From Thermoanaerobaculia bacterium (GTDB lineage Bacteria > Acidobacteriota > Thermoanaerobaculia > UBA5066), in the NCBI GenBank assembly GCA_963719225.1, contig CAVRAY010000001.1:736001-800000 (forward strand): a DNA stretch of 64,000 nucleotides, written 5' to 3'. Positions 1 through 64,000 of the stretch are shown in pieces. A program made the translations under genes and the position numbers. The notes under the pieces are model-generated. The model had not been told where the DNA came from and did no database searches. It saw nothing but the letters and a program-made list of their open reading frames with translations. Position 1 is the first letter of the stretch; each line of letters starts with the position of its first letter.

Positions 1-707
1 CCGCAGGGGTGGTTCTCGGCGGGATTCCCGCCCATGCACAGGACGACGTCGGCGTTCTTGATGTCGACCCATCCGTTCGTCATCGCTCCGCGCCCGAACG
101 TGGCGGCCAGACTGGCCACCGTGGGCCCGTGTCATACCCGGGCCTGGGTGTCCCGGTACGGCACGCCCCACGCGGAGGCGCTCTTCCAATAGAGGTAGTT
201 GAACTCGGTCGTGTCCGTGCATCCGCCGATCATCGCCATGCCGGGGTTACGGTTGACGACCTGCCCCTTCGCGTTCTTCTGGACGAAGTGCTTGTCGCGC
301 GTGTCCTTGACGTGCCGCGCGATCTTCGAGAACGCGTCGTCCCACGTGATGTCCTCCCAGTGGTCCGATCCGGCCTTCCGGATCTGCGGCGTCTTGAGGC
401 GCGTCGGGCTGTTGATGTCGTCCTTGACCGTCGCGCCCTTCGGACAGAGGGTGCCGCGGTTGATCGGATGGTCGGGATCGCCCTCCACGTGGACGACGGA
501 GGCCGTGGCGTTCTTGGCCTTGTCGCCCAGCGTGTGGATGATCAGACCGCACGAAACCGCGCAATATGGACACGTGCTGCGCGTTTCCGTCGTGCGCGAG
601 ATCTTGAACTCGCGCATCTCCGCCCGCGCCTCGTGGAGATCGAAGCCGAGAGCGAGACCGCCGCCCACGGTCCCGGCCTTAAGGAAAGTACGTCGGGTGA
701 AACCCAT
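1..707 (-). CDS. fdnG: Formate dehydrogenase-N/O alpha subunit, selenocysteine-containing (5' part; runs off the window)
   Basis: Tat signal TRRTFLK and 4Fe-4S motif CPYCAVSC...C. The UGA at 134-132 follows QARV and the frame continues HGPTVASLAATFGRGAMTNGWVDIKNAD, the conserved post-Sec FdnG sequence. RBS GAGGAGG precedes ATG 707. Confidence 0.95.
102..120 (-). promoter_or_regulatory. Bacterial SECIS hairpin
   Basis: mRNA GGUGGCCA-GUC-UGGCCGCC stem-loop begins 11 nt after the in-frame UGA, with G in the apical loop. Confidence 0.85.
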
Positions 708-972
708 CACGTCCTCCTCGTGCGTCCTGGCTACAGGACCGATAGCAGATCGCGTTTCGACGGCTCTGTCAAGAAATTGGAGGGAGCGTGTCCGCGCTCA
801 CGTTCCGCCGGCCATCCGGCGTATCACCGTCGAAGCTGAGGAGAAGCAGGGGTCGTCACGAGCGAGTCCGCTTATGCCCTTTCTACGCGCGATCTTTGAT
901 TCCCTTCACGCCGGACAGTTCGCCGCAATTCGCGCAGCAGAAGAACTGTCCGTCCTCACAAAGCGCCATGAC

Positions 973-1296
973 TCACTTCCACCTTCCGTCCCGCCAATAC
1001 CATCCGTTCCTGTGATGTCTCCAGATTCCCGGGACCCACGCGGCATGGGGATGAGGCCGCCGCTGCCAGCTCCCCGCCTGCCACGCGTAGGCACTGCCGC
1101 GCCAGACGTGATGGCCGCTGATCCAGACGTAGTCCGGACCGGGGGCCACGCCGAGGGCGACGTCGACCTCGGCGGGGGGCGGCGCGGTAGACGCGTAAAC
1201 CGTTCCCGGCGGCGGACCTTCGACACAGCCCGAGAGAAGCACGGCTGAAAGGCCCGTCGCCGCGAGGAGACACGACCCTGAAAGCATCTTTTTCAT
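973..1296 (-). CDS. YXWGXW/WXXGXW-repeat lipoprotein
   Basis: Lipobox LSGC; repeats YVWISGHHVW, YAWQAGSW, WVPGIW, WYWRDGRW. Confidence 0.85.
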   Translation of the reverse strand: MKKMLSGSCLLAATGLSAVLLSGCVEGPPPGTVYASTAPPPAEVDVALGVAPGPDYVWISGHHVWRGSAYAWQAGSWQRRPHPHAAWVPGIWRHHRNGWYWRDGRWK

Positions 1297-1341
1297 GATT
1301 CCCTCCCGTGTTGGAGGTGCATCGGCCGTGCCACCGTGCGG

Positions 1342-2109
1342 CTAGCGGGCGGCCCGTCGGGCCACGGCCACGAGCCGCGTTGCGCCGGTCCGGAAAGGGC
1401 GCCGATCGAAGTCTCCCCAGAGCTTTTCGATCTCGAGCCCGCAGGAGGCGAAGAAGCTCCGGATGTCCGCCGGGTCCCAGGCGCGCGCGGTGAAGGAGGC
1501 CTCGACGCCGCTCTCTTCACCCGAGAAGACACGGTCGCAATAGCGGTAGCGCGCGTGCCAGAGCTGGCGCGACCCGACGGGCCGCCACCTCTCGCTGATC
1601 GAGAGCACTCCTGTCGCATGGCGGACCCGGCGCGGCGGAGGCTCGCAGATCTCGCGACGTCGATAGAGGCCTTCCAGCACGAACCGCCCTTGCGCGGACA
1701 GCTGGCTCGCCACGGCGCGCAGGGCCCCGCGTCGGTCGGTGGTCGACGTCAGGTGACAGAAGGGATCGCTCGAGGCGACGATCAGGTCGAACCGCGCCGC
1801 GAATGCGGGGCGGCGCATGTCGGCGGCGACGAAGCGGGCCCGCGAGCGCGGCGGGAGATGTCGGACCGCGCTCCGGAGCATCTCCAGGGAGATGTCCGTC
1901 CCGAAAGTCGGAGCGTGGCGCGCGAGGGCGGACGTGATCCGGCCGAGGCCGGCGCCGAGGTCCAGGATCCGTCCTGGATCAAGATCCCGCGCGAGGCTTC
2001 GCCAGAAATCCAGCTGGCTTCTCGCGATCGATTCCTTCTCCTTTTCGTAGAAGGGGAGGATCGTCTCGTAGTACTTCCGGACCTCTGAAGCCGGCTCGTC
2101 GCGCGTCAC
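1342..2109 (-). CDS. Class I SAM-dependent methyltransferase
   Basis: Motif I ILDLGAGLGR plus DIS and ADMR motifs. Start placed at GTG 2109 to avoid overlap with the divergent gene. Confidence 0.8.
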   Translation of the reverse strand: MTRDEPASEVRKYYETILPFYEKEKESIARSQLDFWRSLARDLDPGRILDLGAGLGRITSALARHAPTFGTDISLEMLRSAVRHLPPRSRARFVAADMRRPAFAARFDLIVASSDPFCHLTSTTDRRGALRAVASQLSAQGRFVLEGLYRRREICEPPPRRVRHATGVLSISERWRPVGSRQLWHARYRYCDRVFSGEESGVEASFTARAWDPADIRSFFASCGLEIEKLWGDFDRRPFRTGATRLVAVARRAAR

Positions 2110-2131
2110 GTCGCCTGTATATTCCACTCCC

Positions 2132-3202
2132 ATGCCACGGTTGCTCTTCGTGACCGGCACGGCGCCCGACGTGCCCGAAGGCAGCGGCACCCACGTCGGC
2201 ATCTCGGTCCTGCGCGAAGCGCTCGAGGCGAGAGGGCACACGGTCGAGGTGCTCGCCCCCGCCCCGCACGGGCCGGTTTCTCTTCTCCGCCGGCTTCGCT
2301 TCAACGTGCGGGCTCGCAGAGCGGCCCTCCGGCTTCATCCCCGGCCGGACCTCATCGTCGGATTCGACCTGGACGGCTTCCTCCTCGCGGCCCGCGACGT
2401 CCGCCGGGTTGCCGCCATCAAGGGAGTCCTGGCCGACGAGTCCGGGTACGAGCGGGGGCTGCCGCACGTCAGACTGACGGTCGAGTCGTTCCTCGAACGG
2501 CGCCACGTCCGGCGGGTCGACCGGATCGTGACGTCCAGCGCGTACTCCGCCGCGCGCATCGCCGAGGAATACGGCGTCGATGTGAATCGGATCACCGTCG
2601 TCCCGGAGGCGATCGACCTGGCGCGCTGGCGGCGTGCCTTCGAGGCGGCGCCGAAGCTGCCGCGCGGCGGGCCTTCGATCCTCTGCGTGGCGCACCTCTA
2701 CCCGAGAAAGAACGTGGAGACCTTGCTCGCCGCGATGACGCGGCTCTCGAACGACGCGGTCCTCCGCGTCGTCGGAACAGGTCCTGGTTTCGCGCGCCTC
2801 GAGCGTCTCTCCCGGAAGCTCGGCCTCGGAGAACGCGTCGAGCTTCTCGGCCACGTGGACTTCACCCGTCTCGCGGGGGAGTACCGGCGGGCGGACGTTT
2901 TCTGCCTTCCTTCGCGGCAGGAGGGCTTCGGGATCGTGTTCCTCGAGGCGATGGCCGCGGGGCTTCCGGTCGTCGCGGGGCGAGCCGCCGCGGTGCCCGA
3001 AGTGGTCATCGACGGGGAGAGCGGGATTCTCGTCGACCCCCGCAGCCCGGATGACCTCGCGGCGGCGCTCGATCGGCTGCTCTCCGATCCCGTAGAGAGG
3101 CGCCGGCTGGGCGAAGCCGGCCGCAAGCGGGTGACGCGTTTCGACGTCTCGCTCGTCGCGCAGTCCTTCCTCGAGGCCGTCGGACTCCCGGCCGCCTCGT
3201 AA
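2132..3202 (+). CDS. Glycosyltransferase family 4
   Basis: PSRQEGFGIVFLEAMAAG and RKNV motifs. Confidence 0.92.
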   Translation: MPRLLFVTGTAPDVPEGSGTHVGISVLREALEARGHTVEVLAPAPHGPVSLLRRLRFNVRARRAALRLHPRPDLIVGFDLDGFLLAARDVRRVAAIKGVLADESGYERGLPHVRLTVESFLERRHVRRVDRIVTSSAYSAARIAEEYGVDVNRITVVPEAIDLARWRRAFEAAPKLPRGGPSILCVAHLYPRKNVETLLAAMTRLSNDAVLRVVGTGPGFARLERLSRKLGLGERVELLGHVDFTRLAGEYRRADVFCLPSRQEGFGIVFLEAMAAGLPVVAGRAAAVPEVVIDGESGILVDPRSPDDLAAALDRLLSDPVERRRLGEAGRKRVTRFDVSLVAQSFLEAVGLPAAS

Positions 3203-3265
3203 CGTCCTCTGGCATTCGAAATGCTCTCTGGAGGGATGGGGAAGGACCTACAACGGAGGAGCACC

Positions 3266-3757
3266 ATGAAGAGCCGCGCGGCCATCGGAAACCACCCCAT
3301 CCATCCCGCTCTCGTTCCGCTGCCGATCGGAGCGTTCTTTCTTCTGCTCGTCGGTGACGTCGCTCACGCTTCGACCGGGTCCGATTTCTGGTACCAGTTC
3401 GGTTTCGCGTGTCTGAGCGTGGGGATCCTGGCCGCCCTCGTGGCGGCCCTCTTCGGGTTCATCGACTATTTCAAGGTGAACATGAGCATGTCGGGATTCC
3501 GGATCGCAAGGATCCACATGATCCTGAACCTCACCGGCGTGGCGTTGTACGCCTTGAACTGGTACCTGAGACGCAACAACGGGGCTCTCCACACGGATCG
3601 CTGGACTCTCGTCTTCGGGCTCGAGGTGGTCACGTTCCTCGCCCTCGGCCTCTCCGGGTGGCTCGGAGGCAAGCTCGCTTTCGAGCACAAGGTCGGGGTC
3701 GTCGAGAAGGCGGATCCGGAGGCGACCGAAATCGGACGGCGCGAAGTGCCCGGCTGA
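3266..3757 (+). CDS. DUF2231-type membrane protein
   Basis: HPIHPALVPLPIG N-terminus, four TM helices, GWLGGKL motif; RBS GGAGGAG. Confidence 0.8.
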   Translation: MKSRAAIGNHPIHPALVPLPIGAFFLLLVGDVAHASTGSDFWYQFGFACLSVGILAALVAALFGFIDYFKVNMSMSGFRIARIHMILNLTGVALYALNWYLRRNNGALHTDRWTLVFGLEVVTFLALGLSGWLGGKLAFEHKVGVVEKADPEATEIGRREVPG

Positions 3758-3767
3758 AGGGGAACCC

Positions 3768-4630
<863 letters not shown>

Positions 4631-4634
<4 letters not shown>

Positions 4635-5698
4635 GCCGGAACCTGCTGCGTGATGCAGTGGAACGCTCCACCCCCTTCGAGGAGGTCGCGGGCCGGGATG
4701 GAGAGGGTCCGGCGCGACGGGAAGAGCTTCCCGACGCCGGCGCGGGCGGCCTCGTCGTTCGGGACGCCGTACGCGGGCACGACGATCGTCGTGTTAGCTA
4801 TATAAAAGTTTACATAGCTTGCCGGCATCGGATGTCCCGCGCCGTCCTCCACGATGCCGGGAGAGGGAACGGTCTCGACCCGGAGGCGCCGGCCGCGCGC
4901 GTCCTTGAAAGAGCGGAGCTTCGCCTCGACCGCGCGAAGCGCCTTCGCGTTCGGGTCGAAACGGCCGGCGGGGCGCATGCAAACGACGGCTCCCGGCGCC
5001 ACGAAGCGCGCGAGCGTGTCCACGTGGCCGTCCGTGTGGTCGTTGCAGAGGCCGTCGCCCAGCCAGAGGACCGTCTCGACCCCGAGCGCATCCCTGAGAC
5101 CCGCCTCGATCGACTCTTCCGTCATCGTGGGATTGCGGTTCGGATGCAGGAGGCACTGCCGCGTCGTCAGGCACGTCCCCTCGCCGTCCACGTCCACGGA
5201 GCCGCCTTCCAGGACCCAGGGGAAGCAAAAGGCGGGGAACTCCGCAGCCTTCGCAATGCGCGACGACACGCCGTCGTCGTGCGGCAGCACGTACTTGCCG
5301 CCCCAGCCGTTGAACCCGAACGAGACGCTCGCCCGCGTGCCGCCCTCGCCCGCGAGGAAGACCGGGGCCGTGTCGCGCAGCCAGATGTCGCCGAAAGGAA
5401 TGCGGTGAAAGCGCGCCCCGAGTCCCGCGAGAGCGGTCTTCGCGAGGGCCTCGTTCGCGTCGTCGGGGACGAGGACCTCGAGCCTCTCGCCGCGCGGATT
5501 GCCGGTCCGGGAATCGACGTCCGCGATCGCCGCGGCGAACTCGGAGAAGGCCGCGCGCACCTTGCCCAGAGCGTCACCCCAGAGGTCGCCATGGCTCGGC
5601 CACGCGAGCCAGACGGCTTCGTGCCGGTCCCATTCAGCGGGCTGCCGGAACCCCGCGGCGCGCGGAGTCGCCGCGGCGAGAGCCGTGTTCGTCGACAT
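4631..5698 (-). CDS. aguA: Agmatine deiminase
   Basis: PAEW, DIWLRD, EGG, DHTDGHVD, ASYVNF and GGAFHCITQQ motifs. Confidence 0.93.
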
Positions 5699-5701
5699 CG
5701 G

Positions 5702-6226
5702 CTACAGGTACCGCTCCTTCACGAGGCCCATGTGGTGCGCGAGGTGGCCCGCCGCGATCCACGCGAGTGCGCGCACCGTGAACGGGTATCCGCTCGCGAC
5801 GCCCTTTCGCGACCAGGCCGCGTCGGGCAGATTGCCAAAGAAAGTCGTCGTCGCCGTCCGGATCGACACGAACTCCTCGACGTGCTGCGCCCAGGGAACG
5901 TCGTCGGCCGCGGCCGCCGCCACCGCGATCTCCTGCTCGAAGCTCGGGAGCGGCGAATCGAAGCCGCGCGCGAACCAGAACGCCCGGAAGACGAAGAGCC
6001 GCTCGGCGTCGTTGACGTGGCCCAGGACCTCGCGGACGCTCCACTTGCCCGCCGCATAACGGTGGCGCGACTTCTCTTCCGTGATTCCCTCGAGGAACTC
6101 CCGCATCTCGTCTTTCTGCCTCTCGAGAGTCGTGCGGATGTCGCCCGGCGGGACCTTGTCGATGTACGTGGAGTAGTAGGCCACGGCCTCGTCCGCCGAG
6201 GGCTTCGTCGTTTGCGTGAGCGGCAT
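5702..6226 (-). CDS. DinB/YfiT family protein
   Basis: YAAGKWSVREVLGHVNDAER and GHLAHH metal-binding His pattern. Confidence 0.85.
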   Translation of the reverse strand: MPLTQTTKPSADEAVAYYSTYIDKVPPGDIRTTLERQKDEMREFLEGITEEKSRHRYAAGKWSVREVLGHVNDAERLFVFRAFWFARGFDSPLPSFEQEIAVAAAAADDVPWAQHVEEFVSIRTATTTFFGNLPDAAWSRKGVASGYPFTVRALAWIAAGHLAHHMGLVKERYL

Positions 6227-6266
6227 GTGCGACCTCTCCATCCGGCCGGGACGATAATCCGCCACC

Positions 6267-7955
6267 ATGTTCAAAGCATCAAGAGTTCTCCTTCCCGTTT
6301 TTCTCGCGGTCGCCGCGTTCGCGGTCGCGGCCCAGGACGCACCCGTCACCTCCGCCCAGAAGAGCGCGGGAAGCGCGATCACGCCCGAGCTGATCCGCGC
6401 GCACATCCGGTTCCTCGCATCGGACCTCCTCGAGGGGCGCGGCCCCGCGACGCGCGGCGACCAGCTGGCCGAGGCCTACCTCCAGGCTCAGATGGAAGGT
6501 CTCGGCCTCAAGCCCGGCGCGCCGGGCGGGGGCTGGATCCAGAAAGTCCCGCTCGTCGGCATCAAGCGCACTTCGTCGGAGCCCGCGGTTTTCAAGTCCG
6601 CCCGCGGGACGTTGAGCGGCAGGCTCGGCGAGGACTTCGTCGCGGTCTCCGGCGTCCAGAAGCCGGAGTCGAGGATCGACGGCGCGGAGGTCGTCTTCGT
6701 GGGCTACGGCATCGTCGCGCCCGAGTACCGCTGGGACGACTACAAGGACGCGGACCTGAAAGGCAAGGTCCTCCTCGTCATGAACAACGACCCCGAGGGG
6801 AGCCCGAAGGAGCCGGACCTCTTCGCGGGCAAGACGCGGCTCTGGTACGGGCGCTGGGACTACAAGTACCTCATGGCGGCACGGAAGGGCGCCGCCGGCG
6901 CGATCGTCATTCACACCACGCCGTCGGCGGGCTACGGCTGGCAGGTCGTCCAGACGTCGTGGGCGGGCGAGCAGTTCGAGCTTCCGGACGACGGCACGCC
7001 ACGCGTCGCCGCGAAGATGTGGGCGACCGAGGAGCTCGCGAAGAAGATCGTCGCACTCTCCGGGAAGGACCTCGACGCTCTTCGCGCCTCCGCGGAAAGC
7101 CGTACTTTCAAGCCCGTTCCCCTTGGCGTCACCATGTCCGTCACGCTCACGAGCGCGATCGGCCGCAAGGAGTCCGGCAACGTCATCGGCGTCCTTCCGG
7201 GGTCCGATCCGAAGCGCGCCGGCGAGGCCGTGATCTACACCGCGCACCACGACCATCTCGGGATTCGCGAGGGCGCACGCGCGGGCTCCGACGCGATCTA
7301 CAACGGGGCTCTCGACAACGCGTCGGGAGTGGCAGCGATCCTCTCCGTCGCGAAAGCGTTCGCGGGCCTCCCGGCGGCGCCCGCTCGTTCCACGTATTTC
7401 GCGTTCGTCGCGGGCGAGGAGCAGGGCCTTCTCGGCTCGGAGTTCCTCGCGAAACATCCGCCCGTTCCCGCCGGCCGGATCGCGGCCGACATCAACTTCG
7501 ACGGCATCGGCTGGTACGGGCGGACGCGTGACGTCGTCCTGATCGGCCTCGGCAAGTCCTCGCTCGACGCGGACGTGAAGTCGGTCGCGAAGATGCAGGA
7601 CCGGCGCGTGGAGGGCGATCAGTTCCCGGATCGCGGCACGTTCTACCGATCCGACCAGTTCAGCTTCGCGAAGGTCGGTGTTCCCGCCGCATATCTGAAG
7701 AAGGGAACGGACGTGATCGGAAAGCCGCCCGGCTTCGGGCGGGAGCAGGAAGAGCTCTACGAGAAGAACGACTACCACCAGCCGTCGGACGAGCTCCGGG
7801 ACACGTGGGATTTCTCCGGCGCGGTCGAGGACGCGAGGTTCGCCTTCTGGCTCGGATGCCGCGTGGCCGACGCGCCGGAGCTGCCGCGCTGGAACAAGGG
7901 AGACGAGTTCGAGGCCGCGAGGCTGAAGGCTCTGGCGGAAGCCGGCGGGCGCTAG
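6267..7955 (+). CDS. Exported M28 peptidase with PA domain
   Basis: Signal peptide; AHHDHLG, GALDNASG, GEEQGLLGS, RSDQF, YHQPSD. Confidence 0.93.
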   Translation: MFKASRVLLPVFLAVAAFAVAAQDAPVTSAQKSAGSAITPELIRAHIRFLASDLLEGRGPATRGDQLAEAYLQAQMEGLGLKPGAPGGGWIQKVPLVGIKRTSSEPAVFKSARGTLSGRLGEDFVAVSGVQKPESRIDGAEVVFVGYGIVAPEYRWDDYKDADLKGKVLLVMNNDPEGSPKEPDLFAGKTRLWYGRWDYKYLMAARKGAAGAIVIHTTPSAGYGWQVVQTSWAGEQFELPDDGTPRVAAKMWATEELAKKIVALSGKDLDALRASAESRTFKPVPLGVTMSVTLTSAIGRKESGNVIGVLPGSDPKRAGEAVIYTAHHDHLGIREGARAGSDAIYNGALDNASGVAAILSVAKAFAGLPAAPARSTYFAFVAGEEQGLLGSEFLAKHPPVPAGRIAADINFDGIGWYGRTRDVVLIGLGKSSLDADVKSVAKMQDRRVEGDQFPDRGTFYRSDQFSFAKVGVPAAYLKKGTDVIGKPPGFGREQEELYEKNDYHQPSDELRDTWDFSGAVEDARFAFWLGCRVADAPELPRWNKGDEFEAARLKALAEAGGR

Positions 7956-8032
7956 AGATGCCGGGATTACAATCCGCGCCGCCCGAGAGCGAACGAGAGG
8001 GAATCCGCACTTTTGACGAAAGGAAGCGAACG

Positions 8033-8515
8033 ATGAATACGCGCGAGTACTACAACGAGTGTTTCAAGGCCGAAGTCCCCAAGTTCCTCCGCGTCGTGAG
8101 AGCGGTGCCTCAGGACCAGGCCGCCTACCGGCCGCATCCCCGGTCGATGTCGGCGGGCGACCTCGTGTGGCTGCTCGCGAGCGAGCTCCGCGACGCGTGC
8201 GAGCTCGTCGACAAGGGCAGGGTGGAATTCGTCCAGAAACCCGCTCCCGCGCTGGCCGAGTCTCTCGCCGCGTACGAAAAGAACGCGGCGGCCCTCAAGC
8301 GGCGCCTCGCGAAGGTGAAGGACGCCGCGTGGAAGAAGAAGGCCGCATTTCTCGTGGACGGCAAGGTCGCGTGGGAAACGTCGCTCGGCGACATGCTGTG
8401 GGGCTTCCTCTTCGACGGCATCCACCACCGCGGCCAGCTCTCGACCTATCTCCGGCCCATGGGCGCGAAGGTGCCTTCGATCTACGGCCCTTCGGCGGAC
8501 GACCCGGGGATGTGA
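8033..8515 (+). CDS. DinB family protein
   Basis: C-terminal IHHRGQLSTYLRPMGAKVPSIYGP. Confidence 0.88.
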   Translation: MNTREYYNECFKAEVPKFLRVVRAVPQDQAAYRPHPRSMSAGDLVWLLASELRDACELVDKGRVEFVQKPAPALAESLAAYEKNAAALKRRLAKVKDAAWKKKAAFLVDGKVAWETSLGDMLWGFLFDGIHHRGQLSTYLRPMGAKVPSIYGPSADDPGM

Positions 8516-8567
8516 CCTGCGACACGGTGGCTGGTAATTCCGCGAAAGCCTTTGATAAGGTCGCGCC

Positions 8568-9092
8568 ATGAAGAGATTGAGTCTCGCGCTTCCGCTCCTT
8601 CTCCTGGCCGGTCTCGCAGCGGCGGCGGAGCTGCCTGCCGTCGGCGAGAAGGCACCCGCGCTCTCCCTCCCGAACCAGGAGGGCAAGGCGATGTCGCTCG
8701 CCGATGCGAAAGGGAAGTGGGTCGTCCTCTACTTCTACCCGAAGGACTTCACGTCCGGCTGCACCGTCGAAGCCCACAACTTTCAGCGCGACATCGCGAA
8801 GTACGAGAAGGCGAACGCCGTCATCCTGGGCGTGAGCCTCGACACCGTCGATTCGCACAAGGGCTTCTGCGCGAAGGAAGGACTGAGCTTCAAGCTGCTC
8901 GCCGACACCGAGGGAGCGGCCACGAAAGCCTACGGCTCCCTCGCGACCCACAACGAGAAGACGTACTCCGCGCGAAACACGTTCCTCATCGACCCTTCGG
9001 GCGTGATCCGGAAGGTCTACGTGAAGGTGAACCCGACGACGCACAGCGAGGACGTCCTGAAGGACCTCGCCGAGCTCCAGGCGGCGAAGTAG
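8568..9092 (+). CDS. bcp: Peroxiredoxin (BCP/PrxQ) with signal peptide
   Basis: YFYPKDFTSGCTVEA motif; N-terminal signal peptide. Confidence 0.88.
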   Translation: MKRLSLALPLLLLAGLAAAAELPAVGEKAPALSLPNQEGKAMSLADAKGKWVVLYFYPKDFTSGCTVEAHNFQRDIAKYEKANAVILGVSLDTVDSHKGFCAKEGLSFKLLADTEGAATKAYGSLATHNEKTYSARNTFLIDPSGVIRKVYVKVNPTTHSEDVLKDLAELQAAK

Positions 9093-9135
9093 CCGGCCCG
9101 TCGTAAGGTGGAGCCCTGGCGGCGCACTTCGGAAG

Positions 9136-10857
9136 GTGCGGCCGTCGACGGCGTCGTTCCTTTCTGCCTGCCTCATCGCGGCGCTCCTCGTTTCGGGCCA
9201 GGCTTTCGCTGCGACGAAGAGCGACGTGCTCGACGCGGCGGTCAAGGCCGCCGACCGCCTCCCGACGATCCGGGTGCCGAGGCGAACCTGGGAAGACGCG
9301 CCGTACCTGGTGGGAATCCTTCTCGTGGCGCGGCACCTCGATGAGCGGACGCCCGGCTCGGGGCAGCCCTGGATCGATCGCGCGAGCACCGTGATCGACG
9401 GTGGGGATTCGACCATCACGCACGGGGACTATGCCGGCTATTCACAGGCCGCCATGGACCTCTACCGGATCGCCTCTCCCATCGACGCTTCGAGAAGAGC
9501 GGCCCTCCTGGATGCCACGGAAGGGCCGATCGAGTTCGCAGCCCGGGCGCTCCGGGTCGGGCCTTCGAGCGGGCCCACGATTTCCTCCTGGTGGGTGGAG
9601 GGAGGTTTCGGCACGCGCTTCTGGGTCGACGATCTCTTCACCCTGCCGCCCTGGCTCGCGATGCGCGGATCGAGGCGCGAAGGACTTCCCGCCGATCCTT
9701 TCGCACGCGACCTCGCTTACGAGTGGATCGAGAGCTACCTCTACGACCACCGTCCACCGGCGGCCGACCCCGTTGCCGCCGCCGTGCCCTCACAACGCGA
9801 GCGCGCCGGGCCATTCCTCTGGAATCCCGGTCTCTCGCTCTTCCGACACGATCCCGGACTCGGCGCCGAACGCTACTGGGGGCGCGGCAACGGATGGGCG
9901 GCGTGGGGGCTCGCGCGCTCGGCCCGGTACCTCGACTCTTCCTACGGCGGCAGCCGGTACGCCGAGGTCGTCGACAGGACCGGAATCCGCGAAGTGCTCT
10001 CGCGTCTCGCGAGCGCGCTTGCCGCGCGCCGTTCGGACGACGGCGGCTGGCCGACGGATCTCGTCCACCCCGAGGCCTGTCCCGCGAGCGAGACGTCGGC
10101 GACGGGTCTCATCACGTACATGCTCGCGACCGGCGTCAACGAAGGGTGGCTGGATCGCACCGCCTTCACCCCGGTCGTCCTGAAGGCGTTTTCTCTTCTT
10201 CTCGGCCGGCTCGATGCGCGGGGCGATCTCGCGGGAATCCAGCCCCCCGGGACGGGTCCCGAGTGCCGAGTGACCGCATCGAACGACCCGTCGGTGGATG
10301 TCTCCTATGGAGTCGGCGCGTTCCTTCTCGCCGTCTCCGAGGTCCTGAAATTTCCGGATGCCGACCTCGAAGCCCTCGAAGACGCCGCGTTGTGTCCTGT
10401 CGATCGCGCGTTCGTCGCACCGACACGGCTCGTCGCGTCGGTCGACGCGTGTGACGGATCCGAGATCCTGCTGACTGACGACGGAGCGAGTTCCATCCGA
10501 AGACGTCCGGAGAAGGTTGGTCGGGGCGTCGTGGACGATGCGGCGTGCGTCCCGAGACGCGTCGCGGTCCCGCTCTGGACGGCGCTCGCCGGAGGGGAGA
10601 GTACGACTTTCATCCGGAGCTTCGACGGCTTCGTCGCGCTGGGAGGGAAGAACACGTCCCCGCGTTCGGCGTCGATGGTCGTCGAGGTCCGCCCCGCCGA
10701 CGGGACCTTCGGGGAGAGATTCACGCTCGCGCTGGACCCGGGCGGCGCGGCTTTCGAGACGCGGTTCGTTCCCGCCGGGTCGGAAGTGATCCTCTCGAAT
10801 GCTTCGGACGGCGGGGGGATCGTTCCGCTGAAATTGGACCTCGCGCGATCCCGCTAA
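9136..10857 (+). CDS. Exported GH88/GH105-like glycoside hydrolase with C-terminal extension
   Basis: WVDDLF, WGRGNGW, ETSAT and YGVGAFLLA motifs; signal peptide. Confidence 0.75.
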   Translation: MRPSTASFLSACLIAALLVSGQAFAATKSDVLDAAVKAADRLPTIRVPRRTWEDAPYLVGILLVARHLDERTPGSGQPWIDRASTVIDGGDSTITHGDYAGYSQAAMDLYRIASPIDASRRAALLDATEGPIEFAARALRVGPSSGPTISSWWVEGGFGTRFWVDDLFTLPPWLAMRGSRREGLPADPFARDLAYEWIESYLYDHRPPAADPVAAAVPSQRERAGPFLWNPGLSLFRHDPGLGAERYWGRGNGWAAWGLARSARYLDSSYGGSRYAEVVDRTGIREVLSRLASALAARRSDDGGWPTDLVHPEACPASETSATGLITYMLATGVNEGWLDRTAFTPVVLKAFSLLLGRLDARGDLAGIQPPGTGPECRVTASNDPSVDVSYGVGAFLLAVSEVLKFPDADLEALEDAALCPVDRAFVAPTRLVASVDACDGSEILLTDDGASSIRRRPEKVGRGVVDDAACVPRRVAVPLWTALAGGESTTFIRSFDGFVALGGKNTSPRSASMVVEVRPADGTFGERFTLALDPGGAAFETRFVPAGSEVILSNASDGGGIVPLKLDLARSR

Positions 10858-10872
10858 CCCAGCGCCCCGGCC

Positions 10873-11196
10873 TCACTCGTTTTCGACGAAAAGCCTGAGC
10901 CTCTCGAGCGCTTCGTCCCACTTTTGGGAGACATGGTCGAGATAGCGGCGCGCTTCCGCGATGCGGCGGGGCTCCAGCTCCCAGCGGCGCTCGCGTCCGA
11001 CGCGCGTCGCGCGGGCGAGGCCGGATCCGGCGAGGACCTCAAGGTGCTTCGTCACGGCTTGCCGCGTGACGCCGGAGCCCTTCGCGAGGTGCGTGATGCA
11101 AAGGGGACGACCTTTCGCCAGGCGTGCGACGAGCGAGAGGCGCAAATCGTCCCCCAGCGCCGCGAAGACGGGCGTGACGCTACGCCGCGCCGACAT
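10873..11196 (-). CDS. ArsR/SmtB family transcriptional regulator
   Basis: VFAALGD, TRQAVTKHLEVL, GRER, WDEALERL. Confidence 0.9.
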   Translation of the reverse strand: MSARRSVTPVFAALGDDLRLSLVARLAKGRPLCITHLAKGSGVTRQAVTKHLEVLAGSGLARATRVGRERRWELEPRRIAEARRYLDHVSQKWDEALERLRLFVENE

Positions 11197-11299
11197 GCCG
11201 CTCGACGTTCTTCATCTGCGCCTCCCAGCCCTGCGCGTTCATGCGGAAGGCCTCCGCCCGCCGCGCCGCCGGGATCGCGTCGGTGCTCGAAGCCGACAT
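11180..11299 (-). pseudogene. Internally deleted SRPBCC (START-like) gene, 39 aa
   Basis: MSASSTD is fused directly to AIPAARRAEAFRMNAQGWEAQMKNVERHV, which resembles the C-terminal helix of ArsR-linked SRPBCC proteins; it overlaps the arsR start. Confidence 0.7.
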
Positions 11300-11321
11300 A
11301 TGCAACCTCCAGGTTGCATAT
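11298..11321. promoter_or_regulatory. Probable ArsR-family operator
   Basis: Perfect 11-bp inverted repeat ATATGCAACCT-CC-AGGTTGCATAT abutting the first start codon of the operon. Confidence 0.75.
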
Positions 11322-11357
11322 TGAGCGGCCGCGCATCCGATGTCAAGAACCCCGAAA

Positions 11358-11777
11358 TCAGCGGTCGCGCGAGCGGCCCAGGATCCGCATGAGGAGAGCG
11401 ACGCCCGCGCCCCAGGCGCCGTTCAGGAGGAGCGCGCCGACGAGAAGGTCCGGCTTCCAGCCGCCGCCGACGGGCTGTCCTTTGAGCGGCAAGACGATGA
11501 AGAGCGCGACGAGGGTGGGGAGGATCGCCCCGAGAACGACCGCGAGGAGCCAGTGACGCGGCCCCGAGACGCCGCGGATCATCAGCCAGAGAGCGATTCC
11601 CCAGAGCCCGCCCCAGAAGGCGAGCGAGATCACCGACGGGACTCCGAGCGGCGGGACTGGGGTCATGACCCACGGCTTGCGAGTCGTCGCTCCGCTCGCA
11701 TGAAGAACGGCGAGCACGCCCTGGTGAAAGACGAGCGTCGAGAGGAAACCGGCGAGGAAAGCCTTCACGTTCGTCAT
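11358..11777 (-). CDS. Hypothetical 4-TM membrane protein
   Basis: Four hydrophobic segments; [19 protein letters not shown]. Confidence 0.75.
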
Positions 11778-11849
11778 CCGTCGACTCTATCGCACGGTCC
11801 GCGGATTGCATCCAGATCGGCGCTCAAATTTCTTTGTAAGGAGTTCTTC

Positions 11850-12815
11850 ATGGCGAGCAAAAGGCGGACCTCGGCAGGTTTCACGCTCATCGAGCTCCTC
11901 GTCGTCATCGCGATCATCGCGATCCTGATCAGCCTGCTCCTCCCGGCGGTGCAGAAAGTCCGCGAGGCCGCCCGGAATGCGCAGATGAAGACCGAGCTGG
12001 CGACCGACATCTGCGCCGGCTTCAATTCCTTTTTCGAAAGGTATGGCGTCTATCCGCCCGACCTCGACGACCCGCGTCTGCCCGCTTTCATGCCGGGGGG
12101 CAAGTCCGTCCAGACACTGGCCAACGATCTGAATTTCACGCTCTCTTACGAGGTGACACAGGCGGCCGATCAATCCCCGGCGAACTTCCTGCTCTGCGCC
12201 ACGGAAATGAACGCCACCCTCGAGTTCTGCACCGACAAGACCTGCGTCGTCACGACCGTCGGGCAAGCGAGTCAGTCCGTCGATGCGGCCAGGCTGGAGT
12301 TTTCTCTTGCGCTCGCCGCGAAGACCGTGACCCCGATCCTGCTCGCGCATCCCGAGCTGATTCCGCAGGTCCGTCCTTTCCTAATGCAGGCCGACATCGT
12401 CGATCAGGTATTCAAGACGCTCGATCTCAACGGAGACGAGGTCCTGACCCTCGACGAGATGCTTCAGAACCCCTTCATCGCTCCCTTCGCCGACTTCCTG
12501 AGGACGCCCGGCTTCTTCGGTCCCCAGATCGACGCGCAGATCGAGGTCCGGAGCACCGATCTCGCAGGCGATCCGAAGTTCCTGTTCTCGTACGAGTCTC
12601 TGCGGATCCTTTCCGCCTTCTACGTCAAGAACCACGGTATCGCGCACGCGCTCATCGTCAAGCTGGACGCCGCCGAGGCGGCGGAAGCGCGCGGCGACCT
12701 CCACGCGAAGGCCGGGGAGCTCAGGGCGTTCGCGAACCTGGTGCGCGCGCAGTCGGGCAAGGCCCTCCCCGCGGTCCAGGCGCAGGCGCTCATGACGCTC
12801 GTTCAGACGCTCTGA
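11850..12815 (+). CDS. Prepilin-type N-terminal methylation domain protein with EF-hand-like loop
   Basis: G|[31 protein letters not shown]; [12 protein letters not shown] loop; RBS TAAGGAG. Confidence 0.85.
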
Positions 12816-12880
12816 GAGACTAGAATCCGCCCGAAACCTGCCTGACGCTTCGCGTGACGGTGCGTGGAGGGCCTCGCCTG

Positions 12881-15800
12881 ATGGGAAAGCTCGCGGCTCT
12901 TTGTGTGGCCCTCGGCCTGGCCACGCCTGCGTGGGTCCTCGAGGGTGCCGAAGCGGCCGCGTCGCCGGGAAACGTCGATCCCGCGCTTTTCTCGGCGCTT
13001 CGGTGGCGCTCGATCGGCCCTTTCCGGGGCGGGCGCGTCCTCGCCGTGGCCGGCGTGCCCGGCGAGCCGGCGCACTTCTACTTCGGCGGCGTCAACGGCG
13101 GCGTGTGGGAGACGAACGACGCCGGTTGGACATGGAAGCCGATCTTCGATGCCCAGCCGATCGGTTCCATCGGCGCGCTCGCCCTGGCGCCTTCGAATCC
13201 GAAGGTCCTCTACGTCGGGACGGGCGAAGCCGACATGCGCTCCGACATCGCCCAGGGCGACGGAATGTACAAATCCGTCGACGGCGGAAGGACGTTCGCG
13301 CACATCGGGCTCGGCGACTCACAGCAGATCGGGAGGATCCTGGTCGACCCGCGCGACGCGGACCGGGTTCTCGTCGCGGCTCTCGGCCATCCCTACGGTC
13401 CCAACACCGAACGCGGCGTCTTTCTCTCGCGCGACGGAGGCCGGGTGTGGCAGCGCGTGCTCTACCGGGACGAGAATACGGGCGCGATCGATCTCGCGTT
13501 CAAGCCCGGAGATCCCCGCATCGTCTACGCGGCCCTGTGGCAGACGCGCCGGCCGCCTTGGAACGTCTATCCACCTTCGAGCGGGCCGGGCAGCAGCCTG
13601 TACAAGTCCACGGACGGCGGCGGCACCTGGACCCAGATCCGCGGGGGCGGCTTCCCCGAAAGTCCCGGCCGCATCGGCCTCGCGGCGGCGCCGAGCCGGC
13701 CCGAGCGCATCTACGCCATGGTCGACGCAGAGAAGGGCGGGCTCTACCGCTCCGACGACGATGGCGCGACCTGGACGCACGCGAGCGGCGACGGACGGAT
13801 CTGGGGGCGCGGCTGGTATTTCGGCGGGATCACGGTCGAGCCGCAAAACGCGGACGTCGTCTACGCGGGCAACACGTCGCTCTACCGATCCGGGGACGCG
13901 GGCCGCACGTTCGCGCCGGTGAGGGGCGCTCCGGGCGGCGACGATTACCACGAGCTCTGGATCGACCCCGTGAACCCCGAGCGCCGCATCCTCGGGGTCG
14001 ACCAGGGCGCGCTCGTGTCGCTGAACGGCGGCGAGACCTGGAGCTCCTGGTACAACCAGCCGACCGGACAGTTCTACCGCATCGCGACGGACAAGCGCTT
14101 CCCCTATCGGGTGTACGGCTCGCAGCAGGACTCGGGTGCCGCCGCGGTCCCGAGCCGCACGAATCTGCACGACGGCATCAACCTGACACAGCTTCAGATG
14201 ATCACGGCCGGCGGAGAGAACGATTCGATCGCCCCCGATCCGGCCGATCCCGAGATCATCTTCGGGGGTCGCGTCGCGAAGCTCGACCTCCGAAGCTTCC
14301 AGACGCAGACGCTCGATCCCACCCTCGCGTTTCCAGGACGTCATCGTTCCGTCTGGACGCTGCCTCTCGTCTTCTCGCGGCGCGATCCCCACGTGCTCTA
14401 TTTCGCCCATCAAGAGCTCTTCCGCACCGCGGATGGCGGCAAGAGCTGGAAGAGGATCAGCCCGGACCTCACCCGGGAGGACGCCGGCGCGCCGCCGAAC
14501 CTCGATCCGGCGACGGCGGCGTGGGACGGGGGAACCGGCAGGCGAAGGGGCGTCATCTACACGATCGCGCCCTCGCGCGTGGCCGATCGGGACATCTGGG
14601 TCGGGACGGACGACGGCCTGATCTGGCGCACCCGCGACGAGGGCGTCAACTGGTCCGATGTGACGCCCGCGGCGCTCGGCGCCTGGTCGAAGGTCACGAT
14701 GCTCGAGGTGTCTCACACCGAAAGAGACACCGCCTGGGCCGCGGTCGACCGGCATCGGCTCGACGATTTCACGCCGTACATCCATCGAACGACGGACGGC
14801 GGAAAGAGCTGGACGCCCGCGGCGAATGGGATCCCCCGGGGCAGCTTCGTCAATGCCGTGCGCGAGGACCCGGTCCGCCCCGGCCTCCTCTACGCCGGCA
14901 CCGAGAAGGGCGTGGTCGTCTCGTTCGACGGCGGCAGCTCGTGGCAGTCCCTCCAGCTCAACCTGCCCGTGACGTCGGTGCGCGACATCGACGTGCACGG
15001 AGACGACGTCGTGATCGCGACTCACGGCCGCGCCCTCTGGATCCTGGACGACGTCACGCCGCTCCGGCAGGCCGACGCTGCCCTCGCGGGCGAGGACGCC
15101 TGGCTCTTCACACCCGCGACAGCCGTGCGCGTCCGGCCGGCGGGATTCACGGGCACGCCCATGCCGAAGGACGAGCCGATGTCTGAGAATCCGCCGCTCG
15201 GCGCGACGCTCGACTACGTGCTTCGCCGCGAGCCCTCGGGACCCGTGACGCTCGACATCCTCGACGACAAGGGCGAGCTCGTGCGCCGTTACAGCAGCAC
15301 CGACAAGCTCCCGGAGCCGAGCCGCGAAGAGCGCCGTCTGTCTCCCGAGTGGCTCGAGCCTCCCGCTGTGCTTCCCGCGACGCCTGGGATGCACCGCTTC
15401 GTGTGGCCTCTTCGCTACCCGGCTCCGCCGGCGCTCGGCGAGGGAAGCACGTTCGCCCACGGGGTCTGGGCGCCGCCCGGCCGTTACACCGTCGAGCTGA
15501 CCGCCGACGGACACCGCGTCAAGCGGCCGCTCGTCGTCGAGCCCGACCCGCGGGTCGTGCTGGAACCTGACGCGTACATCCGTCAGTTCGAGCTGGCGCG
15601 GCGCGTGGAGCGGGCGCGTGAGTCGGTCGCTCTCGCGATGAAGGAAGCCGTGGCGCTGCACAAGCAGCTCGTGACGCGGGTCGCCACCCTGCCCGCCCCC
15701 GCCCCGCCGGCTGCCGCGTCGCGAGCCGCCGCCGCGCGACCCGGCAGTCCCGCCGTTCCCCTGTCCCGCGCGATGACGGACCTCGATGCCGATGTGCAGG

Positions 15801-16411
15801 CGCTCTCCGAACACGAAGAGTCGAGCCCGCGAGCCGTCCCCCCGCCCCCGAAAAGCCTTTCCAGCCTGCGATTCCTCCAGAGCGCGCTCGCGAAGATGGC
15901 TTCGGCCGTGGACGGCGCGAACGCGGATCCGACTCCCGACGCACGGGCGGGATTCGCCGCGCTGGAAGACACGGTCACGAAAGCGCTCGCCTCCTGGAAC
16001 GCTCTGAAACAGGCGAAGCTCGCCGCCCTGAACGCGAAGCTGCGTCAGGCCGGCGAGCCCCCGATCGGTTTGTCGTCGAAAGGCGAGACCGACCCATGGG
16101 CGAGACCGGCCCCCTCGTTCGGAACGTCTCGGACACCGCCCTCTGGGTCGCCGTGTATCGCGCGCGCGAGACGGAACGCCCCGACGCGCTCTTCCGGGAT
16201 CCCTGGGCGCGGAAGCTTTCCGGCGCCCGCGGCGAAGAGATCGCGGCCGCGATGCCGTTCTCGGACAAGGCGACGTGGGCCTGGGTGGCACGCACGGTGC
16301 TCTTCGACGCGTTCATCGAGGAACAGATCCGCGCGGGAGCGGATCTCGTCGTCAACCTCGCGTCAGGTCTCGATGCGAGGCCGTACCGCATGGCGCTGCC
16401 GCCGTCCTTGA
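12881..16411 (+). CDS. Exported VPS10/BNR-repeat (sortilin-like) glycosyl hydrolase; C-terminal ~110 aa probably spurious
   Basis: Signal peptide, WRSIGPFRGGR, many S-x-D-G-G-x-T-W Asp boxes. The plausible protein ends near 16070, yet the frame runs on over the next gene. Confidence 0.85.
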   Translation: MGKLAALCVALGLATPAWVLEGAEAAASPGNVDPALFSALRWRSIGPFRGGRVLAVAGVPGEPAHFYFGGVNGGVWETNDAGWTWKPIFDAQPIGSIGALALAPSNPKVLYVGTGEADMRSDIAQGDGMYKSVDGGRTFAHIGLGDSQQIGRILVDPRDADRVLVAALGHPYGPNTERGVFLSRDGGRVWQRVLYRDENTGAIDLAFKPGDPRIVYAALWQTRRPPWNVYPPSSGPGSSLYKSTDGGGTWTQIRGGGFPESPGRIGLAAAPSRPERIYAMVDAEKGGLYRSDDDGATWTHASGDGRIWGRGWYFGGITVEPQNADVVYAGNTSLYRSGDAGRTFAPVRGAPGGDDYHELWIDPVNPERRILGVDQGALVSLNGGETWSSWYNQPTGQFYRIATDKRFPYRVYGSQQDSGAAAVPSRTNLHDGINLTQLQMITAGGENDSIAPDPADPEIIFGGRVAKLDLRSFQTQTLDPTLAFPGRHRSVWTLPLVFSRRDPHVLYFAHQELFRTADGGKSWKRISPDLTREDAGAPPNLDPATAAWDGGTGRRRGVIYTIAPSRVADRDIWVGTDDGLIWRTRDEGVNWSDVTPAALGAWSKVTMLEVSHTERDTAWAAVDRHRLDDFTPYIHRTTDGGKSWTPAANGIPRGSFVNAVREDPVRPGLLYAGTEKGVVVSFDGGSSWQSLQLNLPVTSVRDIDVHGDDVVIATHGRALWILDDVTPLRQADAALAGEDAWLFTPATAVRVRPAGFTGTPMPKDEPMSENPPLGATLDYVLRREPSGPVTLDILDDKGELVRRYSSTDKLPEPSREERRLSPEWLEPPAVLPATPGMHRFVWPLRYPAPPALGEGSTFAHGVWAPPGRYTVELTADGHRVKRPLVVEPDPRVVLEPDAYIRQFELARRVERARESVALAMKEAVALHKQLVTRVATLPAPAPPAAASRAAAARPGSPAVPLSRAMTDLDADVQALSEHEESSPRAVPPPPKSLSSLRFLQSALAKMASAVDGANADPTPDARAGFAALEDTVTKALASWNALKQAKLAALNAKLRQAGEPPIGLSSKGETDPWARPAPSFGTSRTPPSGSPCIARARRNAPTRSSGIPGRGSFPAPAAKRSRPRCRSRTRRRGPGWHARCSSTRSSRNRSARERISSSTSRQVSMRGRTAWRCRRP

Positions 16412-16615
16412 AGTGGGTCGAGGTCGATCTGCCCGGAATCCTCGCGTACAAGGAGGAGATCCTCGCCGGCGAGAAGCCCGTCTGCTCTCTCGAGCGCGTG
16501 CGCCTCGACCTGAATGACGCGGCCGCCCGCCGCGATCTCTTCGAACGGCTGGGAAAGACCGCGCTCCTGGGCTCGCGGCCCCTGGTCGGGCGTGTGCCTT
16601 CTCGAGAGGGCGTGA
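16096..16615 (+). pseudogene. Leucine-carboxyl-methyltransferase-like SAM methyltransferase, internally deleted and frameshifted
   Basis: VSDTALWVAVYRARE...LASGLDARPYR...EVDLP is intact, then jumps to a C-terminal-like tail PWSGVCLLERA* in the +1 frame (stop 16613-16615). Confidence 0.7.
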
Positions 16616-16633
16616 GGAGGCGGACGGAGGGTA

Positions 16634-17029
16634 CTAGGCCCCTTCGTCGAGCGCGTGGCGTAGAAGGCCGGGCATTGGGAAGTCCTTCGCGTTGTCCGTC
16701 ACGAGCACGAGACCGTGTGTCAGGGCGGCGGCGGCGATCAGGCAGTCCGGCAGCGCCAGCGTCCTGCCGCGAGTCGCCCACTCGCGGCGCAGGGTACCCG
16801 CCTTTTCAGCCAGGTCGCGCGTGATGTCGTAGTGCTCGAGGCTGGCGAGGAGAGCCACGGTCGGGCCTCGCTCCTTCGGGCGCATGCCCGCGAACACTTC
16901 GGCGACATTGATCGCCGTGCACGCGAGGAGGTGCCCGTCCGCCAAGAAGCGCTCCACCATCTCGATCCGCCGCCGGACGCCACGGAGGACGTCGATGATG
17001 ACGGACGTATCGAGCAGATACGTGCTCAA
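16634..17029 (-). CDS. vapC: PIN-domain toxin (VapC family)
   Basis: YLLDTSVIID, AEV, PDCLIAA, VTDN..DF acidic residues. Confidence 0.92.
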   Translation of the reverse strand: MSTYLLDTSVIIDVLRGVRRRIEMVERFLADGHLLACTAINVAEVFAGMRPKERGPTVALLASLEHYDITRDLAEKAGTLRREWATRGRTLALPDCLIAAAALTHGLVLVTDNAKDFPMPGLLRHALDEGA

Positions 17030-17307
17030 CTGGGCTTGCGGGATGCGCGCACGAAGCGCCGCTCCCCCTCGGCGCGCACCTTACGGATCCAGGCGGTCAC
17101 GCCTCTGCGGTATTCGGGGTGATCCTCGCTTCGCCACGAACCCGCCGCTGCCTTCACGGATTTCGCTTGCTCGAGGCGGCGCAGCTCGCGCTCGGCGGCC
17201 TGGACGATGAACCAACTCCGCCGCCGCTTTCCGACCTGGGCGTCGATCGCGGAAACCACCTTCGAAGGAATGACGACGTGCGTGCGTTTCGTAGAGCCGC
17301 TTGTCAT
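17026..17307 (-). CDS. Antitoxin with ribbon-helix-helix (VapB-like)
   Basis: KRTHVVIP strand plus helices; 4-nt overlap with vapC. Confidence 0.8.
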   Translation of the reverse strand: MTSGSTKRTHVVIPSKVVSAIDAQVGKRRRSWFIVQAAERELRRLEQAKSVKAAAGSWRSEDHPEYRRGVTAWIRKVRAEGERRFVRASRKPS

Positions 17308-17324
17308 GGCCTTCAATCCTCCGT

Positions 17325-17350
17325 CCCACTCGATGTTAACAGGTTGTGGG
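17325..17350. promoter_or_regulatory. Probable vapBC autoregulatory operator/promoter
   Basis: Interrupted palindrome CCCAC-N4-TGTTAACA-N4-GTGGG over an extended -10 (TG-T-TAACAT, minus strand). Confidence 0.55.
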
Positions 17351-17383
17351 CCTCTCGCGCGTCTCTCCCCGACGGCCCGCGCG

Positions 17384-19555
17384 TCAGTGCGTCGCCCGGG
17401 GCGCGCGCAGCCGGTCGGTCGAGAGCGGGACCCCGAGCTGCGAGAGCAGGAACGCGTCGACGTCCGTGTAGAGCTCGACGAGATCCTTCACGCCCGCTCC
17501 GATTCCGCCGTGGCCGGTGCTGCCGCTCGTGCGCAGGAGCACCGTCGCTTTCGGGTCCGCCGCCTGCAGGCGCGCGACCATCTTCCGCGACTGCATCGGG
17601 TCCACGCGCGGGTCATTCGCTCCCGTGGGCATGAGGACCGCGGGATAGCGCGTCTTGTCCCGGACGTGGTGGTAGGGCGAGTACGCGTACAGCGCCCTGA
17701 ACTGCTCGGGGACCTTCACGGTGCCGAACTCCACGGTGTTGAACTGGCCGTTCGCGGAGGTCTCGACGCGGAGCATGTCGTAGATGCCGACGTGGGAGAC
17801 GACGGCCCGGAACAGCTTCGGCGCTTGCGTGAGCGCCGCGCCCATCAGGAGGCCGCCGTTCGAGCCGCCCTCGATCGCGAGCTTGCCGGGGTTCGTGATC
17901 TTCAGCTCGATGAGCCGGCGCGCGCAGGCGAGGAAGTCGTCGAAGACGTTCTGCTTCTTCGTGAGACGGCCTGCGTCGTGCCACTCCTCCCCGAACTCGC
18001 CTCCCCCGCGCAGGATCGTGAAGACCTTGACGACGCCGCGCTCCGTGAGGACGTGCGCGAGGTCGCTGTAATGGGGCGTTTGCGAGATCCCGAAGCCGCC
18101 GTACCCGGTCAGGACGACCGGGTTTCGGGAGTCTCTCTTCGTGCCCTTCCGCTGAAGGATGAACATGGGAACGCGCGTGCCGTCCTTCGAGAGAGCGCTC
18201 TCTTCCAGGACCTCTGCGTCCGAGAAGTCCGCGACCGGCTTGCGCGCGGCAACCGTGCGCGTCGCGCTCTTCGTCACCGGGTCATACGCGTAGCCGGTCT
18301 TGGGCTCCAGAAAGCTCGAGACGCCGTAGAACAGACGGTCGCCGTCGAGCGGCCGAAGATCCTCGGCGGCGGAGGCCGCGGGAGTTGGCACCTCCTCGAG
18401 GGCGTTTCCGTCGAGGTCGTAGGCGCGGACGCGGCTCTTCCCACCGAGCGCCTCGATCGCATAGAGGCGGGATCGGGTCGGCGCGATGGCCTCGATAACT
18501 CCCGCGCGCTGGTCGAGGACGAGGCGCGCGGCCGCGAGCGTGGGATTCCGGGCGGGAATCCGGAGGACGCGTCTCCTCGGCGCGCCCTTCTTCGAGATCG
18601 TCCAGATGGAACCGTCCCGGCCGAAGCGCGCGTCGATGAGACCGTCCGCGAACGTGCTCAGGGGCTGCCAGGTCGTGGCGCCGTCGGGCAGGAAATAGAC
18701 GGCGTAATCCCCGCTGTCCCCGTTCTGCACGAGGGCGAGGTGAAGCCGTCCGTCCTCGCTGGCGCGAAGGGTGATCTCGGCGATGCGGGGGAGCTCCTTC
18801 CCCATCGAATACCGGTCCTCTCCGGCCGGCGTGCCGAGCGTGTGGAAGAAGACCTGCTGGAAAAAGTCGAGGTCTTCCTTCGGACGCTCGCCTTCGTGGG
18901 GATAGCGCGTGTAAAAGAAGCCTCTGGAGTCTGCGGTCCAGGCGACGCTCCCTCCGGCGGTGCCGTTTTGCGCTCGTGGAATGACGTCGCCGGTCTCCCG
19001 GGCCGTGGCGACGTCGTACACGTGGAGCGTGCCTGCCTCGCTTCCGCCTTCCGAGAGAGAGACGGCGAGCTTTTCGCCGTCGGGCGACGGCACGAACCAA
19101 TCGAACGCCGTGTGGCCGGCCGGATCGACGACGTTCGGATCGACGAGCGTCCGCATCCCTTCCGTGCTCGTGAGCGAGGGAAGGAGGACGATCCACGGCT
19201 GCTGCTTGCGGGCCGGATCGAGACAGACGGCGAAGAACCTGCCGGCCTGCGGCACGATGCCGGCGATCGAGGCGGGCCGGGCCGTCAGCAAATGCTCGAT
19301 TCGCGCTCGAAGAGCGTCGCGGCCCTGCAGATGATCGAGGATCGCACGCGCGCGGGCGTTCTGGGCGTCGCTCCACGCCTGTACCTTCGGATCGTCTCCG
19401 TTCTCGAGCCAGCGGTAATTGTCGACGACGCGGACGCCGTGGTACGCGTCCGACACGGGGACTTTCGGCGTGGCGGGTTGGGCCGCGAGCGCGGACGAGG
19501 CTGCGAAAGACAGAGACGCCACGGTGACGAGCAGGTGGTGTTTCACGCCGCCCAT
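17384..19555 (-). CDS. Prolyl oligopeptidase (S9A), exported
   Basis: YRWLE, GYGGF, GGSNGGLL, DPRV, GHG; signal peptide. Start is ATG 19555 or GTG 19546. Confidence 0.93.
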   Translation of the reverse strand: MGGVKHHLLVTVASLSFAASSALAAQPATPKVPVSDAYHGVRVVDNYRWLENGDDPKVQAWSDAQNARARAILDHLQGRDALRARIEHLLTARPASIAGIVPQAGRFFAVCLDPARKQQPWIVLLPSLTSTEGMRTLVDPNVVDPAGHTAFDWFVPSPDGEKLAVSLSEGGSEAGTLHVYDVATARETGDVIPRAQNGTAGGSVAWTADSRGFFYTRYPHEGERPKEDLDFFQQVFFHTLGTPAGEDRYSMGKELPRIAEITLRASEDGRLHLALVQNGDSGDYAVYFLPDGATTWQPLSTFADGLIDARFGRDGSIWTISKKGAPRRRVLRIPARNPTLAAARLVLDQRAGVIEAIAPTRSRLYAIEALGGKSRVRAYDLDGNALEEVPTPAASAAEDLRPLDGDRLFYGVSSFLEPKTGYAYDPVTKSATRTVAARKPVADFSDAEVLEESALSKDGTRVPMFILQRKGTKRDSRNPVVLTGYGGFGISQTPHYSDLAHVLTERGVVKVFTILRGGGEFGEEWHDAGRLTKKQNVFDDFLACARRLIELKITNPGKLAIEGGSNGGLLMGAALTQAPKLFRAVVSHVGIYDMLRVETSANGQFNTVEFGTVKVPEQFRALYAYSPYHHVRDKTRYPAVLMPTGANDPRVDPMQSRKMVARLQAADPKATVLLRTSGSTGHGGIGAGVKDLVELYTDVDAFLLSQLGVPLSTDRLRAPRATH

Positions 19556-19614
19556 CGTATCGGACCTCCGGAACAAATCACCGTCTGTCCGCCCGGCTGA
19601 AGCGTTGAGGCGCC

Positions 19615-20019
19615 CTACTTGACCGGCGTCGTCAGCGGCTTCCCTTTCTCGGCGACGAACACGGCATTCAGCTTCGCGGTGACGCTGCCGTTGTTGATCG
19701 CCTGGTGAACCTTGCCTTGCGGGATGTGAAAGACGTCGCCGGCCTTCAGCGTCGCCGTGGGATTGCCTTCGAGCTCGAGCAACACCGTGCCCTCCTGTAC
19801 GAACGCATAGACCTCGGCGGGGTGCGTGTGTTTCCCTTCCGCCGACCCGGGAGGCGGTTCCACGAGGGCCATGACGGCCTCGCGGCCCGGAATGCTCGTG
19901 TCCTGCTTCAGGACAATGTTTCGTTTGACCTGTGCGGGTGGCTGGGCGTCGAGCGCCAGCACTCCGGCGATTCCAACGGCGACGGCGAACGCGACCGATT
20001 TCGATTTCATGGCATTCAT
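19615..20019 (-). CDS. Exported cupin domain protein
   Basis: HTHP..E and GKVH cupin motifs; signal peptide; RBS GGAG. Confidence 0.85.
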   Translation of the reverse strand: MNAMKSKSVAFAVAVGIAGVLALDAQPPAQVKRNIVLKQDTSIPGREAVMALVEPPPGSAEGKHTHPAEVYAFVQEGTVLLELEGNPTATLKAGDVFHIPQGKVHQAINNGSVTAKLNAVFVAEKGKPLTTPVK

Positions 20020-20110
20020 GACGGCTCCTTCCTGTTCGGGAAAACGGCCTCGACTCACAGGTTTGGCTCGATGGGCGGCAAATGCAACGGGATCGCATGC
20101 CGAGAGTAAA

Positions 20111-21019
20111 TCAAGGCGGGAAGGTGCCGCCGAGGAATTCCGCGGCGACGTCGGCCGGCCGGCGGTGCTTTCCGACCACCTGGGCGTTGAGCTTCTGCAT
20201 GGTCGCCGTCGTGAGCTTTCCGGTGAGCTCCTCGAGCGCGGCGCGCACCCTCGGCTCCTTCGAAATGGACTCCTCGCGCGCGACGAAGGCGGCCTCGTAA
20301 GGGGGGAAGTACTTCTTGTCGTCTTCGAGCACCTTGAAATCCCGCTCGGCGAGGAGGCCGTCGGTGGAATTCCCGGCCACGAGGTCGACCTGCCCCTGCA
20401 CGAGCGCGGCGTAGAGGAGGCCGAGGTCCATCGTCTTGGGCGTCCCTTCGAGGGGCAGCGCGTAGGTCTTCTGAAGTCCGGCGAGGCCGTCGGGGCGGCG
20501 CAGGAACTCGTAGCCCACGCCGAGCACCCAGCCTTTCTTTCTTTGCGCGGCCTGGCTCAGCGTCGCGATGCCCGAGCTCCGTGCGTCCGCGCCACGGATG
20601 ACCATCGCGAACGTGTCGTTGAAGCCGAGCGGGAAGAGCCAGACGAGCTTCCATCGCGCGCGGTATTCCCTCGCGACGGTGTCGAAGACGGCCTTCGGAT
20701 CGGTCGCGGCGGGGAGCTTCAGGATCGCCGTGAGCGCGGTGCCCGTGTACTCCGGATAGAGGTCGATCTCTCCGGCGACGAGCGCCTCGTGCGCGAGCAG
20801 CGTGCCGCCGATGTCGAGCTTGCGCGTGACCCGCGTCCCGAGCCGCCTCTCGAGCTGCTGTGCCGCGATCTCGCCGAGGATCTCCTGCTCCGTGAAGTTC
20901 TTCGACCCGACGACGAGCGTCCGCCCACGCGCGCAGCCCGTCAGCCCCGTGCCGCAAGCTGCCGCGAGCGCGACCAAGAGTCCGGCCGCTATTGCCAGGC
21001 GAATCGTCGTTCGATCCAT
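20111..21019 (-). CDS. Osmoprotectant ABC transporter substrate-binding lipoprotein
   Basis: VGSKNFTEQEILGE, YPEYTGT, DDKKYFPPY; lipobox. Confidence 0.92.
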   Translation of the reverse strand: MDRTTIRLAIAAGLLVALAAACGTGLTGCARGRTLVVGSKNFTEQEILGEIAAQQLERRLGTRVTRKLDIGGTLLAHEALVAGEIDLYPEYTGTALTAILKLPAATDPKAVFDTVAREYRARWKLVWLFPLGFNDTFAMVIRGADARSSGIATLSQAAQRKKGWVLGVGYEFLRRPDGLAGLQKTYALPLEGTPKTMDLGLLYAALVQGQVDLVAGNSTDGLLAERDFKVLEDDKKYFPPYEAAFVAREESISKEPRVRAALEELTGKLTTATMQKLNAQVVGKHRRPADVAAEFLGGTFPP

Positions 21020-21606
21020 CCGAGACCTCCGTCCGCCGCGAGAGCGAGGAGCGCCGCGGGCACGGCTCCCGCGAGTATCTGGGAAGAGTCGACCGAGGCG
21101 AGTCCGCGGAAGATGAAGACGCCCAGGCCCCCGCCGCCGATGGCCGCGGCGATCGTGGCGGTGCCGATCGTGGTGACCGTGGCGACGCGCACGCCGGCGA
21201 GGATCGTCGGGGCCGCGAGCGGCAGCTCGACCTGGAACAGGCGCTGCCGGTCGGTCATCCCCATCGCCGTGGCGGATTCCACGACGGCGGCATCGACTCC
21301 GAGGATTCCGGTCAGCGTGTTGCGCAGGATCGGGAGGAGCGCATAGAGGACGAGGGCGACGATCGCCGTCCTCTTGCCGATGCCTCCGATCAGGGGAAGG
21401 GGAATCAGGAAGCCGAACAGGGCGAGGCTCGGAATCGTCTGCACCACGTTCGTGAAACCGAGGACGGCCGAGCGCCAGGCCACTCTCCGGGTGAGGAAGA
21501 TCCCCGCCGGAATGCCGAGAAGGGACGCGGCGAAGAGCGAAACGACGACGAGCACGATGTGCTCGCCGGTCAGGGACGCGATCTCGTGCGCGAGAGTGGC
21601 AGGCAT
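20989..21606 (-). CDS. Osmoprotectant ABC transporter permease
   Basis: QTIPSLALFG, EAA-like ESATAMGM, IAAAIGGGGLG. Confidence 0.92.
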   Translation of the reverse strand: MPATLAHEIASLTGEHIVLVVVSLFAASLLGIPAGIFLTRRVAWRSAVLGFTNVVQTIPSLALFGFLIPLPLIGGIGKRTAIVALVLYALLPILRNTLTGILGVDAAVVESATAMGMTDRQRLFQVELPLAAPTILAGVRVATVTTIGTATIAAAIGGGGLGVFIFRGLASVDSSQILAGAVPAALLALAADGGLGWIERRFAWQ

Positions 21607-22349
21607 CAGGTCACCGGAAGGTCCTCGAGAGCCGCGAGGAAGATCCGCGCCTCGCCGGTCTTCGCGGCGAGGAATTCGCGAGGCGTCGCGACGAACTCGA
21701 GCCTCCCTTCGTGGAGGAGCGCGATGCGCGTCGCGAGAGCGAGGGCTTCGCGGACGTCGTGAGTGACGAAGAGCGAGGTCTTCGTCCAGCTTCTTCGAAG
21801 CGCGAGGAACTCGCGCTGGAGGTCGCGGCGCGTCACGGGGTCGAGCGCGCCGAACGGCTCGTCCAAGAGAAGGAGCGAAGGCTCGGCGGCGAGTGCGCGC
21901 GCCACGCCGACCCGCTGCCGCTGGCCGCCCGAAAGCTCCCGCGGATAACGCGACCGAAATTCCCCGGGCGCGAGGCCCACGCGCGAAAGCAGATCGTCGA
22001 CGCGCGCTTCGATCCGGCCGCGCTCCCACCCGAGGAGCTCGGGGACGAGCGCGACGTTTCTTTCGACCGTGTAATGCGGAAAAAGTCCCGCCTCCTGGAT
22101 CACATAGCCGATCCGGCGTCTCAGTTGAATCGGATCCCATTCGCGCGTGGGCTTTCCCTCCACGGTGACGTCCCCGGAAACCGGCGTGAGGAGCGCGTTC
22201 ACCATCTTCAGGGCGGTGGTCTTTCCCGAGCCGCTCCGCCCGAGGAGGACGAGCGTCTCACCTGGGGCGACCTCGAGATCGAAATGGCGAAGGATCTCTT
22301 TTCCGCGAATGCCGTACGAGACATCCCGGAAAGCGATCGCCGGCTGCAT
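21606..22349 (-). CDS. Osmoprotectant ABC transporter ATP-binding protein
   Basis: GRSGSGKT, LSGGQRQR, DEPFGALDP, VTHD. Confidence 0.94.
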   Translation of the reverse strand: MQPAIAFRDVSYGIRGKEILRHFDLEVAPGETLVLLGRSGSGKTTALKMVNALLTPVSGDVTVEGKPTREWDPIQLRRRIGYVIQEAGLFPHYTVERNVALVPELLGWERGRIEARVDDLLSRVGLAPGEFRSRYPRELSGGQRQRVGVARALAAEPSLLLLDEPFGALDPVTRRDLQREFLALRRSWTKTSLFVTHDVREALALATRIALLHEGRLEFVATPREFLAAKTGEARIFLAALEDLPVT

Positions 22350-22441
22350 TTCGAGCCAGTATATCGGCGCGTCCGGTGGCTCGCTCCTTGCTCGAAGAAC
22401 GCCAGGGGGAAGGACTTTCCATCCTTCCTTGGAGGTCTTAC

Positions 22442-22894
22442 ATGAAAGTAAAGGACATCATGACCGGCAGTCCTTGTTTCTGCACGTCCGGGACGAGCCT
22501 CGAGCAGGTGGCGAGACTCCTCACCGAGCACGACTGCGGGGCGATCCCGGTCGTCGATGACGAGGCGTTCCCGCGGCCCGTGGGCATCGTGACGGACCGC
22601 GACATCGTCTGCCGCATCGTCGCCGCCGGAGAGGATGCGACTCTCCTGACGGCGGGAGACTGCATGTCGAGCCCCGTCATCACCGTCACGCCCGTGACCC
22701 GGCTCGACGTCTGCTGCGAGCTCATGGAAAGGAACAAGGTTCGGCGTGTCATTGTCGTGGACGAGGACGGCTTCTGCTGCGGGATCGTGTCGCAGGCCGA
22801 CATCGCGCGGCGCGCGACCGAAAAGACCGCCGAGGTCGTGAAGGAGCTTTCGCAGCCGACGCGCAGCGCGTCGTCCGTCTCCGCGAGCATGTAG
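22442..22894 (+). CDS. CBS domain protein
   Basis: MKVKDIMT, GIVTDRDI, GIVSQADI; RBS GGAGG. Confidence 0.9.
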   Translation: MKVKDIMTGSPCFCTSGTSLEQVARLLTEHDCGAIPVVDDEAFPRPVGIVTDRDIVCRIVAAGEDATLLTAGDCMSSPVITVTPVTRLDVCCELMERNKVRRVIVVDEDGFCCGIVSQADIARRATEKTAEVVKELSQPTRSASSVSASM

Positions 22895-22906
22895 GCGGGA
22901 CGGGCG

Positions 22907-23377
22907 TCAGTCTTCGATCTGCTGGGCGAGGTAGTTCGGGAGCCCCATTTCCTCGATCTGCCCGAGCTGCGCCTCCAGCCAGTCGATGTGCTCCTCTTCC
23001 TCCTTGAGGATCTCCTCGAGGAGGAGTCTCGAGCCGTTGTCCCCCTTGGCGCGGCACGCCTCCAGCCCCGCATTCAGGCGTCCGACGGCCGACCGCTCGA
23101 CCTCGAGGTCGAAGCGGTGCTGGTCCGGGATCGTCGGGCCGACCTGGATCTTGAAGTAGCGCTGCATGTTCGGAGCGCCCTCGAGGTAGAGGATGCGCTC
23201 GACGAGCTTCTCCGCGTGCTTCATCTCCTCGATCGATTCCTTGCGCGAATGCTCGGCAAGCCTCTTGTAGTGCCAGTTGCGGCACATCATCGCGTGGATG
23301 AAGTACTGGTTGACGGCCGTGAGCTCCGCCGTGAGAACTTCGTTCAGCAGGCCAATGACCTCGTCGTCTCCGCGCAT
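22907..23377 (-). CDS. bfr: Bacterioferritin
   Basis: ELTAVNQYFIH, EEMKHA, EEEHIDWLE ferroxidase motifs. Confidence 0.95.
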   Translation of the reverse strand: MRGDDEVIGLLNEVLTAELTAVNQYFIHAMMCRNWHYKRLAEHSRKESIEEMKHAEKLVERILYLEGAPNMQRYFKIQVGPTIPDQHRFDLEVERSAVGRLNAGLEACRAKGDNGSRLLLEEILKEEEEHIDWLEAQLGQIEEMGLPNYLAQQIED

Positions 23378-23400
23378 TCTTCCTCCGGTGGGGGAGATTA

Positions 23401-23568
23401 TCAGTCGGGATTCGAGCGGCCCGCGAGATAGGAAGCGAGGTCCGGCCGGCACGCCGTGCACATCTCTCCGATTCCCGTCCGGGTGAGCGCCGCGGGAAGC
23501 GGCTCCCCCGCATCGAGCAGCCTGCCGATCTCCGCGAAGGAAACGCCGGCGCACTCGCAGCGCGTCAT
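23401..23568 (-). CDS. bfd: Bacterioferritin-associated ferredoxin-like (2Fe-2S)
   Basis: CxC...CxxC (CECAGV...CTAC) directly upstream of bfr; could start at 23661. Confidence 0.75.
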   Translation of the reverse strand: MTRCECAGVSFAEIGRLLDAGEPLPAALTRTGIGEMCTACRPDLASYLAGRSNPD

Positions 23569-23645
23569 CGCCTTACCGGCGACGGGAAGCGCGGGAAGTG
23601 CGTAGAGCCGCGGATCCGGCGCGCGGTCCTCGGCGTCCGACTGGG

Positions 23646-23660
23646 TGAGACTCGTTCTCA
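23646..23660. promoter_or_regulatory. Possible Fur-family box
   Basis: TGAGACT-C-GTTCTCA, a 7-1-7-like inverted repeat upstream of bfd-bfr. Confidence 0.45.
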
Positions 23661-23714
23661 TCGGGAGAATGATACGCGCCGCCTCTCCGGCGTCAACTGA
23701 TGCAGATGGATCGG

Positions 23715-25043
23715 TCAGTCGGGAAGGAGCTCGCGCGTCAGGTTCCGGTTCGCACCTCTTTCCACGAGGATGTTGTCCTCGACGCGGATGCCGCCGGAAG
23801 GGACGAGCCGGTCCACGAGCGTCCAGTCGAAGGCGTCCCGGTTCGGCCCCGAGCGATAGGGGTCGAGGAGCATGGGAATGAAGTAGAGACCGGGCTCGAT
23901 CGTGAAGACCATGCGCTCCTGGATGAGTCGCGTCGTGCGAAGGGCCGGGTGGCCTTCGGGCGGCGGCGCGATCGTGCCTTCGCGGTCAACCTGGCGGCCC
24001 GCGACGTCGTGCACCTGGATGCCCAGGAAATGGCCGAGCCCGTGGGGGAAGAACGGGCGCGTGAGGCCTTTCTCGAAGGCCTCGCCGGCGGAGATCCGGA
24101 AAACGCCGGCCTGGGAAAGCAGCTCGGCCACGCCCCGATGCGTCTCGAGATGGAGATCGACGTACGAAGTCCCGGGGCGGCCCTTCAGGCAAAGGCGCGC
24201 CTGCAGCTTCTTCATGCCCTCGAGGAGAAGCGCGAAGACGGGATCGGCCGCGGGCGTGACGTACGTGCGCGTGATGTCGCACGCGTAGCCGTGCGCCGCG
24301 GCGCCCGCGTCGATCAGGAAGACGCGGGCTTCCCCGGCCTCCCGGCCGCTTTTTCCGTGATAGTGGAGCGTGGCGGCGTGGTGATCGAGCCCGACGATCG
24401 TCGTGTACGGGAGCGCGTCCTCGACGTCGCCTAGCGCCGTGAGGTAGGCGTGGTGGATGTCGATCTCCGGAGCGCCGGCGCGGAACGCGGCCTCCGCGGC
24501 GCGGTGCGCGGGCGCGGCCTTCACAGTCGCCGCCGAGATGGCGGCGACTTCCCAGTCGCTCTTGTACGTGCGTTCCCAGTCGAGGCGCGCGACGAGCGGC
24601 TTCGGGTTCACGCCCGGAGATGCGACCCCGTGCGTGCCGGCCTCGTCGCCCACGGAGCCCACGAACGCCGTCCGCGGCCCCGCGGCTCCGATCTCCTTCC
24701 AGGCCGCATCGGGCGTCGCCACGTCGACGACGTCGAACTCACGGCGGACGAAATCGGGCGCGGGCGCGGGCGGGGCGTACCAGAAGTCGCGCGGCTGCAC
24801 GCGCACGAGGCGAGGCCTCTTGCCGGGCACGAAATCGAGAAGGTGATACGGGCCGTCCACGGGCGCCCAGTGCGTGAAGTGGGGCGTCGAATGGAACGGC
24901 GCGTCGTTGTCGTCGGCGAAGTACGTGAACGGGACGCCCGAGTGGATCAAGAGCCGGTCGAAACCGGTCTCCTCGAGCGCGCGTGCGGTCGTCGAGGCGC
25001 GGGCCGCGACGTGAGCGGCGTAGGGCGCGGGGGAAGCCGACAC
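23715..25043 (-). CDS. pepQ: Xaa-Pro dipeptidase (M24B)
   Basis: LIDAGA..GYACDITRT, PHGLGHFLGIQVHDV, TIEPGLYF, GGIRVED. Confidence 0.92.
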   Translation of the reverse strand: MSASPAPYAAHVAARASTTARALEETGFDRLLIHSGVPFTYFADDNDAPFHSTPHFTHWAPVDGPYHLLDFVPGKRPRLVRVQPRDFWYAPPAPAPDFVRREFDVVDVATPDAAWKEIGAAGPRTAFVGSVGDEAGTHGVASPGVNPKPLVARLDWERTYKSDWEVAAISAATVKAAPAHRAAEAAFRAGAPEIDIHHAYLTALGDVEDALPYTTIVGLDHHAATLHYHGKSGREAGEARVFLIDAGAAAHGYACDITRTYVTPAADPVFALLLEGMKKLQARLCLKGRPGTSYVDLHLETHRGVAELLSQAGVFRISAGEAFEKGLTRPFFPHGLGHFLGIQVHDVAGRQVDREGTIAPPPEGHPALRTTRLIQERMVFTIEPGLYFIPMLLDPYRSGPNRDAFDWTLVDRLVPSGGIRVEDNILVERGANRNLTRELLPD

Positions 25044-25046
25044 GCG

Positions 25047-25679
25047 CTACTTCGTGGACGGCGCTGCCGGGGCGGCCGCTTCGGGCTTCTTCTTGTTCGC
25101 CTCGATGGTGATGTCGAGGTCGACGTCGTCCGAGAGGATCGCGTTGCCGTCCACGACGTTGTTCCAGCTCACGCCGAAGTCCTTACGGTTCAGCTTTCCG
25201 GTCACGTCGAACCCGGCCTTCTGTCCGCCGCGTCCGTCGTTCGCGAAGCCGTTCGCCGCCACGGTGAGGACGACGGGCTTCGTCACGCCCCGCATCGTCA
25301 GGTCCCCCGTCACCTCGTAGACGTCCTTTCCCTTGGCCGCGATCTTCGTGGACGTGAACGTGATCTGCGGGAACTTCGCGGTATCGAAGAAATTCGGGGA
25401 GTTCAGGTCCTTGTCGCGGTTGGCATTGCCGGTGTCGATGCTCGTGGCGTCGATCGTGAGGTGTACGGCGCTCGCCGAGGGGTTCGCGCGGTCGATCTCG
25501 ATCGTGCCGTCGAACTTCGTGAAGCGGCCGCCGACCTTCGAGACGAAGTGACGCACCTTGAAGCCGAACTCGGTGTGGGCCTTGTCGATCGTAAAGGTCT
25601 CTTTCTCGGCGCGCGCGGCGGGCGCGAGCGCCAGAACGGCGAGCGCGAGGAGGGGAGAGAGGCGGCGAAGTCGGACCAT
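25047..25679 (-). CDS. YceI family protein
   Basis: IDKAHTEFGFKVRH, SIDTGNANRD, GDLTMRGVTK; signal peptide. Confidence 0.92.
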   Translation of the reverse strand: MVRLRRLSPLLALAVLALAPAARAEKETFTIDKAHTEFGFKVRHFVSKVGGRFTKFDGTIEIDRANPSASAVHLTIDATSIDTGNANRDKDLNSPNFFDTAKFPQITFTSTKIAAKGKDVYEVTGDLTMRGVTKPVVLTVAANGFANDGRGGQKAGFDVTGKLNRKDFGVSWNNVVDGNAILSDDVDLDITIEANKKKPEAAAPAAPSTK

Positions 25680-25774
25680 CAGCGCAAGTTCTCCTTTTTC
25701 CGGTAGATTGCGGGGGCTCGCCCCGGCGCGCGAGTGTAGACGAGTCACTCCCCCGGGGGAAAGCGGAGGAACTC

Positions 25775-26224
25775 ATGCCCGAAGCCCCAGTCCAGGGTTA
25801 TGCGACGCACCGGCGTTGGGACCCCTGGTACCACTTCTTTGCCTTCTCGGTCGTGTCGATCTCGTTCTTCGTCGCGCTCTGGATGTTCGTCAAGAGCCTT
25901 TCGGGCGGTTTTTCGGTCTCGTTGGCCTGGAACCTGATCGCCTGGGTCGCCGCGATCGTCTTGACGCTCAGGATCAGGATCTATCCGCTGAAGCTCCAGG
26001 ACCGGATCATCCGGCTCGAGGAGCGGCTGCGCCTCGCAGCCCTGCTCGACGAGCCTCTCAAGTCGCGCATCGGCGAGCTCGAGGTCCGGCAGCTCGTGGG
26101 GCTGCGCTTCGCCTCGGACGCCGAGATCCCGGGACTCGTGAAGGTCGCCCTCGACGAGAAGCTCTCGGGCGAAGAGATCAAGAAGCGCATTCAGACCTGG
26201 CGGCCGGACACGCTGCGCGTCTAG
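25775..26224 (+). CDS. DUF6526-like membrane protein
   Basis: QDRIIRLEERLR, QLVGLRFASD, IQTWRPDTLRV. Confidence 0.75.
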   Translation: MPEAPVQGYATHRRWDPWYHFFAFSVVSISFFVALWMFVKSLSGGFSVSLAWNLIAWVAAIVLTLRIRIYPLKLQDRIIRLEERLRLAALLDEPLKSRIGELEVRQLVGLRFASDAEIPGLVKVALDEKLSGEEIKKRIQTWRPDTLRV

Positions 26225-26264
26225 CCGGCCGAACGTAGGATCTTCTGGAAGAGAGCCTCACCTC

Positions 26265-27242
26265 GTGACCTATCTCGGCGACGCGAGCTTCCCGCGGCGT
26301 TTGCTCCGCTCGCTGCTGGGGCTGGCGGGGCGGCCGAAGGCCTCTCGAGGTCCGTCGCATCCCGTGTGGGTGATCGGGCATCGCGGCGCAGCCCGGGACG
26401 CTGCGGAAAACACGCTCGCCTCGTTCCGGAAGGCGCTCGACCTCGGGGCGGATGCCATCGAGACGGATGTCTGCGTCACCCAGGACGGGTGCTACGTGCT
26501 CTGGCACGACGCCGATCCGTCCGGGAGCGTCGCGCTCGCGCGCCAGGTGGGCGCGGAGGGCAGCTATCTCTACCTTCCCGCACTGCCGGCTCTCGGATCA
26601 GACCTGAGGCGGCCCGTCCACGACTGCCAGAAGGCATTGTTCCTCGACCATTACGGCTACACGCTCGCCGAAAAGGGTTTCGAGAGTTCTCTCGGCGGCG
26701 CTCGCAGGCCCGAGGTGCCGCCGGCGCTGCTGGAGGACCTCCTGGCCTGGGCGCCCGGCGAGTCCCGCCTCAAGCACGTGTTCCTCGACTTGAAGCCGGC
26801 CGTGGATCAGACGGACGACGTGGTGCGCCTCCTGCGTCTCGTGTCGGAGCGCGTGCGGAGGCCGGACCATCGCCCCGACCTCACGTATCACCTCCTGGAA
26901 GCGCAGCGCGAGATCGTGTCGGCTCTCGTCGCCGAGACGAAGCGCGAGCCGGCGCCCGACGCCGTACGTGTCACGGGCGACTTCGAGCTGCCCGGCGTCG
27001 TCAGGGGCGCTCGAAGGCACCGGTTCGCGCACGTCGCGATGGGCGCGTCCCGGCGCACCTGGGGCGACTTCCGGCGCGAAATCGGCCAGGTCGTGCGCGC
27101 GCGACGGCGGGGAGGCGTGGGGTCGGTCGTGGCCTGGACGGTGAACGACGAGGATCACCTGCGCGAGCTCGTCGCGCTCGGCGTCGACGGGATCGTGACG
27201 GACGAACCGGCGCTTCTCAGGGCCATCGTAGGCTCCCGTTGA
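26265..27242 (+). CDS. Glycerophosphodiester phosphodiesterase
   Basis: GHRGA, ENTL, ETDV, HD, WTVND, GVDGIVTD. Confidence 0.88.
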   Translation: MTYLGDASFPRRLLRSLLGLAGRPKASRGPSHPVWVIGHRGAARDAAENTLASFRKALDLGADAIETDVCVTQDGCYVLWHDADPSGSVALARQVGAEGSYLYLPALPALGSDLRRPVHDCQKALFLDHYGYTLAEKGFESSLGGARRPEVPPALLEDLLAWAPGESRLKHVFLDLKPAVDQTDDVVRLLRLVSERVRRPDHRPDLTYHLLEAQREIVSALVAETKREPAPDAVRVTGDFELPGVVRGARRHRFAHVAMGASRRTWGDFRREIGQVVRARRRGGVGSVVAWTVNDEDHLRELVALGVDGIVTDEPALLRAIVGSR

Positions 27243-28105
27243 TCGAGGGCCGGGCCGGGCGTTTTGCCGTCGTCGGCGATCTCCAGCGCACCTCGCGCGC
27301 GGAATTCTGGCGGGAGTCGAATCCCGAGGAGCGGCGTCGGCTCGTCGCGGAGATCGCGGCTCGGGGTCCGGACTTCGTCGTCGGGCTCGGCGACCTCGTC
27401 TTCCACGGATCGTCACGCCGGGACTGGGAGGGGTTCGACGCGTTGACGGCGCCGCTTCGCGCCGCAGCTGTGCCGATCCTGCCGATCCTCGGGAACCACG
27501 AGTACTGGGGGCGCCGGAGCTCCGCGTGGCGCAACGTCGTGGCACGCTTCCCGCATCTCGCGATGAGCCGCTGGTATGCCGAGACGTACCGTTCCCTTCG
27601 TCTACTATTCCTCGACTCGAACGAGGGCGCCCTCGGTGAAGCGGCATGGCGCGAAGAAACCGGCTGGCTGGAAGCAGAGCTAGCGAGGGCCGACGCGGAA
27701 GAGGCCGTGAAAGGCGTGGTCGTTTTCGTCCACCATCCGCCGTACACGAACAGCACCGTCACGGGAGACGAGCTCCACGTGAGGAGGGCTTTCGTGCCGC
27801 CCTTCGCCGCGTCGAAGAAGACGATCGCGATGGTCTCCGGTCACGTTCACAGCTACGAGCATTTCGTTCGCGGCGGCAAGACCTTCCTCGTCGCGGGCGG
27901 CGGCGGAGGGCCGCGTGTACGGCTCGCCCGCGGCGCGAGGCGCCGACACGCGGACGACGTCTTCGAGGGGCCGGAGGTGCGCCACTTCCACTTCCTGCTC
28001 TGCAACCCCGGCGCCTCGGGCCTGGACGTCGAGGTAGTCGGGCTCGAGAAGGGAAGCGATACGTTCTTCCCTTTGGCGCGGTTCGCGCTCGCATGGCCGC
28101 CCTGA
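27239..28105 (+). CDS. Calcineurin-like metallophosphoesterase
   Basis: GD, GDLV, GNHE, HHPP, GHVH; TTG start overlaps the upstream TGA. Confidence 0.85.
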   Translation: MIEGRAGRFAVVGDLQRTSRAEFWRESNPEERRRLVAEIAARGPDFVVGLGDLVFHGSSRRDWEGFDALTAPLRAAAVPILPILGNHEYWGRRSSAWRNVVARFPHLAMSRWYAETYRSLRLLFLDSNEGALGEAAWREETGWLEAELARADAEEAVKGVVVFVHHPPYTNSTVTGDELHVRRAFVPPFAASKKTIAMVSGHVHSYEHFVRGGKTFLVAGGGGGPRVRLARGARRRHADDVFEGPEVRHFHFLLCNPGASGLDVEVVGLEKGSDTFFPLARFALAWPP

Positions 28106-28120
28106 AACGCGCTCACACCT

Positions 28121-28912
28121 CTATTCGAATCCGGCCCCGGCCCCCGCAAAGAGCTCGTGGCGGACGGCGTCCATTTCCGCTCGCGTGCGCGCGAGCAGCG
28201 CCGGGAGGTCTTCCTCCGTCATGCCGGCCGTCGGGATCGGCTCGAGGACCTTCACCTTGATGTTGCCCGGGCGGACGAGCAGCCGCCTCGCGTCGAGGAC
28301 GGGAGCGAGCGGACCGACGATGAGCGGAACGACCGGAACCTGCGCCGCGATGGCGAGGTGAAAGGCGCCCTTTTTGAAAGGGAGCATCTCGGGTCCCTGG
28401 TTCCGGTGGCCCTCGGGCGCCATCCAGACGCGCAGGCCCTCCTGCCGGATCTTGCGTGCGGCTTCCGCGATCGACGTCCGCGCCTTCGCCGCGTTCTCGC
28501 GATCGATCAGGATGTTGCCGGTCGCGCGAAAAAGCCAGCCGAAGATCGGAATGAGGCCGATCTGTTTCTTGCCGATGATCACCGTCGAGTCGGGAAAGAA
28601 GGCGGCCCACACGACGGCATCGAGGTTCGACTGGTGGTTTCCCACGAGAACCGCCGGGCGGTGCGCGACGAGGCGCTCGGCGTGCTCCACCTCCACCGTC
28701 CAGCCGAGGACCGGCATCATCGTGCCGGACCATCGGTCCAGCCAGAGTCGCGTGGCGCGGTCGCGCTCCCATCTCAGGACGACGAGCCGAAAGAGCGCGA
28801 GGACCGAGAGGCCGAGGAAGAGAACTCCGCCGAAGAGCGACGCCCCGACGAAATACACGCGGGTGAAAAGCCGGCGCGCGGCGCCGGCAATTCCGCCTCC
28901 GGGTTCGGGCAT
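28121..28912 (-). CDS. plsC: 1-acyl-sn-glycerol-3-phosphate acyltransferase
   Basis: NHQSNLD, IDR, PEGHR, FKKGAFHLA. Confidence 0.88.
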   Translation of the reverse strand: MPEPGGGIAGAARRLFTRVYFVGASLFGGVLFLGLSVLALFRLVVLRWERDRATRLWLDRWSGTMMPVLGWTVEVEHAERLVAHRPAVLVGNHQSNLDAVVWAAFFPDSTVIIGKKQIGLIPIFGWLFRATGNILIDRENAAKARTSIAEAARKIRQEGLRVWMAPEGHRNQGPEMLPFKKGAFHLAIAAQVPVVPLIVGPLAPVLDARRLLVRPGNIKVKVLEPIPTAGMTEEDLPALLARTRAEMDAVRHELFAGAGAGFE

Positions 28913-28930
28913 GCCGCAATATAGCCCGCG

Positions 28931-30250
28931 GTGAAGCCCGATGTCGTCGTCGTGGGAGGGGGCGCGGCGGGCCTCCTCGCGGCGCTCGCGGCCGCCCGCG
29001 GCGGTCGCCGCGTCCTCGCGCTCGAAGCCGCGAAGGACGCGGGCCGGAAGATCCTCGTCTCCGGCGGCGGCCGCTGCAACGTCCTGCCGATGGAGGACGC
29101 GCCCCGTCGCTTCGTGTCCGAGTCGCCGAACCGCCTCGTGCGCCGCTTCCTGGAACGGTGGCCGCTTCCCGGCCAGCGTCTCTTCTTCGAGGAGCTCCTC
29201 GGCGGGGCGCTCCGCGAGGAGCCGGAGTCCCGGAAGCTCTTCCCGCCCTCGAACCGCGCGAAAGACGTGCGCGACGCGCTCCGTGACGCGTTGACGGCTG
29301 CGGGAGGGACGCTGCGCTCCGCGGCTCCCGTGCGCGGCGTCGCGCGGTCGGGTGACGGGTTCGCCGTGCGTCTCGACGGAGAAGAGATCGCCACCCCGCG
29401 CGTGATCCTCGCGACCGGCGGCCTCTCCGTCCTCGCGGGCGGCGCGGACGCGGCGGGTTACGGATGGGCCGCGGCGATGGGTCACACGGTCCGGCCGACG
29501 TACCCCGCGCTCGTGCCGCTCACGGGCGACGCGCCCGCGCATCACGCGCTCACGGGCGTCTCGTGCGGGGCGCGCGTCACCGCGCGGAGCGAGAAAGAAC
29601 GCGCCACGTCGAGCGGCGGCTTCCTCTTCACGCACAAGGGCTGGAGCGGCCCGGCGGTCCTCGACGTCTCGCATGTCGTCGCGCGCGCGGCGCTCGTCGG
29701 GAAGACGGCGGAAGTTCGGATTTGCTTCGGATTCGGAGAAGAAAGAAGAAGAGAAGAGGAAGAGAAGATTTCTGAGAATGGTCCCGTGCACAGCGCGGGC
29801 GGATCTCAGCCAGGCAACGCCGCCGCGCAGTGGGACGCTGCGCTTCGGGGCGCTGGGCGCCCAGGCGGCTCCGGGTCCCTCTCCCTCTTACCCTTTCTAA
29901 GAAAATCTTCTCTGCCTGACCGCCTTGCCAGCCTGATTCTCGATGTGGCACGGGTCCCGGACCAGAAGCTCTCTCTTCTTTCGCGCGAAGCGCGCGCGCG
30001 GGTCGTGGAAACGCTGACCGCGTTTCCCCTCCCCGCGACAGGGACCGAGGGCTACCGCACGGCGGAGGTGACGGGCGGGGGCGTCGCGCTCGAAGAGGTG
30101 GATCCGGGCAGCGGGAAGAGCCGGCTCGTGCCCGGCCTCTTTCTCGCCGGCGAGATCCTCGATGCCTTCGGTCCGATCGGCGGTTTCAATTTCCAATGGG
30201 CCTGGGCGACCGGCCGGACCGCGGGCAAGGCCGCGGCGCGTCTGACCTAG
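28931..30250 (+). CDS. HI0933/BaiN-family flavoprotein with an in-frame insertion
   Basis: GGGAAG, GRKILVSGGGRCN, LATGG, FTHKG.SGP, VTGGGV, GGFNFQWA; extra low-complexity segment at about 29730-29815. Confidence 0.9.
   Translation: MKPDVVVVGGGAAGLLAALAAARGGRRVLALEAAKDAGRKILVSGGGRCNVLPMEDAPRRFVSESPNRLVRRFLERWPLPGQRLFFEELLGGALREEPESRKLFPPSNRAKDVRDALRDALTAAGGTLRSAAPVRGVARSGDGFAVRLDGEEIATPRVILATGGLSVLAGGADAAGYGWAAAMGHTVRPTYPALVPLTGDAPAHHALTGVSCGARVTARSEKERATSSGGFLFTHKGWSGPAVLDVSHVVARAALVGKTAEVRICFGFGEERRREEEEKISENGPVHSAGGSQPGNAAAQWDAALRGAGRPGGSGSLSLLPFLRKSSLPDRLASLILDVARVPDQKLSLLSREARARVVETLTAFPLPATGTEGYRTAEVTGGGVALEEVDPGSGKSRLVPGLFLAGEILDAFGPIGGFNFQWAWATGRTAGKAAARLT
29761..29913. repeat. Inverted pair of the dispersed AT-rich motif inside a CDS
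   Basis: AGAGAAGATTTCTGAGAATGGT (29761-29782) versus ACCCTTTCTAAGAAAATCTTCTCT (29890-29913). Confidence 0.65.
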
Positions 30251-31579
30251 CAGGCTGCTGAAAAAGGGCTCCTGAAAATCGCGGCGAGGCATTGACTGCT
30301 GCGCGATGCGGCTGCACCTTGGTGTGCATGCGTGGAGACAACGAAAAGCAGGTCGATCTTGTCGTGACGATGACGCCCGAGGAGCTCGTGCCGCGGGACC
30401 ACCCGATCCGCAAGGTGAAGGCGCTTGCAGACGAAGCGCTCAGGCGTCTCGAGCCCAAGCTCGCCAGGCTGTACTCGGAGCGAGGGCGTCCATCGATTCC
30501 GCCCGAGATGCTTCTCAAGGCGCAGATCCTCATCGCGCTGTACAGCGTGAGAAGCGAGCGGCTCTTCTGCGAGCGGCTCGGGTACGACTTTCTCTTCCGC
30601 TGGTTCCTGGACATGCCGGGGCTTGCACCGGCCTTCGATCCGACGACCTTCTCGAAGAACCGCCAGAGACTGTTGGAGGCCGAGGTCTTCGAGGAGTTCT
30701 TCTCGGAAGTCGTCGCACAGGCCCGCAAGAAGTTTCTTCTCTCGGACGAGCACTTCACCGTGGACGGCACGCTGATCGAAGCGAACGCCTCCTTGAAGAG
30801 CTTCCAGCCCCGGAAGGACAAGGACGGTAAGGGCGGCGATGAGCCGCCAGCTCCTGGCGGCCGCAACGCCGATGTCGACTTTCGCGGCCAGAAGAGGCGC
30901 AACGACACGCACGCCTCGACGACCGATCCCGACGCCAAGCTCTACAAGAAGGGAGACGGCCAGCCTTCGCAGCTGTGCTACCTCGGCCACGTCTTGATGG
31001 AGAACAGAAACGGACTGTGCGTGAAGGCGCGCGTAACGACGGCCGACGGCTACGGGGAGAGGTCGGCCGCACTGGGCATGGTCGACGAGCTGGGCTCGGA
31101 CAAGCGCATCACGCTGGCCGGCGACAAGGGCTACGACACGAGGGATTTCATCGAAAGGCTCCGAGAGAGAGGCGTCACGCCCCACGTGGCCCAGAACACC
31201 ACCAACAGGCGCAGCGCCATCGACCGAAGGACGACGAGACACGCGGGCTACGCCGTGAGCCAGCGAATCAGGAAGCGCGTCGAAGAAATCTTCGGCTGGA
31301 GTAAGACCATCGGAGGCCTGGCCAAGACGCGCTTCCGAGGACTCGCCCGCGTGGCGGCTCACGTCCTCAGCGTGATGACGGCCTACAACCTCGTCCGAAT
31401 GGCGCGAATGGAGTCCTCGACCGCCTGATTCCCCCTGAAGCGCCCCTCGGTGCGACCGAAGCGGGCCGAAAAAGGCGAGCAGCACGGACTCACTCTCTCG
31501 AAGCAATCCCCTCTTTCAGCTTGACGTGTCTTCTCCCGCTCAAGCTCCTTTGAAAAAGAGCCCTTTCTTCAGCAGCCTG
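30251..31579 (+). mobile_element. Complete IS5-family insertion sequence, 1329 bp
   Basis: Terminal inverted repeats CAGGCTGCTGAAAAAGGGCTC / GAGCCCTTTCTTCAGCAGCCTG; CTAG duplication at 30247-30250 and 31580-31583. Confidence 0.93.
30328..31428 (+). CDS. IS5-family DDE transposase
   Basis: GRPSIPPE, VDGTLIEA, STTDPDA, GDKGYD, RKRVEEIFGW. Confidence 0.95.
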   Translation: MRGDNEKQVDLVVTMTPEELVPRDHPIRKVKALADEALRRLEPKLARLYSERGRPSIPPEMLLKAQILIALYSVRSERLFCERLGYDFLFRWFLDMPGLAPAFDPTTFSKNRQRLLEAEVFEEFFSEVVAQARKKFLLSDEHFTVDGTLIEANASLKSFQPRKDKDGKGGDEPPAPGGRNADVDFRGQKRRNDTHASTTDPDAKLYKKGDGQPSQLCYLGHVLMENRNGLCVKARVTTADGYGERSAALGMVDELGSDKRITLAGDKGYDTRDFIERLRERGVTPHVAQNTTNRRSAIDRRTTRHAGYAVSQRIRKRVEEIFGWSKTIGGLAKTRFRGLARVAAHVLSVMTAYNLVRMARMESSTA

Positions 31580-32254
31580 CTAGATCTTCGCGCCGTCCCA
31601 CCAGCTCGAGAGATGCGCCGTGGGCGTTCCCGGGGCGCCGCTCGCGTAATGGGACACGTCGTTGAAGAGCGTCAGCCGCGCGTGCGAAGGGTCCTTGAAG
31701 TCCAGAACGTTCAGACACGCCGGGCTCTGATCGAGGCGGTCGCGGTAGAAGCGCGGATCGAAGCCGACGAGCGCCGAGACGAGCAGGCGAATCGTGGCCT
31801 TGTGCGAGACCACGAGGAACGGGCGGCCCGCGTTTTCCTCGACGAGAGAGGCGAGGGCGGGAAGCGCCCGCGCGGTGACGGCGAGCCCGGTCTCGCCGCC
31901 TGCCGGCGCGAACGTGTAGGGGTCCGACTCCCAGCGGGCGTATTCCTCGGGCCAGAGCGCCTCGACCTCCCGGCGCGTCTTCGCCTCCCAGCGTCCATGG
32001 GAGATTTCCCGAAGCGCCGGGACGGGGACGACGGGCAGCCCGTGCGGCCCGGCGAGGATCTCGGCGCTCTCCAGGGTGCGGCGCATCGGGCTCGCGTAGA
32101 CGGCGCAGAGCGGCTCGTGGGCGAGGCGGTCGGCGAGATCGCGGAGCTGCGAACGCCCCGTATCCGAGAGGTCCACGTCCGTTTCGCCGGCGAAGCGGTC
32201 CTCCGCCGTGAGCGTCGTCGCGCCGTGCCGGACGAGATAGACGCGCGTCGGCAT
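31580..32254 (-). CDS. Histidine phosphatase family protein
   Basis: LVRHG, SPMRRT, LREISHGRWE, VSH. Confidence 0.9.
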   Translation of the reverse strand: MPTRVYLVRHGATTLTAEDRFAGETDVDLSDTGRSQLRDLADRLAHEPLCAVYASPMRRTLESAEILAGPHGLPVVPVPALREISHGRWEAKTRREVEALWPEEYARWESDPYTFAPAGGETGLAVTARALPALASLVEENAGRPFLVVSHKATIRLLVSALVGFDPRFYRDRLDQSPACLNVLDFKDPSHARLTLFNDVSHYASGAPGTPTAHLSSWWDGAKI

Positions 32255-32259
32255 TCGGG

Positions 32260-32610
32260 TCAGCCTTTCACGAGGAAATTTCGTTCGGAGAGGATTCTTC
32301 GAAGGCTGTCGCGGTGGTCGCCCTGGAGCTCGATGAGGGCGTCACTGATCGTCCCACCGGTGCCGAGCTGCTTCTTCAGCTCCTTTCCCAAACCCTCTAA
32401 GAAATCTGAATTCCTCGGAAGTCCGTCGAGAACCGTCACGATCTTCCCGCCTCGCCCTTTCTTCTCGATTCGCAGCTTGACGACCACCTTCGAAGGAACC
32501 TTCTCTTCGACCTTAGAAGAGCACTTGCAGTCGTTCGCCGGCCAGCCGCACGTCGCGCAGACGGAGCCGACCGCCGTGGAATAGACGAGCCGGACGGGAT
32601 CCTGCCTCAC
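32260..32610 (-). CDS. yciH: SUI1/YciH translation initiation factor family protein
   Basis: LVYST..CxxC..CxC, KKGRGGKIVT, KKQLGTGGT, IELQGDHRD. Confidence 0.88.
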   Translation of the reverse strand: MRQDPVRLVYSTAVGSVCATCGWPANDCKCSSKVEEKVPSKVVVKLRIEKKGRGGKIVTVLDGLPRNSDFLEGLGKELKKQLGTGGTISDALIELQGDHRDSLRRILSERNFLVKG

Positions 32611-32629
32611 GACCTCAGGATAATCCCCC
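32611..32629. promoter_or_regulatory. Overlapping divergent -10 elements (putative leaderless bidirectional promoter)
   Basis: GATAAT lies 5 nt before the arfB ATG (+); TATCCT lies 6 nt before the yciH GTG (-); no Shine-Dalgarno for arfB. Confidence 0.5.
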
Positions 32630-33061
32630 ATGGCCGATCCGATCCCGGTCGCCCCGGGTGTCACCATTCCGGAAGCCGCGCTCGAGGTGCGGCAGGTCAG
32701 GGCGTCGGGTCCGGGCGGGCAGAACGTGAACAAGGTGGCGTCGCGCGTGGAGCTGCTCGTCGACGTCGAACGCATCGAAGGTCTGGACGCCGCCGCGCGC
32801 GCTCGCCTTTACGTCCTGGCCGGGAGGAGGCGGGCCGCCGACGGGCGGCTGCGCCTCGTCGCCCAGGAAAGCCGCGACCGGCACCGGAACCTGGAAATCG
32901 TCCGCGAGCGAGCCCGGGACCTCGTCGGCCGGGCCCTTCAGGCTCCCGCCGCCCGGCGGCCCACCCGCCCCTCCCGCGGCGCGAGAGAGGCGAGGCTTCG
33001 GACGAAAGCGAAGGAGAGCCGCCTCAAAGCGGCCCGCCGCCCGGTCGGGACCGATGAATAA
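32630..33061 (+). CDS. arfB: Alternative ribosome rescue peptidyl-tRNA hydrolase
   Basis: RASGPGGQNVNKV; basic tail RRPTRPS...RLRTK. Confidence 0.92.
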   Translation: MADPIPVAPGVTIPEAALEVRQVRASGPGGQNVNKVASRVELLVDVERIEGLDAAARARLYVLAGRRRAADGRLRLVAQESRDRHRNLEIVRERARDLVGRALQAPAARRPTRPSRGAREARLRTKAKESRLKAARRPVGTDE

Positions 33062-33156
33062 CCGAATAGCGCATCTGAACTACTGCAAGTAGCGCATCCC
33101 GGGCCCATCGTTCACTCTGGCGGGCCGTGGCGGCCTCTGCCCAGGAGGATTCGACT

Positions 33157-34494
33157 ATGTCATCCAATGCACCGCGGCAGTCTGTGACCGTCACCGACAA
33201 CCGCACCGGAAAAACGATCGAGGTCCCGATCCAGAACGGGACGATCAAGGCGCTCGACCTTCGGGTCCTGAAGACGTCCCCGGACGACTTCGGCCTGATG
33301 ACCTACGACCCCGCGTTCATGAACACGGCGTCTTGCAAGAGCAAGATCACGTTCATCGACGGGGACAAGGGCATCCTGGAATACCGGGGATACCCGATCG
33401 CTGAGCTCGCCGAGAACACGACGTATCTCGAGACCGCGTATCTCGTCCTCAACGGGGAGCTGCCGACCAAGCAGCAGCACACGGACTGGGTGAAAGACGT
33501 CACCTTCCACACGATGGTCCACGAGGACATCAAGGACTTGATGGCGGCCTTCCGGTACGACGCGCACCCCATGGGAGTGCTCGCCTCCACGGTCGCGGCG
33601 CTGTCCACGTTCTATCCGGAAGCGAAGGACGTTCACTCGCCCGAGACCCGGAGGCAGCAGATCGTGCGCCTGGTCGCGAAGATGCCGACGCTGGCCGCGT
33701 TTGCCTACCGCCACTCGATCGGCTTCCCCTATGCGTATCCGGACAACGACCTGTCGTACACCGGCAACTTCCTGCAGATGATGTACCGCGCGGCCGAGCC
33801 GAAGTACCGGCCGAATCCCGTCCTCGAGCGGGCTTTGGAAGTCCTCTTCATCCTGCATGCCGACCACGAGCAGAACTGCTCGACGAACGCGATGCGCGCG
33901 ATCGGCTCCTCGGAGGCCGACCCGTATTGCTCGGCAGCCGGCGCGATCTCGGCCCTCTACGGCCCGCTGCACGGCGGGGCGAACGAGGCCGTCCTCCGCA
34001 TGCTGTTCGAGATCGGCTCGAAGGCGAACATCCCGGCGTTCATCAAGTCCGTCAAGGAGAGCGGCGGCGAGACGCGCCTCATGGGCTTCGGCCACCGCGT
34101 CTACAAGAACTACGACCCGCGCGCGAAGGTCATCAAGAACATGGCCGAGAAGGTCTTCGAGGTCACGGGCCGCAACCCGCTCCTCGACATCGCCCTCGAG
34201 CTCGAGCGCATCGCGCTCCAGGACGAGTACTTCCTGAAACGCAAGCTCTACCCGAACGTGGACTTCTATTCGGGCCTCATCTACCAGGCCATGAAGTTCC
34301 CCGTCGAGATGTTCCCGGTGCTCTTCGCGATTCCGCGCATGTCCGGCTGGCTCGCCCAGTGGAACGAGATGATCGAGGACAAGGAGCAGAAGATCGCCCG
34401 GCCGCGTCAGGTCTTCCTCGGCGCTCGGGAGCGTCACTTCACCCCGTTCGAGAAGAGGGAAGTCAAGACGGAGGGCGTGCTCACGACGGTGTAA
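33157..34494 (+). CDS. gltA: Citrate synthase
   Basis: [43 protein letters not shown]; RBS AGGAGG. Confidence 0.97.
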
Positions 34495-34897
34495 TCGGCA
34501 AACGCGTGATCGGGGTCGGCTGCCTCTTCTCGTCCACGTTCACGTAGACGACCTCGGCCTCGGTCACCTTCACGGTCTCGTCCGTCTTCCGCCAGCGCTC
34601 GGCGGTGACGAGGACCTTGATGGTGATCGAGGTTCGGCCGATGCGGGCGACGGTCGTGTAGAAGCTCACGACGTCGCCCACGAAGACGGGGGCGTGGAAG
34701 ACGACCTCGTTCATCTTCACGGTGAGGACGCGGTCGCAGTGCGCCCGCGTCGCGATCGCCCCGGCCTGGTCGATGTAGGCGAGGAGCACTCCGCCGAAGA
34801 TCGTGCCCTGGCCGTTCGTGTCGCGCGGGAACATCGACACGCGGATCGCGGGCTGGAGACCCGGGGACGAGGATTGAGCGCCGGTCTCGGAGTTCAT
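34481..34897 (-). CDS. Acyl-CoA thioesterase (hotdog, YciA-like)
   Basis: [11 protein letters not shown]...D, GRTSI. Confidence 0.9.
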
Positions 34898-34928
34898 GGC
34901 GGGATTATGGCGGGCTAAGATCCTTTTC

Positions 34929-37118
34929 ATGCCCGCCGCGAAAGCCGGCCTATTCCTCGGTCGTGCCGTCGATCCGGCTTCGGGCAGGACCGGCACGGAG
35001 CCTTTCCTCCTCGATCCCGCGGACCTCACGACCCACGGACTCATCGTCGGCATGACGGGGAGCGGCAAGACGGCTCTCGGCATCGTTCTCATCGAGGAGC
35101 TGCTTACCCGCGGCATTCCCGTTCTCGCGATCGATCCGAAAGGCGACCTCGGCAACCTCCTGCTCGACTTCCCGCGGCTCTCGGCCGAGGAGTTCGCGCC
35201 TTTCGTCGATCCGACCGCGGGCACGGCCGAGTCCGAGGCGAAGAAATGGATGGACGGCCTCGCGGGCTGGGGCCTCGGCCCGACGGACGTCCAGGTGCTC
35301 GTCGACAGCCGCGACGCGGTGATCTACACGCCCGGGTCCACGTCCGGAACGCCGGTCGATCTCTTCGGCTCCTGCACGCCCCCCCCGCGGGAGGCCGACG
35401 AGGAAGACCGCCGCGACGTCGTCACGGCCTTCGTGGGAGGGCTGCTGGGCCTCGCGGGCCGCGACGCGGATCCCGTGAAATCGCGCGACTTCATCTATCT
35501 CTCGCTTTGCGTGACGGGGCTCTGGGAGAAGGGCGAGACCGCGACGTTCGAGTCGCTCCTCGAGTTCGCGGCGGCGCCGCCGTTCGCGAAGGTGGGTGCG
35601 CTGCCGCTCGAGACGTTTTATCCCGCGAAGGAGCGGCAGGAGCTCGTCCTGGCGGTCAATTCCCTTCTCGCGTCGCCCGCGACGGCGGCGTTCCGCGAAG
35701 GGGAGCCGCTCGACGTCGGCAGGATGCTGGCGCCCACGCCGGCCGGAGGAAAGGCACGCCTTTCGATCGTCTCGATCGCGCATCTCGGCGACGCCGAGCG
35801 CGTCTTCGTCGTGGCGACGCTCCTCGCGCGCGTGAAGGCCTGGATGCGCTCGCTGCCGGGCAGCCCCGCCCTGAGAGCGCTCGTCTACGTCGACGAGATC
35901 TTCGGGTTCTTCCCGCCCTCGGCCGAGCCCCCCACGAAGAGGCCGCTCCTCACGCTCCTCAAGCAGGCGCGCGCGTTCGGCGTGGGAGTCGTCCTCGCCT
36001 CGCAGAATCCCGTCGACCTCGACTACCGCGGTCTCGCGAACTGCGGCTGCTGGTGGGTGGGCACGCTCCAGACGGAGCGGGACAAGCTGCGTCTCTCCGA
36101 GGGCCTCGTGGAAGCGGGCGGCAAGGACGCCTCGGCGCTTCTGACGAAAACGCGAAAGCGCGTGTTTCTCCTGAACGACGTGCACCGCAAGGAGCCGGCG
36201 CTGATCGAGACGCGCTGGGCGATGAGCTATCTCCGCGGGCCGATGACCAAGGCCGACCTCGCGAGGCTGAAGAGCGGAAGCGCCGTGCCGCCGCCGCCGC
36301 GAAAAGCGCCCGCGGGCCCTTCGGCACCCGCCCTTCCTTCGGCCTGGCCGGCGCGATGGCTCGAGAAGAGAAATGCCGACATCGCCTCTCCGGCGCTCTT
36401 CGTGAAATATGCCGTGCGCTTCCGCTCGGGGACGTCGTCCGCGCCGGAAACCACCGCGGCGAAGCTCTTCCCCCTGAACGCGGGATCTCCCGCGGAGGTG
36501 CTGGAGGGCGAAACCCTCGACCTCGGGCCCGCCGGCCTGGAGTCGCTGAAGGCCGCGGCGCCCGCCCGGCCGCTCAGCTACGCCGATCTGCCCGCGTGGC
36601 TCGGCGAGGGCACGGTGAAGACCGTCGAGAAGGCGGTGCGCTCGCGCCTTCCGGACAAGCTCGCGACGACGCTCTGGAGAGACCCCGTCACGGGGGCGCT
36701 CTCCGCTTCCGGCGAATCGCCGGAAGACTTCGCGAAGCGCCTCGCGGCGGGCGCCGAAGCGCCGGCCGCGCTACGCGAGAAGCTCGAGAAGAAACGCCGC
36801 GATCTCGCTGCGGCCGAGGCCGTCGAGCAGGGCAGATCGATGGAAACGTACGCCTCGATCGGCACGGCCGCCCTCGACGTCCTCGGCGGTTTGCTCGGGA
36901 AGCGGAAGTCGCTGCGCGTGGGAAGAGTCGGCTCGGTCCTGACGAAGCGCAGGATGGAAGGAACGGCCGAATCGAAAGTCGAAGGGCTGAGAGCCGAGAT
37001 CGCCGCGCTGGAGGCGAAGGTCGCTCCGCCGGACACGAGCCGCTTCGAGAAGGTGAACGTCGTCCCGGCCGCGGCGCACGTCGACGTGCTGTCGATCGGA
37101 ATTGCCTGGATTTGTTGA
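34929..37118 (+). CDS. HerA/FtsK-like P-loop ATPase
   Basis: Walker [15 protein letters not shown], Walker [16 protein letters not shown]...SQNP. Confidence 0.88.
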
Positions 37119-37129
37119 GAGGAGAGTAA

Positions 37130-37501
37130 GTGCCGAAGATTTCTCCGCGGAAGGAAGTCACCGAGCACCCGCTCTATCGCGCGGCCATGGCCGCGCAGCA
37201 CATCGCCTATCAGCTCATGCGCGAGGTGCCGCCCGAGCACAAGGCCGCCGCGACGCGTCTGCACGCGTCGCTCGTCCACGCGACGACGTACGCGGCGTAC
37301 GCGGTCGACCCCGACGTGACCGACAAGGAGGCGCAGTGGGCGGGCCTCGCCTCGACCGCCGCACGCGCGAAGGAGCAGCTCGAGCCGCTCGCCCAGTTCG
37401 CGGGCGACGCGCGCGACGTGGAGAAGCTGGGCGAAAGAATCGCCGAGCTGTCTCAAGCCGCGGAAAAAGGGGTCACTCCTCTTTCTTCGTCCCCAAGATG
37501 A
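37130..37501 (+). CDS. Hypothetical helical protein, divergent four-helix-bundle-like
   Basis: RBS GAGGAG with GTG start; N-terminal pattern shared with 40365-40730. Confidence 0.65.
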   Translation: MPKISPRKEVTEHPLYRAAMAAQHIAYQLMREVPPEHKAAATRLHASLVHATTYAAYAVDPDVTDKEAQWAGLASTAARAKEQLEPLAQFAGDARDVEKLGERIAELSQAAEKGVTPLSSSPR

Positions 37502-37814
37502 CGAGCACGATCAGGAGCAGGAGCACGATCAGCCCGATGACGATCGTCGTCGTGCGCGAAGAGCCGGCCGGAGGCTCGGGCGCCGCCGTGCCGGTCCTGG
37601 CGACCTCCGCTTTCGTGGGGGCCGGCTTCGGAGCTTCGGCCGTCGCGGGAGCCGGAACCGCGGTCGACGGAGCGCCCGTCGAGGCCGTGGAGGACGTCGT
37701 CGACGTTTCGGCCGGTTTCGTCGGGGCGGGACCGGCGGTCGACTGTGACAGCGCGGCGGAGGAGGCGAGGGCGAACGCCAGGAGGAGGGCGGTCATCGGG
37801 AAGCGTGGCTTCAT
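37473..37814 (-). CDS. Hypothetical exported, C-terminally anchored Ser/Thr/Pro/Ala-rich protein
   Basis: Signal peptide, low-complexity middle, C-terminal TM helix then KKEE. Confidence 0.7.
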   Translation of the reverse strand: MKPRFPMTALLLAFALASSAALSQSTAGPAPTKPAETSTTSSTASTGAPSTAVPAPATAEAPKPAPTKAEVARTGTAAPEPPAGSSRTTTIVIGLIVLLLLIVLVILGTKKEE

Positions 37815-37868
37815 GACGGGTGAAACTATCGGGCGGAGCCGAAGGCGTCAAGCGGCCGGGGCTCACGG

Positions 37869-39407
37869 GTGACCGAGCTCCCCGGGGCGCGTTGGCGCCT
37901 CGATGCTGCCGTTTTCCTCTCGGGCGCGGCTTTGATGGGGCTCGAGATCGTGGGGAGCCGCGTCCTGGCTCCCGTCTTCGGGACGTCGCTTTTCGTCTGG
38001 GGCGCCCTCATCACGACGTTCCTCGCCGCCCTCGCTCTCGGCTATGCCTTCGGCGGGCGGCTGGCCGATCGCCGGCCCGATCCGGCGATGCTGGCCGGGC
38101 TCCTGGCATGCAGCGGAATCGTCCTCTTCCTGGTCTTCGCCTCACCGCATGCCCTCATCGCCGCGCTCGGCCGGGCTCCGATTCCCGAACGCTTTCGCCC
38201 GCTCGTCGCGGCCGTGGTGCTGTTCGGCCCGCCGAGCGTCCTCATGGGCATGGTGACGCCATTCGCCGTGCGCCTCGCGGCGAGGGAAATCGCGACCGTC
38301 GGCTCGGCGTCGGGCCGCCTCTCGGCGCTCTCCACCGCAGGCTCGATTCTCGGAACGTTCGCCACGGCTTTCTTCCTCATCCCGGCGTTCGCGACCCGGC
38401 CGATTCTTTTCGGCCTCGGCGCGACGCTTCTCGCGGCCTCCCTGCTCGTACCGGCGCCGCGGACGGCCGCGCGGCTCGCGATCGTCTCGCTCCTCGTGGT
38501 CGGGGCGGCCGTCACGTACCTCGTCGTGTCCACGGGCGCGGTCTCGCCCGAGCCGGCCGGGGTGGTCGTTTACGAGAAAGAGACGGCCTATCACCACATC
38601 CGCGTCGTCGATGCGGGCCTGAGACGCTCGCTCTACTTCGACAACCGCACGCAGGGCTACGTTGCGGTGCGGCCCGGCCTCGTGCTGCCGAAAGGCTACC
38701 GGGACGGGATGATGCTCGCGCTGGTCTTTCCGGTGCGTCCGGTGCGGAGCGCGGTCATGATCGGCCTCGGGGCGGGGATGGTTCCGTCTCTCCTCTCCGA
38801 GCGCGCGCCGGAGATTGCCACCACCTCGATCGAGATCGACCCGGAGGTCGTCGAGACCGCGCGGCGCTTCTTCCGGTTCACGACGCCTGCGAACGGACGC
38901 GTCCTCGTGGGCGACGGCAGGCGCGAGCTCGACCGCCAGGTTCCGGCGACCGACGTCGTGTTCGTGGACGCCTACTTCGCGGACAGTCTTCCCTTCCATC
39001 TCGTCACGAAGGAGTTCTTCGAGCTCTGTCGTCGAAAGCTCCCGCCCGACGGCGTCCTCGCGATGAACTTCGGCGGCAACCTCACGGGACGGCGGAACGC
39101 CCTCTTCTGGGCGGCGGTCAAGACCGTCCGCCTCGTCTTCCCGCGCACGTACATTTTCTCGTCCGAGCTCTCGGCGGGGCGTGCGACCTTCGACGGGAAC
39201 GCCATCCTCATCGCGACGCGATCCGCGGACCGGCTCGACAAAGCCACGATCGCCGACCGGGCCGAAGCGGTCGCGGCGAAACTCTCCCGCCCGCCCGTCA
39301 CGGAATGGGCGGCGACCCTCTACGAGGGCGAGCTGAAGATCGGGGATGTCCCCGTGCTCACGGACGCTTACGCGCCGACCGACGCGCTCCAGAACCTCTC
39401 GCGATGA
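37869..39407 (+). CDS. Fused membrane domain/spermidine synthase-like protein
   Basis: About 7 TM helices (EIVGSR..AP.FG) followed by IGLGAG, EIDPEV, GDGR, VDAY. Confidence 0.88.
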   Translation: MTELPGARWRLDAAVFLSGAALMGLEIVGSRVLAPVFGTSLFVWGALITTFLAALALGYAFGGRLADRRPDPAMLAGLLACSGIVLFLVFASPHALIAALGRAPIPERFRPLVAAVVLFGPPSVLMGMVTPFAVRLAAREIATVGSASGRLSALSTAGSILGTFATAFFLIPAFATRPILFGLGATLLAASLLVPAPRTAARLAIVSLLVVGAAVTYLVVSTGAVSPEPAGVVVYEKETAYHHIRVVDAGLRRSLYFDNRTQGYVAVRPGLVLPKGYRDGMMLALVFPVRPVRSAVMIGLGAGMVPSLLSERAPEIATTSIEIDPEVVETARRFFRFTTPANGRVLVGDGRRELDRQVPATDVVFVDAYFADSLPFHLVTKEFFELCRRKLPPDGVLAMNFGGNLTGRRNALFWAAVKTVRLVFPRTYIFSSELSAGRATFDGNAILIATRSADRLDKATIADRAEAVAAKLSRPPVTEWAATLYEGELKIGDVPVLTDAYAPTDALQNLSR

Positions 39408-40399
39408 ATCCTCGAGGCCGCCTCGCCTCGGGCGCGTTCGCCCTCGCGGCGCTCGCGGCCTGCGGGCCCCGCGAGCGGCCGGCGGAGAGCTTCGCCCCCG
39501 ATCGCGCGGGCGAGACGCTCGAGGCCGACACGCGGGCGCTGTGTGCGCTCGGGCCGCGCGTCACGGGCACGGACGCGTGCGCGCGGGCTGAGGAGTGGGC
39601 GGCCGCGCGCTTTCGCGAGTCGGGACTCGACGTGCGCTTCGAGGAATGGGACTGGTCCGGGCGCCCTTCCGGCGCGGCGCCGCCGCGGAACGTCGTCGCG
39701 GAGATTCCGGGCCGGGATCGGCCGGGAGAAATCGTCCTCCTGGCCGCGCATCTCGACTCGGTGGCGGGAAGCCCCGGAGCGAACGACGACGCCGTGAACG
39801 TGGCGCTCGTCCTGGGGGCCGCCCGGACGGTCCGGGCGAGGGGTCCTCTGGGCCGGTCGGCGCGCTTCGTCCTCTTCACGGGGGAGGAACAGAAGCTCCT
39901 CGGGTCACGGGCCTACGTGAAGGCCCACGAGAAAGAGCTCGGGCGGGTCGTCGTCGCGATCGTTTACGACCTCGGCTCCGCGCGGACGCTGGGCTTCTAC
40001 CTGAACGGACGGAAGGAGGATCTGCGCGCTCTCTTCAGGCGCGCCCTCGCCGGCCGTGAAGCCTGGCGCGGCCTCTTCGGCCTCTACACGGTCTGGGCGG
40101 GCGCCGACAGCTTCTCGTTCGTCGAGGCCGGCGTTCCGACGTTGACCGCGTTGCAGGATCTCGAGCCCTATCGCGCCGTCTATCACTCGGAAAAGGACAC
40201 GGTCGAGACCGTGGATTTCGCGGCCTCGCGCGCGAATGCGGCGCTGGCCGCCGCCCTCGTGAAAGGCATTGCCGACGACCCGCAGCCCGCCCTGCGACGG
40301 ATGACCCCGGAGGAGACCGCGGCGCTCCTGACACGTCACGGACTCGGGAAGGCCCCTCCGCCCCTCAGTTCGTCCGCTCCCCCGACCGCTCCTCCCTGA
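39404..40399 (+). CDS. M28 peptidase, lipoprotein
   Basis: LAAC lipobox; AHLDS, GANDD, GEEQ.LLGS, YHS..D; ATGA overlap. Confidence 0.87.
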   Translation: MNPRGRLASGAFALAALAACGPRERPAESFAPDRAGETLEADTRALCALGPRVTGTDACARAEEWAAARFRESGLDVRFEEWDWSGRPSGAAPPRNVVAEIPGRDRPGEIVLLAAHLDSVAGSPGANDDAVNVALVLGAARTVRARGPLGRSARFVLFTGEEQKLLGSRAYVKAHEKELGRVVVAIVYDLGSARTLGFYLNGRKEDLRALFRRALAGREAWRGLFGLYTVWAGADSFSFVEAGVPTLTALQDLEPYRAVYHSEKDTVETVDFAASRANAALAAALVKGIADDPQPALRRMTPEETAALLTRHGLGKAPPPLSSSAPPTAPP

Positions 40400-40730
40400 G
40401 CTGGACCAGCTCGGCCCTGAGAGCGGAAAGATCGTTCAGGAGGCTTTCGCGGTCGCCCTCGGGAATCCCGGCGAGGGCCGGCTCGGAGGTCAGGAGGCTG
40501 GCGACCTCCGCCAGCTTCGTCTCGGCGAGTCCGAGCGCCTCTTCCACGTCGCTCCCCGGAAGGTCGAGAAAAGCCTCGCCGACGAGCGACGGGACCGATA
40601 CGGCGGCCTTCCGGAGCCGGGTGCCGGCTTCGGTGCCCTTCGCCCCGGAGGCCTCGACGGCAGCGTAAATCGTGTGAGCAAAACTCATTCCGCGCTTCCA
40701 GGTCGGGAGGTTCTTGTAGCCGCTCACCAT
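40365..40730 (-). CDS. Four-helix-bundle (23S rRNA IVP-like) protein
   Basis: [11 protein letters not shown]...IY...[11 protein letters not shown]...E. Confidence 0.7.
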
Positions 40731-40830
40731 ATCCATCCTAGTACGTTTGCATGGTCGTATGCGTCGCAATGCCGGTGCTAGGCTTCGTCGTTGGGCACGT
40801 CCGACCGACGTGCAGGGAAGGAGCGAAGTC

Positions 40831-41757
40831 ATGCGACGCAAAGTCACTGTGATCGGGGCGGGAAACGTGGGCGCGACCGTCGCCCAGAGAATCGTCGAAA
40901 AAGAGCTCGCGGACGTCGTTCTCGTGGACGTCATCGAAGGGGTCCCGCAGGGCAAGGGGCTGGACATGGTCCAGTCGGGTGCCGTCGAGGGTTTCGACAT
41001 GCGGATCGTCGGCACGAACGGCTACGAGGAGACCGAAGGGTCCGACCTCGTGATCCTCACGGCCGGTCTCGCCCGCAAGCCGGGCATGTCGCGCGACGAC
41101 CTCCTGCGCAAGAACGAGGAGATCGTCGCGGGCTGCATCTCGAAGACGACGCGCGGCTCGCGCGACCTCAAGGTCATCGTCGTCACGAACCCGCTCGACG
41201 CGATGTGCGAGGTCGTCCGCCGCATCACGAAGCTGCCCAAGCAGAACGTGATCGGGATGGCGGGCATCCTCGACAGCGCGCGCATGCGCGCGTTCATCGC
41301 GATGGAGCTCGGGGTCTCGATGACGAACATCCACGCCACCGTCCTCGGCGGCCACGGCGACACGATGGTTCCGCTCCCGCGGTACTCCACGGTGGCCGGC
41401 GTGCCGATCACCGAGCTGATGTCCCCCGAGCGCGTGGCGGCGATCGTCAAGCGCACCGCGGGCGGCGGCGCCGAGATCGTGAACTTCCTGAAGACGGGCT
41501 CGGCGTATTACGCCCCGTCCGCGGCCGCCGTCGAGATGGCCGAGGCGATCTTCAACGACCGCAAGAAGATCCTGCCCTGCGCCGCGTACCTCGAAGGCGA
41601 GTACGGGATCAACGGCGTCTTCGTGGGCGTGCCGGTCGTCCTCGGCAAGAACGGCATCGAGAGGATCATCGAGCTCAAGCTCACCCCGGAGGAGTCCGCC
41701 GCTCTCAAGAAGTCCGCCGGCTCCGTTCATGAGCTCGTCGGATTGCTGACCGTCTGA
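40831..41757 (+). CDS. mdh: Malate dehydrogenase (LDH-like)
   Basis: [28 protein letters not shown]. Confidence 0.97.
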
Positions 41758-41792
41758 TCACGCCGGAGAACTGAAGGAGGAGACTCGATCGC

Positions 41793-42461
41793 ATGGCGGC
41801 CCCCGCGCAACTCCTGAATTCGTCGGTCGGCAAGAAGATCGTCATGGCGATCACCGGGATCGTCCTTTCGGTTTTCGTCCTCGGCCACATGGCCGGAAAC
41901 CTGCAGGCCTTCCTCCCGAACGGGCCCGCGGCGCTGGACCACTACGGGGCCTTCCTGCGAGAGCTCGTGCACGGCACGGGAATCTGGTTCGTGAGGGCCG
42001 GGCTCCTCCTCGCGGTGGGCCTCCACATCTGGTCCTACCTCGGCCTCACGCAGAAGAGCCTCGCGGCCCGGCCGGAGGGCTACCGGGTCACGGACTACGA
42101 AGAGGCCACTCTGGCGTCGCGTTCCATGCGCTGGACGGGGCCTCTCCTCGCGGTCTTCATCGTCTACCACATCCTCCACATGACGACGGGCACCCTGCAC
42201 CCGAGCTTCGTCGAGGGCCGGGTCTACCAGAACCTCGTCGCCGGCCTCACGCCCGTCGCCGTCGCGCTCTTCTACCTCGTCGCGATGGGCGCGCTCGCGT
42301 TTCACCTCTACCACGGCGCCTGGAGCATGTTGCAGACCCTGGGCCTTTCGCACCCGAAGTACGACCCCTGGCGCAAGACCCTCGCGACCCTTTTCACGAT
42401 CGTCGTGTGCGCCGGGTTCGCCCTCGTCCCGATCGCGGTCCTCGCGGGGTGGCTGAAATGA
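41793..42461 (+). CDS. sdhC: Succinate dehydrogenase cytochrome b subunit
   Basis: [13 protein letters not shown], heme-ligand His residues, HLYHG; five TM helices. Confidence 0.93.
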
Positions 42462-44374
42462 TCGAACTGAAGTCGAACGTCCCCGACGGGCCTCTCGAGA
42501 AGAAGTGGGACAAGCACCGTTTCGAGATGAAGCTCGTCAATCCGGCGAACAAGCGCAAGTACTCGGTCATCGTCGTCGGCTCCGGCCTCGCCGGCGGCGC
42601 GGGAGCCGCCTCCCTCGCCGAGCTCGGATACAACGTCTCGTGCTTCTGCTACCAGGACAGTCCGCGCCGCGCTCACTCGATCGCGGCGCAGGGCGGCATC
42701 AACGCCTCGAAGAACTACCAGAACGACGGCGACAGCGTCCAGCGCCTCTTTTACGACACGATCAAGGGCGGGGACTTCCGCGCCCGCGAGGCGAACGTCT
42801 ACCGGCTCGCGGAAGTCTCGTCGAACATCATCGACCAGTGCGTCGCGCAGGGAGTGCCGTTCGGACGCGAGTACGGCGGCACGCTGGGGAACCGCTCGTT
42901 CGGCGGGGCGCAGGTGTCGCGCACGTTCTATTCGCGCGGCCAGACGGGTCAGCAGCTCCTCCTCGGCGCCTACCAGGCCCTCGAGCGTCAGATCGGCCTC
43001 GGCAACGTGAAGATGCATTCGCGCCACGAGATGCTCGAGGTCGTCCTCGTCGACGGCCGCGCGCGCGGCATCGTGACCCGCGACATGATCACGGGCAAGG
43101 TCGAGTCGCACGCCGCCGACGCCGTCGTCCTCGCGACGGGCGGCTACGCGAACGTCTTCTATCTCTCCACGAACGCGGCGGGCTGCAACACGACCGCGAT
43201 CTGGCGCGCGTACAAGAAGGGCGCGGCCTTCGCGAATCCCTGCTACACGCAGATCCATCCGACCTGCATCCCCGTGACGGGCGACCACCAGAGCAAGCTC
43301 ACGCTCATGTCGGAGTCGCTACGCAACGACGGCCGAATCTGGGTGCCCCTGAAGAAGGGCGACAAGCGCGCCGCCGGCGACATCCCGGAGGCCGAGCGCG
43401 ACTACTACCTCGAGCGCAAGTACCCCTCGTACGGCAACCTCGCGCCGCGCGACATCGCGTCCCGCGCCGCCAAGCAGGTGTGCGACGAGGGGCGCGGCGT
43501 GGGCGAGACCGGCCTCGGCGTCTACCTCGACTTCGCGGACTCCATCAAGCGTCTCGGCGAAGGCACGATCCGCGAGCGCTACGGGAACCTGTTCGACATG
43601 TACGAGCGCATCACCGACGAGAACCCGTACAAGGTTCCGATGCGCATCTTCCCCGCCGCCCACTACGTGATGGGCGGCCTCTGGGTGGACTACAACCTCA
43701 TGTCCACGGTCCCGGGCCTCCACGTCGCGGGCGAGGCGAACTTCTCGGACCACGGGGCGAACCGCCTCGGGGCGAGCGCCCTCATGCAGGGCCTCGCGGA
43801 CGGTTACTTCGTCCTTCCGTACACGATCGGCAACTACCTCGCCACGACGAAGCAGGCGAAGGTCGACACGTCGCATGCCGCCTTCAAGGAGGCCGAGAGC
43901 GCCGTGGCCGCGCGCGTCGCGCGTCTCCTCTCCGTGAAGGGGAAGCGCACGGTGGACTCCTTCCACAAGGAGCTCGGCAAGATCATGTGGGAGTACTGCG
44001 GCATGGGCCGCAACCGCGAGGGCCTGAAGACGGCCCTCCAGAAGATCCCCGTGCTGCGCGAGGAGTTCTGGAAGAACCTCACGGTCGTGGGCGGGAAAGA
44101 CGAGATCAACCAGACTCTGGAGAGAGCGGGACGCGTGGCGGACTTCCTCGAGCTGGGGGAGCTCATGTGCCTCGACGCGCTCGAGCGCGAGGAATCCTGC
44201 GGCGGCCACTTCCGCGAGGAGTACCAGACTCCGGACGGCGAGGCGCTGCGCAACGACGAAAAATTCTGCCACGTCGCGGCCTGGGAATACGCTGGGGAGG
44301 GCAAGGCGCCGATCCGCAACGTCGAGCCGCTCGCCTTCGAGAACGTCCACCTGACGCAGAGGAGCTACAAATGA
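42458..44374 (+). CDS. sdhA: Succinate dehydrogenase/fumarate reductase flavoprotein
   Basis: [27 protein letters not shown]. Confidence 0.96.
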
Positions 44375-45147
44375 AGCTCACCCTGAACGTCTGGCGGCAG
44401 AAGAACTCGAAGTCCGAAGGCAAATTCGTCACGTACGACGCACCGGACATCAGCCCGGACATGTCCTTCCTCGAGATGCTCGACGTCGTGAACCGGCGCC
44501 TCGTTGAAAAGGGCGAGGATCCGATCGCCTTCGACCACGACTGCCGCGAAGGCATCTGTGGCATGTGCGGCATCGTCGTGAACGGCAATCCGCACGGGCC
44601 GCGCCGCGGCACGACGAGCTGCCAGCTCCACATGCGCACCTTCAAGGACGGCGACGTCATCACGCTCGAGCCCTGGCGCGTCACGCCGTTCCCGGTCCTG
44701 AAGGACCTCATCGTCGACCGCTCGTCCTTCGACCGCATCGTCGCGGCCGGAGGGTTCATCACGCTCCCGACCGGCAACGCCCCGGACGGCAACGCGATCC
44801 TCGTTCCGAAGGACTGCGCCGAGCGCTCGATGGACGCGGCCCAGTGCATCGGCTGCGGCGCCTGCGCCGCAGCGTGCCCGAACGGCTCGGCGATGCTCTT
44901 CGTGGCGGCGAAGGTTTCGCACCTCGCGCTGTTGCCGCAGGGCCAGCCCGAGCGTTACGACCGCGTGCTCACGATGGTCCAGCAGATGGACGCGGAAGGC
45001 TTCGGCACGTGCACGAACCACGGCGAGTGCTCGCGTGCGTGTCCGAAGGAGATCCGCCAGGAGTTCATCGCGCAGCTCAACCGCGACTTCTTCAAGGCGA
45101 CGCTCATCACGCGCCCGAAGGCCGCCGGAGGCGCCGGGGCCGGCTAG
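44371..45147 (+). CDS. sdhB: Succinate dehydrogenase iron-sulfur subunit
   Basis: [25 protein letters not shown]...CP; ATGA overlap. Confidence 0.96.
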
Positions 45148-45221
45148 ACGATCGGATCGAGTCGTGTGAGAGAACCCGAAAGCCGCTCGCAACCTGCTTT
45201 GGCGAAGCATCGGGTCGGGGC

Positions 45222-45307
45222 GATTTTCTTCGAAGGGTGAATGGGCCGATTGCATAGGGCCGAGGCTGAGCCGCGAGGCGCCTGCACATTCACCTTCTAA
45301 GAAAAAC
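45222..45307. repeat. Intergenic palindromic element (REP/MITE-like hairpin)
   Basis: Arms GATTTTCTTCGAAGGGTGAATG and CATTCACCTTCTAAGAAAAAC form an imperfect ~21-bp inverted repeat. Confidence 0.7.
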
Positions 45308-45315
45308 AGCCCGAC

Positions 45316-45423
45316 GTGAGCCCCACTGTAGGTCGTTGCGCTCCGCCGTTCACCTCCTACATCATTCACGCGCGGCCTCTGACGGAGAAGGAGAAGCGGA
45401 GATTCCGGAGGCGAAAACGATGA
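45316..45423 (+). pseudogene. C-terminal remnant of a BrnT/RelE-like toxin
   Basis: Reads YIIHARPLTEKEKRRFRRRKR*; its stop overlaps (ATGA) the downstream RHH gene. Confidence 0.6.
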
Positions 45424-45740
45424 AGAGAAAGCAGCATTCGGGTGTCGGATCCGCTGCGACGTCCCTCGCGGCGCTGAGAGCCGCAGCGAAGGATCTCGAA
45501 CGTGAGCTGGTCGCGGACGAGTTCCGCCCGATGGGGCCCGACGAGCGCGCCCGCTGGGAAAGGGCACGCCGGAAGCCGGGCCGTCCTATCCGAGGTGCCG
45601 GGGCGAAGGTCATCTCGGTGAGCGTGGAGCGAGGCCTTCTCGTTCGCTCGGACGCCCTCGCGCGGAACCTCGGAATCACCCGCGCATCGCTCGTCGAACG
45701 CGGCCTCAAGGCGGTTCTTGCCGCCGAGGGGCGGCTCTAA
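45420..45740 (+). CDS. Ribbon-helix-helix antitoxin-like protein
   Basis: KPGRP motif followed by the RHH pattern VISVSVERGLL..SDALA...GITRASLV. Confidence 0.75.
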   Translation: MKRKQHSGVGSAATSLAALRAAAKDLERELVADEFRPMGPDERARWERARRKPGRPIRGAGAKVISVSVERGLLVRSDALARNLGITRASLVERGLKAVLAAEGRL

Positions 45741-45760
45741 GTCAGCTTCCGAGCTAGCAA

Positions 45761-46453
45761 ATGGAGTCACGCCGAGCCGCGGTCCTTCTTTCGCTCCTCT
45801 TCGGCGTCGCCTTACGCGCGGACGAGCCGGGGAAGGCAATCGTTCCGCCGCCGCCCGCGCTCCGCGTCACGCTCCTCGGGACCGGCAACCCGCGGCCGTC
45901 GATGACGCGTTTCGGGCCGTCGATCCTCGTCGAGGCCGCGACGGTTCCGCCGACGCGCATCCTGGTGGACGTCGGGCGCGGCGCGACGCAGCGCCTCTTT
46001 GCGATCGGGGGACGGGACCTCCTCTCCGGAGTCGACCTCGTTCTCCTGACGCACCTTCATTCCGATCACGTCGTGGGCCTGCCGGACCTGTGGCTGACGG
46101 GCTGGATCTTCGGGCGGACCAAGCCGTTTTCCGTGAAGGGTCCGGAGGGGACGGCCGCTCTCATGGCGCACCTCGAGAAGGCCTTCGAGTTCGACGTGAA
46201 GACGCGACGGGACGTCGACGAGCGCCTGCCCGCGCCGGGAGCCGCGGTCGAGGCGAAGGACATTTCTCCCGAAGCGATCCTCGAGGTCTCGGGCGTCAAG
46301 ATCACGGTGTTCGCGGTGGATCACGGCCCGGTGAAGCCGGCGTACGGCTATCGCATCGATTACGCGGGAAAGACGGTCGTCCTCTCCGGCGACACGCGGT
46401 ACTCGGAGAACCTGATCGCGCACGCAAAGGGCTGCGACGTCCTCGTGGAGTAA
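45761..46453 (+). pseudogene. RNase Z/AtsA-like metallo-beta-lactamase, C-terminally truncated
   Basis: LLGTG, THLHSDH, VDH and SGDT are present; it stops at DVLVE* with no HE motif and no final His. Confidence 0.7.
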
Positions 46454-46547
46454 TTTTCCAGCGATCCTCCGCGCGCGCGTGACGCCGCTCACCCATTTGC
46501 AAGAAGAGCTTGCGCAATTCCGGTCCGTTTGTTGCAGCCGACCGGAC

Positions 46548-47468
46548 ATGAGTTACGAATCTCGAAAACAGAAAAAGACATCGCCCCTTCAAGCCACGGT
46601 ACTTTTTCTTCTGCTGGCGGGCGCGTCACGCCTCGCGGCCCAGACTCCGGCGCAGCAGATCGACTTCGACCGCCCCGAGGCGTGGGCCCTCAAGTACTTC
46701 GCGGCGGTCACGACGTTCACGCCGCTCCAGGCGCCCCGGGAACGGGCGCCCGGGACCATCGAGATCGCGCTTGAGGGAGGCTGGATCCCGTATCTCACCG
46801 ATACGGAGCGGACCGTCGGCTTCGAGGGGACGAAGGTGGAGGACCTCAACAAGGCGCCGCTCTACGGGCGGCCGCGCCTCCTCATCGGCCTGCCCGCCGG
46901 CTTCGCGGTCGAGGCGGGCTGGCTCCCGCCGATCCGCATCCACGGAACGCAGACGAACCTCTTCGACGCCGCGATCGAGAAGGCCTTCTTCGACAAGCCC
47001 GGCGGGAGCCTCGGGCTGCGGCTCTACGGGCAGATCGGGCACTCGTACGGCGACTACACGTGCCCCGCAGATGTGGTGCGCTCGCGGCCGGGCACGCCCG
47101 GGAACCCGTACGGCTGCGACGCGCGGTCGACGGACGTCGCGAATCTGAACTACACCGGCGCGGCGCTGACGGGCGGCATCAAGGTCGCGCCCGGCGTCGC
47201 AGTGCACCTCGCGGGCGGCGCGACGTACAACGACCTCCAGTTCCAGGTCGGCGCGTACTGGAACGGGACGGCCGACAACACACTCCTCACCACGCACGGC
47301 TGGACCGGCTGGGGCGCGGCTGGTTTCGACGTGGCTCTCGGAACCACCGCGTCGTTCTCCGCCGAGGCGTTCTACAGCCCGCTCACGGTCGTGCGGCCGC
47401 CCTCGACCTCGTCGCAGAATGACGGTCTCTTCAACGTGAGGGGCCTCGTCACCGTCCACCTCCGCTGA
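46548..47468 (+). CDS. Hypothetical exported protein, possible outer-membrane beta-barrel
   Basis: Signal-like N-terminus, alternating amphipathic strands, one Cys pair; start uncertain. Confidence 0.65.
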   Translation: MSYESRKQKKTSPLQATVLFLLLAGASRLAAQTPAQQIDFDRPEAWALKYFAAVTTFTPLQAPRERAPGTIEIALEGGWIPYLTDTERTVGFEGTKVEDLNKAPLYGRPRLLIGLPAGFAVEAGWLPPIRIHGTQTNLFDAAIEKAFFDKPGGSLGLRLYGQIGHSYGDYTCPADVVRSRPGTPGNPYGCDARSTDVANLNYTGAALTGGIKVAPGVAVHLAGGATYNDLQFQVGAYWNGTADNTLLTTHGWTGWGAAGFDVALGTTASFSAEAFYSPLTVVRPPSTSSQNDGLFNVRGLVTVHLR

Positions 47469-47477
47469 CCTTCGCGG

Positions 47478-48059
47478 TCAAGGATTCTTCGTCACGATCT
47501 CGAAGTCGATTTTGAGGTCGTCTTTCACATTCACCGTACCGCCTCCGGCCTTGATCGGCTTGATGCCGAAGGAACTCTGCTTGACCGTCGCCGAGCCGCG
47601 AAAGCGTTCCCTCGCGCCCGTGACCTCGAACTTGAGCGGCACTTTCTTCCCGCGCAGCTCCAGCTCTCCCTCGACCTGCCAGCGCCCTTCGGCGACCGGC
47701 TTGACGGCGGTGGACTTGAATCGGATCTCCGGGAACTTCGCGACGTCGAGGACCTCCGGTCCCAGCATCCTCTTCTGCACCTCGGCCCGCTTCTCTTTCG
47801 CAAGGTCCGGATCGAGCACCGTCATCTTTCGCGCGTCCACTTCGAGCTCCACCGCCGGCTTCTCTCCGTCGGATACGGATCCCGAGGCGACGGTCGCCCG
47901 AACCTCGTGGTTGTCGCCGAAAGCGGAGAAGAGGCCCGACTTGAAGACGTGCACGGTGAACGAGGACTTCTCGGCATCGATCGCCCATGTCTCGGCATGC
48001 GCGGATGCCGAGAGGAGCGCCGAGGCCACCAGCGCGCCTGGGACGAGTGTGCGTCTCAT
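47478..48059 (-). CDS. YceI family protein
   Basis: Signal peptide; LDVAKFPEIRFKS, GELELRG, FGIKP. Confidence 0.85.
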   Translation of the reverse strand: MRRTLVPGALVASALLSASAHAETWAIDAEKSSFTVHVFKSGLFSAFGDNHEVRATVASGSVSDGEKPAVELEVDARKMTVLDPDLAKEKRAEVQKRMLGPEVLDVAKFPEIRFKSTAVKPVAEGRWQVEGELELRGKKVPLKFEVTGARERFRGSATVKQSSFGIKPIKAGGGTVNVKDDLKIDFEIVTKNP

Positions 48060-48069
48060 GGGAGAACCT

Positions 48070-48097
48070 CCTTCATCTTTCCACCTTCATCTTTCCA
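48070..48097. repeat. 14-bp perfect tandem duplication
   Basis: CCTTCATCTTTCCA occurs twice, adjoining the RBS of the yceI-like gene. Confidence 0.85.
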
Positions 48098-48154
48098 CGG
48101 AAGCAAGCGGCGGGCCCGGGCGAATCGGGTCTCGTGTCCCGCTAAGATGTCGGC

Positions 48155-48622
48155 GTGCTCGTCCGCGCCCTCCTGTCCACCCTCCACCTCATCGCGCTTC
48201 CGCTGGGTTTCGCGAGCCTGTTCCTGCGCGGCATGCGGTTGCGCGAGCTCAGGATCGCGCGCGGTGACGCCGGGACGCGCGCGGCGCTTCTCTCCGCCGA
48301 CAACGTCTGGGGCCTCGCGGCTCTCCTCTGGATCGTGACGGGGCTCACGCGCGCGTTCTCGGGGCTCGAGAAGACGCCCGACTACTATCTGAGGAACGGA
48401 TTCTTCTGGGTGAAGATGTCGCTCTTCCTCGTCGTCTTCGTGCTCGAGATCCAGCCGATGGTCACGTTCATCCGCTGGCGCATCGCGAAGGACCGTGCGG
48501 CCGAGCTCGTCGGCAAGGCGCCGCTCGACAGGCTCATCACGCTGAACGACGTCGAGACGGCCCTCATCCTCGTCATCCCCTTCGCCGCCGCGCTCATGGC
48601 GCGCGGGGCGTGGATGTTCTGA
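48155..48622 (+). CDS. DUF2214-like membrane protein
   Basis: ADNVWGLAA, GLEK...Y, FWVKM, MARG. Confidence 0.8.
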   Translation: MLVRALLSTLHLIALPLGFASLFLRGMRLRELRIARGDAGTRAALLSADNVWGLAALLWIVTGLTRAFSGLEKTPDYYLRNGFFWVKMSLFLVVFVLEIQPMVTFIRWRIAKDRAAELVGKAPLDRLITLNDVETALILVIPFAAALMARGAWMF

Positions 48623-48640
48623 ACGCAGAAACTCCCGCTC

Positions 48641-51600
48641 CTACCTCACCGGCATCGCCGGCCGCTTCGGCTTCTGCGGCGGGTTCTTCTTCAGCTCCTC
48701 CATCACGATCGCGATCGCCTTCTCGAGCTGCGGGTCGTGGCCGGCGATGACGTCGGCGGGCATCTGCTCGACTTCGACGTCGGGCGGGACGCCGACGTTC
48801 TCGACGCCGAAGCCTTCCTCCGGCGTCCAGAAGCCGAGGTTCGGAGCGGTGACGACGGCGCCGTCCATGAGCGTCGGGAAGCCGAGGATGCCGACGAGGC
48901 CGCCCCACGTGCGCTGGCCCACGAGCGTCCCGACCTTGAAGTGCCTGAACATCCACGGCAGGAGATCGCCGCCGGAGCCGGCGGTCTCGTCGATGAGCAT
49001 GACCTTCGGACCCTGGATGGACGCGCTCGGCGTCTTGAGGTCGTCGCCGTAACGCATCGCCCACCACGCGATGGGCTGGCGTGTCAGCGCCTCGATGTAG
49101 TAATCGGCCACGCTGCCGCCGCCGTTGAAGCGCTCGTCCACGATGATCGCGTCGCGTGAGGCCTGGGGATAGAAGTACCGCTTGAAATACGTGTGGCCGA
49201 GCTCCGCCGTGTTCGGGACGTAGACGTACGCGACGCGTCCGCCCGTCGCGGCGTCGACCTTCCGCAGATTGCCCTCGACCCAGTCGCGGTTGCGGAGCGT
49301 CGCCTCGTCCGCCACGGGGACCACGCTGACCGTGCGCGAGAGCGTGCCGTCCGGCTTCGGCCCGACCGTGATCTCGATGATCTTTCCGGCCGTGCCCTCG
49401 AAACGCGCGTAGAGGTTCTCGGGCGGCGCGAGATCCTTGCCGTTCACCGCGAGGAGGTACTCGCCGGACCTGACCTCGACGCCCGGCTCGGAAAGCGGCG
49501 CGCGCAGCTCGGGGTTCCAGTTCAGGCCGCCGAAGACTTTCTTGAAGCGGTAGCGGCCGTTCGCGACTTCGTAGTCCGCGCCGAGCAAGCCTCCCTGTAC
49601 ATGAGCGATTTCCGCGAACGAGTCGCCCGGCGTGTTCCGGTGGTGGCCGACGGCGAGCTCGCTGCACATCCACTGGATGAGGCGGTTGAGGTCGGTCCGC
49701 GAGGACAGGTACGGGACGAAGGCGGCGTACTTCGCCTTCATGGCCTTCCAGTCGGCACCGTGCATCTTCGGGTCGTAGAAGTAATCCCGGTTGACGCGCC
49801 AGGCTTCGTCGAAGATCTCGGGCCATTCGTCCCGAGGGTCGACGCGCACGGCGATCGCGTCGAGCTTGAGCTTGCCGTCGGAGCCTTCCTTCGGCTTGCC
49901 GTCCGAGCCGTCCTTCGTGTCGGCCTTCTTCGGCGACGAGGAGACGAGCGACCACGACTCTTTTTGCGGAGCTCCCGGCGGCGCCTCTCTCGGCGCGGAC
50001 TCCTTGTCCTTCTGCCTGAAGAGGATCTTCTTCCCGTCGAAGGACACGAAGTAATCCTCGGCCTCGGGGACGACCGTCTCGGCCTTGCGCTCCTTGAAGT
50101 CGAAACGCTGGACGGACGTCTTGCCGTCCGCCTTGCGCTGGAAGAAGAGCTGGCCCGCGCTGCCGGCCTGGAGGTTCGAGATCTCGGCGGGGTGGACAGG
50201 CAGGTCGACGATGCGGACGTTGAAGCCGTCGCGGTCGATGACGACGGGCGCGGGCGGCTTACCCTTGGCACCTTTCGAAGAATCTTCTTTCTTCTCGTCG
50301 GTCTTTCCCTCTTTAGCCTCTTCGCCCTTCTCCTCGTCGCTCTCCTTCGCGAGAGGCGAGGGCGTGCCCCTCTTCAACGTCGCCACGTAGATCGCGTTCG
50401 TGATGCGCGCGTCGGTGTTCTGCAGGGAGAACCAGTTGCGCTGCGGGCCCGCGTCGGTGGACGCGAGGAAATAGAGGAGCCTCCCGGCCTTGTCGAAGGC
50501 GGGGTCCGACACGTCCGAGAGGCCGTCAGTGAGGGGATAGGACTTGCCCTCGTCGAGGGAGTAGACGTACGCCGTCCGGATGTACGTGGGCCCGGAGAGC
50601 GTGTAGGCGACCCAGCGCGAGTCCGGCGACCACGAGCCGCGTAGCATCCTGTAACGCGCGGGCGCGTAGAGTCGCTCGGTCGCGATCTTTTTCGAGGCTC
50701 CGCTCGCGACGTCGACGATGTGGAGCGTCAGGGAGTTGTCCGTCAGGACGATCTTCTTTCCGTCGGGCGAAAAGACGAGCTCGTCGTAGAAGCCCGCGCC
50801 CGGAACCTTGATCGTCTTCGGCGCCCCCTTGCCGTCCTGCGCCCTGACGACGATCTCGTTCTCGCCGCTCTCGTCCGAGACGTACGCGATCTCCTTGCCG
50901 TCCGGCGACCACGCGGGCGCGCGCTCGTGGAAGGCGGTCGTGCGCGTGAGGTTGCGCGCGTCGCCCTTCTCGGCGGGCACGGTCACGATCTCGCCCCGGA
51001 ACTCGAACGCGGCGCGCGCGCCGGAGGGGGAGAGCGCGGCCCCGCGGATCCACTTCGCGCCCTTCGCCCAGCGCGGGCGCGTCTCGAGGAGGTCGCCGGG
51101 AACCGTGATCGAAAGGTCGGTGACCTTCTTCGAGGCGGGGTCGAGGAGGTGAAGGGTGCCGGCCTGCTCGAAGACGATGCGCCCGGCGGCTCCGGAAGCG
51201 TTGAGGACGGGGAAATCCGTGTAGCGGGTGAGCCGGGAGAGAGAGAAGGATTTCTTGGAAGGACTAGCTGGGTCCGCCGTTTGATCGAGAACGTAGAGGT
51301 TGAACTCGCCGTCGCGATCCGAACGTAGGACGATGGTCGCTCCCCCGCCTCCGCCGGCTCCGTTCACCCATATCGGGTCCGCGTCGTTGCACCGCGTCGC
51401 GGGCTGCGGCACGTGCTGGATCGCGTGCGTCGCCACGTCGTAGAGCCATATCCTGGAAACCGTGCCGCCGCGGTAGCGCTTCCACTGCAGGTGACGGGGG
51501 CCGTTCGGGCTGTAGGCGATCGTTTTGCCGTCGGGGGAGTACGCGGCTCGGTCGGCGTACGGGATCGGCAGGGCCGTTTCGAGGCCGCCCTCGACGGGCA

Positions 51601-52042
51601 CCGTGTAGAGCTGCGTGTGCCGGTTGTTGACCGCCGCGCGCGGCGACGTGAAGAGGACGGCCTTGCCGTCCGGCGTGAACGCCTGCACGACGTCGCGGCC
51701 CGGGTGCCACGTGAGGCGCTTCGGCACGCCGCCGGCGGCGGGGACGACGAAGACGTCGAGGTTGCCGTCCAGCTCGGCGCTGAACGCGAGGAGCGAGCCG
51801 TCCGGGCTGAAGGCGGGACGCATCTTCACGCCGGGCCCCGAGCTGATGCGTTGGACACCGCCGCCGTCGAGGCGGCAGGTCCAGACGTCGTTCCCGTAGA
51901 CGAAAGCGATCCGGTCGGCCGAGAGCGCGGGGTCCGTGAGCATCTTCGATGGCCCGTACGGCGCCGTCGCTGCGAGCGCAACGGAGGCGTCGGCGTAAGA
52001 CAGCACGAGGGAAAGGGCAACGGCGGCGAGAGGCACGCGCAT
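48641..52042 (-). CDS. Tricorn-like S41 protease
   Basis: WD40-like PD40 repeats, WKRYRGG, PDZ region, DERFNGGG, GSGGD, RTWGG; signal peptide. Confidence 0.95.
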   Translation of the reverse strand: MRVPLAAVALSLVLSYADASVALAATAPYGPSKMLTDPALSADRIAFVYGNDVWTCRLDGGGVQRISSGPGVKMRPAFSPDGSLLAFSAELDGNLDVFVVPAAGGVPKRLTWHPGRDVVQAFTPDGKAVLFTSPRAAVNNRHTQLYTVPVEGGLETALPIPYADRAAYSPDGKTIAYSPNGPRHLQWKRYRGGTVSRIWLYDVATHAIQHVPQPATRCNDADPIWVNGAGGGGGATIVLRSDRDGEFNLYVLDQTADPASPSKKSFSLSRLTRYTDFPVLNASGAAGRIVFEQAGTLHLLDPASKKVTDLSITVPGDLLETRPRWAKGAKWIRGAALSPSGARAAFEFRGEIVTVPAEKGDARNLTRTTAFHERAPAWSPDGKEIAYVSDESGENEIVVRAQDGKGAPKTIKVPGAGFYDELVFSPDGKKIVLTDNSLTLHIVDVASGASKKIATERLYAPARYRMLRGSWSPDSRWVAYTLSGPTYIRTAYVYSLDEGKSYPLTDGLSDVSDPAFDKAGRLLYFLASTDAGPQRNWFSLQNTDARITNAIYVATLKRGTPSPLAKESDEEKGEEAKEGKTDEKKEDSSKGAKGKPPAPVVIDRDGFNVRIVDLPVHPAEISNLQAGSAGQLFFQRKADGKTSVQRFDFKERKAETVVPEAEDYFVSFDGKKILFRQKDKESAPREAPPGAPQKESWSLVSSSPKKADTKDGSDGKPKEGSDGKLKLDAIAVRVDPRDEWPEIFDEAWRVNRDYFYDPKMHGADWKAMKAKYAAFVPYLSSRTDLNRLIQWMCSELAVGHHRNTPGDSFAEIAHVQGGLLGADYEVANGRYRFKKVFGGLNWNPELRAPLSEPGVEVRSGEYLLAVNGKDLAPPENLYARFEGTAGKIIEITVGPKPDGTLSRTVSVVPVADEATLRNRDWVEGNLRKVDAATGGRVAYVYVPNTAELGHTYFKRYFYPQASRDAIIVDERFNGGGSVADYYIEALTRQPIAWWAMRYGDDLKTPSASIQGPKVMLIDETAGSGGDLLPWMFRHFKVGTLVGQRTWGGLVGILGFPTLMDGAVVTAPNLGFWTPEEGFGVENVGVPPDVEVEQMPADVIAGHDPQLEKAIAIVMEELKKNPPQKPKRPAMPVR

Positions 52043-52245
52043 GGGGACTCCTCGGAAGAGACTCAAGGCAAGGAACGGATTCTGGCACGCCGCCTTCCCC
52101 CCGCACGCGGGAGACAAAAAAGCGTCCCGCGTGGCGGTCAAAAGGCTCCGCCATCGACACAAATTCGAAGAAAGAGGGAGATTCGACCTGGCCCGCGCGA
52201 TGCATGGAAACGCTCGGCGACGTGAAACGGCGTCGAGGAGAGACC

Positions 52246-52620
52246 GTGTTCGCTCGCACGCCCGAGGACTGCGACCGCCTGTTCGCCGACCGCGTAAACG
52301 CCGGTGACGTCGAGGGCGTCCTGGCGCTGTACGAGGACCGCGGCTGCTACGTGCTCCGCGACGGCGTCGCGACGGGCGCGGCGGCGATCCGGCCGGTCAT
52401 CGAGGAGATGATCGCGGCCAGGTCGAGGATCGAATGCCAGGTGAAGCGCGTCGTGCACGCGGGCGAGGGCCTCGCCCTCCTCTACAACGACTGGCGCCTG
52501 ACCGTCGGCGGCGACGACGACTTGTCGGTCGAGCGGTCGGGCAGGGCGCTCGAGCTCGTCCGGCGCCAGGTCGACGGCACGTGGCGGTTCGTCATCGACG
52601 ATCCGTACGGGAGGTCGTGA
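52246..52620 (+). CDS. SnoaL/NTF2-like (DUF4440/YybH) protein
   Basis: NAGDVEGVLALY...RRQVDGTWRFVIDDPYG; RBS GAGGAG. Confidence 0.85.
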   Translation: MFARTPEDCDRLFADRVNAGDVEGVLALYEDRGCYVLRDGVATGAAAIRPVIEEMIAARSRIECQVKRVVHAGEGLALLYNDWRLTVGGDDDLSVERSGRALELVRRQVDGTWRFVIDDPYGRS

Positions 52621-52628
52621 GCCCGCGC

Positions 52629-54446
52629 TCAGAACCCGTTCGGCCGCTCGTCGCGCACGCCGAACGCCTTCTCGAGCGCGATTCCCGCGCGGCCGATCGT
52701 CCCCTCGTCGAAGAGCCGGCCGATCAGCGTGACGCCGTGCGGGACCCGCCTCTTCGGCGAGAACTTCGGGAGCGGCCGGGCGGGATCGGGCGCCCAGTCG
52801 CTGCGCGCCTCCCCCACCTCGACGAAGCCCGCGGGCAGCGTGAGCGAGGGGTGGCCGGTGAAGTTCGTGATCGTGAGGATCTCGTCGCGGAGGGACGGCA
52901 CGAGGAGGAAGTCGACCGTCGAGAAGATCCGCGCCATCTCCTGCGCCACCTTGCGGCGCAGCCGGTCGGCCTGCACGTAGTCGACGGCCGAGAGAAACCG
53001 CGACTGTCGGAACGTGTTCGGCCAGGCGTCAGGCACCTGCATCCTCAGCTCGTCGAGGCCGCCGGAGAGCGTCAGCTCCTCGAACGCGGCCGCCGCTTCC
53101 GCGAAGAGGATCGTGTTGAGCGAGCCGTACGGCCAGTCCGGGAGGCCGACCTCGACCGGCGCCATGCCGAGGCGGCGGACCGTCTCGAGCGAGGCACGGT
53201 CGACGTCGGTCGCCGGGCTCTCCCTCATCCACCCCGGGAAATATCCGACCTTGAGGCCGGCGACGGGGCCGTCCGCCTCGAAATCGAGACGGCTCGGGAC
53301 GCTCGAAAGGTCGCCGGCGTCCGGGCCGGAGATCGCGGCGAGAACGAGCATCGCGTCCTCGACGCCGCGGGTCATGGGGCCGAGCTTGTCCATCGACCAG
53401 CAGAGAGTCATCGCGCCCGTGCGCGCGACGCGCCCGAACGTCGGCCTGAGACCGGTCACGCCGCAGCGCATCGAGGGGTCGACGATGCTCCCTTCCGTCT
53501 CGCTCCCGATGGCGAAACCGACGCACCCTGCCGCAGTCGCCGAGCCGGGTCCCGCGCTGCTGCCGCCCGACCCCTCCTCGAGGACCCACGGGTTCTTCGT
53601 CTCGCCGCCGTACCAGATGTCGTTGAGGGCGAGCGCACCCAGGCTCAGCTTGGCGACGAGGACGGCGCCCGCCTCGTGGAGACGTTTCACGACGACGGCG
53701 TCCGCGTCGGGGACGCGATTCCGATACGTCTCCGCGCCCCAGGTCGTGCGGATGCCCTTCGTGTCGAGGAGGTCCTTCACGCCCCACGGGATGCCGTGCA
53801 GCGGGCCGCGGTACCTTCCTGCCGCGATTTCGGCGTCGGCTCGGCGGGCCTGTTCGAGAGCGAGCTCGGGCGTGAGCGTGATGACGCACTTGAGCTTCGG
53901 ATCGAAGCGCGACAGCCGCTCCAGGTAGAGGCGCGTCAGCCGCTCCGAGCTGAGCGCGCGAGATTGGATCCAGCGGGACAGAGCCGTCACGGGCGCGAAG
54001 GCGACGTCCGCGTCAGCCTTCGGCATCGGCCCCGGGTCGGCTTGCCCGCGGAGAAAGCGGTCGCGCAGCGGTCCGGCCGTGAGGCCCGGCAGGACGGGAT
54101 CCCACCGGGACGCGGGCGCGAGCGACGCCTCGAGGGCGACCTTCCTCGGCCCCGTGCGCCGTTCCATCGTGCCCGCCATGGCCTGACGCCAGTTGCCGGC
54201 GGCCTGCGCGCGCGCCTTCGGGGTGAGCGCCACGCGGACGAGCTTCTCGGCCTCGGCGATTGTCGCGACGGTCACCTCGGGGCCGACGGCGGGCGCCGTG
54301 CCGAAGGCGGGCGGCATTCCCGCGACGGGTGTCGGCTGAGAGGAAGGAGCCAAAGGCGGCGTCTGCGCGTCCGCGCGCATTCCCGTGACGAGCGCTGCGG
54401 CGGAGGCGGCTGTGGTCGCGAGGAACTCGCGGCGGGACTTGGGCAT
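52629..54446 (-). CDS. Tat-exported amidase (amidase signature family)
   Basis: SRREFL Tat motif; GVKDL, GGSSAG, GSETEGSI. Confidence 0.92.
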   Translation of the reverse strand: MPKSRREFLATTAASAAALVTGMRADAQTPPLAPSSQPTPVAGMPPAFGTAPAVGPEVTVATIAEAEKLVRVALTPKARAQAAGNWRQAMAGTMERRTGPRKVALEASLAPASRWDPVLPGLTAGPLRDRFLRGQADPGPMPKADADVAFAPVTALSRWIQSRALSSERLTRLYLERLSRFDPKLKCVITLTPELALEQARRADAEIAAGRYRGPLHGIPWGVKDLLDTKGIRTTWGAETYRNRVPDADAVVVKRLHEAGAVLVAKLSLGALALNDIWYGGETKNPWVLEEGSGGSSAGPGSATAAGCVGFAIGSETEGSIVDPSMRCGVTGLRPTFGRVARTGAMTLCWSMDKLGPMTRGVEDAMLVLAAISGPDAGDLSSVPSRLDFEADGPVAGLKVGYFPGWMRESPATDVDRASLETVRRLGMAPVEVGLPDWPYGSLNTILFAEAAAAFEELTLSGGLDELRMQVPDAWPNTFRQSRFLSAVDYVQADRLRRKVAQEMARIFSTVDFLLVPSLRDEILTITNFTGHPSLTLPAGFVEVGEARSDWAPDPARPLPKFSPKRRVPHGVTLIGRLFDEGTIGRAGIALEKAFGVRDERPNGF

Positions 54447-54509
54447 GGTCGTCCTTTCCGTCCGGCGTGGGAAGAGCGGTAAGCCTGTCATAAGTCGATA
54501 ACATGGGTC

Positions 54510-55994
54510 ATCGCTTCTTCGCGCGTTGACCCGCCCCTCGCGGCGCCCGGGACGGCCGGCGGTCCACCCCCGTTCCGGGCGCGCGAGCTCTTCCTGCCGT
54601 TCGGGATAGCGCTCGTCCTCGGAACCGTCGCCCTGAGGCGCGGCCCGCTCTTCGTGGACGACGCGTACATCACGTTTCGTTACGCCCGAAACCTCGCCGA
54701 GGGAGCCGGTCTCGTCTACAACGCGGGCGAGCGCGTCCTCGGGACGTCCGCGCCGCTCTTCGCCCTTCTCCTCGCGGGCCTCCACCGGCTCACGGGCACG
54801 TCGATTCCGGCCCTCGCGTTCGCGTTGGGAGCCGCGTGCCTGCCGCTCGTCGCGCTGCTGGCGTATCGGCTCGCGCGGCGCGTGACCGGGCCCGCGTTCG
54901 CGCTCATCTTCGTCGCGGCCGGGCTCTCGCCGCGCGAGTCCCTCCGGGTGTTCTCGTCCGGCATGGAGACGCCGCTCTACCTTTTCGGGCTCTTACTCGC
55001 GGTCGAGCTCGCGTGCCGCGGGCGCGACGTGACCGCCTTCGCCGCCACCTCGGCGCTCTCTTTCCTGCATCCCGACGCCGCCGTCCTCGCCGTTGCGCTC
55101 TTCGTGGCGCTGCGCGCCGTCAATGGACGGTGGCCGTGGCGTGCGTCCGTCGTCGGTCTCGCGCCGGCCGCGGCCGCCGCGGGCGCCCTCTGGATCGCGT
55201 ACGGCTCACCGCTCCCGCACAGCGTGACAGCCAAGCGGCTCGCGTACGCGATGCCCTCCGGCCACGCGTTCTCCAGGCTCACCGAGTCGATCCTCGACCT
55301 GCTCGTCGCGGGGGAGACGCCGGGCCCGCCGTTCGTCGCGGCTCTCGTGGCCGCCGCGGCGCTCGCAATGATTCTCGTCCTGGGCCGGGCCGCTCTCGCC
55401 GGGCTTCCGACTCTCTCCTTTGCCGGCTTCTCGGCTCTCTACGTGACGGCCTTCGCCCTCGCGAACCCCCTCGTCTTCGACTGGTACCTCCCGCCGCTCG
55501 CGCTCGCCGCGGCCTTCGTCCTGGCGGCATGCGTGGGACGCCTTCCCCGGGCAGGTCGCGCGGCGGCGGCCTTCCTCCTCGCCGCTTCGGCCGTGGTGCA
55601 CGTCGCGGCGTTCCGCCCCTACGAGCCGTCGGGACGGGAAGACGTCTACGCCCGCGCGGCGGCGTCCCTGAACCTGAGGCCGGACGAAACCGTCGCGGCG
55701 CCGGAAATCGGCGCGCTCGGCTGGGCGACGCGTGCGCGCGTCCTCGACACGACGGGTCTCGTCTCGCCCCAGGCCCTCGCCTGGCTCGAACGGCCGGTGG
55801 GCGAGGGCGGCTCGATTCCGCCGCGTCTCCTCCGTCTTACGGACGCGGCCGCGCTCGTCGCGCTCGACCGTTTCCTCGAGCCTTCGCTCGCCGCCGATCC
55901 GGGAGCGCTGGACCGTTGGTCGGAAGTCGCGCGTTATCCCGCGTACGCCTGGGGCGGCCCAAGGACGGTGCGCGTCTACCGGCGGGCGCGCTGA
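54510..55994 (+). CDS. GT-C-type membrane glycosyltransferase (arabinofuranosyltransferase-like); start uncertain
   Basis: DDAYITFRYARNL..G.G.VYN, SGMET, EIGA.G, D..GL. The frame stays open upstream of GTG 54654 through a TM helix. Confidence 0.75.
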   Translation: MASSRVDPPLAAPGTAGGPPPFRARELFLPFGIALVLGTVALRRGPLFVDDAYITFRYARNLAEGAGLVYNAGERVLGTSAPLFALLLAGLHRLTGTSIPALAFALGAACLPLVALLAYRLARRVTGPAFALIFVAAGLSPRESLRVFSSGMETPLYLFGLLLAVELACRGRDVTAFAATSALSFLHPDAAVLAVALFVALRAVNGRWPWRASVVGLAPAAAAAGALWIAYGSPLPHSVTAKRLAYAMPSGHAFSRLTESILDLLVAGETPGPPFVAALVAAAALAMILVLGRAALAGLPTLSFAGFSALYVTAFALANPLVFDWYLPPLALAAAFVLAACVGRLPRAGRAAAAFLLAASAVVHVAAFRPYEPSGREDVYARAAASLNLRPDETVAAPEIGALGWATRARVLDTTGLVSPQALAWLERPVGEGGSIPPRLLRLTDAAALVALDRFLEPSLAADPGALDRWSEVARYPAYAWGGPRTVRVYRRAR

Positions 55995-55995
55995 G

Positions 55996-56802
55996 TCAAC
56001 AAGGTTCCGCGGGGCGCCGGTAGAAGAGCGAGTGGCCGGCCGGAGAGAACCCCGCGGCCTCGTAGACTCGGCCGGCGCGCCGATCGGCGGCGGAGAGGAA
56101 GACGAGGGTGGAGCCGAGCCGAAACGCGGCGCGGACGGCGGAGCACGAGAGGAACCCGCCGATGCCCCGTCCCCGGAACGCCTCGAGCGTCGAGACGCCC
56201 ACGAGCTCCGCGAGGCCGTCGTGCGGCGGCTGGATCATGGCCGTCGCGACGGGCTCGCCCGCGATCCGGGCGAGGAACGCGACCCCGTCGCCCAGCGTCT
56301 CGCGCAAGTTGCGAGCCTCCTCCTCCGAGGGCATCCGCGCGGAAGGGAGTCCGAAGGCGCGCCGCTGAACCTCGAGAAAGGCCGCGAACTCCGAAAGCGT
56401 CGTCGCGGCGTCGAGCGAGGTGACCTCGAGGCCGCTCACGGCCGGCGCATCGCGCTCTCTTCCGCGCGGGCACACCATGAGCTGGGCCCGGTTCTCCAGA
56501 ACGAACCCGTGCGCCTCGAGAGTCCCGGCGAGTTGCGGCGCGCACGCCTCGACGTACTCGAATCGCGGCACGCGGCGGCGGGCATGAAACTCCGTCTCGA
56601 GGCGGTCGAGACGAGCAGTCAGGTTGCCCGCCGTCGCGCCGGCGCCGTCGGGAATCGCGTAATTGAAATAGGGCAGCGGGTCCGTGTCGTGAAAGAAGAG
56701 CGTGAACGGAGGGACGAGGACCGCCTCGTACTGCCGGCGCGCGACCGCGCGCATCTGGGCCTGGATGCGCTCGAGGAGAGGCCCCTCCGCCGTCGGGATC
56801 AT
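55996..56802 (-). CDS. GNAT N-acetyltransferase
   Basis: VSTLEAFRGRGIG and VYEAAGF. Confidence 0.88.
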   Translation of the reverse strand: MIPTAEGPLLERIQAQMRAVARRQYEAVLVPPFTLFFHDTDPLPYFNYAIPDGAGATAGNLTARLDRLETEFHARRRVPRFEYVEACAPQLAGTLEAHGFVLENRAQLMVCPRGRERDAPAVSGLEVTSLDAATTLSEFAAFLEVQRRAFGLPSARMPSEEEARNLRETLGDGVAFLARIAGEPVATAMIQPPHDGLAELVGVSTLEAFRGRGIGGFLSCSAVRAAFRLGSTLVFLSAADRRAGRVYEAAGFSPAGHSLFYRRPAEPC

Positions 56803-56842
56803 CGCGTCATTCTAGGTGGCGCGCTCTGCTAGCCTCTCGCAC

Positions 56843-58132
56843 ATGACGCTCAGGAAACCCGCTCTTGCCGCTTGTGCCTCATTCCTCCTCGCTCTGGTCT
56901 CGCCCGCGCCGGCCCAACAAAACTCCGCGACGGTTCTCGTGAAGGCCGGCTCGCTCGTGGACGTCGCGTCCGGGGCCGTGAAGAAAGGCCAGGAGATCCT
57001 GATCGAGAACGGAGTGATCAAGGACGTGGGGCCGAGTCTCGTGGTCCCGGCGGGCACGCGGATCGTCGATCTCTCCCAAAGAACGGTCCTCCCGGGCCTC
57101 ATCGACGTGCATACGCACATCACGTCCCAGCCGGAGGATTACTACGCGGACCGCTTCCGGCGGTCTCCGATCGACGTCGCCGTCACCGCGCACGTCTATG
57201 CCAGGCGCACCCTCGAGGCCGGTTTCACGACGTTGCGTGTCGTGGGCTCGCCCGAATACGTCGACGTGGCGCTCCGCAACGCGATCGACGCCGGCAAGGT
57301 TTCCGGGCCTCGACTCAAGGTCGCGGGGCTCGCCATCGGGTCGACGGGCGGGCACGGAGACCTGACGGGCTTCTCCCCGTACCTCAGGTTCGAGCGCTTC
57401 TCCGGAGTCGCCGACGGCCTGGACGCCGTGCGCAAGCTCGTCCGGCAGAACGTGAAGTTTGGCGCCGACGTGATCAAGATGATCGCCTCGGCCGGCGTCC
57501 TCTCCGAGGAGGAGTCCGTCGGAGCGCCTCAGTACTCCCTCGAGGAGATGAAGGCGATCTGCGAGGAGTCCGCGATGTGGGGCCGCAAAGTCGCGGCGCA
57601 CGCGCACGGCACCGAGGCGATCAAGCGCGCGGTCGCGGCGGGGGTGGCATCGATCGAGCACGGGAGCCTGATCGACGACGAGGGAATCCGCATGATGAAG
57701 GAGCGGGGCACCGTCCTCGTGGCCGACGTCTACAACGACGACTGGATCCTCGCGGAGTTCGCGAAGATGGGCTACCCGGAGAAGATCATCGAGAAGGAGC
57801 GGAAGATCGGGCTCCTTCAGCGCCAGAATTTCCAGAAGGCCGTGAAGGCCGGCGTGAAGCAGGCGTACGGCACGGACGCCGGCGTCTATCCCCACGGCAT
57901 GAACGGCAAGCAGTTCGCGCACATGGTGCGCTGGGGCATGACCCCGCTCCAGGCGATCCAGGCGGCGACGGTGAACGCCGCCGATCTCCTCGGCTGGACG
58001 ATGGTCGGATCGATCGCGCCGGGCAAGTACGCCGACCTCGTGGCCGTCGACGGCGATCCTCTGAAGGACGTGACGCTCCTCGAGAGGATCCCGTTCGTCA
58101 TGAAGGGCGGAGAGGTGGTCGTCTCGCGATGA
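56843..58132 (+). CDS. Exported amidohydrolase (Xaa-Pro dipeptidase-like, M38)
   Basis: PGLIDVHTH, AAHAHG, SIEHG, GTDAG. Confidence 0.92.
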   Translation: MTLRKPALAACASFLLALVSPAPAQQNSATVLVKAGSLVDVASGAVKKGQEILIENGVIKDVGPSLVVPAGTRIVDLSQRTVLPGLIDVHTHITSQPEDYYADRFRRSPIDVAVTAHVYARRTLEAGFTTLRVVGSPEYVDVALRNAIDAGKVSGPRLKVAGLAIGSTGGHGDLTGFSPYLRFERFSGVADGLDAVRKLVRQNVKFGADVIKMIASAGVLSEEESVGAPQYSLEEMKAICEESAMWGRKVAAHAHGTEAIKRAVAAGVASIEHGSLIDDEGIRMMKERGTVLVADVYNDDWILAEFAKMGYPEKIIEKERKIGLLQRQNFQKAVKAGVKQAYGTDAGVYPHGMNGKQFAHMVRWGMTPLQAIQAATVNAADLLGWTMVGSIAPGKYADLVAVDGDPLKDVTLLERIPFVMKGGEVVVSR

Positions 58133-60525
58133 AGGCGCTCGTCGCGCTCGCGCTTCTCGCCCTCTCTCTCTCCGCCTCCGCCGCCGAGCCCCGCTTCGAG
58201 AAGCGCGGCGTGACGGTGAACGGCACCGCGTATCCCTACCAGGTCTTCGTGCCCGAGAGCTTCGCTCCCGGCTCGAGGCTTCCCGCCATCCTGTTCCTCC
58301 ATGGAGCCGGCGAGCGCGGCTCTCAGGGGGAGCACACGCACGTGGGCCTCGGGCGCGCGATCCGGAAGGACCCGTCGCGCTGGCCGTTCCTCGTCGTCTT
58401 CCCGCAGTGCCCGAAGGAGGCGCAGTGGATCGGAGACAGCCAGACCGCCGCGCTCCTCGCCCTCGAGGAGGCGCTCGTCGAGTTTCACGGCGATCGCGAG
58501 CGCGTGGTCCTCCTGGGCATGTCGATGGGTGGCGCGGGCGCCTGGTGGACCGCGTTTCAGAGGCCGGGACTTTTCGCGGCGGTCGTGCCCATCTGCGGCT
58601 ACATCGGATCGTCCCGCGGGTTCCCCATCCAGAGCTTCCGGCCGCCCGACATGCGCCGCGTCCTCGAGTCGAACGATCCTCACGGAATCGTCGCGCGGGG
58701 ACTCGGGAAGACGCCCGTGTGGGCGTTTCATGGCGACGCGGACGACACGATCCCGGTTACGGAGTCGCGGCGCATGGCCGAAGCGCTGCGCCTTGCGGGT
58801 GGAAATGCCGCGTACACGGAGTTCCCCGGAGTCGGCCACAACGCGTGGGACCCGGCGTTCGCCGAGCCCGATCTCGTCCCGTGGCTCCTCGCGCAGAAGC
58901 GGGGAGCGCCCGGCCGGCACCCGAAGCCGTCCACGTCGCCGGTCCTCTACACGGGGGCGACCGTGTACCGCGCGTGGGACTCCAGTCCCGCGAAGGACGC
59001 GATTCTCGTCGAGGGGGGCGGCGTGCGTTTCGTAGGCGCGGAGCGCGAAGCGCGCGCCCTCGCCCCCGAGGCGCGCGTCGTCGATCTCGGGGGCGCGGTC
59101 GTCGTGCCCGGCCTCACGGACGCGCACGGCCACCTTCGCGGCCTCGGAGCACTCCGGCGCTCGCTCGACCTCCGCGGCCTCTCGAAGGAGGAGATCCTCG
59201 CGCGCGTGAAAGCGCGGACCGAAACGGCCGCCCGGGGCGAGTGGATTCGCGGCCGCGGCTGGGATCAGAACAGGTGGCGGGAGAAGGGGTTTCCCACCGC
59301 TGCCGAGCTCTCAGCCGTTTCGCCCGGCCACCCCGTCGTTCTCGGGCGCGTGGACGGGCACGCCATCTGGGTGAACGAGGCGGCGCTCGCCGCCGCGCAC
59401 GTGACCGCGACGACGGAGGATCCCGACGGCGGTCGCATCGAACGCCTGGCGGACGGGCGTCCGGCCGGCGTCCTGCTGGACAACGCGAACGCCCTCGTCT
59501 GGAAGGCGATTCCCGAGCCCGGGCCGGACGAGATCGAGCGCGACTACCTCGCGGCCCTCGAGGCCTGCGCGCGCGTCGGCCTGACCGGCGTCGGCGACGC
59601 CTCCGGCTCGAGCGCGGAGGAGATTGGGATCCTGACCTCCCTCGCCCAGGGAAGGAAGATGCCGATCCGCGTGTACGCGACGGTGGGGCCGCGGAGTCTC
59701 GACGAGGCGATCGCAAAAGGTCCGCGTCAATCGGGACGGCTCACCGTGCGCGCCCTCAAGATCGTGGCGGACGGCGCGCTCGGTTCGCGCGGCGCCGCCC
59801 TTCTCGCCGATTACAGCGACGCGCCCGGCAACCAAGGCCTCGACGTGACGCCGCCCGAGGAAACGGAGCGTCTCGCGGAGAAGGCGCTCCGAGGCGGTTT
59901 TCAGGTCTGGGTGCACGCGATCGGCGACCGCGCGAACCGGGTGACGCTCGACGCGTACGAGAAGGCGCTCGCCGCCGTGCGTCCCGTCGACCCGCGCCCG
60001 CGGATCGAGCACGCCCAGATCCTCTCGCTTCGCGACCTCGATCGCTTCGCGAGGCTCGGCGTCATCGCCTCCGTGCAGCCGACGCACGCGACCTCGGACA
60101 TGCCATGGGCCGAAACGCGCGTCGGCCCGGAGCGTCTCCAGGGCGCATACGCCTGGCGATCGCTCCTGAGGTCGGGCGCGCATCTTGCCGGCGGAAGCGA
60201 CTTCGCCGTGGAGTCCGAGAACCCCCTTCTCGGCATCTACGCGGCCGTGACGCGGCAGGACCTCGCGGGCCATCCGCCGGGCGGCTGGCGGAAGGAGGAG
60301 GCGCTCACGCGGGCGGAGGCGCTCCGCCTCTTCACCGCCGACAACGCCTGGGCCGAGTTCGCCGAGTCGCGGCGCGGGCGGATCGCCGCCACGTATGACG
60401 CGGACTTCACCGTCCTCGACCGCGACATCGTCTCGGAAAAGACGGCGGTCGGAGAGATTCCGAGGGCGAAGGTGCGGATGACGGTCGTGGGCGGAGAGAT
60501 CGTGTACCGCGCCGCGACGCCCTGA
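58129..60525 (+). CDS. Fusion: alpha/beta-hydrolase + amidohydrolase_3 (YtcJ-like)
   Basis: N-terminal FLHGAGE, GMSMGG, HGDAD, GHNAW; C-terminal PGLTDAHGH, HAIGD, RIEHAQ, GSDF; ATGA overlap. Confidence 0.87.
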   Translation: MKALVALALLALSLSASAAEPRFEKRGVTVNGTAYPYQVFVPESFAPGSRLPAILFLHGAGERGSQGEHTHVGLGRAIRKDPSRWPFLVVFPQCPKEAQWIGDSQTAALLALEEALVEFHGDRERVVLLGMSMGGAGAWWTAFQRPGLFAAVVPICGYIGSSRGFPIQSFRPPDMRRVLESNDPHGIVARGLGKTPVWAFHGDADDTIPVTESRRMAEALRLAGGNAAYTEFPGVGHNAWDPAFAEPDLVPWLLAQKRGAPGRHPKPSTSPVLYTGATVYRAWDSSPAKDAILVEGGGVRFVGAEREARALAPEARVVDLGGAVVVPGLTDAHGHLRGLGALRRSLDLRGLSKEEILARVKARTETAARGEWIRGRGWDQNRWREKGFPTAAELSAVSPGHPVVLGRVDGHAIWVNEAALAAAHVTATTEDPDGGRIERLADGRPAGVLLDNANALVWKAIPEPGPDEIERDYLAALEACARVGLTGVGDASGSSAEEIGILTSLAQGRKMPIRVYATVGPRSLDEAIAKGPRQSGRLTVRALKIVADGALGSRGAALLADYSDAPGNQGLDVTPPEETERLAEKALRGGFQVWVHAIGDRANRVTLDAYEKALAAVRPVDPRPRIEHAQILSLRDLDRFARLGVIASVQPTHATSDMPWAETRVGPERLQGAYAWRSLLRSGAHLAGGSDFAVESENPLLGIYAAVTRQDLAGHPPGGWRKEEALTRAEALRLFTADNAWAEFAESRRGRIAATYDADFTVLDRDIVSEKTAVGEIPRAKVRMTVVGGEIVYRAATP

Positions 60526-60564
60526 CGCGGCGGCGCGTCGAGCCCTTCCGGCGATGCCGGCGGA

Positions 60565-61224
60565 TCAAGCCTGCCGCAGTGCTTCCGCAAGCACTGAGTG
60601 CCCGCGCTCCCCCGCGAGATCCGCGGCCGTCTTGCCGTCGTCGGTCCGCGCCGAGACGTCGGCGCCCCGCGCGCGGAGCAGGCGGACGATCTCGGTATTT
60701 CCCAGCGAGGCAGCGCTGTGAAGGCTCGTCCACCCGCTCTGCTGGCGGGTGTCGGGCGCGGCGCCCTTCTCGAGCAGCTTCTTGACCATCGCGACGTCGC
60801 CGCGCGAGGTCGCCGCGTGGAGCGGGCTGACCTTCATCGCGTTCGTGGACGCCGCGTTCGGGTCCGCGCCCGAAGCGAGGAGAAGGTCGGCGAGGGACGT
60901 GTGACCGAAGAACACCGCGAGGCCGAGGACGGGGAATCCGTCCGGCGAGACGGCTCGAGCCGCGGCCGGGTCCGCCGAAAGAAAGGCCCTCACCGCGGGG
61001 GCGTCGCCCGCGGCCGTGGCCTCGAAGAGGTCGAGGGACCGCCCGTGCTCGCGGAACACGTTCACGAGGCGTGCGTGGCCGCTGTATATGGCGAAGAGGA
61101 CGAACGACGATCCATCGGGGCGGCGCGCGTTCACGAGGCCGGGATCGGCGTCGAGGAGGGTTTCGACTGCGGCGGTATCGCCCTTTCGGACGGCCGCCGT
61201 GAGGGCTTCGAGGGGGTCGCTCAG
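60565..61224 (-). CDS. Ankyrin repeat protein (probable CTG start)
   Basis: SPLHAA, TSLHSAA, GADPN, GKTA. The frame extends 30 codons upstream of GTG 61134 to a CTG behind GAGGAG. Confidence 0.85.
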   Translation of the reverse strand: MSDPLEALTAAVRKGDTAAVETLLDADPGLVNARRPDGSSFVLFAIYSGHARLVNVFREHGRSLDLFEATAAGDAPAVRAFLSADPAAARAVSPDGFPVLGLAVFFGHTSLADLLLASGADPNAASTNAMKVSPLHAATSRGDVAMVKKLLEKGAAPDTRQQSGWTSLHSAASLGNTEIVRLLRARGADVSARTDDGKTAADLAGERGHSVLAEALRQA

Positions 61225-61233
61225 GCTCTCTCC

Positions 61234-61458
61234 TCAGCCGGGTGACGGAGTCCCTTCGGCGGGCGGGACCGCGGCGGCGGGTTGGGGAGCCGGAGGCGCG
61301 GGGGCGGGGGCCGGAGGCGGGGGCGGCTCGCCGTTCGGAAAGGCTTCGGCGCCGCAGAAATAGCATTTCACCTTCGGCTGGGTCACGGCTTCTGGAACCC
61401 AGTAGAAGAAGGACTTCTGGCACGCGGGACACGTGAACAGCCTTCGGTCGCCCTTCAT
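61234..61458 (-). CDS. Small zinc-ribbon protein with Pro-rich tail
   Basis: CPAC...CYFC; ATGA overlap with the upstream gene. Confidence 0.7.
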   Translation of the reverse strand: MKGDRRLFTCPACQKSFFYWVPEAVTQPKVKCYFCGAEAFPNGEPPPPPAPAPAPPAPQPAAAVPPAEGTPSPG

Positions 61459-62315
61459 GACGAGGAAGGATACGCGCCCGGGAGCCTTCGCGCGCTCCGG
61501 CGGACGAGAAGGACCAGGAGGGCCGCCAGCATGACGGTGGACAGGACCGAGCCTTCGGGACCGAACGCACCCCCGCTGAGCGCCGGCAGGCCGGCGCCGC
61601 GGATTCCGGTCGGGACGACCGGCCTTCCCAGCATCATCCCGCTGACGGGGAGCGCGAGCGCGGCCAGGCTGAAATTCCAGAGCGTGTGGAACGTCCAGGG
61701 CCCGAGGAGACCGCCTTCGCTCCAGTAGAGCCAGCCCAGGACCGAACCGGCCAGCCCGATGTTGAGGAGCGCGAGAGGAGTCACGTTCGGGTTGACCGCG
61801 TGCATCGAGGCGAAGGCGACGGACTGTCCCGCGTTCGCGAGGAGTCCCGAGACGAACCAGCGCCGCGCGGCGGCACGCCCTCGAAGCGGCTCGTCCATCC
61901 CGGAGAGCTTCCCGAAGAGGAGGCGTGCCACGAAGAGGAAGAGAGCCGCGAGGAGCGTCAGGAAGAAGGCCCGGAAGAGAAGCTCCTCCGCCAGGCTCTG
62001 CAGAGCGAAGAAGCCAAACGTAGCGGCAGCCGACGAAAGCGACGCGGAACCCGGCGCGGGAGAGAACGGCGCATAGCCCGTGGATCCGGGGCTGAACGCC
62101 CCGAGGAGAGCGGGCGGCAGAAGGGCCGCAAGAAGGAGGGATGCGGCGGCCGCGAGCGCCGCGACGACGGCACGCGCGGGGGATTCGCGCGGCTCGGAGA
62201 CGGCGGCGCCGAGCCGCGCGAGGAGGCCGAAACGGAGAAGGACGAAACCGGCGAGGCCGAGCGGGAGCGCGAGGACGAGGCCCGACGCGAGTCGCTCATC
62301 GAGCCAGGTCCACAT
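61455..62315 (-). CDS. CPBP (CAAX/Abi) intramembrane metalloprotease
   Basis: EELLFR, FASMH, HTLWN, GGAFGPEGS. Confidence 0.88.
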   Translation of the reverse strand: MWTWLDERLASGLVLALPLGLAGFVLLRFGLLARLGAAVSEPRESPARAVVAALAAAASLLLAALLPPALLGAFSPGSTGYAPFSPAPGSASLSSAAATFGFFALQSLAEELLFRAFFLTLLAALFLFVARLLFGKLSGMDEPLRGRAAARRWFVSGLLANAGQSVAFASMHAVNPNVTPLALLNIGLAGSVLGWLYWSEGGLLGPWTFHTLWNFSLAALALPVSGMMLGRPVVPTGIRGAGLPALSGGAFGPEGSVLSTVMLAALLVLLVRRSARRLPGAYPSSS

Positions 62316-62350
62316 CGTCCCCGGCACGGGTGACGCGAGGACCAGAAAGG

Positions 62351-62947
62351 TCACTTCTTCGCGGGCTCTCCGGCCGGCTTCTTCTCCATCTCCTCCTTCA
62401 TCCGCTTCTGCTGCTCGGCCGTCCACGGCGGGACGACACCGTTCATGCGCGCGTACGCGATGGACTGGCCGAGGTGCTCGTGCTCGTGATTCGCGACGGT
62501 GAGGAGAACCCCCCGGACCGTCGTGTCGAACCCGAACATCTTCTCGGGCTTGTCGAGGTCCGCATCCGAGAGACCGGCGATACCGGCGCGCACGTGCGCA
62601 AAGGACTTCTTGAGCTCGTCGATCACCTTTGACTTCTCGGTGACGTTCTTCTCCATCTCCTTGTCCAGGCCCGCGGGCACCTTGATGCCCGCGAAGCCGA
62701 GGACGAAGTAGTTCCCGCCTGCGATGTGCATGTAGACCTCGCTGATCGACCGCACCCCAGGGGCGGGTCGCCAGCCGAACTTGTCGGTGGGCGTCGCCTC
62801 CGCGAGGCCGAGAAGCTGCTTCTCGAGGCGATCCTGCTGGCCCAGGAATTCGGCCCGGAAACCCTTCGCGGGCGCCTGCGCGCGCGCCGCGGAAGCGGCC
62901 AAGAGAGAGAGAGCGAGGGCGGCCGTGACGAGGTGACGGATTTTCAT
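62351..62947 (-). CDS. Exported DinB family protein
   Basis: Signal peptide; WRPAPGVRS, H, HEHEHLGQSIAYAR; RBS AGGAGG. Confidence 0.88.
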   Translation of the reverse strand: MKIRHLVTAALALSLLAASAARAQAPAKGFRAEFLGQQDRLEKQLLGLAEATPTDKFGWRPAPGVRSISEVYMHIAGGNYFVLGFAGIKVPAGLDKEMEKNVTEKSKVIDELKKSFAHVRAGIAGLSDADLDKPEKMFGFDTTVRGVLLTVANHEHEHLGQSIAYARMNGVVPPWTAEQQKRMKEEMEKKPAGEPAKK

Positions 62948-63026
62948 GGATCGTCCTCCTAATCGAATTCGGTGGGCGCATCTTATCCGCCCTGCGTAGA
63001 ATCCGTTCGATTCCGGAGGAGAAGAC

Positions 63027-63899
63027 ATGAAGACGATGAGCCGCACCGCCTTTCTCGCCACTCTCGCCGTTGCTGCCGCCATCCCCGCGATCGGGCAGCT
63101 CACCTCGCCTCTTCCCAGCCCGAACGCCACCGTCTCCCAGACGATCGGCGTCACGAAGGTCGAGGTCGCCTACAGCCGGCCGCACGTGAAAGGCCCGACG
63201 CGCAAGGAAGAGCGCGTGATCTGGGGCGGGCTCGTGCCGTACGACAAGGTCTGGCGGACGGGGGCGAACGCGGTCACGAAGATCACGCTCGACGGGGACG
63301 TGATGGTCGAAGGCCAGAAGCTCGCCGCGGGCTCGTACGGGCTCTACACGATTCCCGGGAAGACCGAATGGACCGTGATTTTCAACAAGCAATCGACGGG
63401 CGGGCCGGATCACAGCCCCGACAAGGACGTCCTGCGCGTCAAGGTGAAGCCCGAGGCCTCCGCGCCGCACGACCAGTTCACGATCGAATTCCTGTCGGTG
63501 ACGTCCGATTCGGCCGTGCTCGCGATCGAGTGGGAGAAGCTGATGGTGCCCGTGTCCCTCAAGGTCGACACGAAGGCGCAGTTCCTGACGAACGCGAGGG
63601 AGTCCATGGCGAAGGCGAAGCCCGACGACTGGCAGACGCCGCTCGTCGCGGCGCGGTACCTCTACGACAGCAAGTACGCGCTCGAGGACGCCGGGAAGTG
63701 GATCGACAAGTCCATCGCCACGAAGGCCACGTTCGGCAATCTCTCGGTGAAGGCGAACGCTCTCGCCGCGGACGGCAAGAAGAAGGAAGCCGTCGCGACG
63801 GCCGAGAAAGCCCTCGCCGCCGGCGCGGCCGCCGAGCAGAAGCCGTCGCCCGAAGCGGTCGCGGCTCTGGAGAAGAAGATCGCGGAGTGGAAGAAGTAG
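63027..63899 (+). CDS. DUF2911 domain protein with TPR-like tail
   Basis: PSP.A.V.Q, YSRP, LVPYDKVWRTGAN, YTIPG. Confidence 0.9.
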   Translation: MKTMSRTAFLATLAVAAAIPAIGQLTSPLPSPNATVSQTIGVTKVEVAYSRPHVKGPTRKEERVIWGGLVPYDKVWRTGANAVTKITLDGDVMVEGQKLAAGSYGLYTIPGKTEWTVIFNKQSTGGPDHSPDKDVLRVKVKPEASAPHDQFTIEFLSVTSDSAVLAIEWEKLMVPVSLKVDTKAQFLTNARESMAKAKPDDWQTPLVAARYLYDSKYALEDAGKWIDKSIATKATFGNLSVKANALAADGKKKEAVATAEKALAAGAAAEQKPSPEAVAALEKKIAEWKK

Positions 63900-63902
63900 G
63901 AA

Positions 63903-64000
63903 CTACTTCGTCAAGGTGCCCTTGACCCGGTATTCCCTCGGAACCTTCTTTTCCGTCAGCGCGTCGGCGGGGAGGGAGCGGTCGTCTTGAGCCGCGCGCC
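63903..64000 (-). CDS. Possible 3' end of an unidentified gene
   Basis: Open frame ...DALTEKKVPREYRVKGTLTK* converges on the DUF2911 gene. Confidence 0.35.
   Translation of the reverse strand, partial: RAAQDDRSLPADALTEKKVPREYRVKGTLTK

Follow-up and report, generated by a model that had tools for sequence, protein, structure and literature searches.

A genome-wide signal at the DNA level

In the window, a stretch of 64,000 nt from a Thermoanaerobaculia genome (G000; C1 is a contig label in it), an AT-rich word recurs between genes and in frame within unrelated genes. Is it a REP/MITE-like element or a binding site, the two options left side by side by the initial annotation?

The motif has the core TTTCTT[A/C]GAAGG with a purine tract on the outer side, the whole word being AT-rich, and about 750–790 copies were found in G000, one per about 6 kb. 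A scoring matrix of 23 columns was trained on G000 itself. With this matrix, trained on the same genome, 793 windows of the genome reached at least 16 bits, whereas an order-6 Markov genome had 65 such windows; at 25 bits or more, the counts were 482 and 4, respectively. By our own gene calls, the 729 sites comprised 245 in sense orientation, 240 in antisense orientation and 244 in intergenic regions, so that 485 of 729 lay within genes. Coding DNA contained 466 matches of at least 18 bits, but 18–22 after amino-acid-preserving codon resampling and 41–47 after within-gene synonymous shuffling. Because of this loss upon synonymous shuffling, the objection that the motif is not enriched fails. 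Of the 268 TTA codons, 80 fell in the 0.6% of coding DNA surrounding sites. An early association of sites with a low codon score was for the most part circular and became weaker once masking was applied. A replichore bias, suggested as a further check, was not observed (351 leading versus 378 lagging sites; singles 92/206). The motif is a real, genome-wide and strand-neutral signal at the DNA level.

The motif is restricted to one lineage. It was present in 26/26 other genomes of one Thermoanaerobaculia genus and thinly present in a second genus of the same family, one genome of which was nearly motif-free (1 exact copy; 3 matrix matches in 140 kb). DNA specific to G000 (138.6 kb) contained 1 site versus 20.3 expected, although some of these segments may be losses in G003. 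Along the chromosome, site density was about 2.5-fold higher away from the origin (rho 0.71). Rfam covariance models had zero matches at motif sites, and the facing-pair pattern described below had 0 matches in viral contigs, in which a single motif 15-mer gave scattered matches. In the sequencing runs searched, at most 23% of the motif words were present, as contigs only.

Motif copies in the window

The nine main copies listed by the initial annotation were all correct in position and strand and scored 9–34 bits under the genome-trained matrix. Of its weaker matches, that at 17257 is marginal (10 bits, minus strand) and that at 26237 is not a copy (below 0 bits on both strands). Its three inverted pairs are real; all face inward, with first-T to first-T distances of 135, 110 and 79 bp. 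The motif peptides that it quoted were located in an HI0933 flavoprotein, SUI1 and a tricorn protease.

In the HI0933 gene, the left arm carries a B box (TTTGCTTCGGA; 29721..29731, plus strand) as outer secondary site, an outer purine tract that encodes EERRREEEEK and varies in length among congeners (29737..29768, plus strand), and a degenerate A site of 12 bits as left member of the pair (29769..29781, plus strand). In an alignment that includes rows G025 and G020, this left site lies within a segment that exceeds its counterparts in other families by about 25 residues. The right member (29892..29905, minus strand) scores 34 bits and encodes FLRK; it is followed by a poly-Ser tract, the length of which varies in congeners.

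In SUI1, an A site of 24 bits encodes DFLEG (32393..32404, minus strand), and its Leu codon forms a graded series CTC/CTG/TTG/TTA among 16 genomes. Its facing partner has 9 bits (32293..32305, plus strand) and is placed about 15 bp further along in three congeners instead. Another A site, weak at 10 bits, repeats the SUI1 site in direct orientation about 93 bp away on its outer side (32485..32499, minus strand). The junction at 37118..37130 is empty in G000; among 11 genomes, 4 have a full pair of 86–90 bp, 1 has a half unit and 6, including G000, have none.

The intergenic pair consists of A sites of 31 bits (45224..45237, plus strand, left member) and 34 bits (45293..45306, minus strand, right member). 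A second arm type (CCTGCT...GCATCGG; 45193..45213, plus strand) is found outside the plus-strand A site, and a C box (CGACCTACAGTGGGGC; 45320..45335, minus strand) 28–29 nt outside the other. Together these form a copied unit of C arm, A, interior, A' and second arm (45175..45345, minus strand), which is 80% identical over 173 bp to a pair at G000 C1:3757422-3757594. The two loci are unrelated, and the window unit lies inside an insert of about 600 bp that is missing in G003, G006 and G007. Only for this unit was folding slightly stronger than in shuffled sequences (z=-2.1). Two single A sites were found in the tricorn protease gene, one of 15 bits in a linker, also present in G003 and G008 (50271..50283, minus strand), and one of 17 bits (51251..51262, plus strand) within 48 bp of in-frame sequence absent in G003 and G008.

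Facing pairs with preferred spacing and outer boxes

The true unit is the facing pair, which is clade-restricted, has arms with additional boxes and had been overlooked initially. Orientation and spacing had been proposed as checks. Of 600 strong sites, 478 had a facing partner (pairs 40–320 bp apart) and 20 a back-to-back partner. The spacing distribution had a sharp lower edge and its commonest value was 85–87 bp; when 65 independent loci of other genomes were measured, 25 had this spacing too. At one intergenic site, the spacing stayed at 86–90 bp while the interiors diverged. Helical phasing of the spacing was not detected (p=0.23), nor was partner covariation over the motif (z=-0.3). The interiors did not fold better than controls (35 pairs each; z 0.16 and -0.44 versus -0.20 and 0.16). 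They are GC-rich and often represent conserved catalytic-domain sequence; 205 of 242 were unique, and no family of near-identical interiors was found except kinase paralogues.

Two further boxes lie outside some sites, B at about 65 bp and C at about 29 bp. The genome has 37 strict B boxes, and 25 of them are followed 45–110 bp downstream by an A site on the same strand, versus 0.2 expected. Arms with B tended to face arms that also have B (odds ratio 8.4), despite unrelated spacers. The register of the C box was constant across unrelated loci in 23/29 genus genomes. An arm consensus B-C-A of about 85 nt was found in about 8 unrelated loci, and 135/215 matches between outer flanks of unrelated sites were in register. 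The purine tracts measured 0–75 nt and grew on the outer side only. The inner 20–40 bp of partners aligned slightly better than those of shuffled partners (z=3.4). The idea that one arm is an inverted copy of its partner was rejected, as no copying between the arms of a pair was seen (z=0.4 and -0.3).

Origin of the sites inside genes

The residues encoded by the motif share only 27% identity with motif-free outgroups, versus 59% gene-wide, and the objection that the copies reflect conserved peptides fails. When 29 coding sites were compared with motif-free orthologues, 19 fell on aligned residues and 10 within insertions, and 14 of the 29 had no indel within 12 residues. Judged from these alignments, most coding sites were built in place by substitution. 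The cores are less diverged than the flanks and remain conserved while the flanks drift, and they show stepwise synonymous variants. Within about 100 bp of sites, synonymous divergence was 0.37–0.44 versus 0.30, and gap openings were 8–17x background. The overwritten genes include those for an aminoacyl-tRNA synthetase (IleRS), with 6–7 recurring site positions over 24 genomes, and a translation factor (SUI1).

Gain, loss and recombination

Whole pair units are sometimes lost or copied, and presence/absence is seen at the unit level. Of 49 indels of at least 30 bp, 17 fell at sites, versus 1.2 expected. G000 and G003 shared 49 sites and had 28 and 14 private ones; together with the pair missing from 6/11 genomes at the empty junction, this points to the dispensability of individual sites. 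Several observations indicate that recombination is in play: in IleRS the nearest relative switches along the gene, the SUI1 alleles look mosaic (judged by eye), no target duplication was seen at the copied unit, and the C box at one orthologous locus is present in 3/7 genomes. Target-site duplications were not seen by eye at filled and empty sites, where the events are old. In IleRS haplotype blocks, the within/between linkage ratio was 0.96–1.84 near sites and 0.84–1.96 far from them, without a clear excess near sites. The sites are not rearrangement hot spots (3/144 synteny block ends within 200 bp of sites versus 5.9% of gene ends), and the genome contains no site arrays.

Comparison with known systems

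Only a few genome-shaping motifs are known, namely uptake sequences, Chi, KOPS and HIP1. To our knowledge, none of them takes the form of facing pairs that favor a certain spacing and have boxes outside, and none such was found in the open-access literature searched. The facing-pair motif would appear to be of a new kind, a view based on failed tests of membership in known classes and on that literature rather than on mechanism. In contrast to KOPS/Chi-type polar motifs, it shows no strand preference that switches from one replichore to the other.

The families parS/ParB, NBS/Noc and matS/MatP have sequence-specific sites that lie in coding as well as non-coding DNA and form a chromosomal gradient, and the present motif resembles them in these respects. 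However, the sites of the parS, NBS and matS families number in the tens and are single and palindromic. At the origins of archaea and yeast, which are few, helicases are loaded at two inverted asymmetric sites whose spacing has a lower limit and a long upper tail, again as found here. Unlike these families and origins, the motif forms hundreds of polar pairs with GC-rich interiors. It is also not a 16-bp palindrome like parS/NBS, and a ParB-family protein with matching specificity was not found; G000 has one ordinary parS at its origin.

The uptake sequences (DUS/USS) of Neisseriaceae and Pasteurellaceae are described as short lineage-specific motifs with hundreds of copies, about two thirds of them in genes, which occur at poorly conserved residues and are lacking from recently acquired DNA (PMC2817400, PMC2397512). 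The present motif is likewise lineage-specific, over-represented at the DNA level in coding and non-coding DNA, near-absent from recently acquired DNA and located at permissive residues of shared genes. It is sparser, about 80% of its strong sites face a partner 75–300 bp away, stem covariation is missing, and its arms have extra boxes. DUS act singly according to one of these accounts, their inverted pairs being close terminator stems of at most 21 nt (PMC2397512), and therefore the pair rule has no precedent among uptake sequences as far as that account describes them.

REP sequences are reported to be over-represented as inverted doublets relative to singlets (PMC3116915), as are the sites studied here. 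But REPINs are extragenic, fold into hairpins and are accompanied by RAYT, whereas two thirds of the present sites are coding, their interiors fold no better than controls, and Y1 is missing from most carriers. In the neisserial NIMEs, dRS3 repeats are described as flanking diverse RS interiors of about 50–150 bp, as proposed recombinase sites and with locally raised variation (PMC1797815). Short repeats around diverse interiors and raised local variation recur here; in contrast to the intergenic NIME arrays of palindromic 20-mers targeted by a phage recombinase, however, the polar pairs are dispersed inside genes without arrays or an excess at rearrangement ends, and IS110-type enzymes are patchy. 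RPEs, reported as elements of about 105–146 bp whose in-frame fusions give peptide stretches inside proteins (PMC3184786), also yield repeat-related peptides within unrelated proteins, but they are conserved inserted cassettes, whereas most coding cores of the present motif replace existing residues and the interiors are unrelated.

Possible functions of the facing pairs

The facing pairs likely mark the grip points of a lineage-specific two-site DNA-handling machine. Of the two initial options, a putative binding site is supported by the conserved core, the graded synonymous variants, the preferred spacing and the extra boxes at fixed offsets. The REP/MITE-like element is mostly unsupported, given the missing partner covariation, the largely unique interiors, the coding sites on aligned residues and a Y1/RAYT transposase found in just 4/26 congeners and not in G000. 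Our preferred reading, held tentatively, is that putative paired binding sites spread by a recombination drive similar to that of uptake sequences. A two-fold symmetric complex would bind A...A', with optional outer contacts at B, and would require its two sites to be separated by at least about 86 bp. Fragments bearing a pair might be taken up, protected or integrated more often, between related cells, and because such fragments would be favored, mutations towards the consensus would spread at each locus despite the protein cost, as has been proposed for uptake sequences. On rare occasions, pairing through just the boxes could leave patches of about 150–200 bp at new places. The density rise away from the origin is explained equally easily by a role in chromosome architecture.

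A more elaborate version is possible, if doubtful: the complex would grip up to four polar sites (B-65bp-A, at least 86 bp, A'-65bp-B') across about 220 bp, shield the patch and feed it into recombination. The signal would then drive itself into hundreds of genes, rewriting proteins and growing low-complexity linkers, and pair-centered patches would sometimes be carried to new loci; this would be a selfish or self-recognition code of facing pairs instead of single words.

On the whole unlikely is that the pairs are architecture or maintenance sites under ordinary host selection, where a protein of this lineage would wrap or bridge the DNA between two facing sites or load a ring there, for example in organizing the origin-distal chromosome. 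The sharp lower edge and mode of the spacing, the symmetric four-site layout in which B predicts B, the gradient towards the terminus, the core kept while flanks drift and the maintained intergenic spacing would all fit such a role. However, two thirds of the sites come at the price of altered residues and poly-Ser/Glu tracts in essential genes despite the intergenic space at hand, neither helical phasing nor a histone fold was found, one genome of the second genus is almost without the motif, and a terminus-linked ParB paralogue has a helix-turn-helix nearly identical in a motif-free genus.

It is improbable that the pairs delimit a small selfish element of the MITE, REPIN or NIME type, with arms of about 90 bp and with mostly old, decayed copies. 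Such an element could account for the 173-bp unit at two unrelated loci, the B-C-A arm consensus with outer flanks in register, the presence/absence of whole units with indels at sites, and the coding sites in insertions. It is at odds with the unique interiors, which often are conserved catalytic-domain sequence, with the 19 of 29 coding cores that align to pre-existing residues, and neither target duplications, looked for by eye, nor hairpin covariation were seen. A RAYT/IS200-like transposase, which the initial annotation had proposed to look for, does not track the motif (Y1/RAYT: 0 in G000, 4/26 congeners, but 17/17 of a motif-free genus), and neither does IS110 (2/5 genomes; not found in G003 or G013).

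Very improbable is that an enzyme wrote the motif together with its purine filler where DNA broke or forks stalled (by reverse transcriptase, end joining or template switching), leaving functionless scars, for although the one-sided purine tracts, the gap openings and raised divergence near sites, Ku in 26/26 congeners and the slight inner alignment of partners agree with it, reverse transcriptases occur in only 4/29 genus genomes, Ku was found in none of the 7 genomes from the second genus with the motif but in 7/26 motif-free relatives, partner arms are not mutual copies, and the cores vary by synonymous steps and diverge less than their flanks.

Candidate reader proteins

As the DNA signal overwrites hundreds of proteins across a genus, its reader would have to exert strong selection or drive. 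The motif, its spacing and the near-empty family relatives offer a direct route to this reader by pull-down and gene-content comparison, and the case would test whether recombination drive can shape genomes beyond Neisseriaceae and Pasteurellaceae. Among ten candidate families, no reader was found, and the G000 genes missing from a syntenic motif-free relative (400 kb compared) included no convincing DNA-binding candidate. Histone folds were rejected as readers, and both ParB genes also occur in the motif-free genus, with no lineage-specific ParB found. Topoisomerase IB (1/19 genus genomes versus 9/12 outgroups), the large terminase (2/5 genomes) and tyrosine recombinases (present in all 5 genomes examined) do not track the motif, nor do Ku and reverse transcriptase. 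ComP-type receptor pilins gave zero matches, with the control genomes also silent, and a ComEC gene is present. The reverse transcriptase of G000 is a group II intron-type ORF that lies at a contig end and looks foreign.

A genus-wide DNA motif organised in facing pairs

The source genome of the window (G000) comprises 4.75 Mb with a GC content of 68%, and AT-rich motif words top its lists of 12- to 16-mers, behind poly-A only. A matrix of 23 columns, trained on G000 itself, defined the A site: its core, TTTCTT[A/C>T>G]GAA[G>A>T]G, is strict and is flanked on the outer (5') side by a purine tract whose register is loose and on the inner (3') side by a few purines. Windows of at least 16 bits numbered 793 in G000 and 65 in an order-6 Markov control; at 25 bits or more, the numbers were 482 and 4. 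The nine main copies listed in the initial annotation were recovered at their positions between 29761 and 51262 of the window; of its two weak hits, one scored marginally with the 23-column matrix and one proved to be no copy. According to our own gene calls, 729 sites were placed 245 times sense, 240 times antisense, and 244 times intergenic. The excess over codon-preserving controls that had been anticipated was indeed observed: the 466 coding hits collapsed to 18-22 after codon resampling with fixed amino acids and to 41-47 after shuffling of each gene's own codons, and therefore, the signal resides in the DNA.

The unit of the motif is the facing pair, a plus-strand site followed by a minus-strand site. 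In this order 251 of 281 neighbouring hits were at most 320 bp apart, and in the minus-then-plus order 8 of 281 lay within 300 bp. A facing partner was present for 478 of 600 strong sites, a back-to-back partner for 20. The spacing has a minimum near 75 bp, a mode of 85-87 bp, and a tail reaching 300 bp. Among 65 independent loci from other genomes, 25 were spaced 85-87 bp, with a search pattern limited to 83-113 bp. Helical phasing of the spacing was not found (p=0.23), the interiors folded no better than controls, and no covariation between partners was found over the motif or the outer flank; the partner comparison reached z=3.4 in one window only (inner 20-40 bp). Unique interiors were found in 205 of 242 cases, and the biggest cluster consisted of 15 kinase paralogues. 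About nine Ser/Thr kinase genes are arranged in tandem at C1:2293328-2319756 of G000, each with a 103-bp motif pair in the kinase N-lobe.

Two further boxes lie outside some of the A sites. The B box, a purine tract followed by TT[C/T]TGCT[C/T]C on the same strand as A, peaks 62-72 bp outside A and was found in 63 of 792 arms versus 6 in a control interval. For strict B boxes, an A site 45-110 bp downstream was present in 25 of 37 cases in G000 (expected 0.2), and 6 of 9 in the congener G003 had an A site downstream. A B box on one arm foretells one on the opposite arm (odds ratio 8.4), with unrelated spacers. Strict B boxes were not seen in 200 kb of the congener G008 or in 400 kb of a second genus of the family. 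The C box, CGACCTACAGTGGGGC, was found at a distance of 28-29 nt on the outer side of A. Of 29 genomes of the genus, 23 have 1-8 copies each, and the reversed control yielded none; the copies lie in about eight unrelated gene neighbourhoods.

The exact 11-mer occurs in 37-267 copies in each of the 26 other genomes of the genus, in 1-31 copies in all seven genomes of the second genus, in at most one copy in the remaining 26 genomes of the family, and in at most two in 91 genomes of other families. A looser 11-mer has 135-253 copies in the genus versus at most 20 in each of 297 further genomes from the phylum. An unpublished genome (G019) was counted as one outgroup row in these tallies, and none of the conclusions rests on it. 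Stretches of the second genus picked around known hits contain the same motif, also in facing pairs. In a species-level collection, the pair pattern matched at least 121 loci, and all matches listed were from Thermoanaerobaculia/Acidobacteriota assemblies; it was not found in viral contigs.

The motif is a real genus-wide DNA signal system with facing-pair architecture and secondary boxes. It belongs to no family tested; the comparisons covered uptake sequences (PMC2817400, PMC2397512), REP/REPIN elements (PMC3116915), NIMEs (PMC1797815), and Rickettsia palindromic elements (PMC3184786). KOPS, Chi, matS, Noc sites, and origin boxes were also considered for comparison. The system is apparently undescribed so far: no description of the motif was found in the open-access literature searched.

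Gain, loss, and copying of sites

A motif-free genome of the same family had no site in 400 kb. In the comparison with motif-free orthologues, 35 sites in 22 genes were considered, of which 6 fell outside the alignments and 29 were scored. Fourteen cores aligned without an indel within 12 residues, 5 aligned with an indel nearby, and 10 were in insertions. The core residues were 27% identical versus 59% for the whole genes; the conservation of the peptides that would have refuted the initial annotation was not seen. Across 16 genomes, SUI1 shows codons that change step by step at one site and a partner site that occupies one or the other of two positions; in G009 the site is lost. In IleRS, 6-7 site positions recur across 24 genomes, and the poly-Ser tracts on their outer side range from 0 to 25 residues.

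Over 526 kb aligned between G000 and G003, 49 sites were shared, and 28 and 14, respectively, were private. Of 49 indels of at least 30 bp, 17 touched a site (expected 1.2); synteny ends were not enriched at sites. Site cores (n=33) diverged less than their flanks, in which gap openings were 8-17 times background and synonymous divergence was 0.37-0.44 versus 0.30. G000-specific DNA contained 1 site in 138.6 kb, versus 20.3 expected. At window 37118-37130, 4 of 11 genomes have a full pair (spacing 86-90 bp, interiors diverged), 1 has half a pair, and 6 have nothing. The surrounding region (34896-37501) encodes a HerA-like ATPase followed by a 123-residue ORF without a Pfam match, and several congeners carry a motif pair at their junction.

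The pair at 45.2 kb of the window matches the pair at C1:3757422 of G000 with 80% identity over 173 bp (E 3.5e-39); the latter is an intergenic locus common to six congeners, with a C box in 3 of 7. The 45.2-kb copy sits within an insert missing from G003, G006, and G007. Pair-centred patches are therefore copied now and then; target duplication was not visible at such patches. Fused to the copied unit is a small two-gene module remnant (45346-45740), longer in G016, which we take to be toxin-antitoxin-like; its intact 106-residue ORF had no Pfam match. After sdhB, inserts differ from congener to congener.

Possible roles of the pairs

The core is conserved and polar, pairing has a preferred distance, and the outer contacts keep constant offsets; from these features we infer a symmetric protein complex on the sites. 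Such sites may spread through genomes by biased recombination, a mechanism that has been argued for in the case of uptake sequences, and we favour this tentatively, with slightly less than even confidence. It fits the costly build-up in essential genes, the near-absence from new DNA, the fast turnover, the mosaic alleles among congeners, and the stray copied patches. In the only direct test of recombination, IleRS haplotype blocks were not clearly more frequent near sites than far from them.

A role in chromosome architecture is possible, if rather doubtful. With the origin placed from dnaA, parS, and skew, and contig order assumed, site density starts at 7-10 per 100 kb and climbs with distance from the origin to about 23 (rho 0.71, 45 windows); the leading/lagging bias raised in the initial annotation was not found (351 vs 378). 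Such a role would account for this gradient and the spacing, but less well for the cost borne inside genes. That the pairs are a decayed mobile element is unlikely: this would account for the shared arms as well as for the copied unit, but would leave substitution in place unexplained. Scarring by an enzyme would produce purine tracts but does not explain the graded cores, and is the least probable origin.

Near the terminus, G000 has a second ParA-ParB pair (C1:2037865-2039524), the ParB of which was found in all five family genomes examined; the single parS detected lies at the origin. At the contig end C2:800000-871796, GC is lower, motif sites are absent, and a reverse transcriptase of the group II intron type is encoded; this stretch resembles another organism's DNA within the assembly.

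Candidate reader proteins

No protein recognising the A sites was found among the candidate families searched. The presence of Y1/RAYT transposases, the partner suggested in the initial annotation, does not match the motif distribution (Y1 in just 4 of 26 congeners), nor does that of reverse transcriptase. The same holds for IS110, topoisomerase IB, histone fold, terminase, tyrosine recombinases, and the second ParB. Ku is present in 26 of 26 congeners, yet it was found in none of the 7 second-genus genomes, and 7 of 26 relatives that lack the motif have it. ComP gave no match, with control genomes equally silent; a ComEC gene is present. Topoisomerase IB, present in 9 of 12 outgroups, was found in none of the 18 congeners searched.

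Other features of the window and genome

A DDE-family insertion sequence between CTAG flanks (window 30251-31580) has 9 genome copies that are 99.9-100% identical and was therefore recently active; it was not linked to motif sites. A separate repeat family with 15 copies in G000 starts with CTAACGATATCAAGCTCAGC and resembles integron attC sites. A formate dehydrogenase-like molybdopterin subunit (window 3-668 (-) and 79-137 (-)) has an in-frame TGA at residue 179, directly followed by an Rfam SECIS_3 match, and, judged from its sequence, is likely a selenoprotein.
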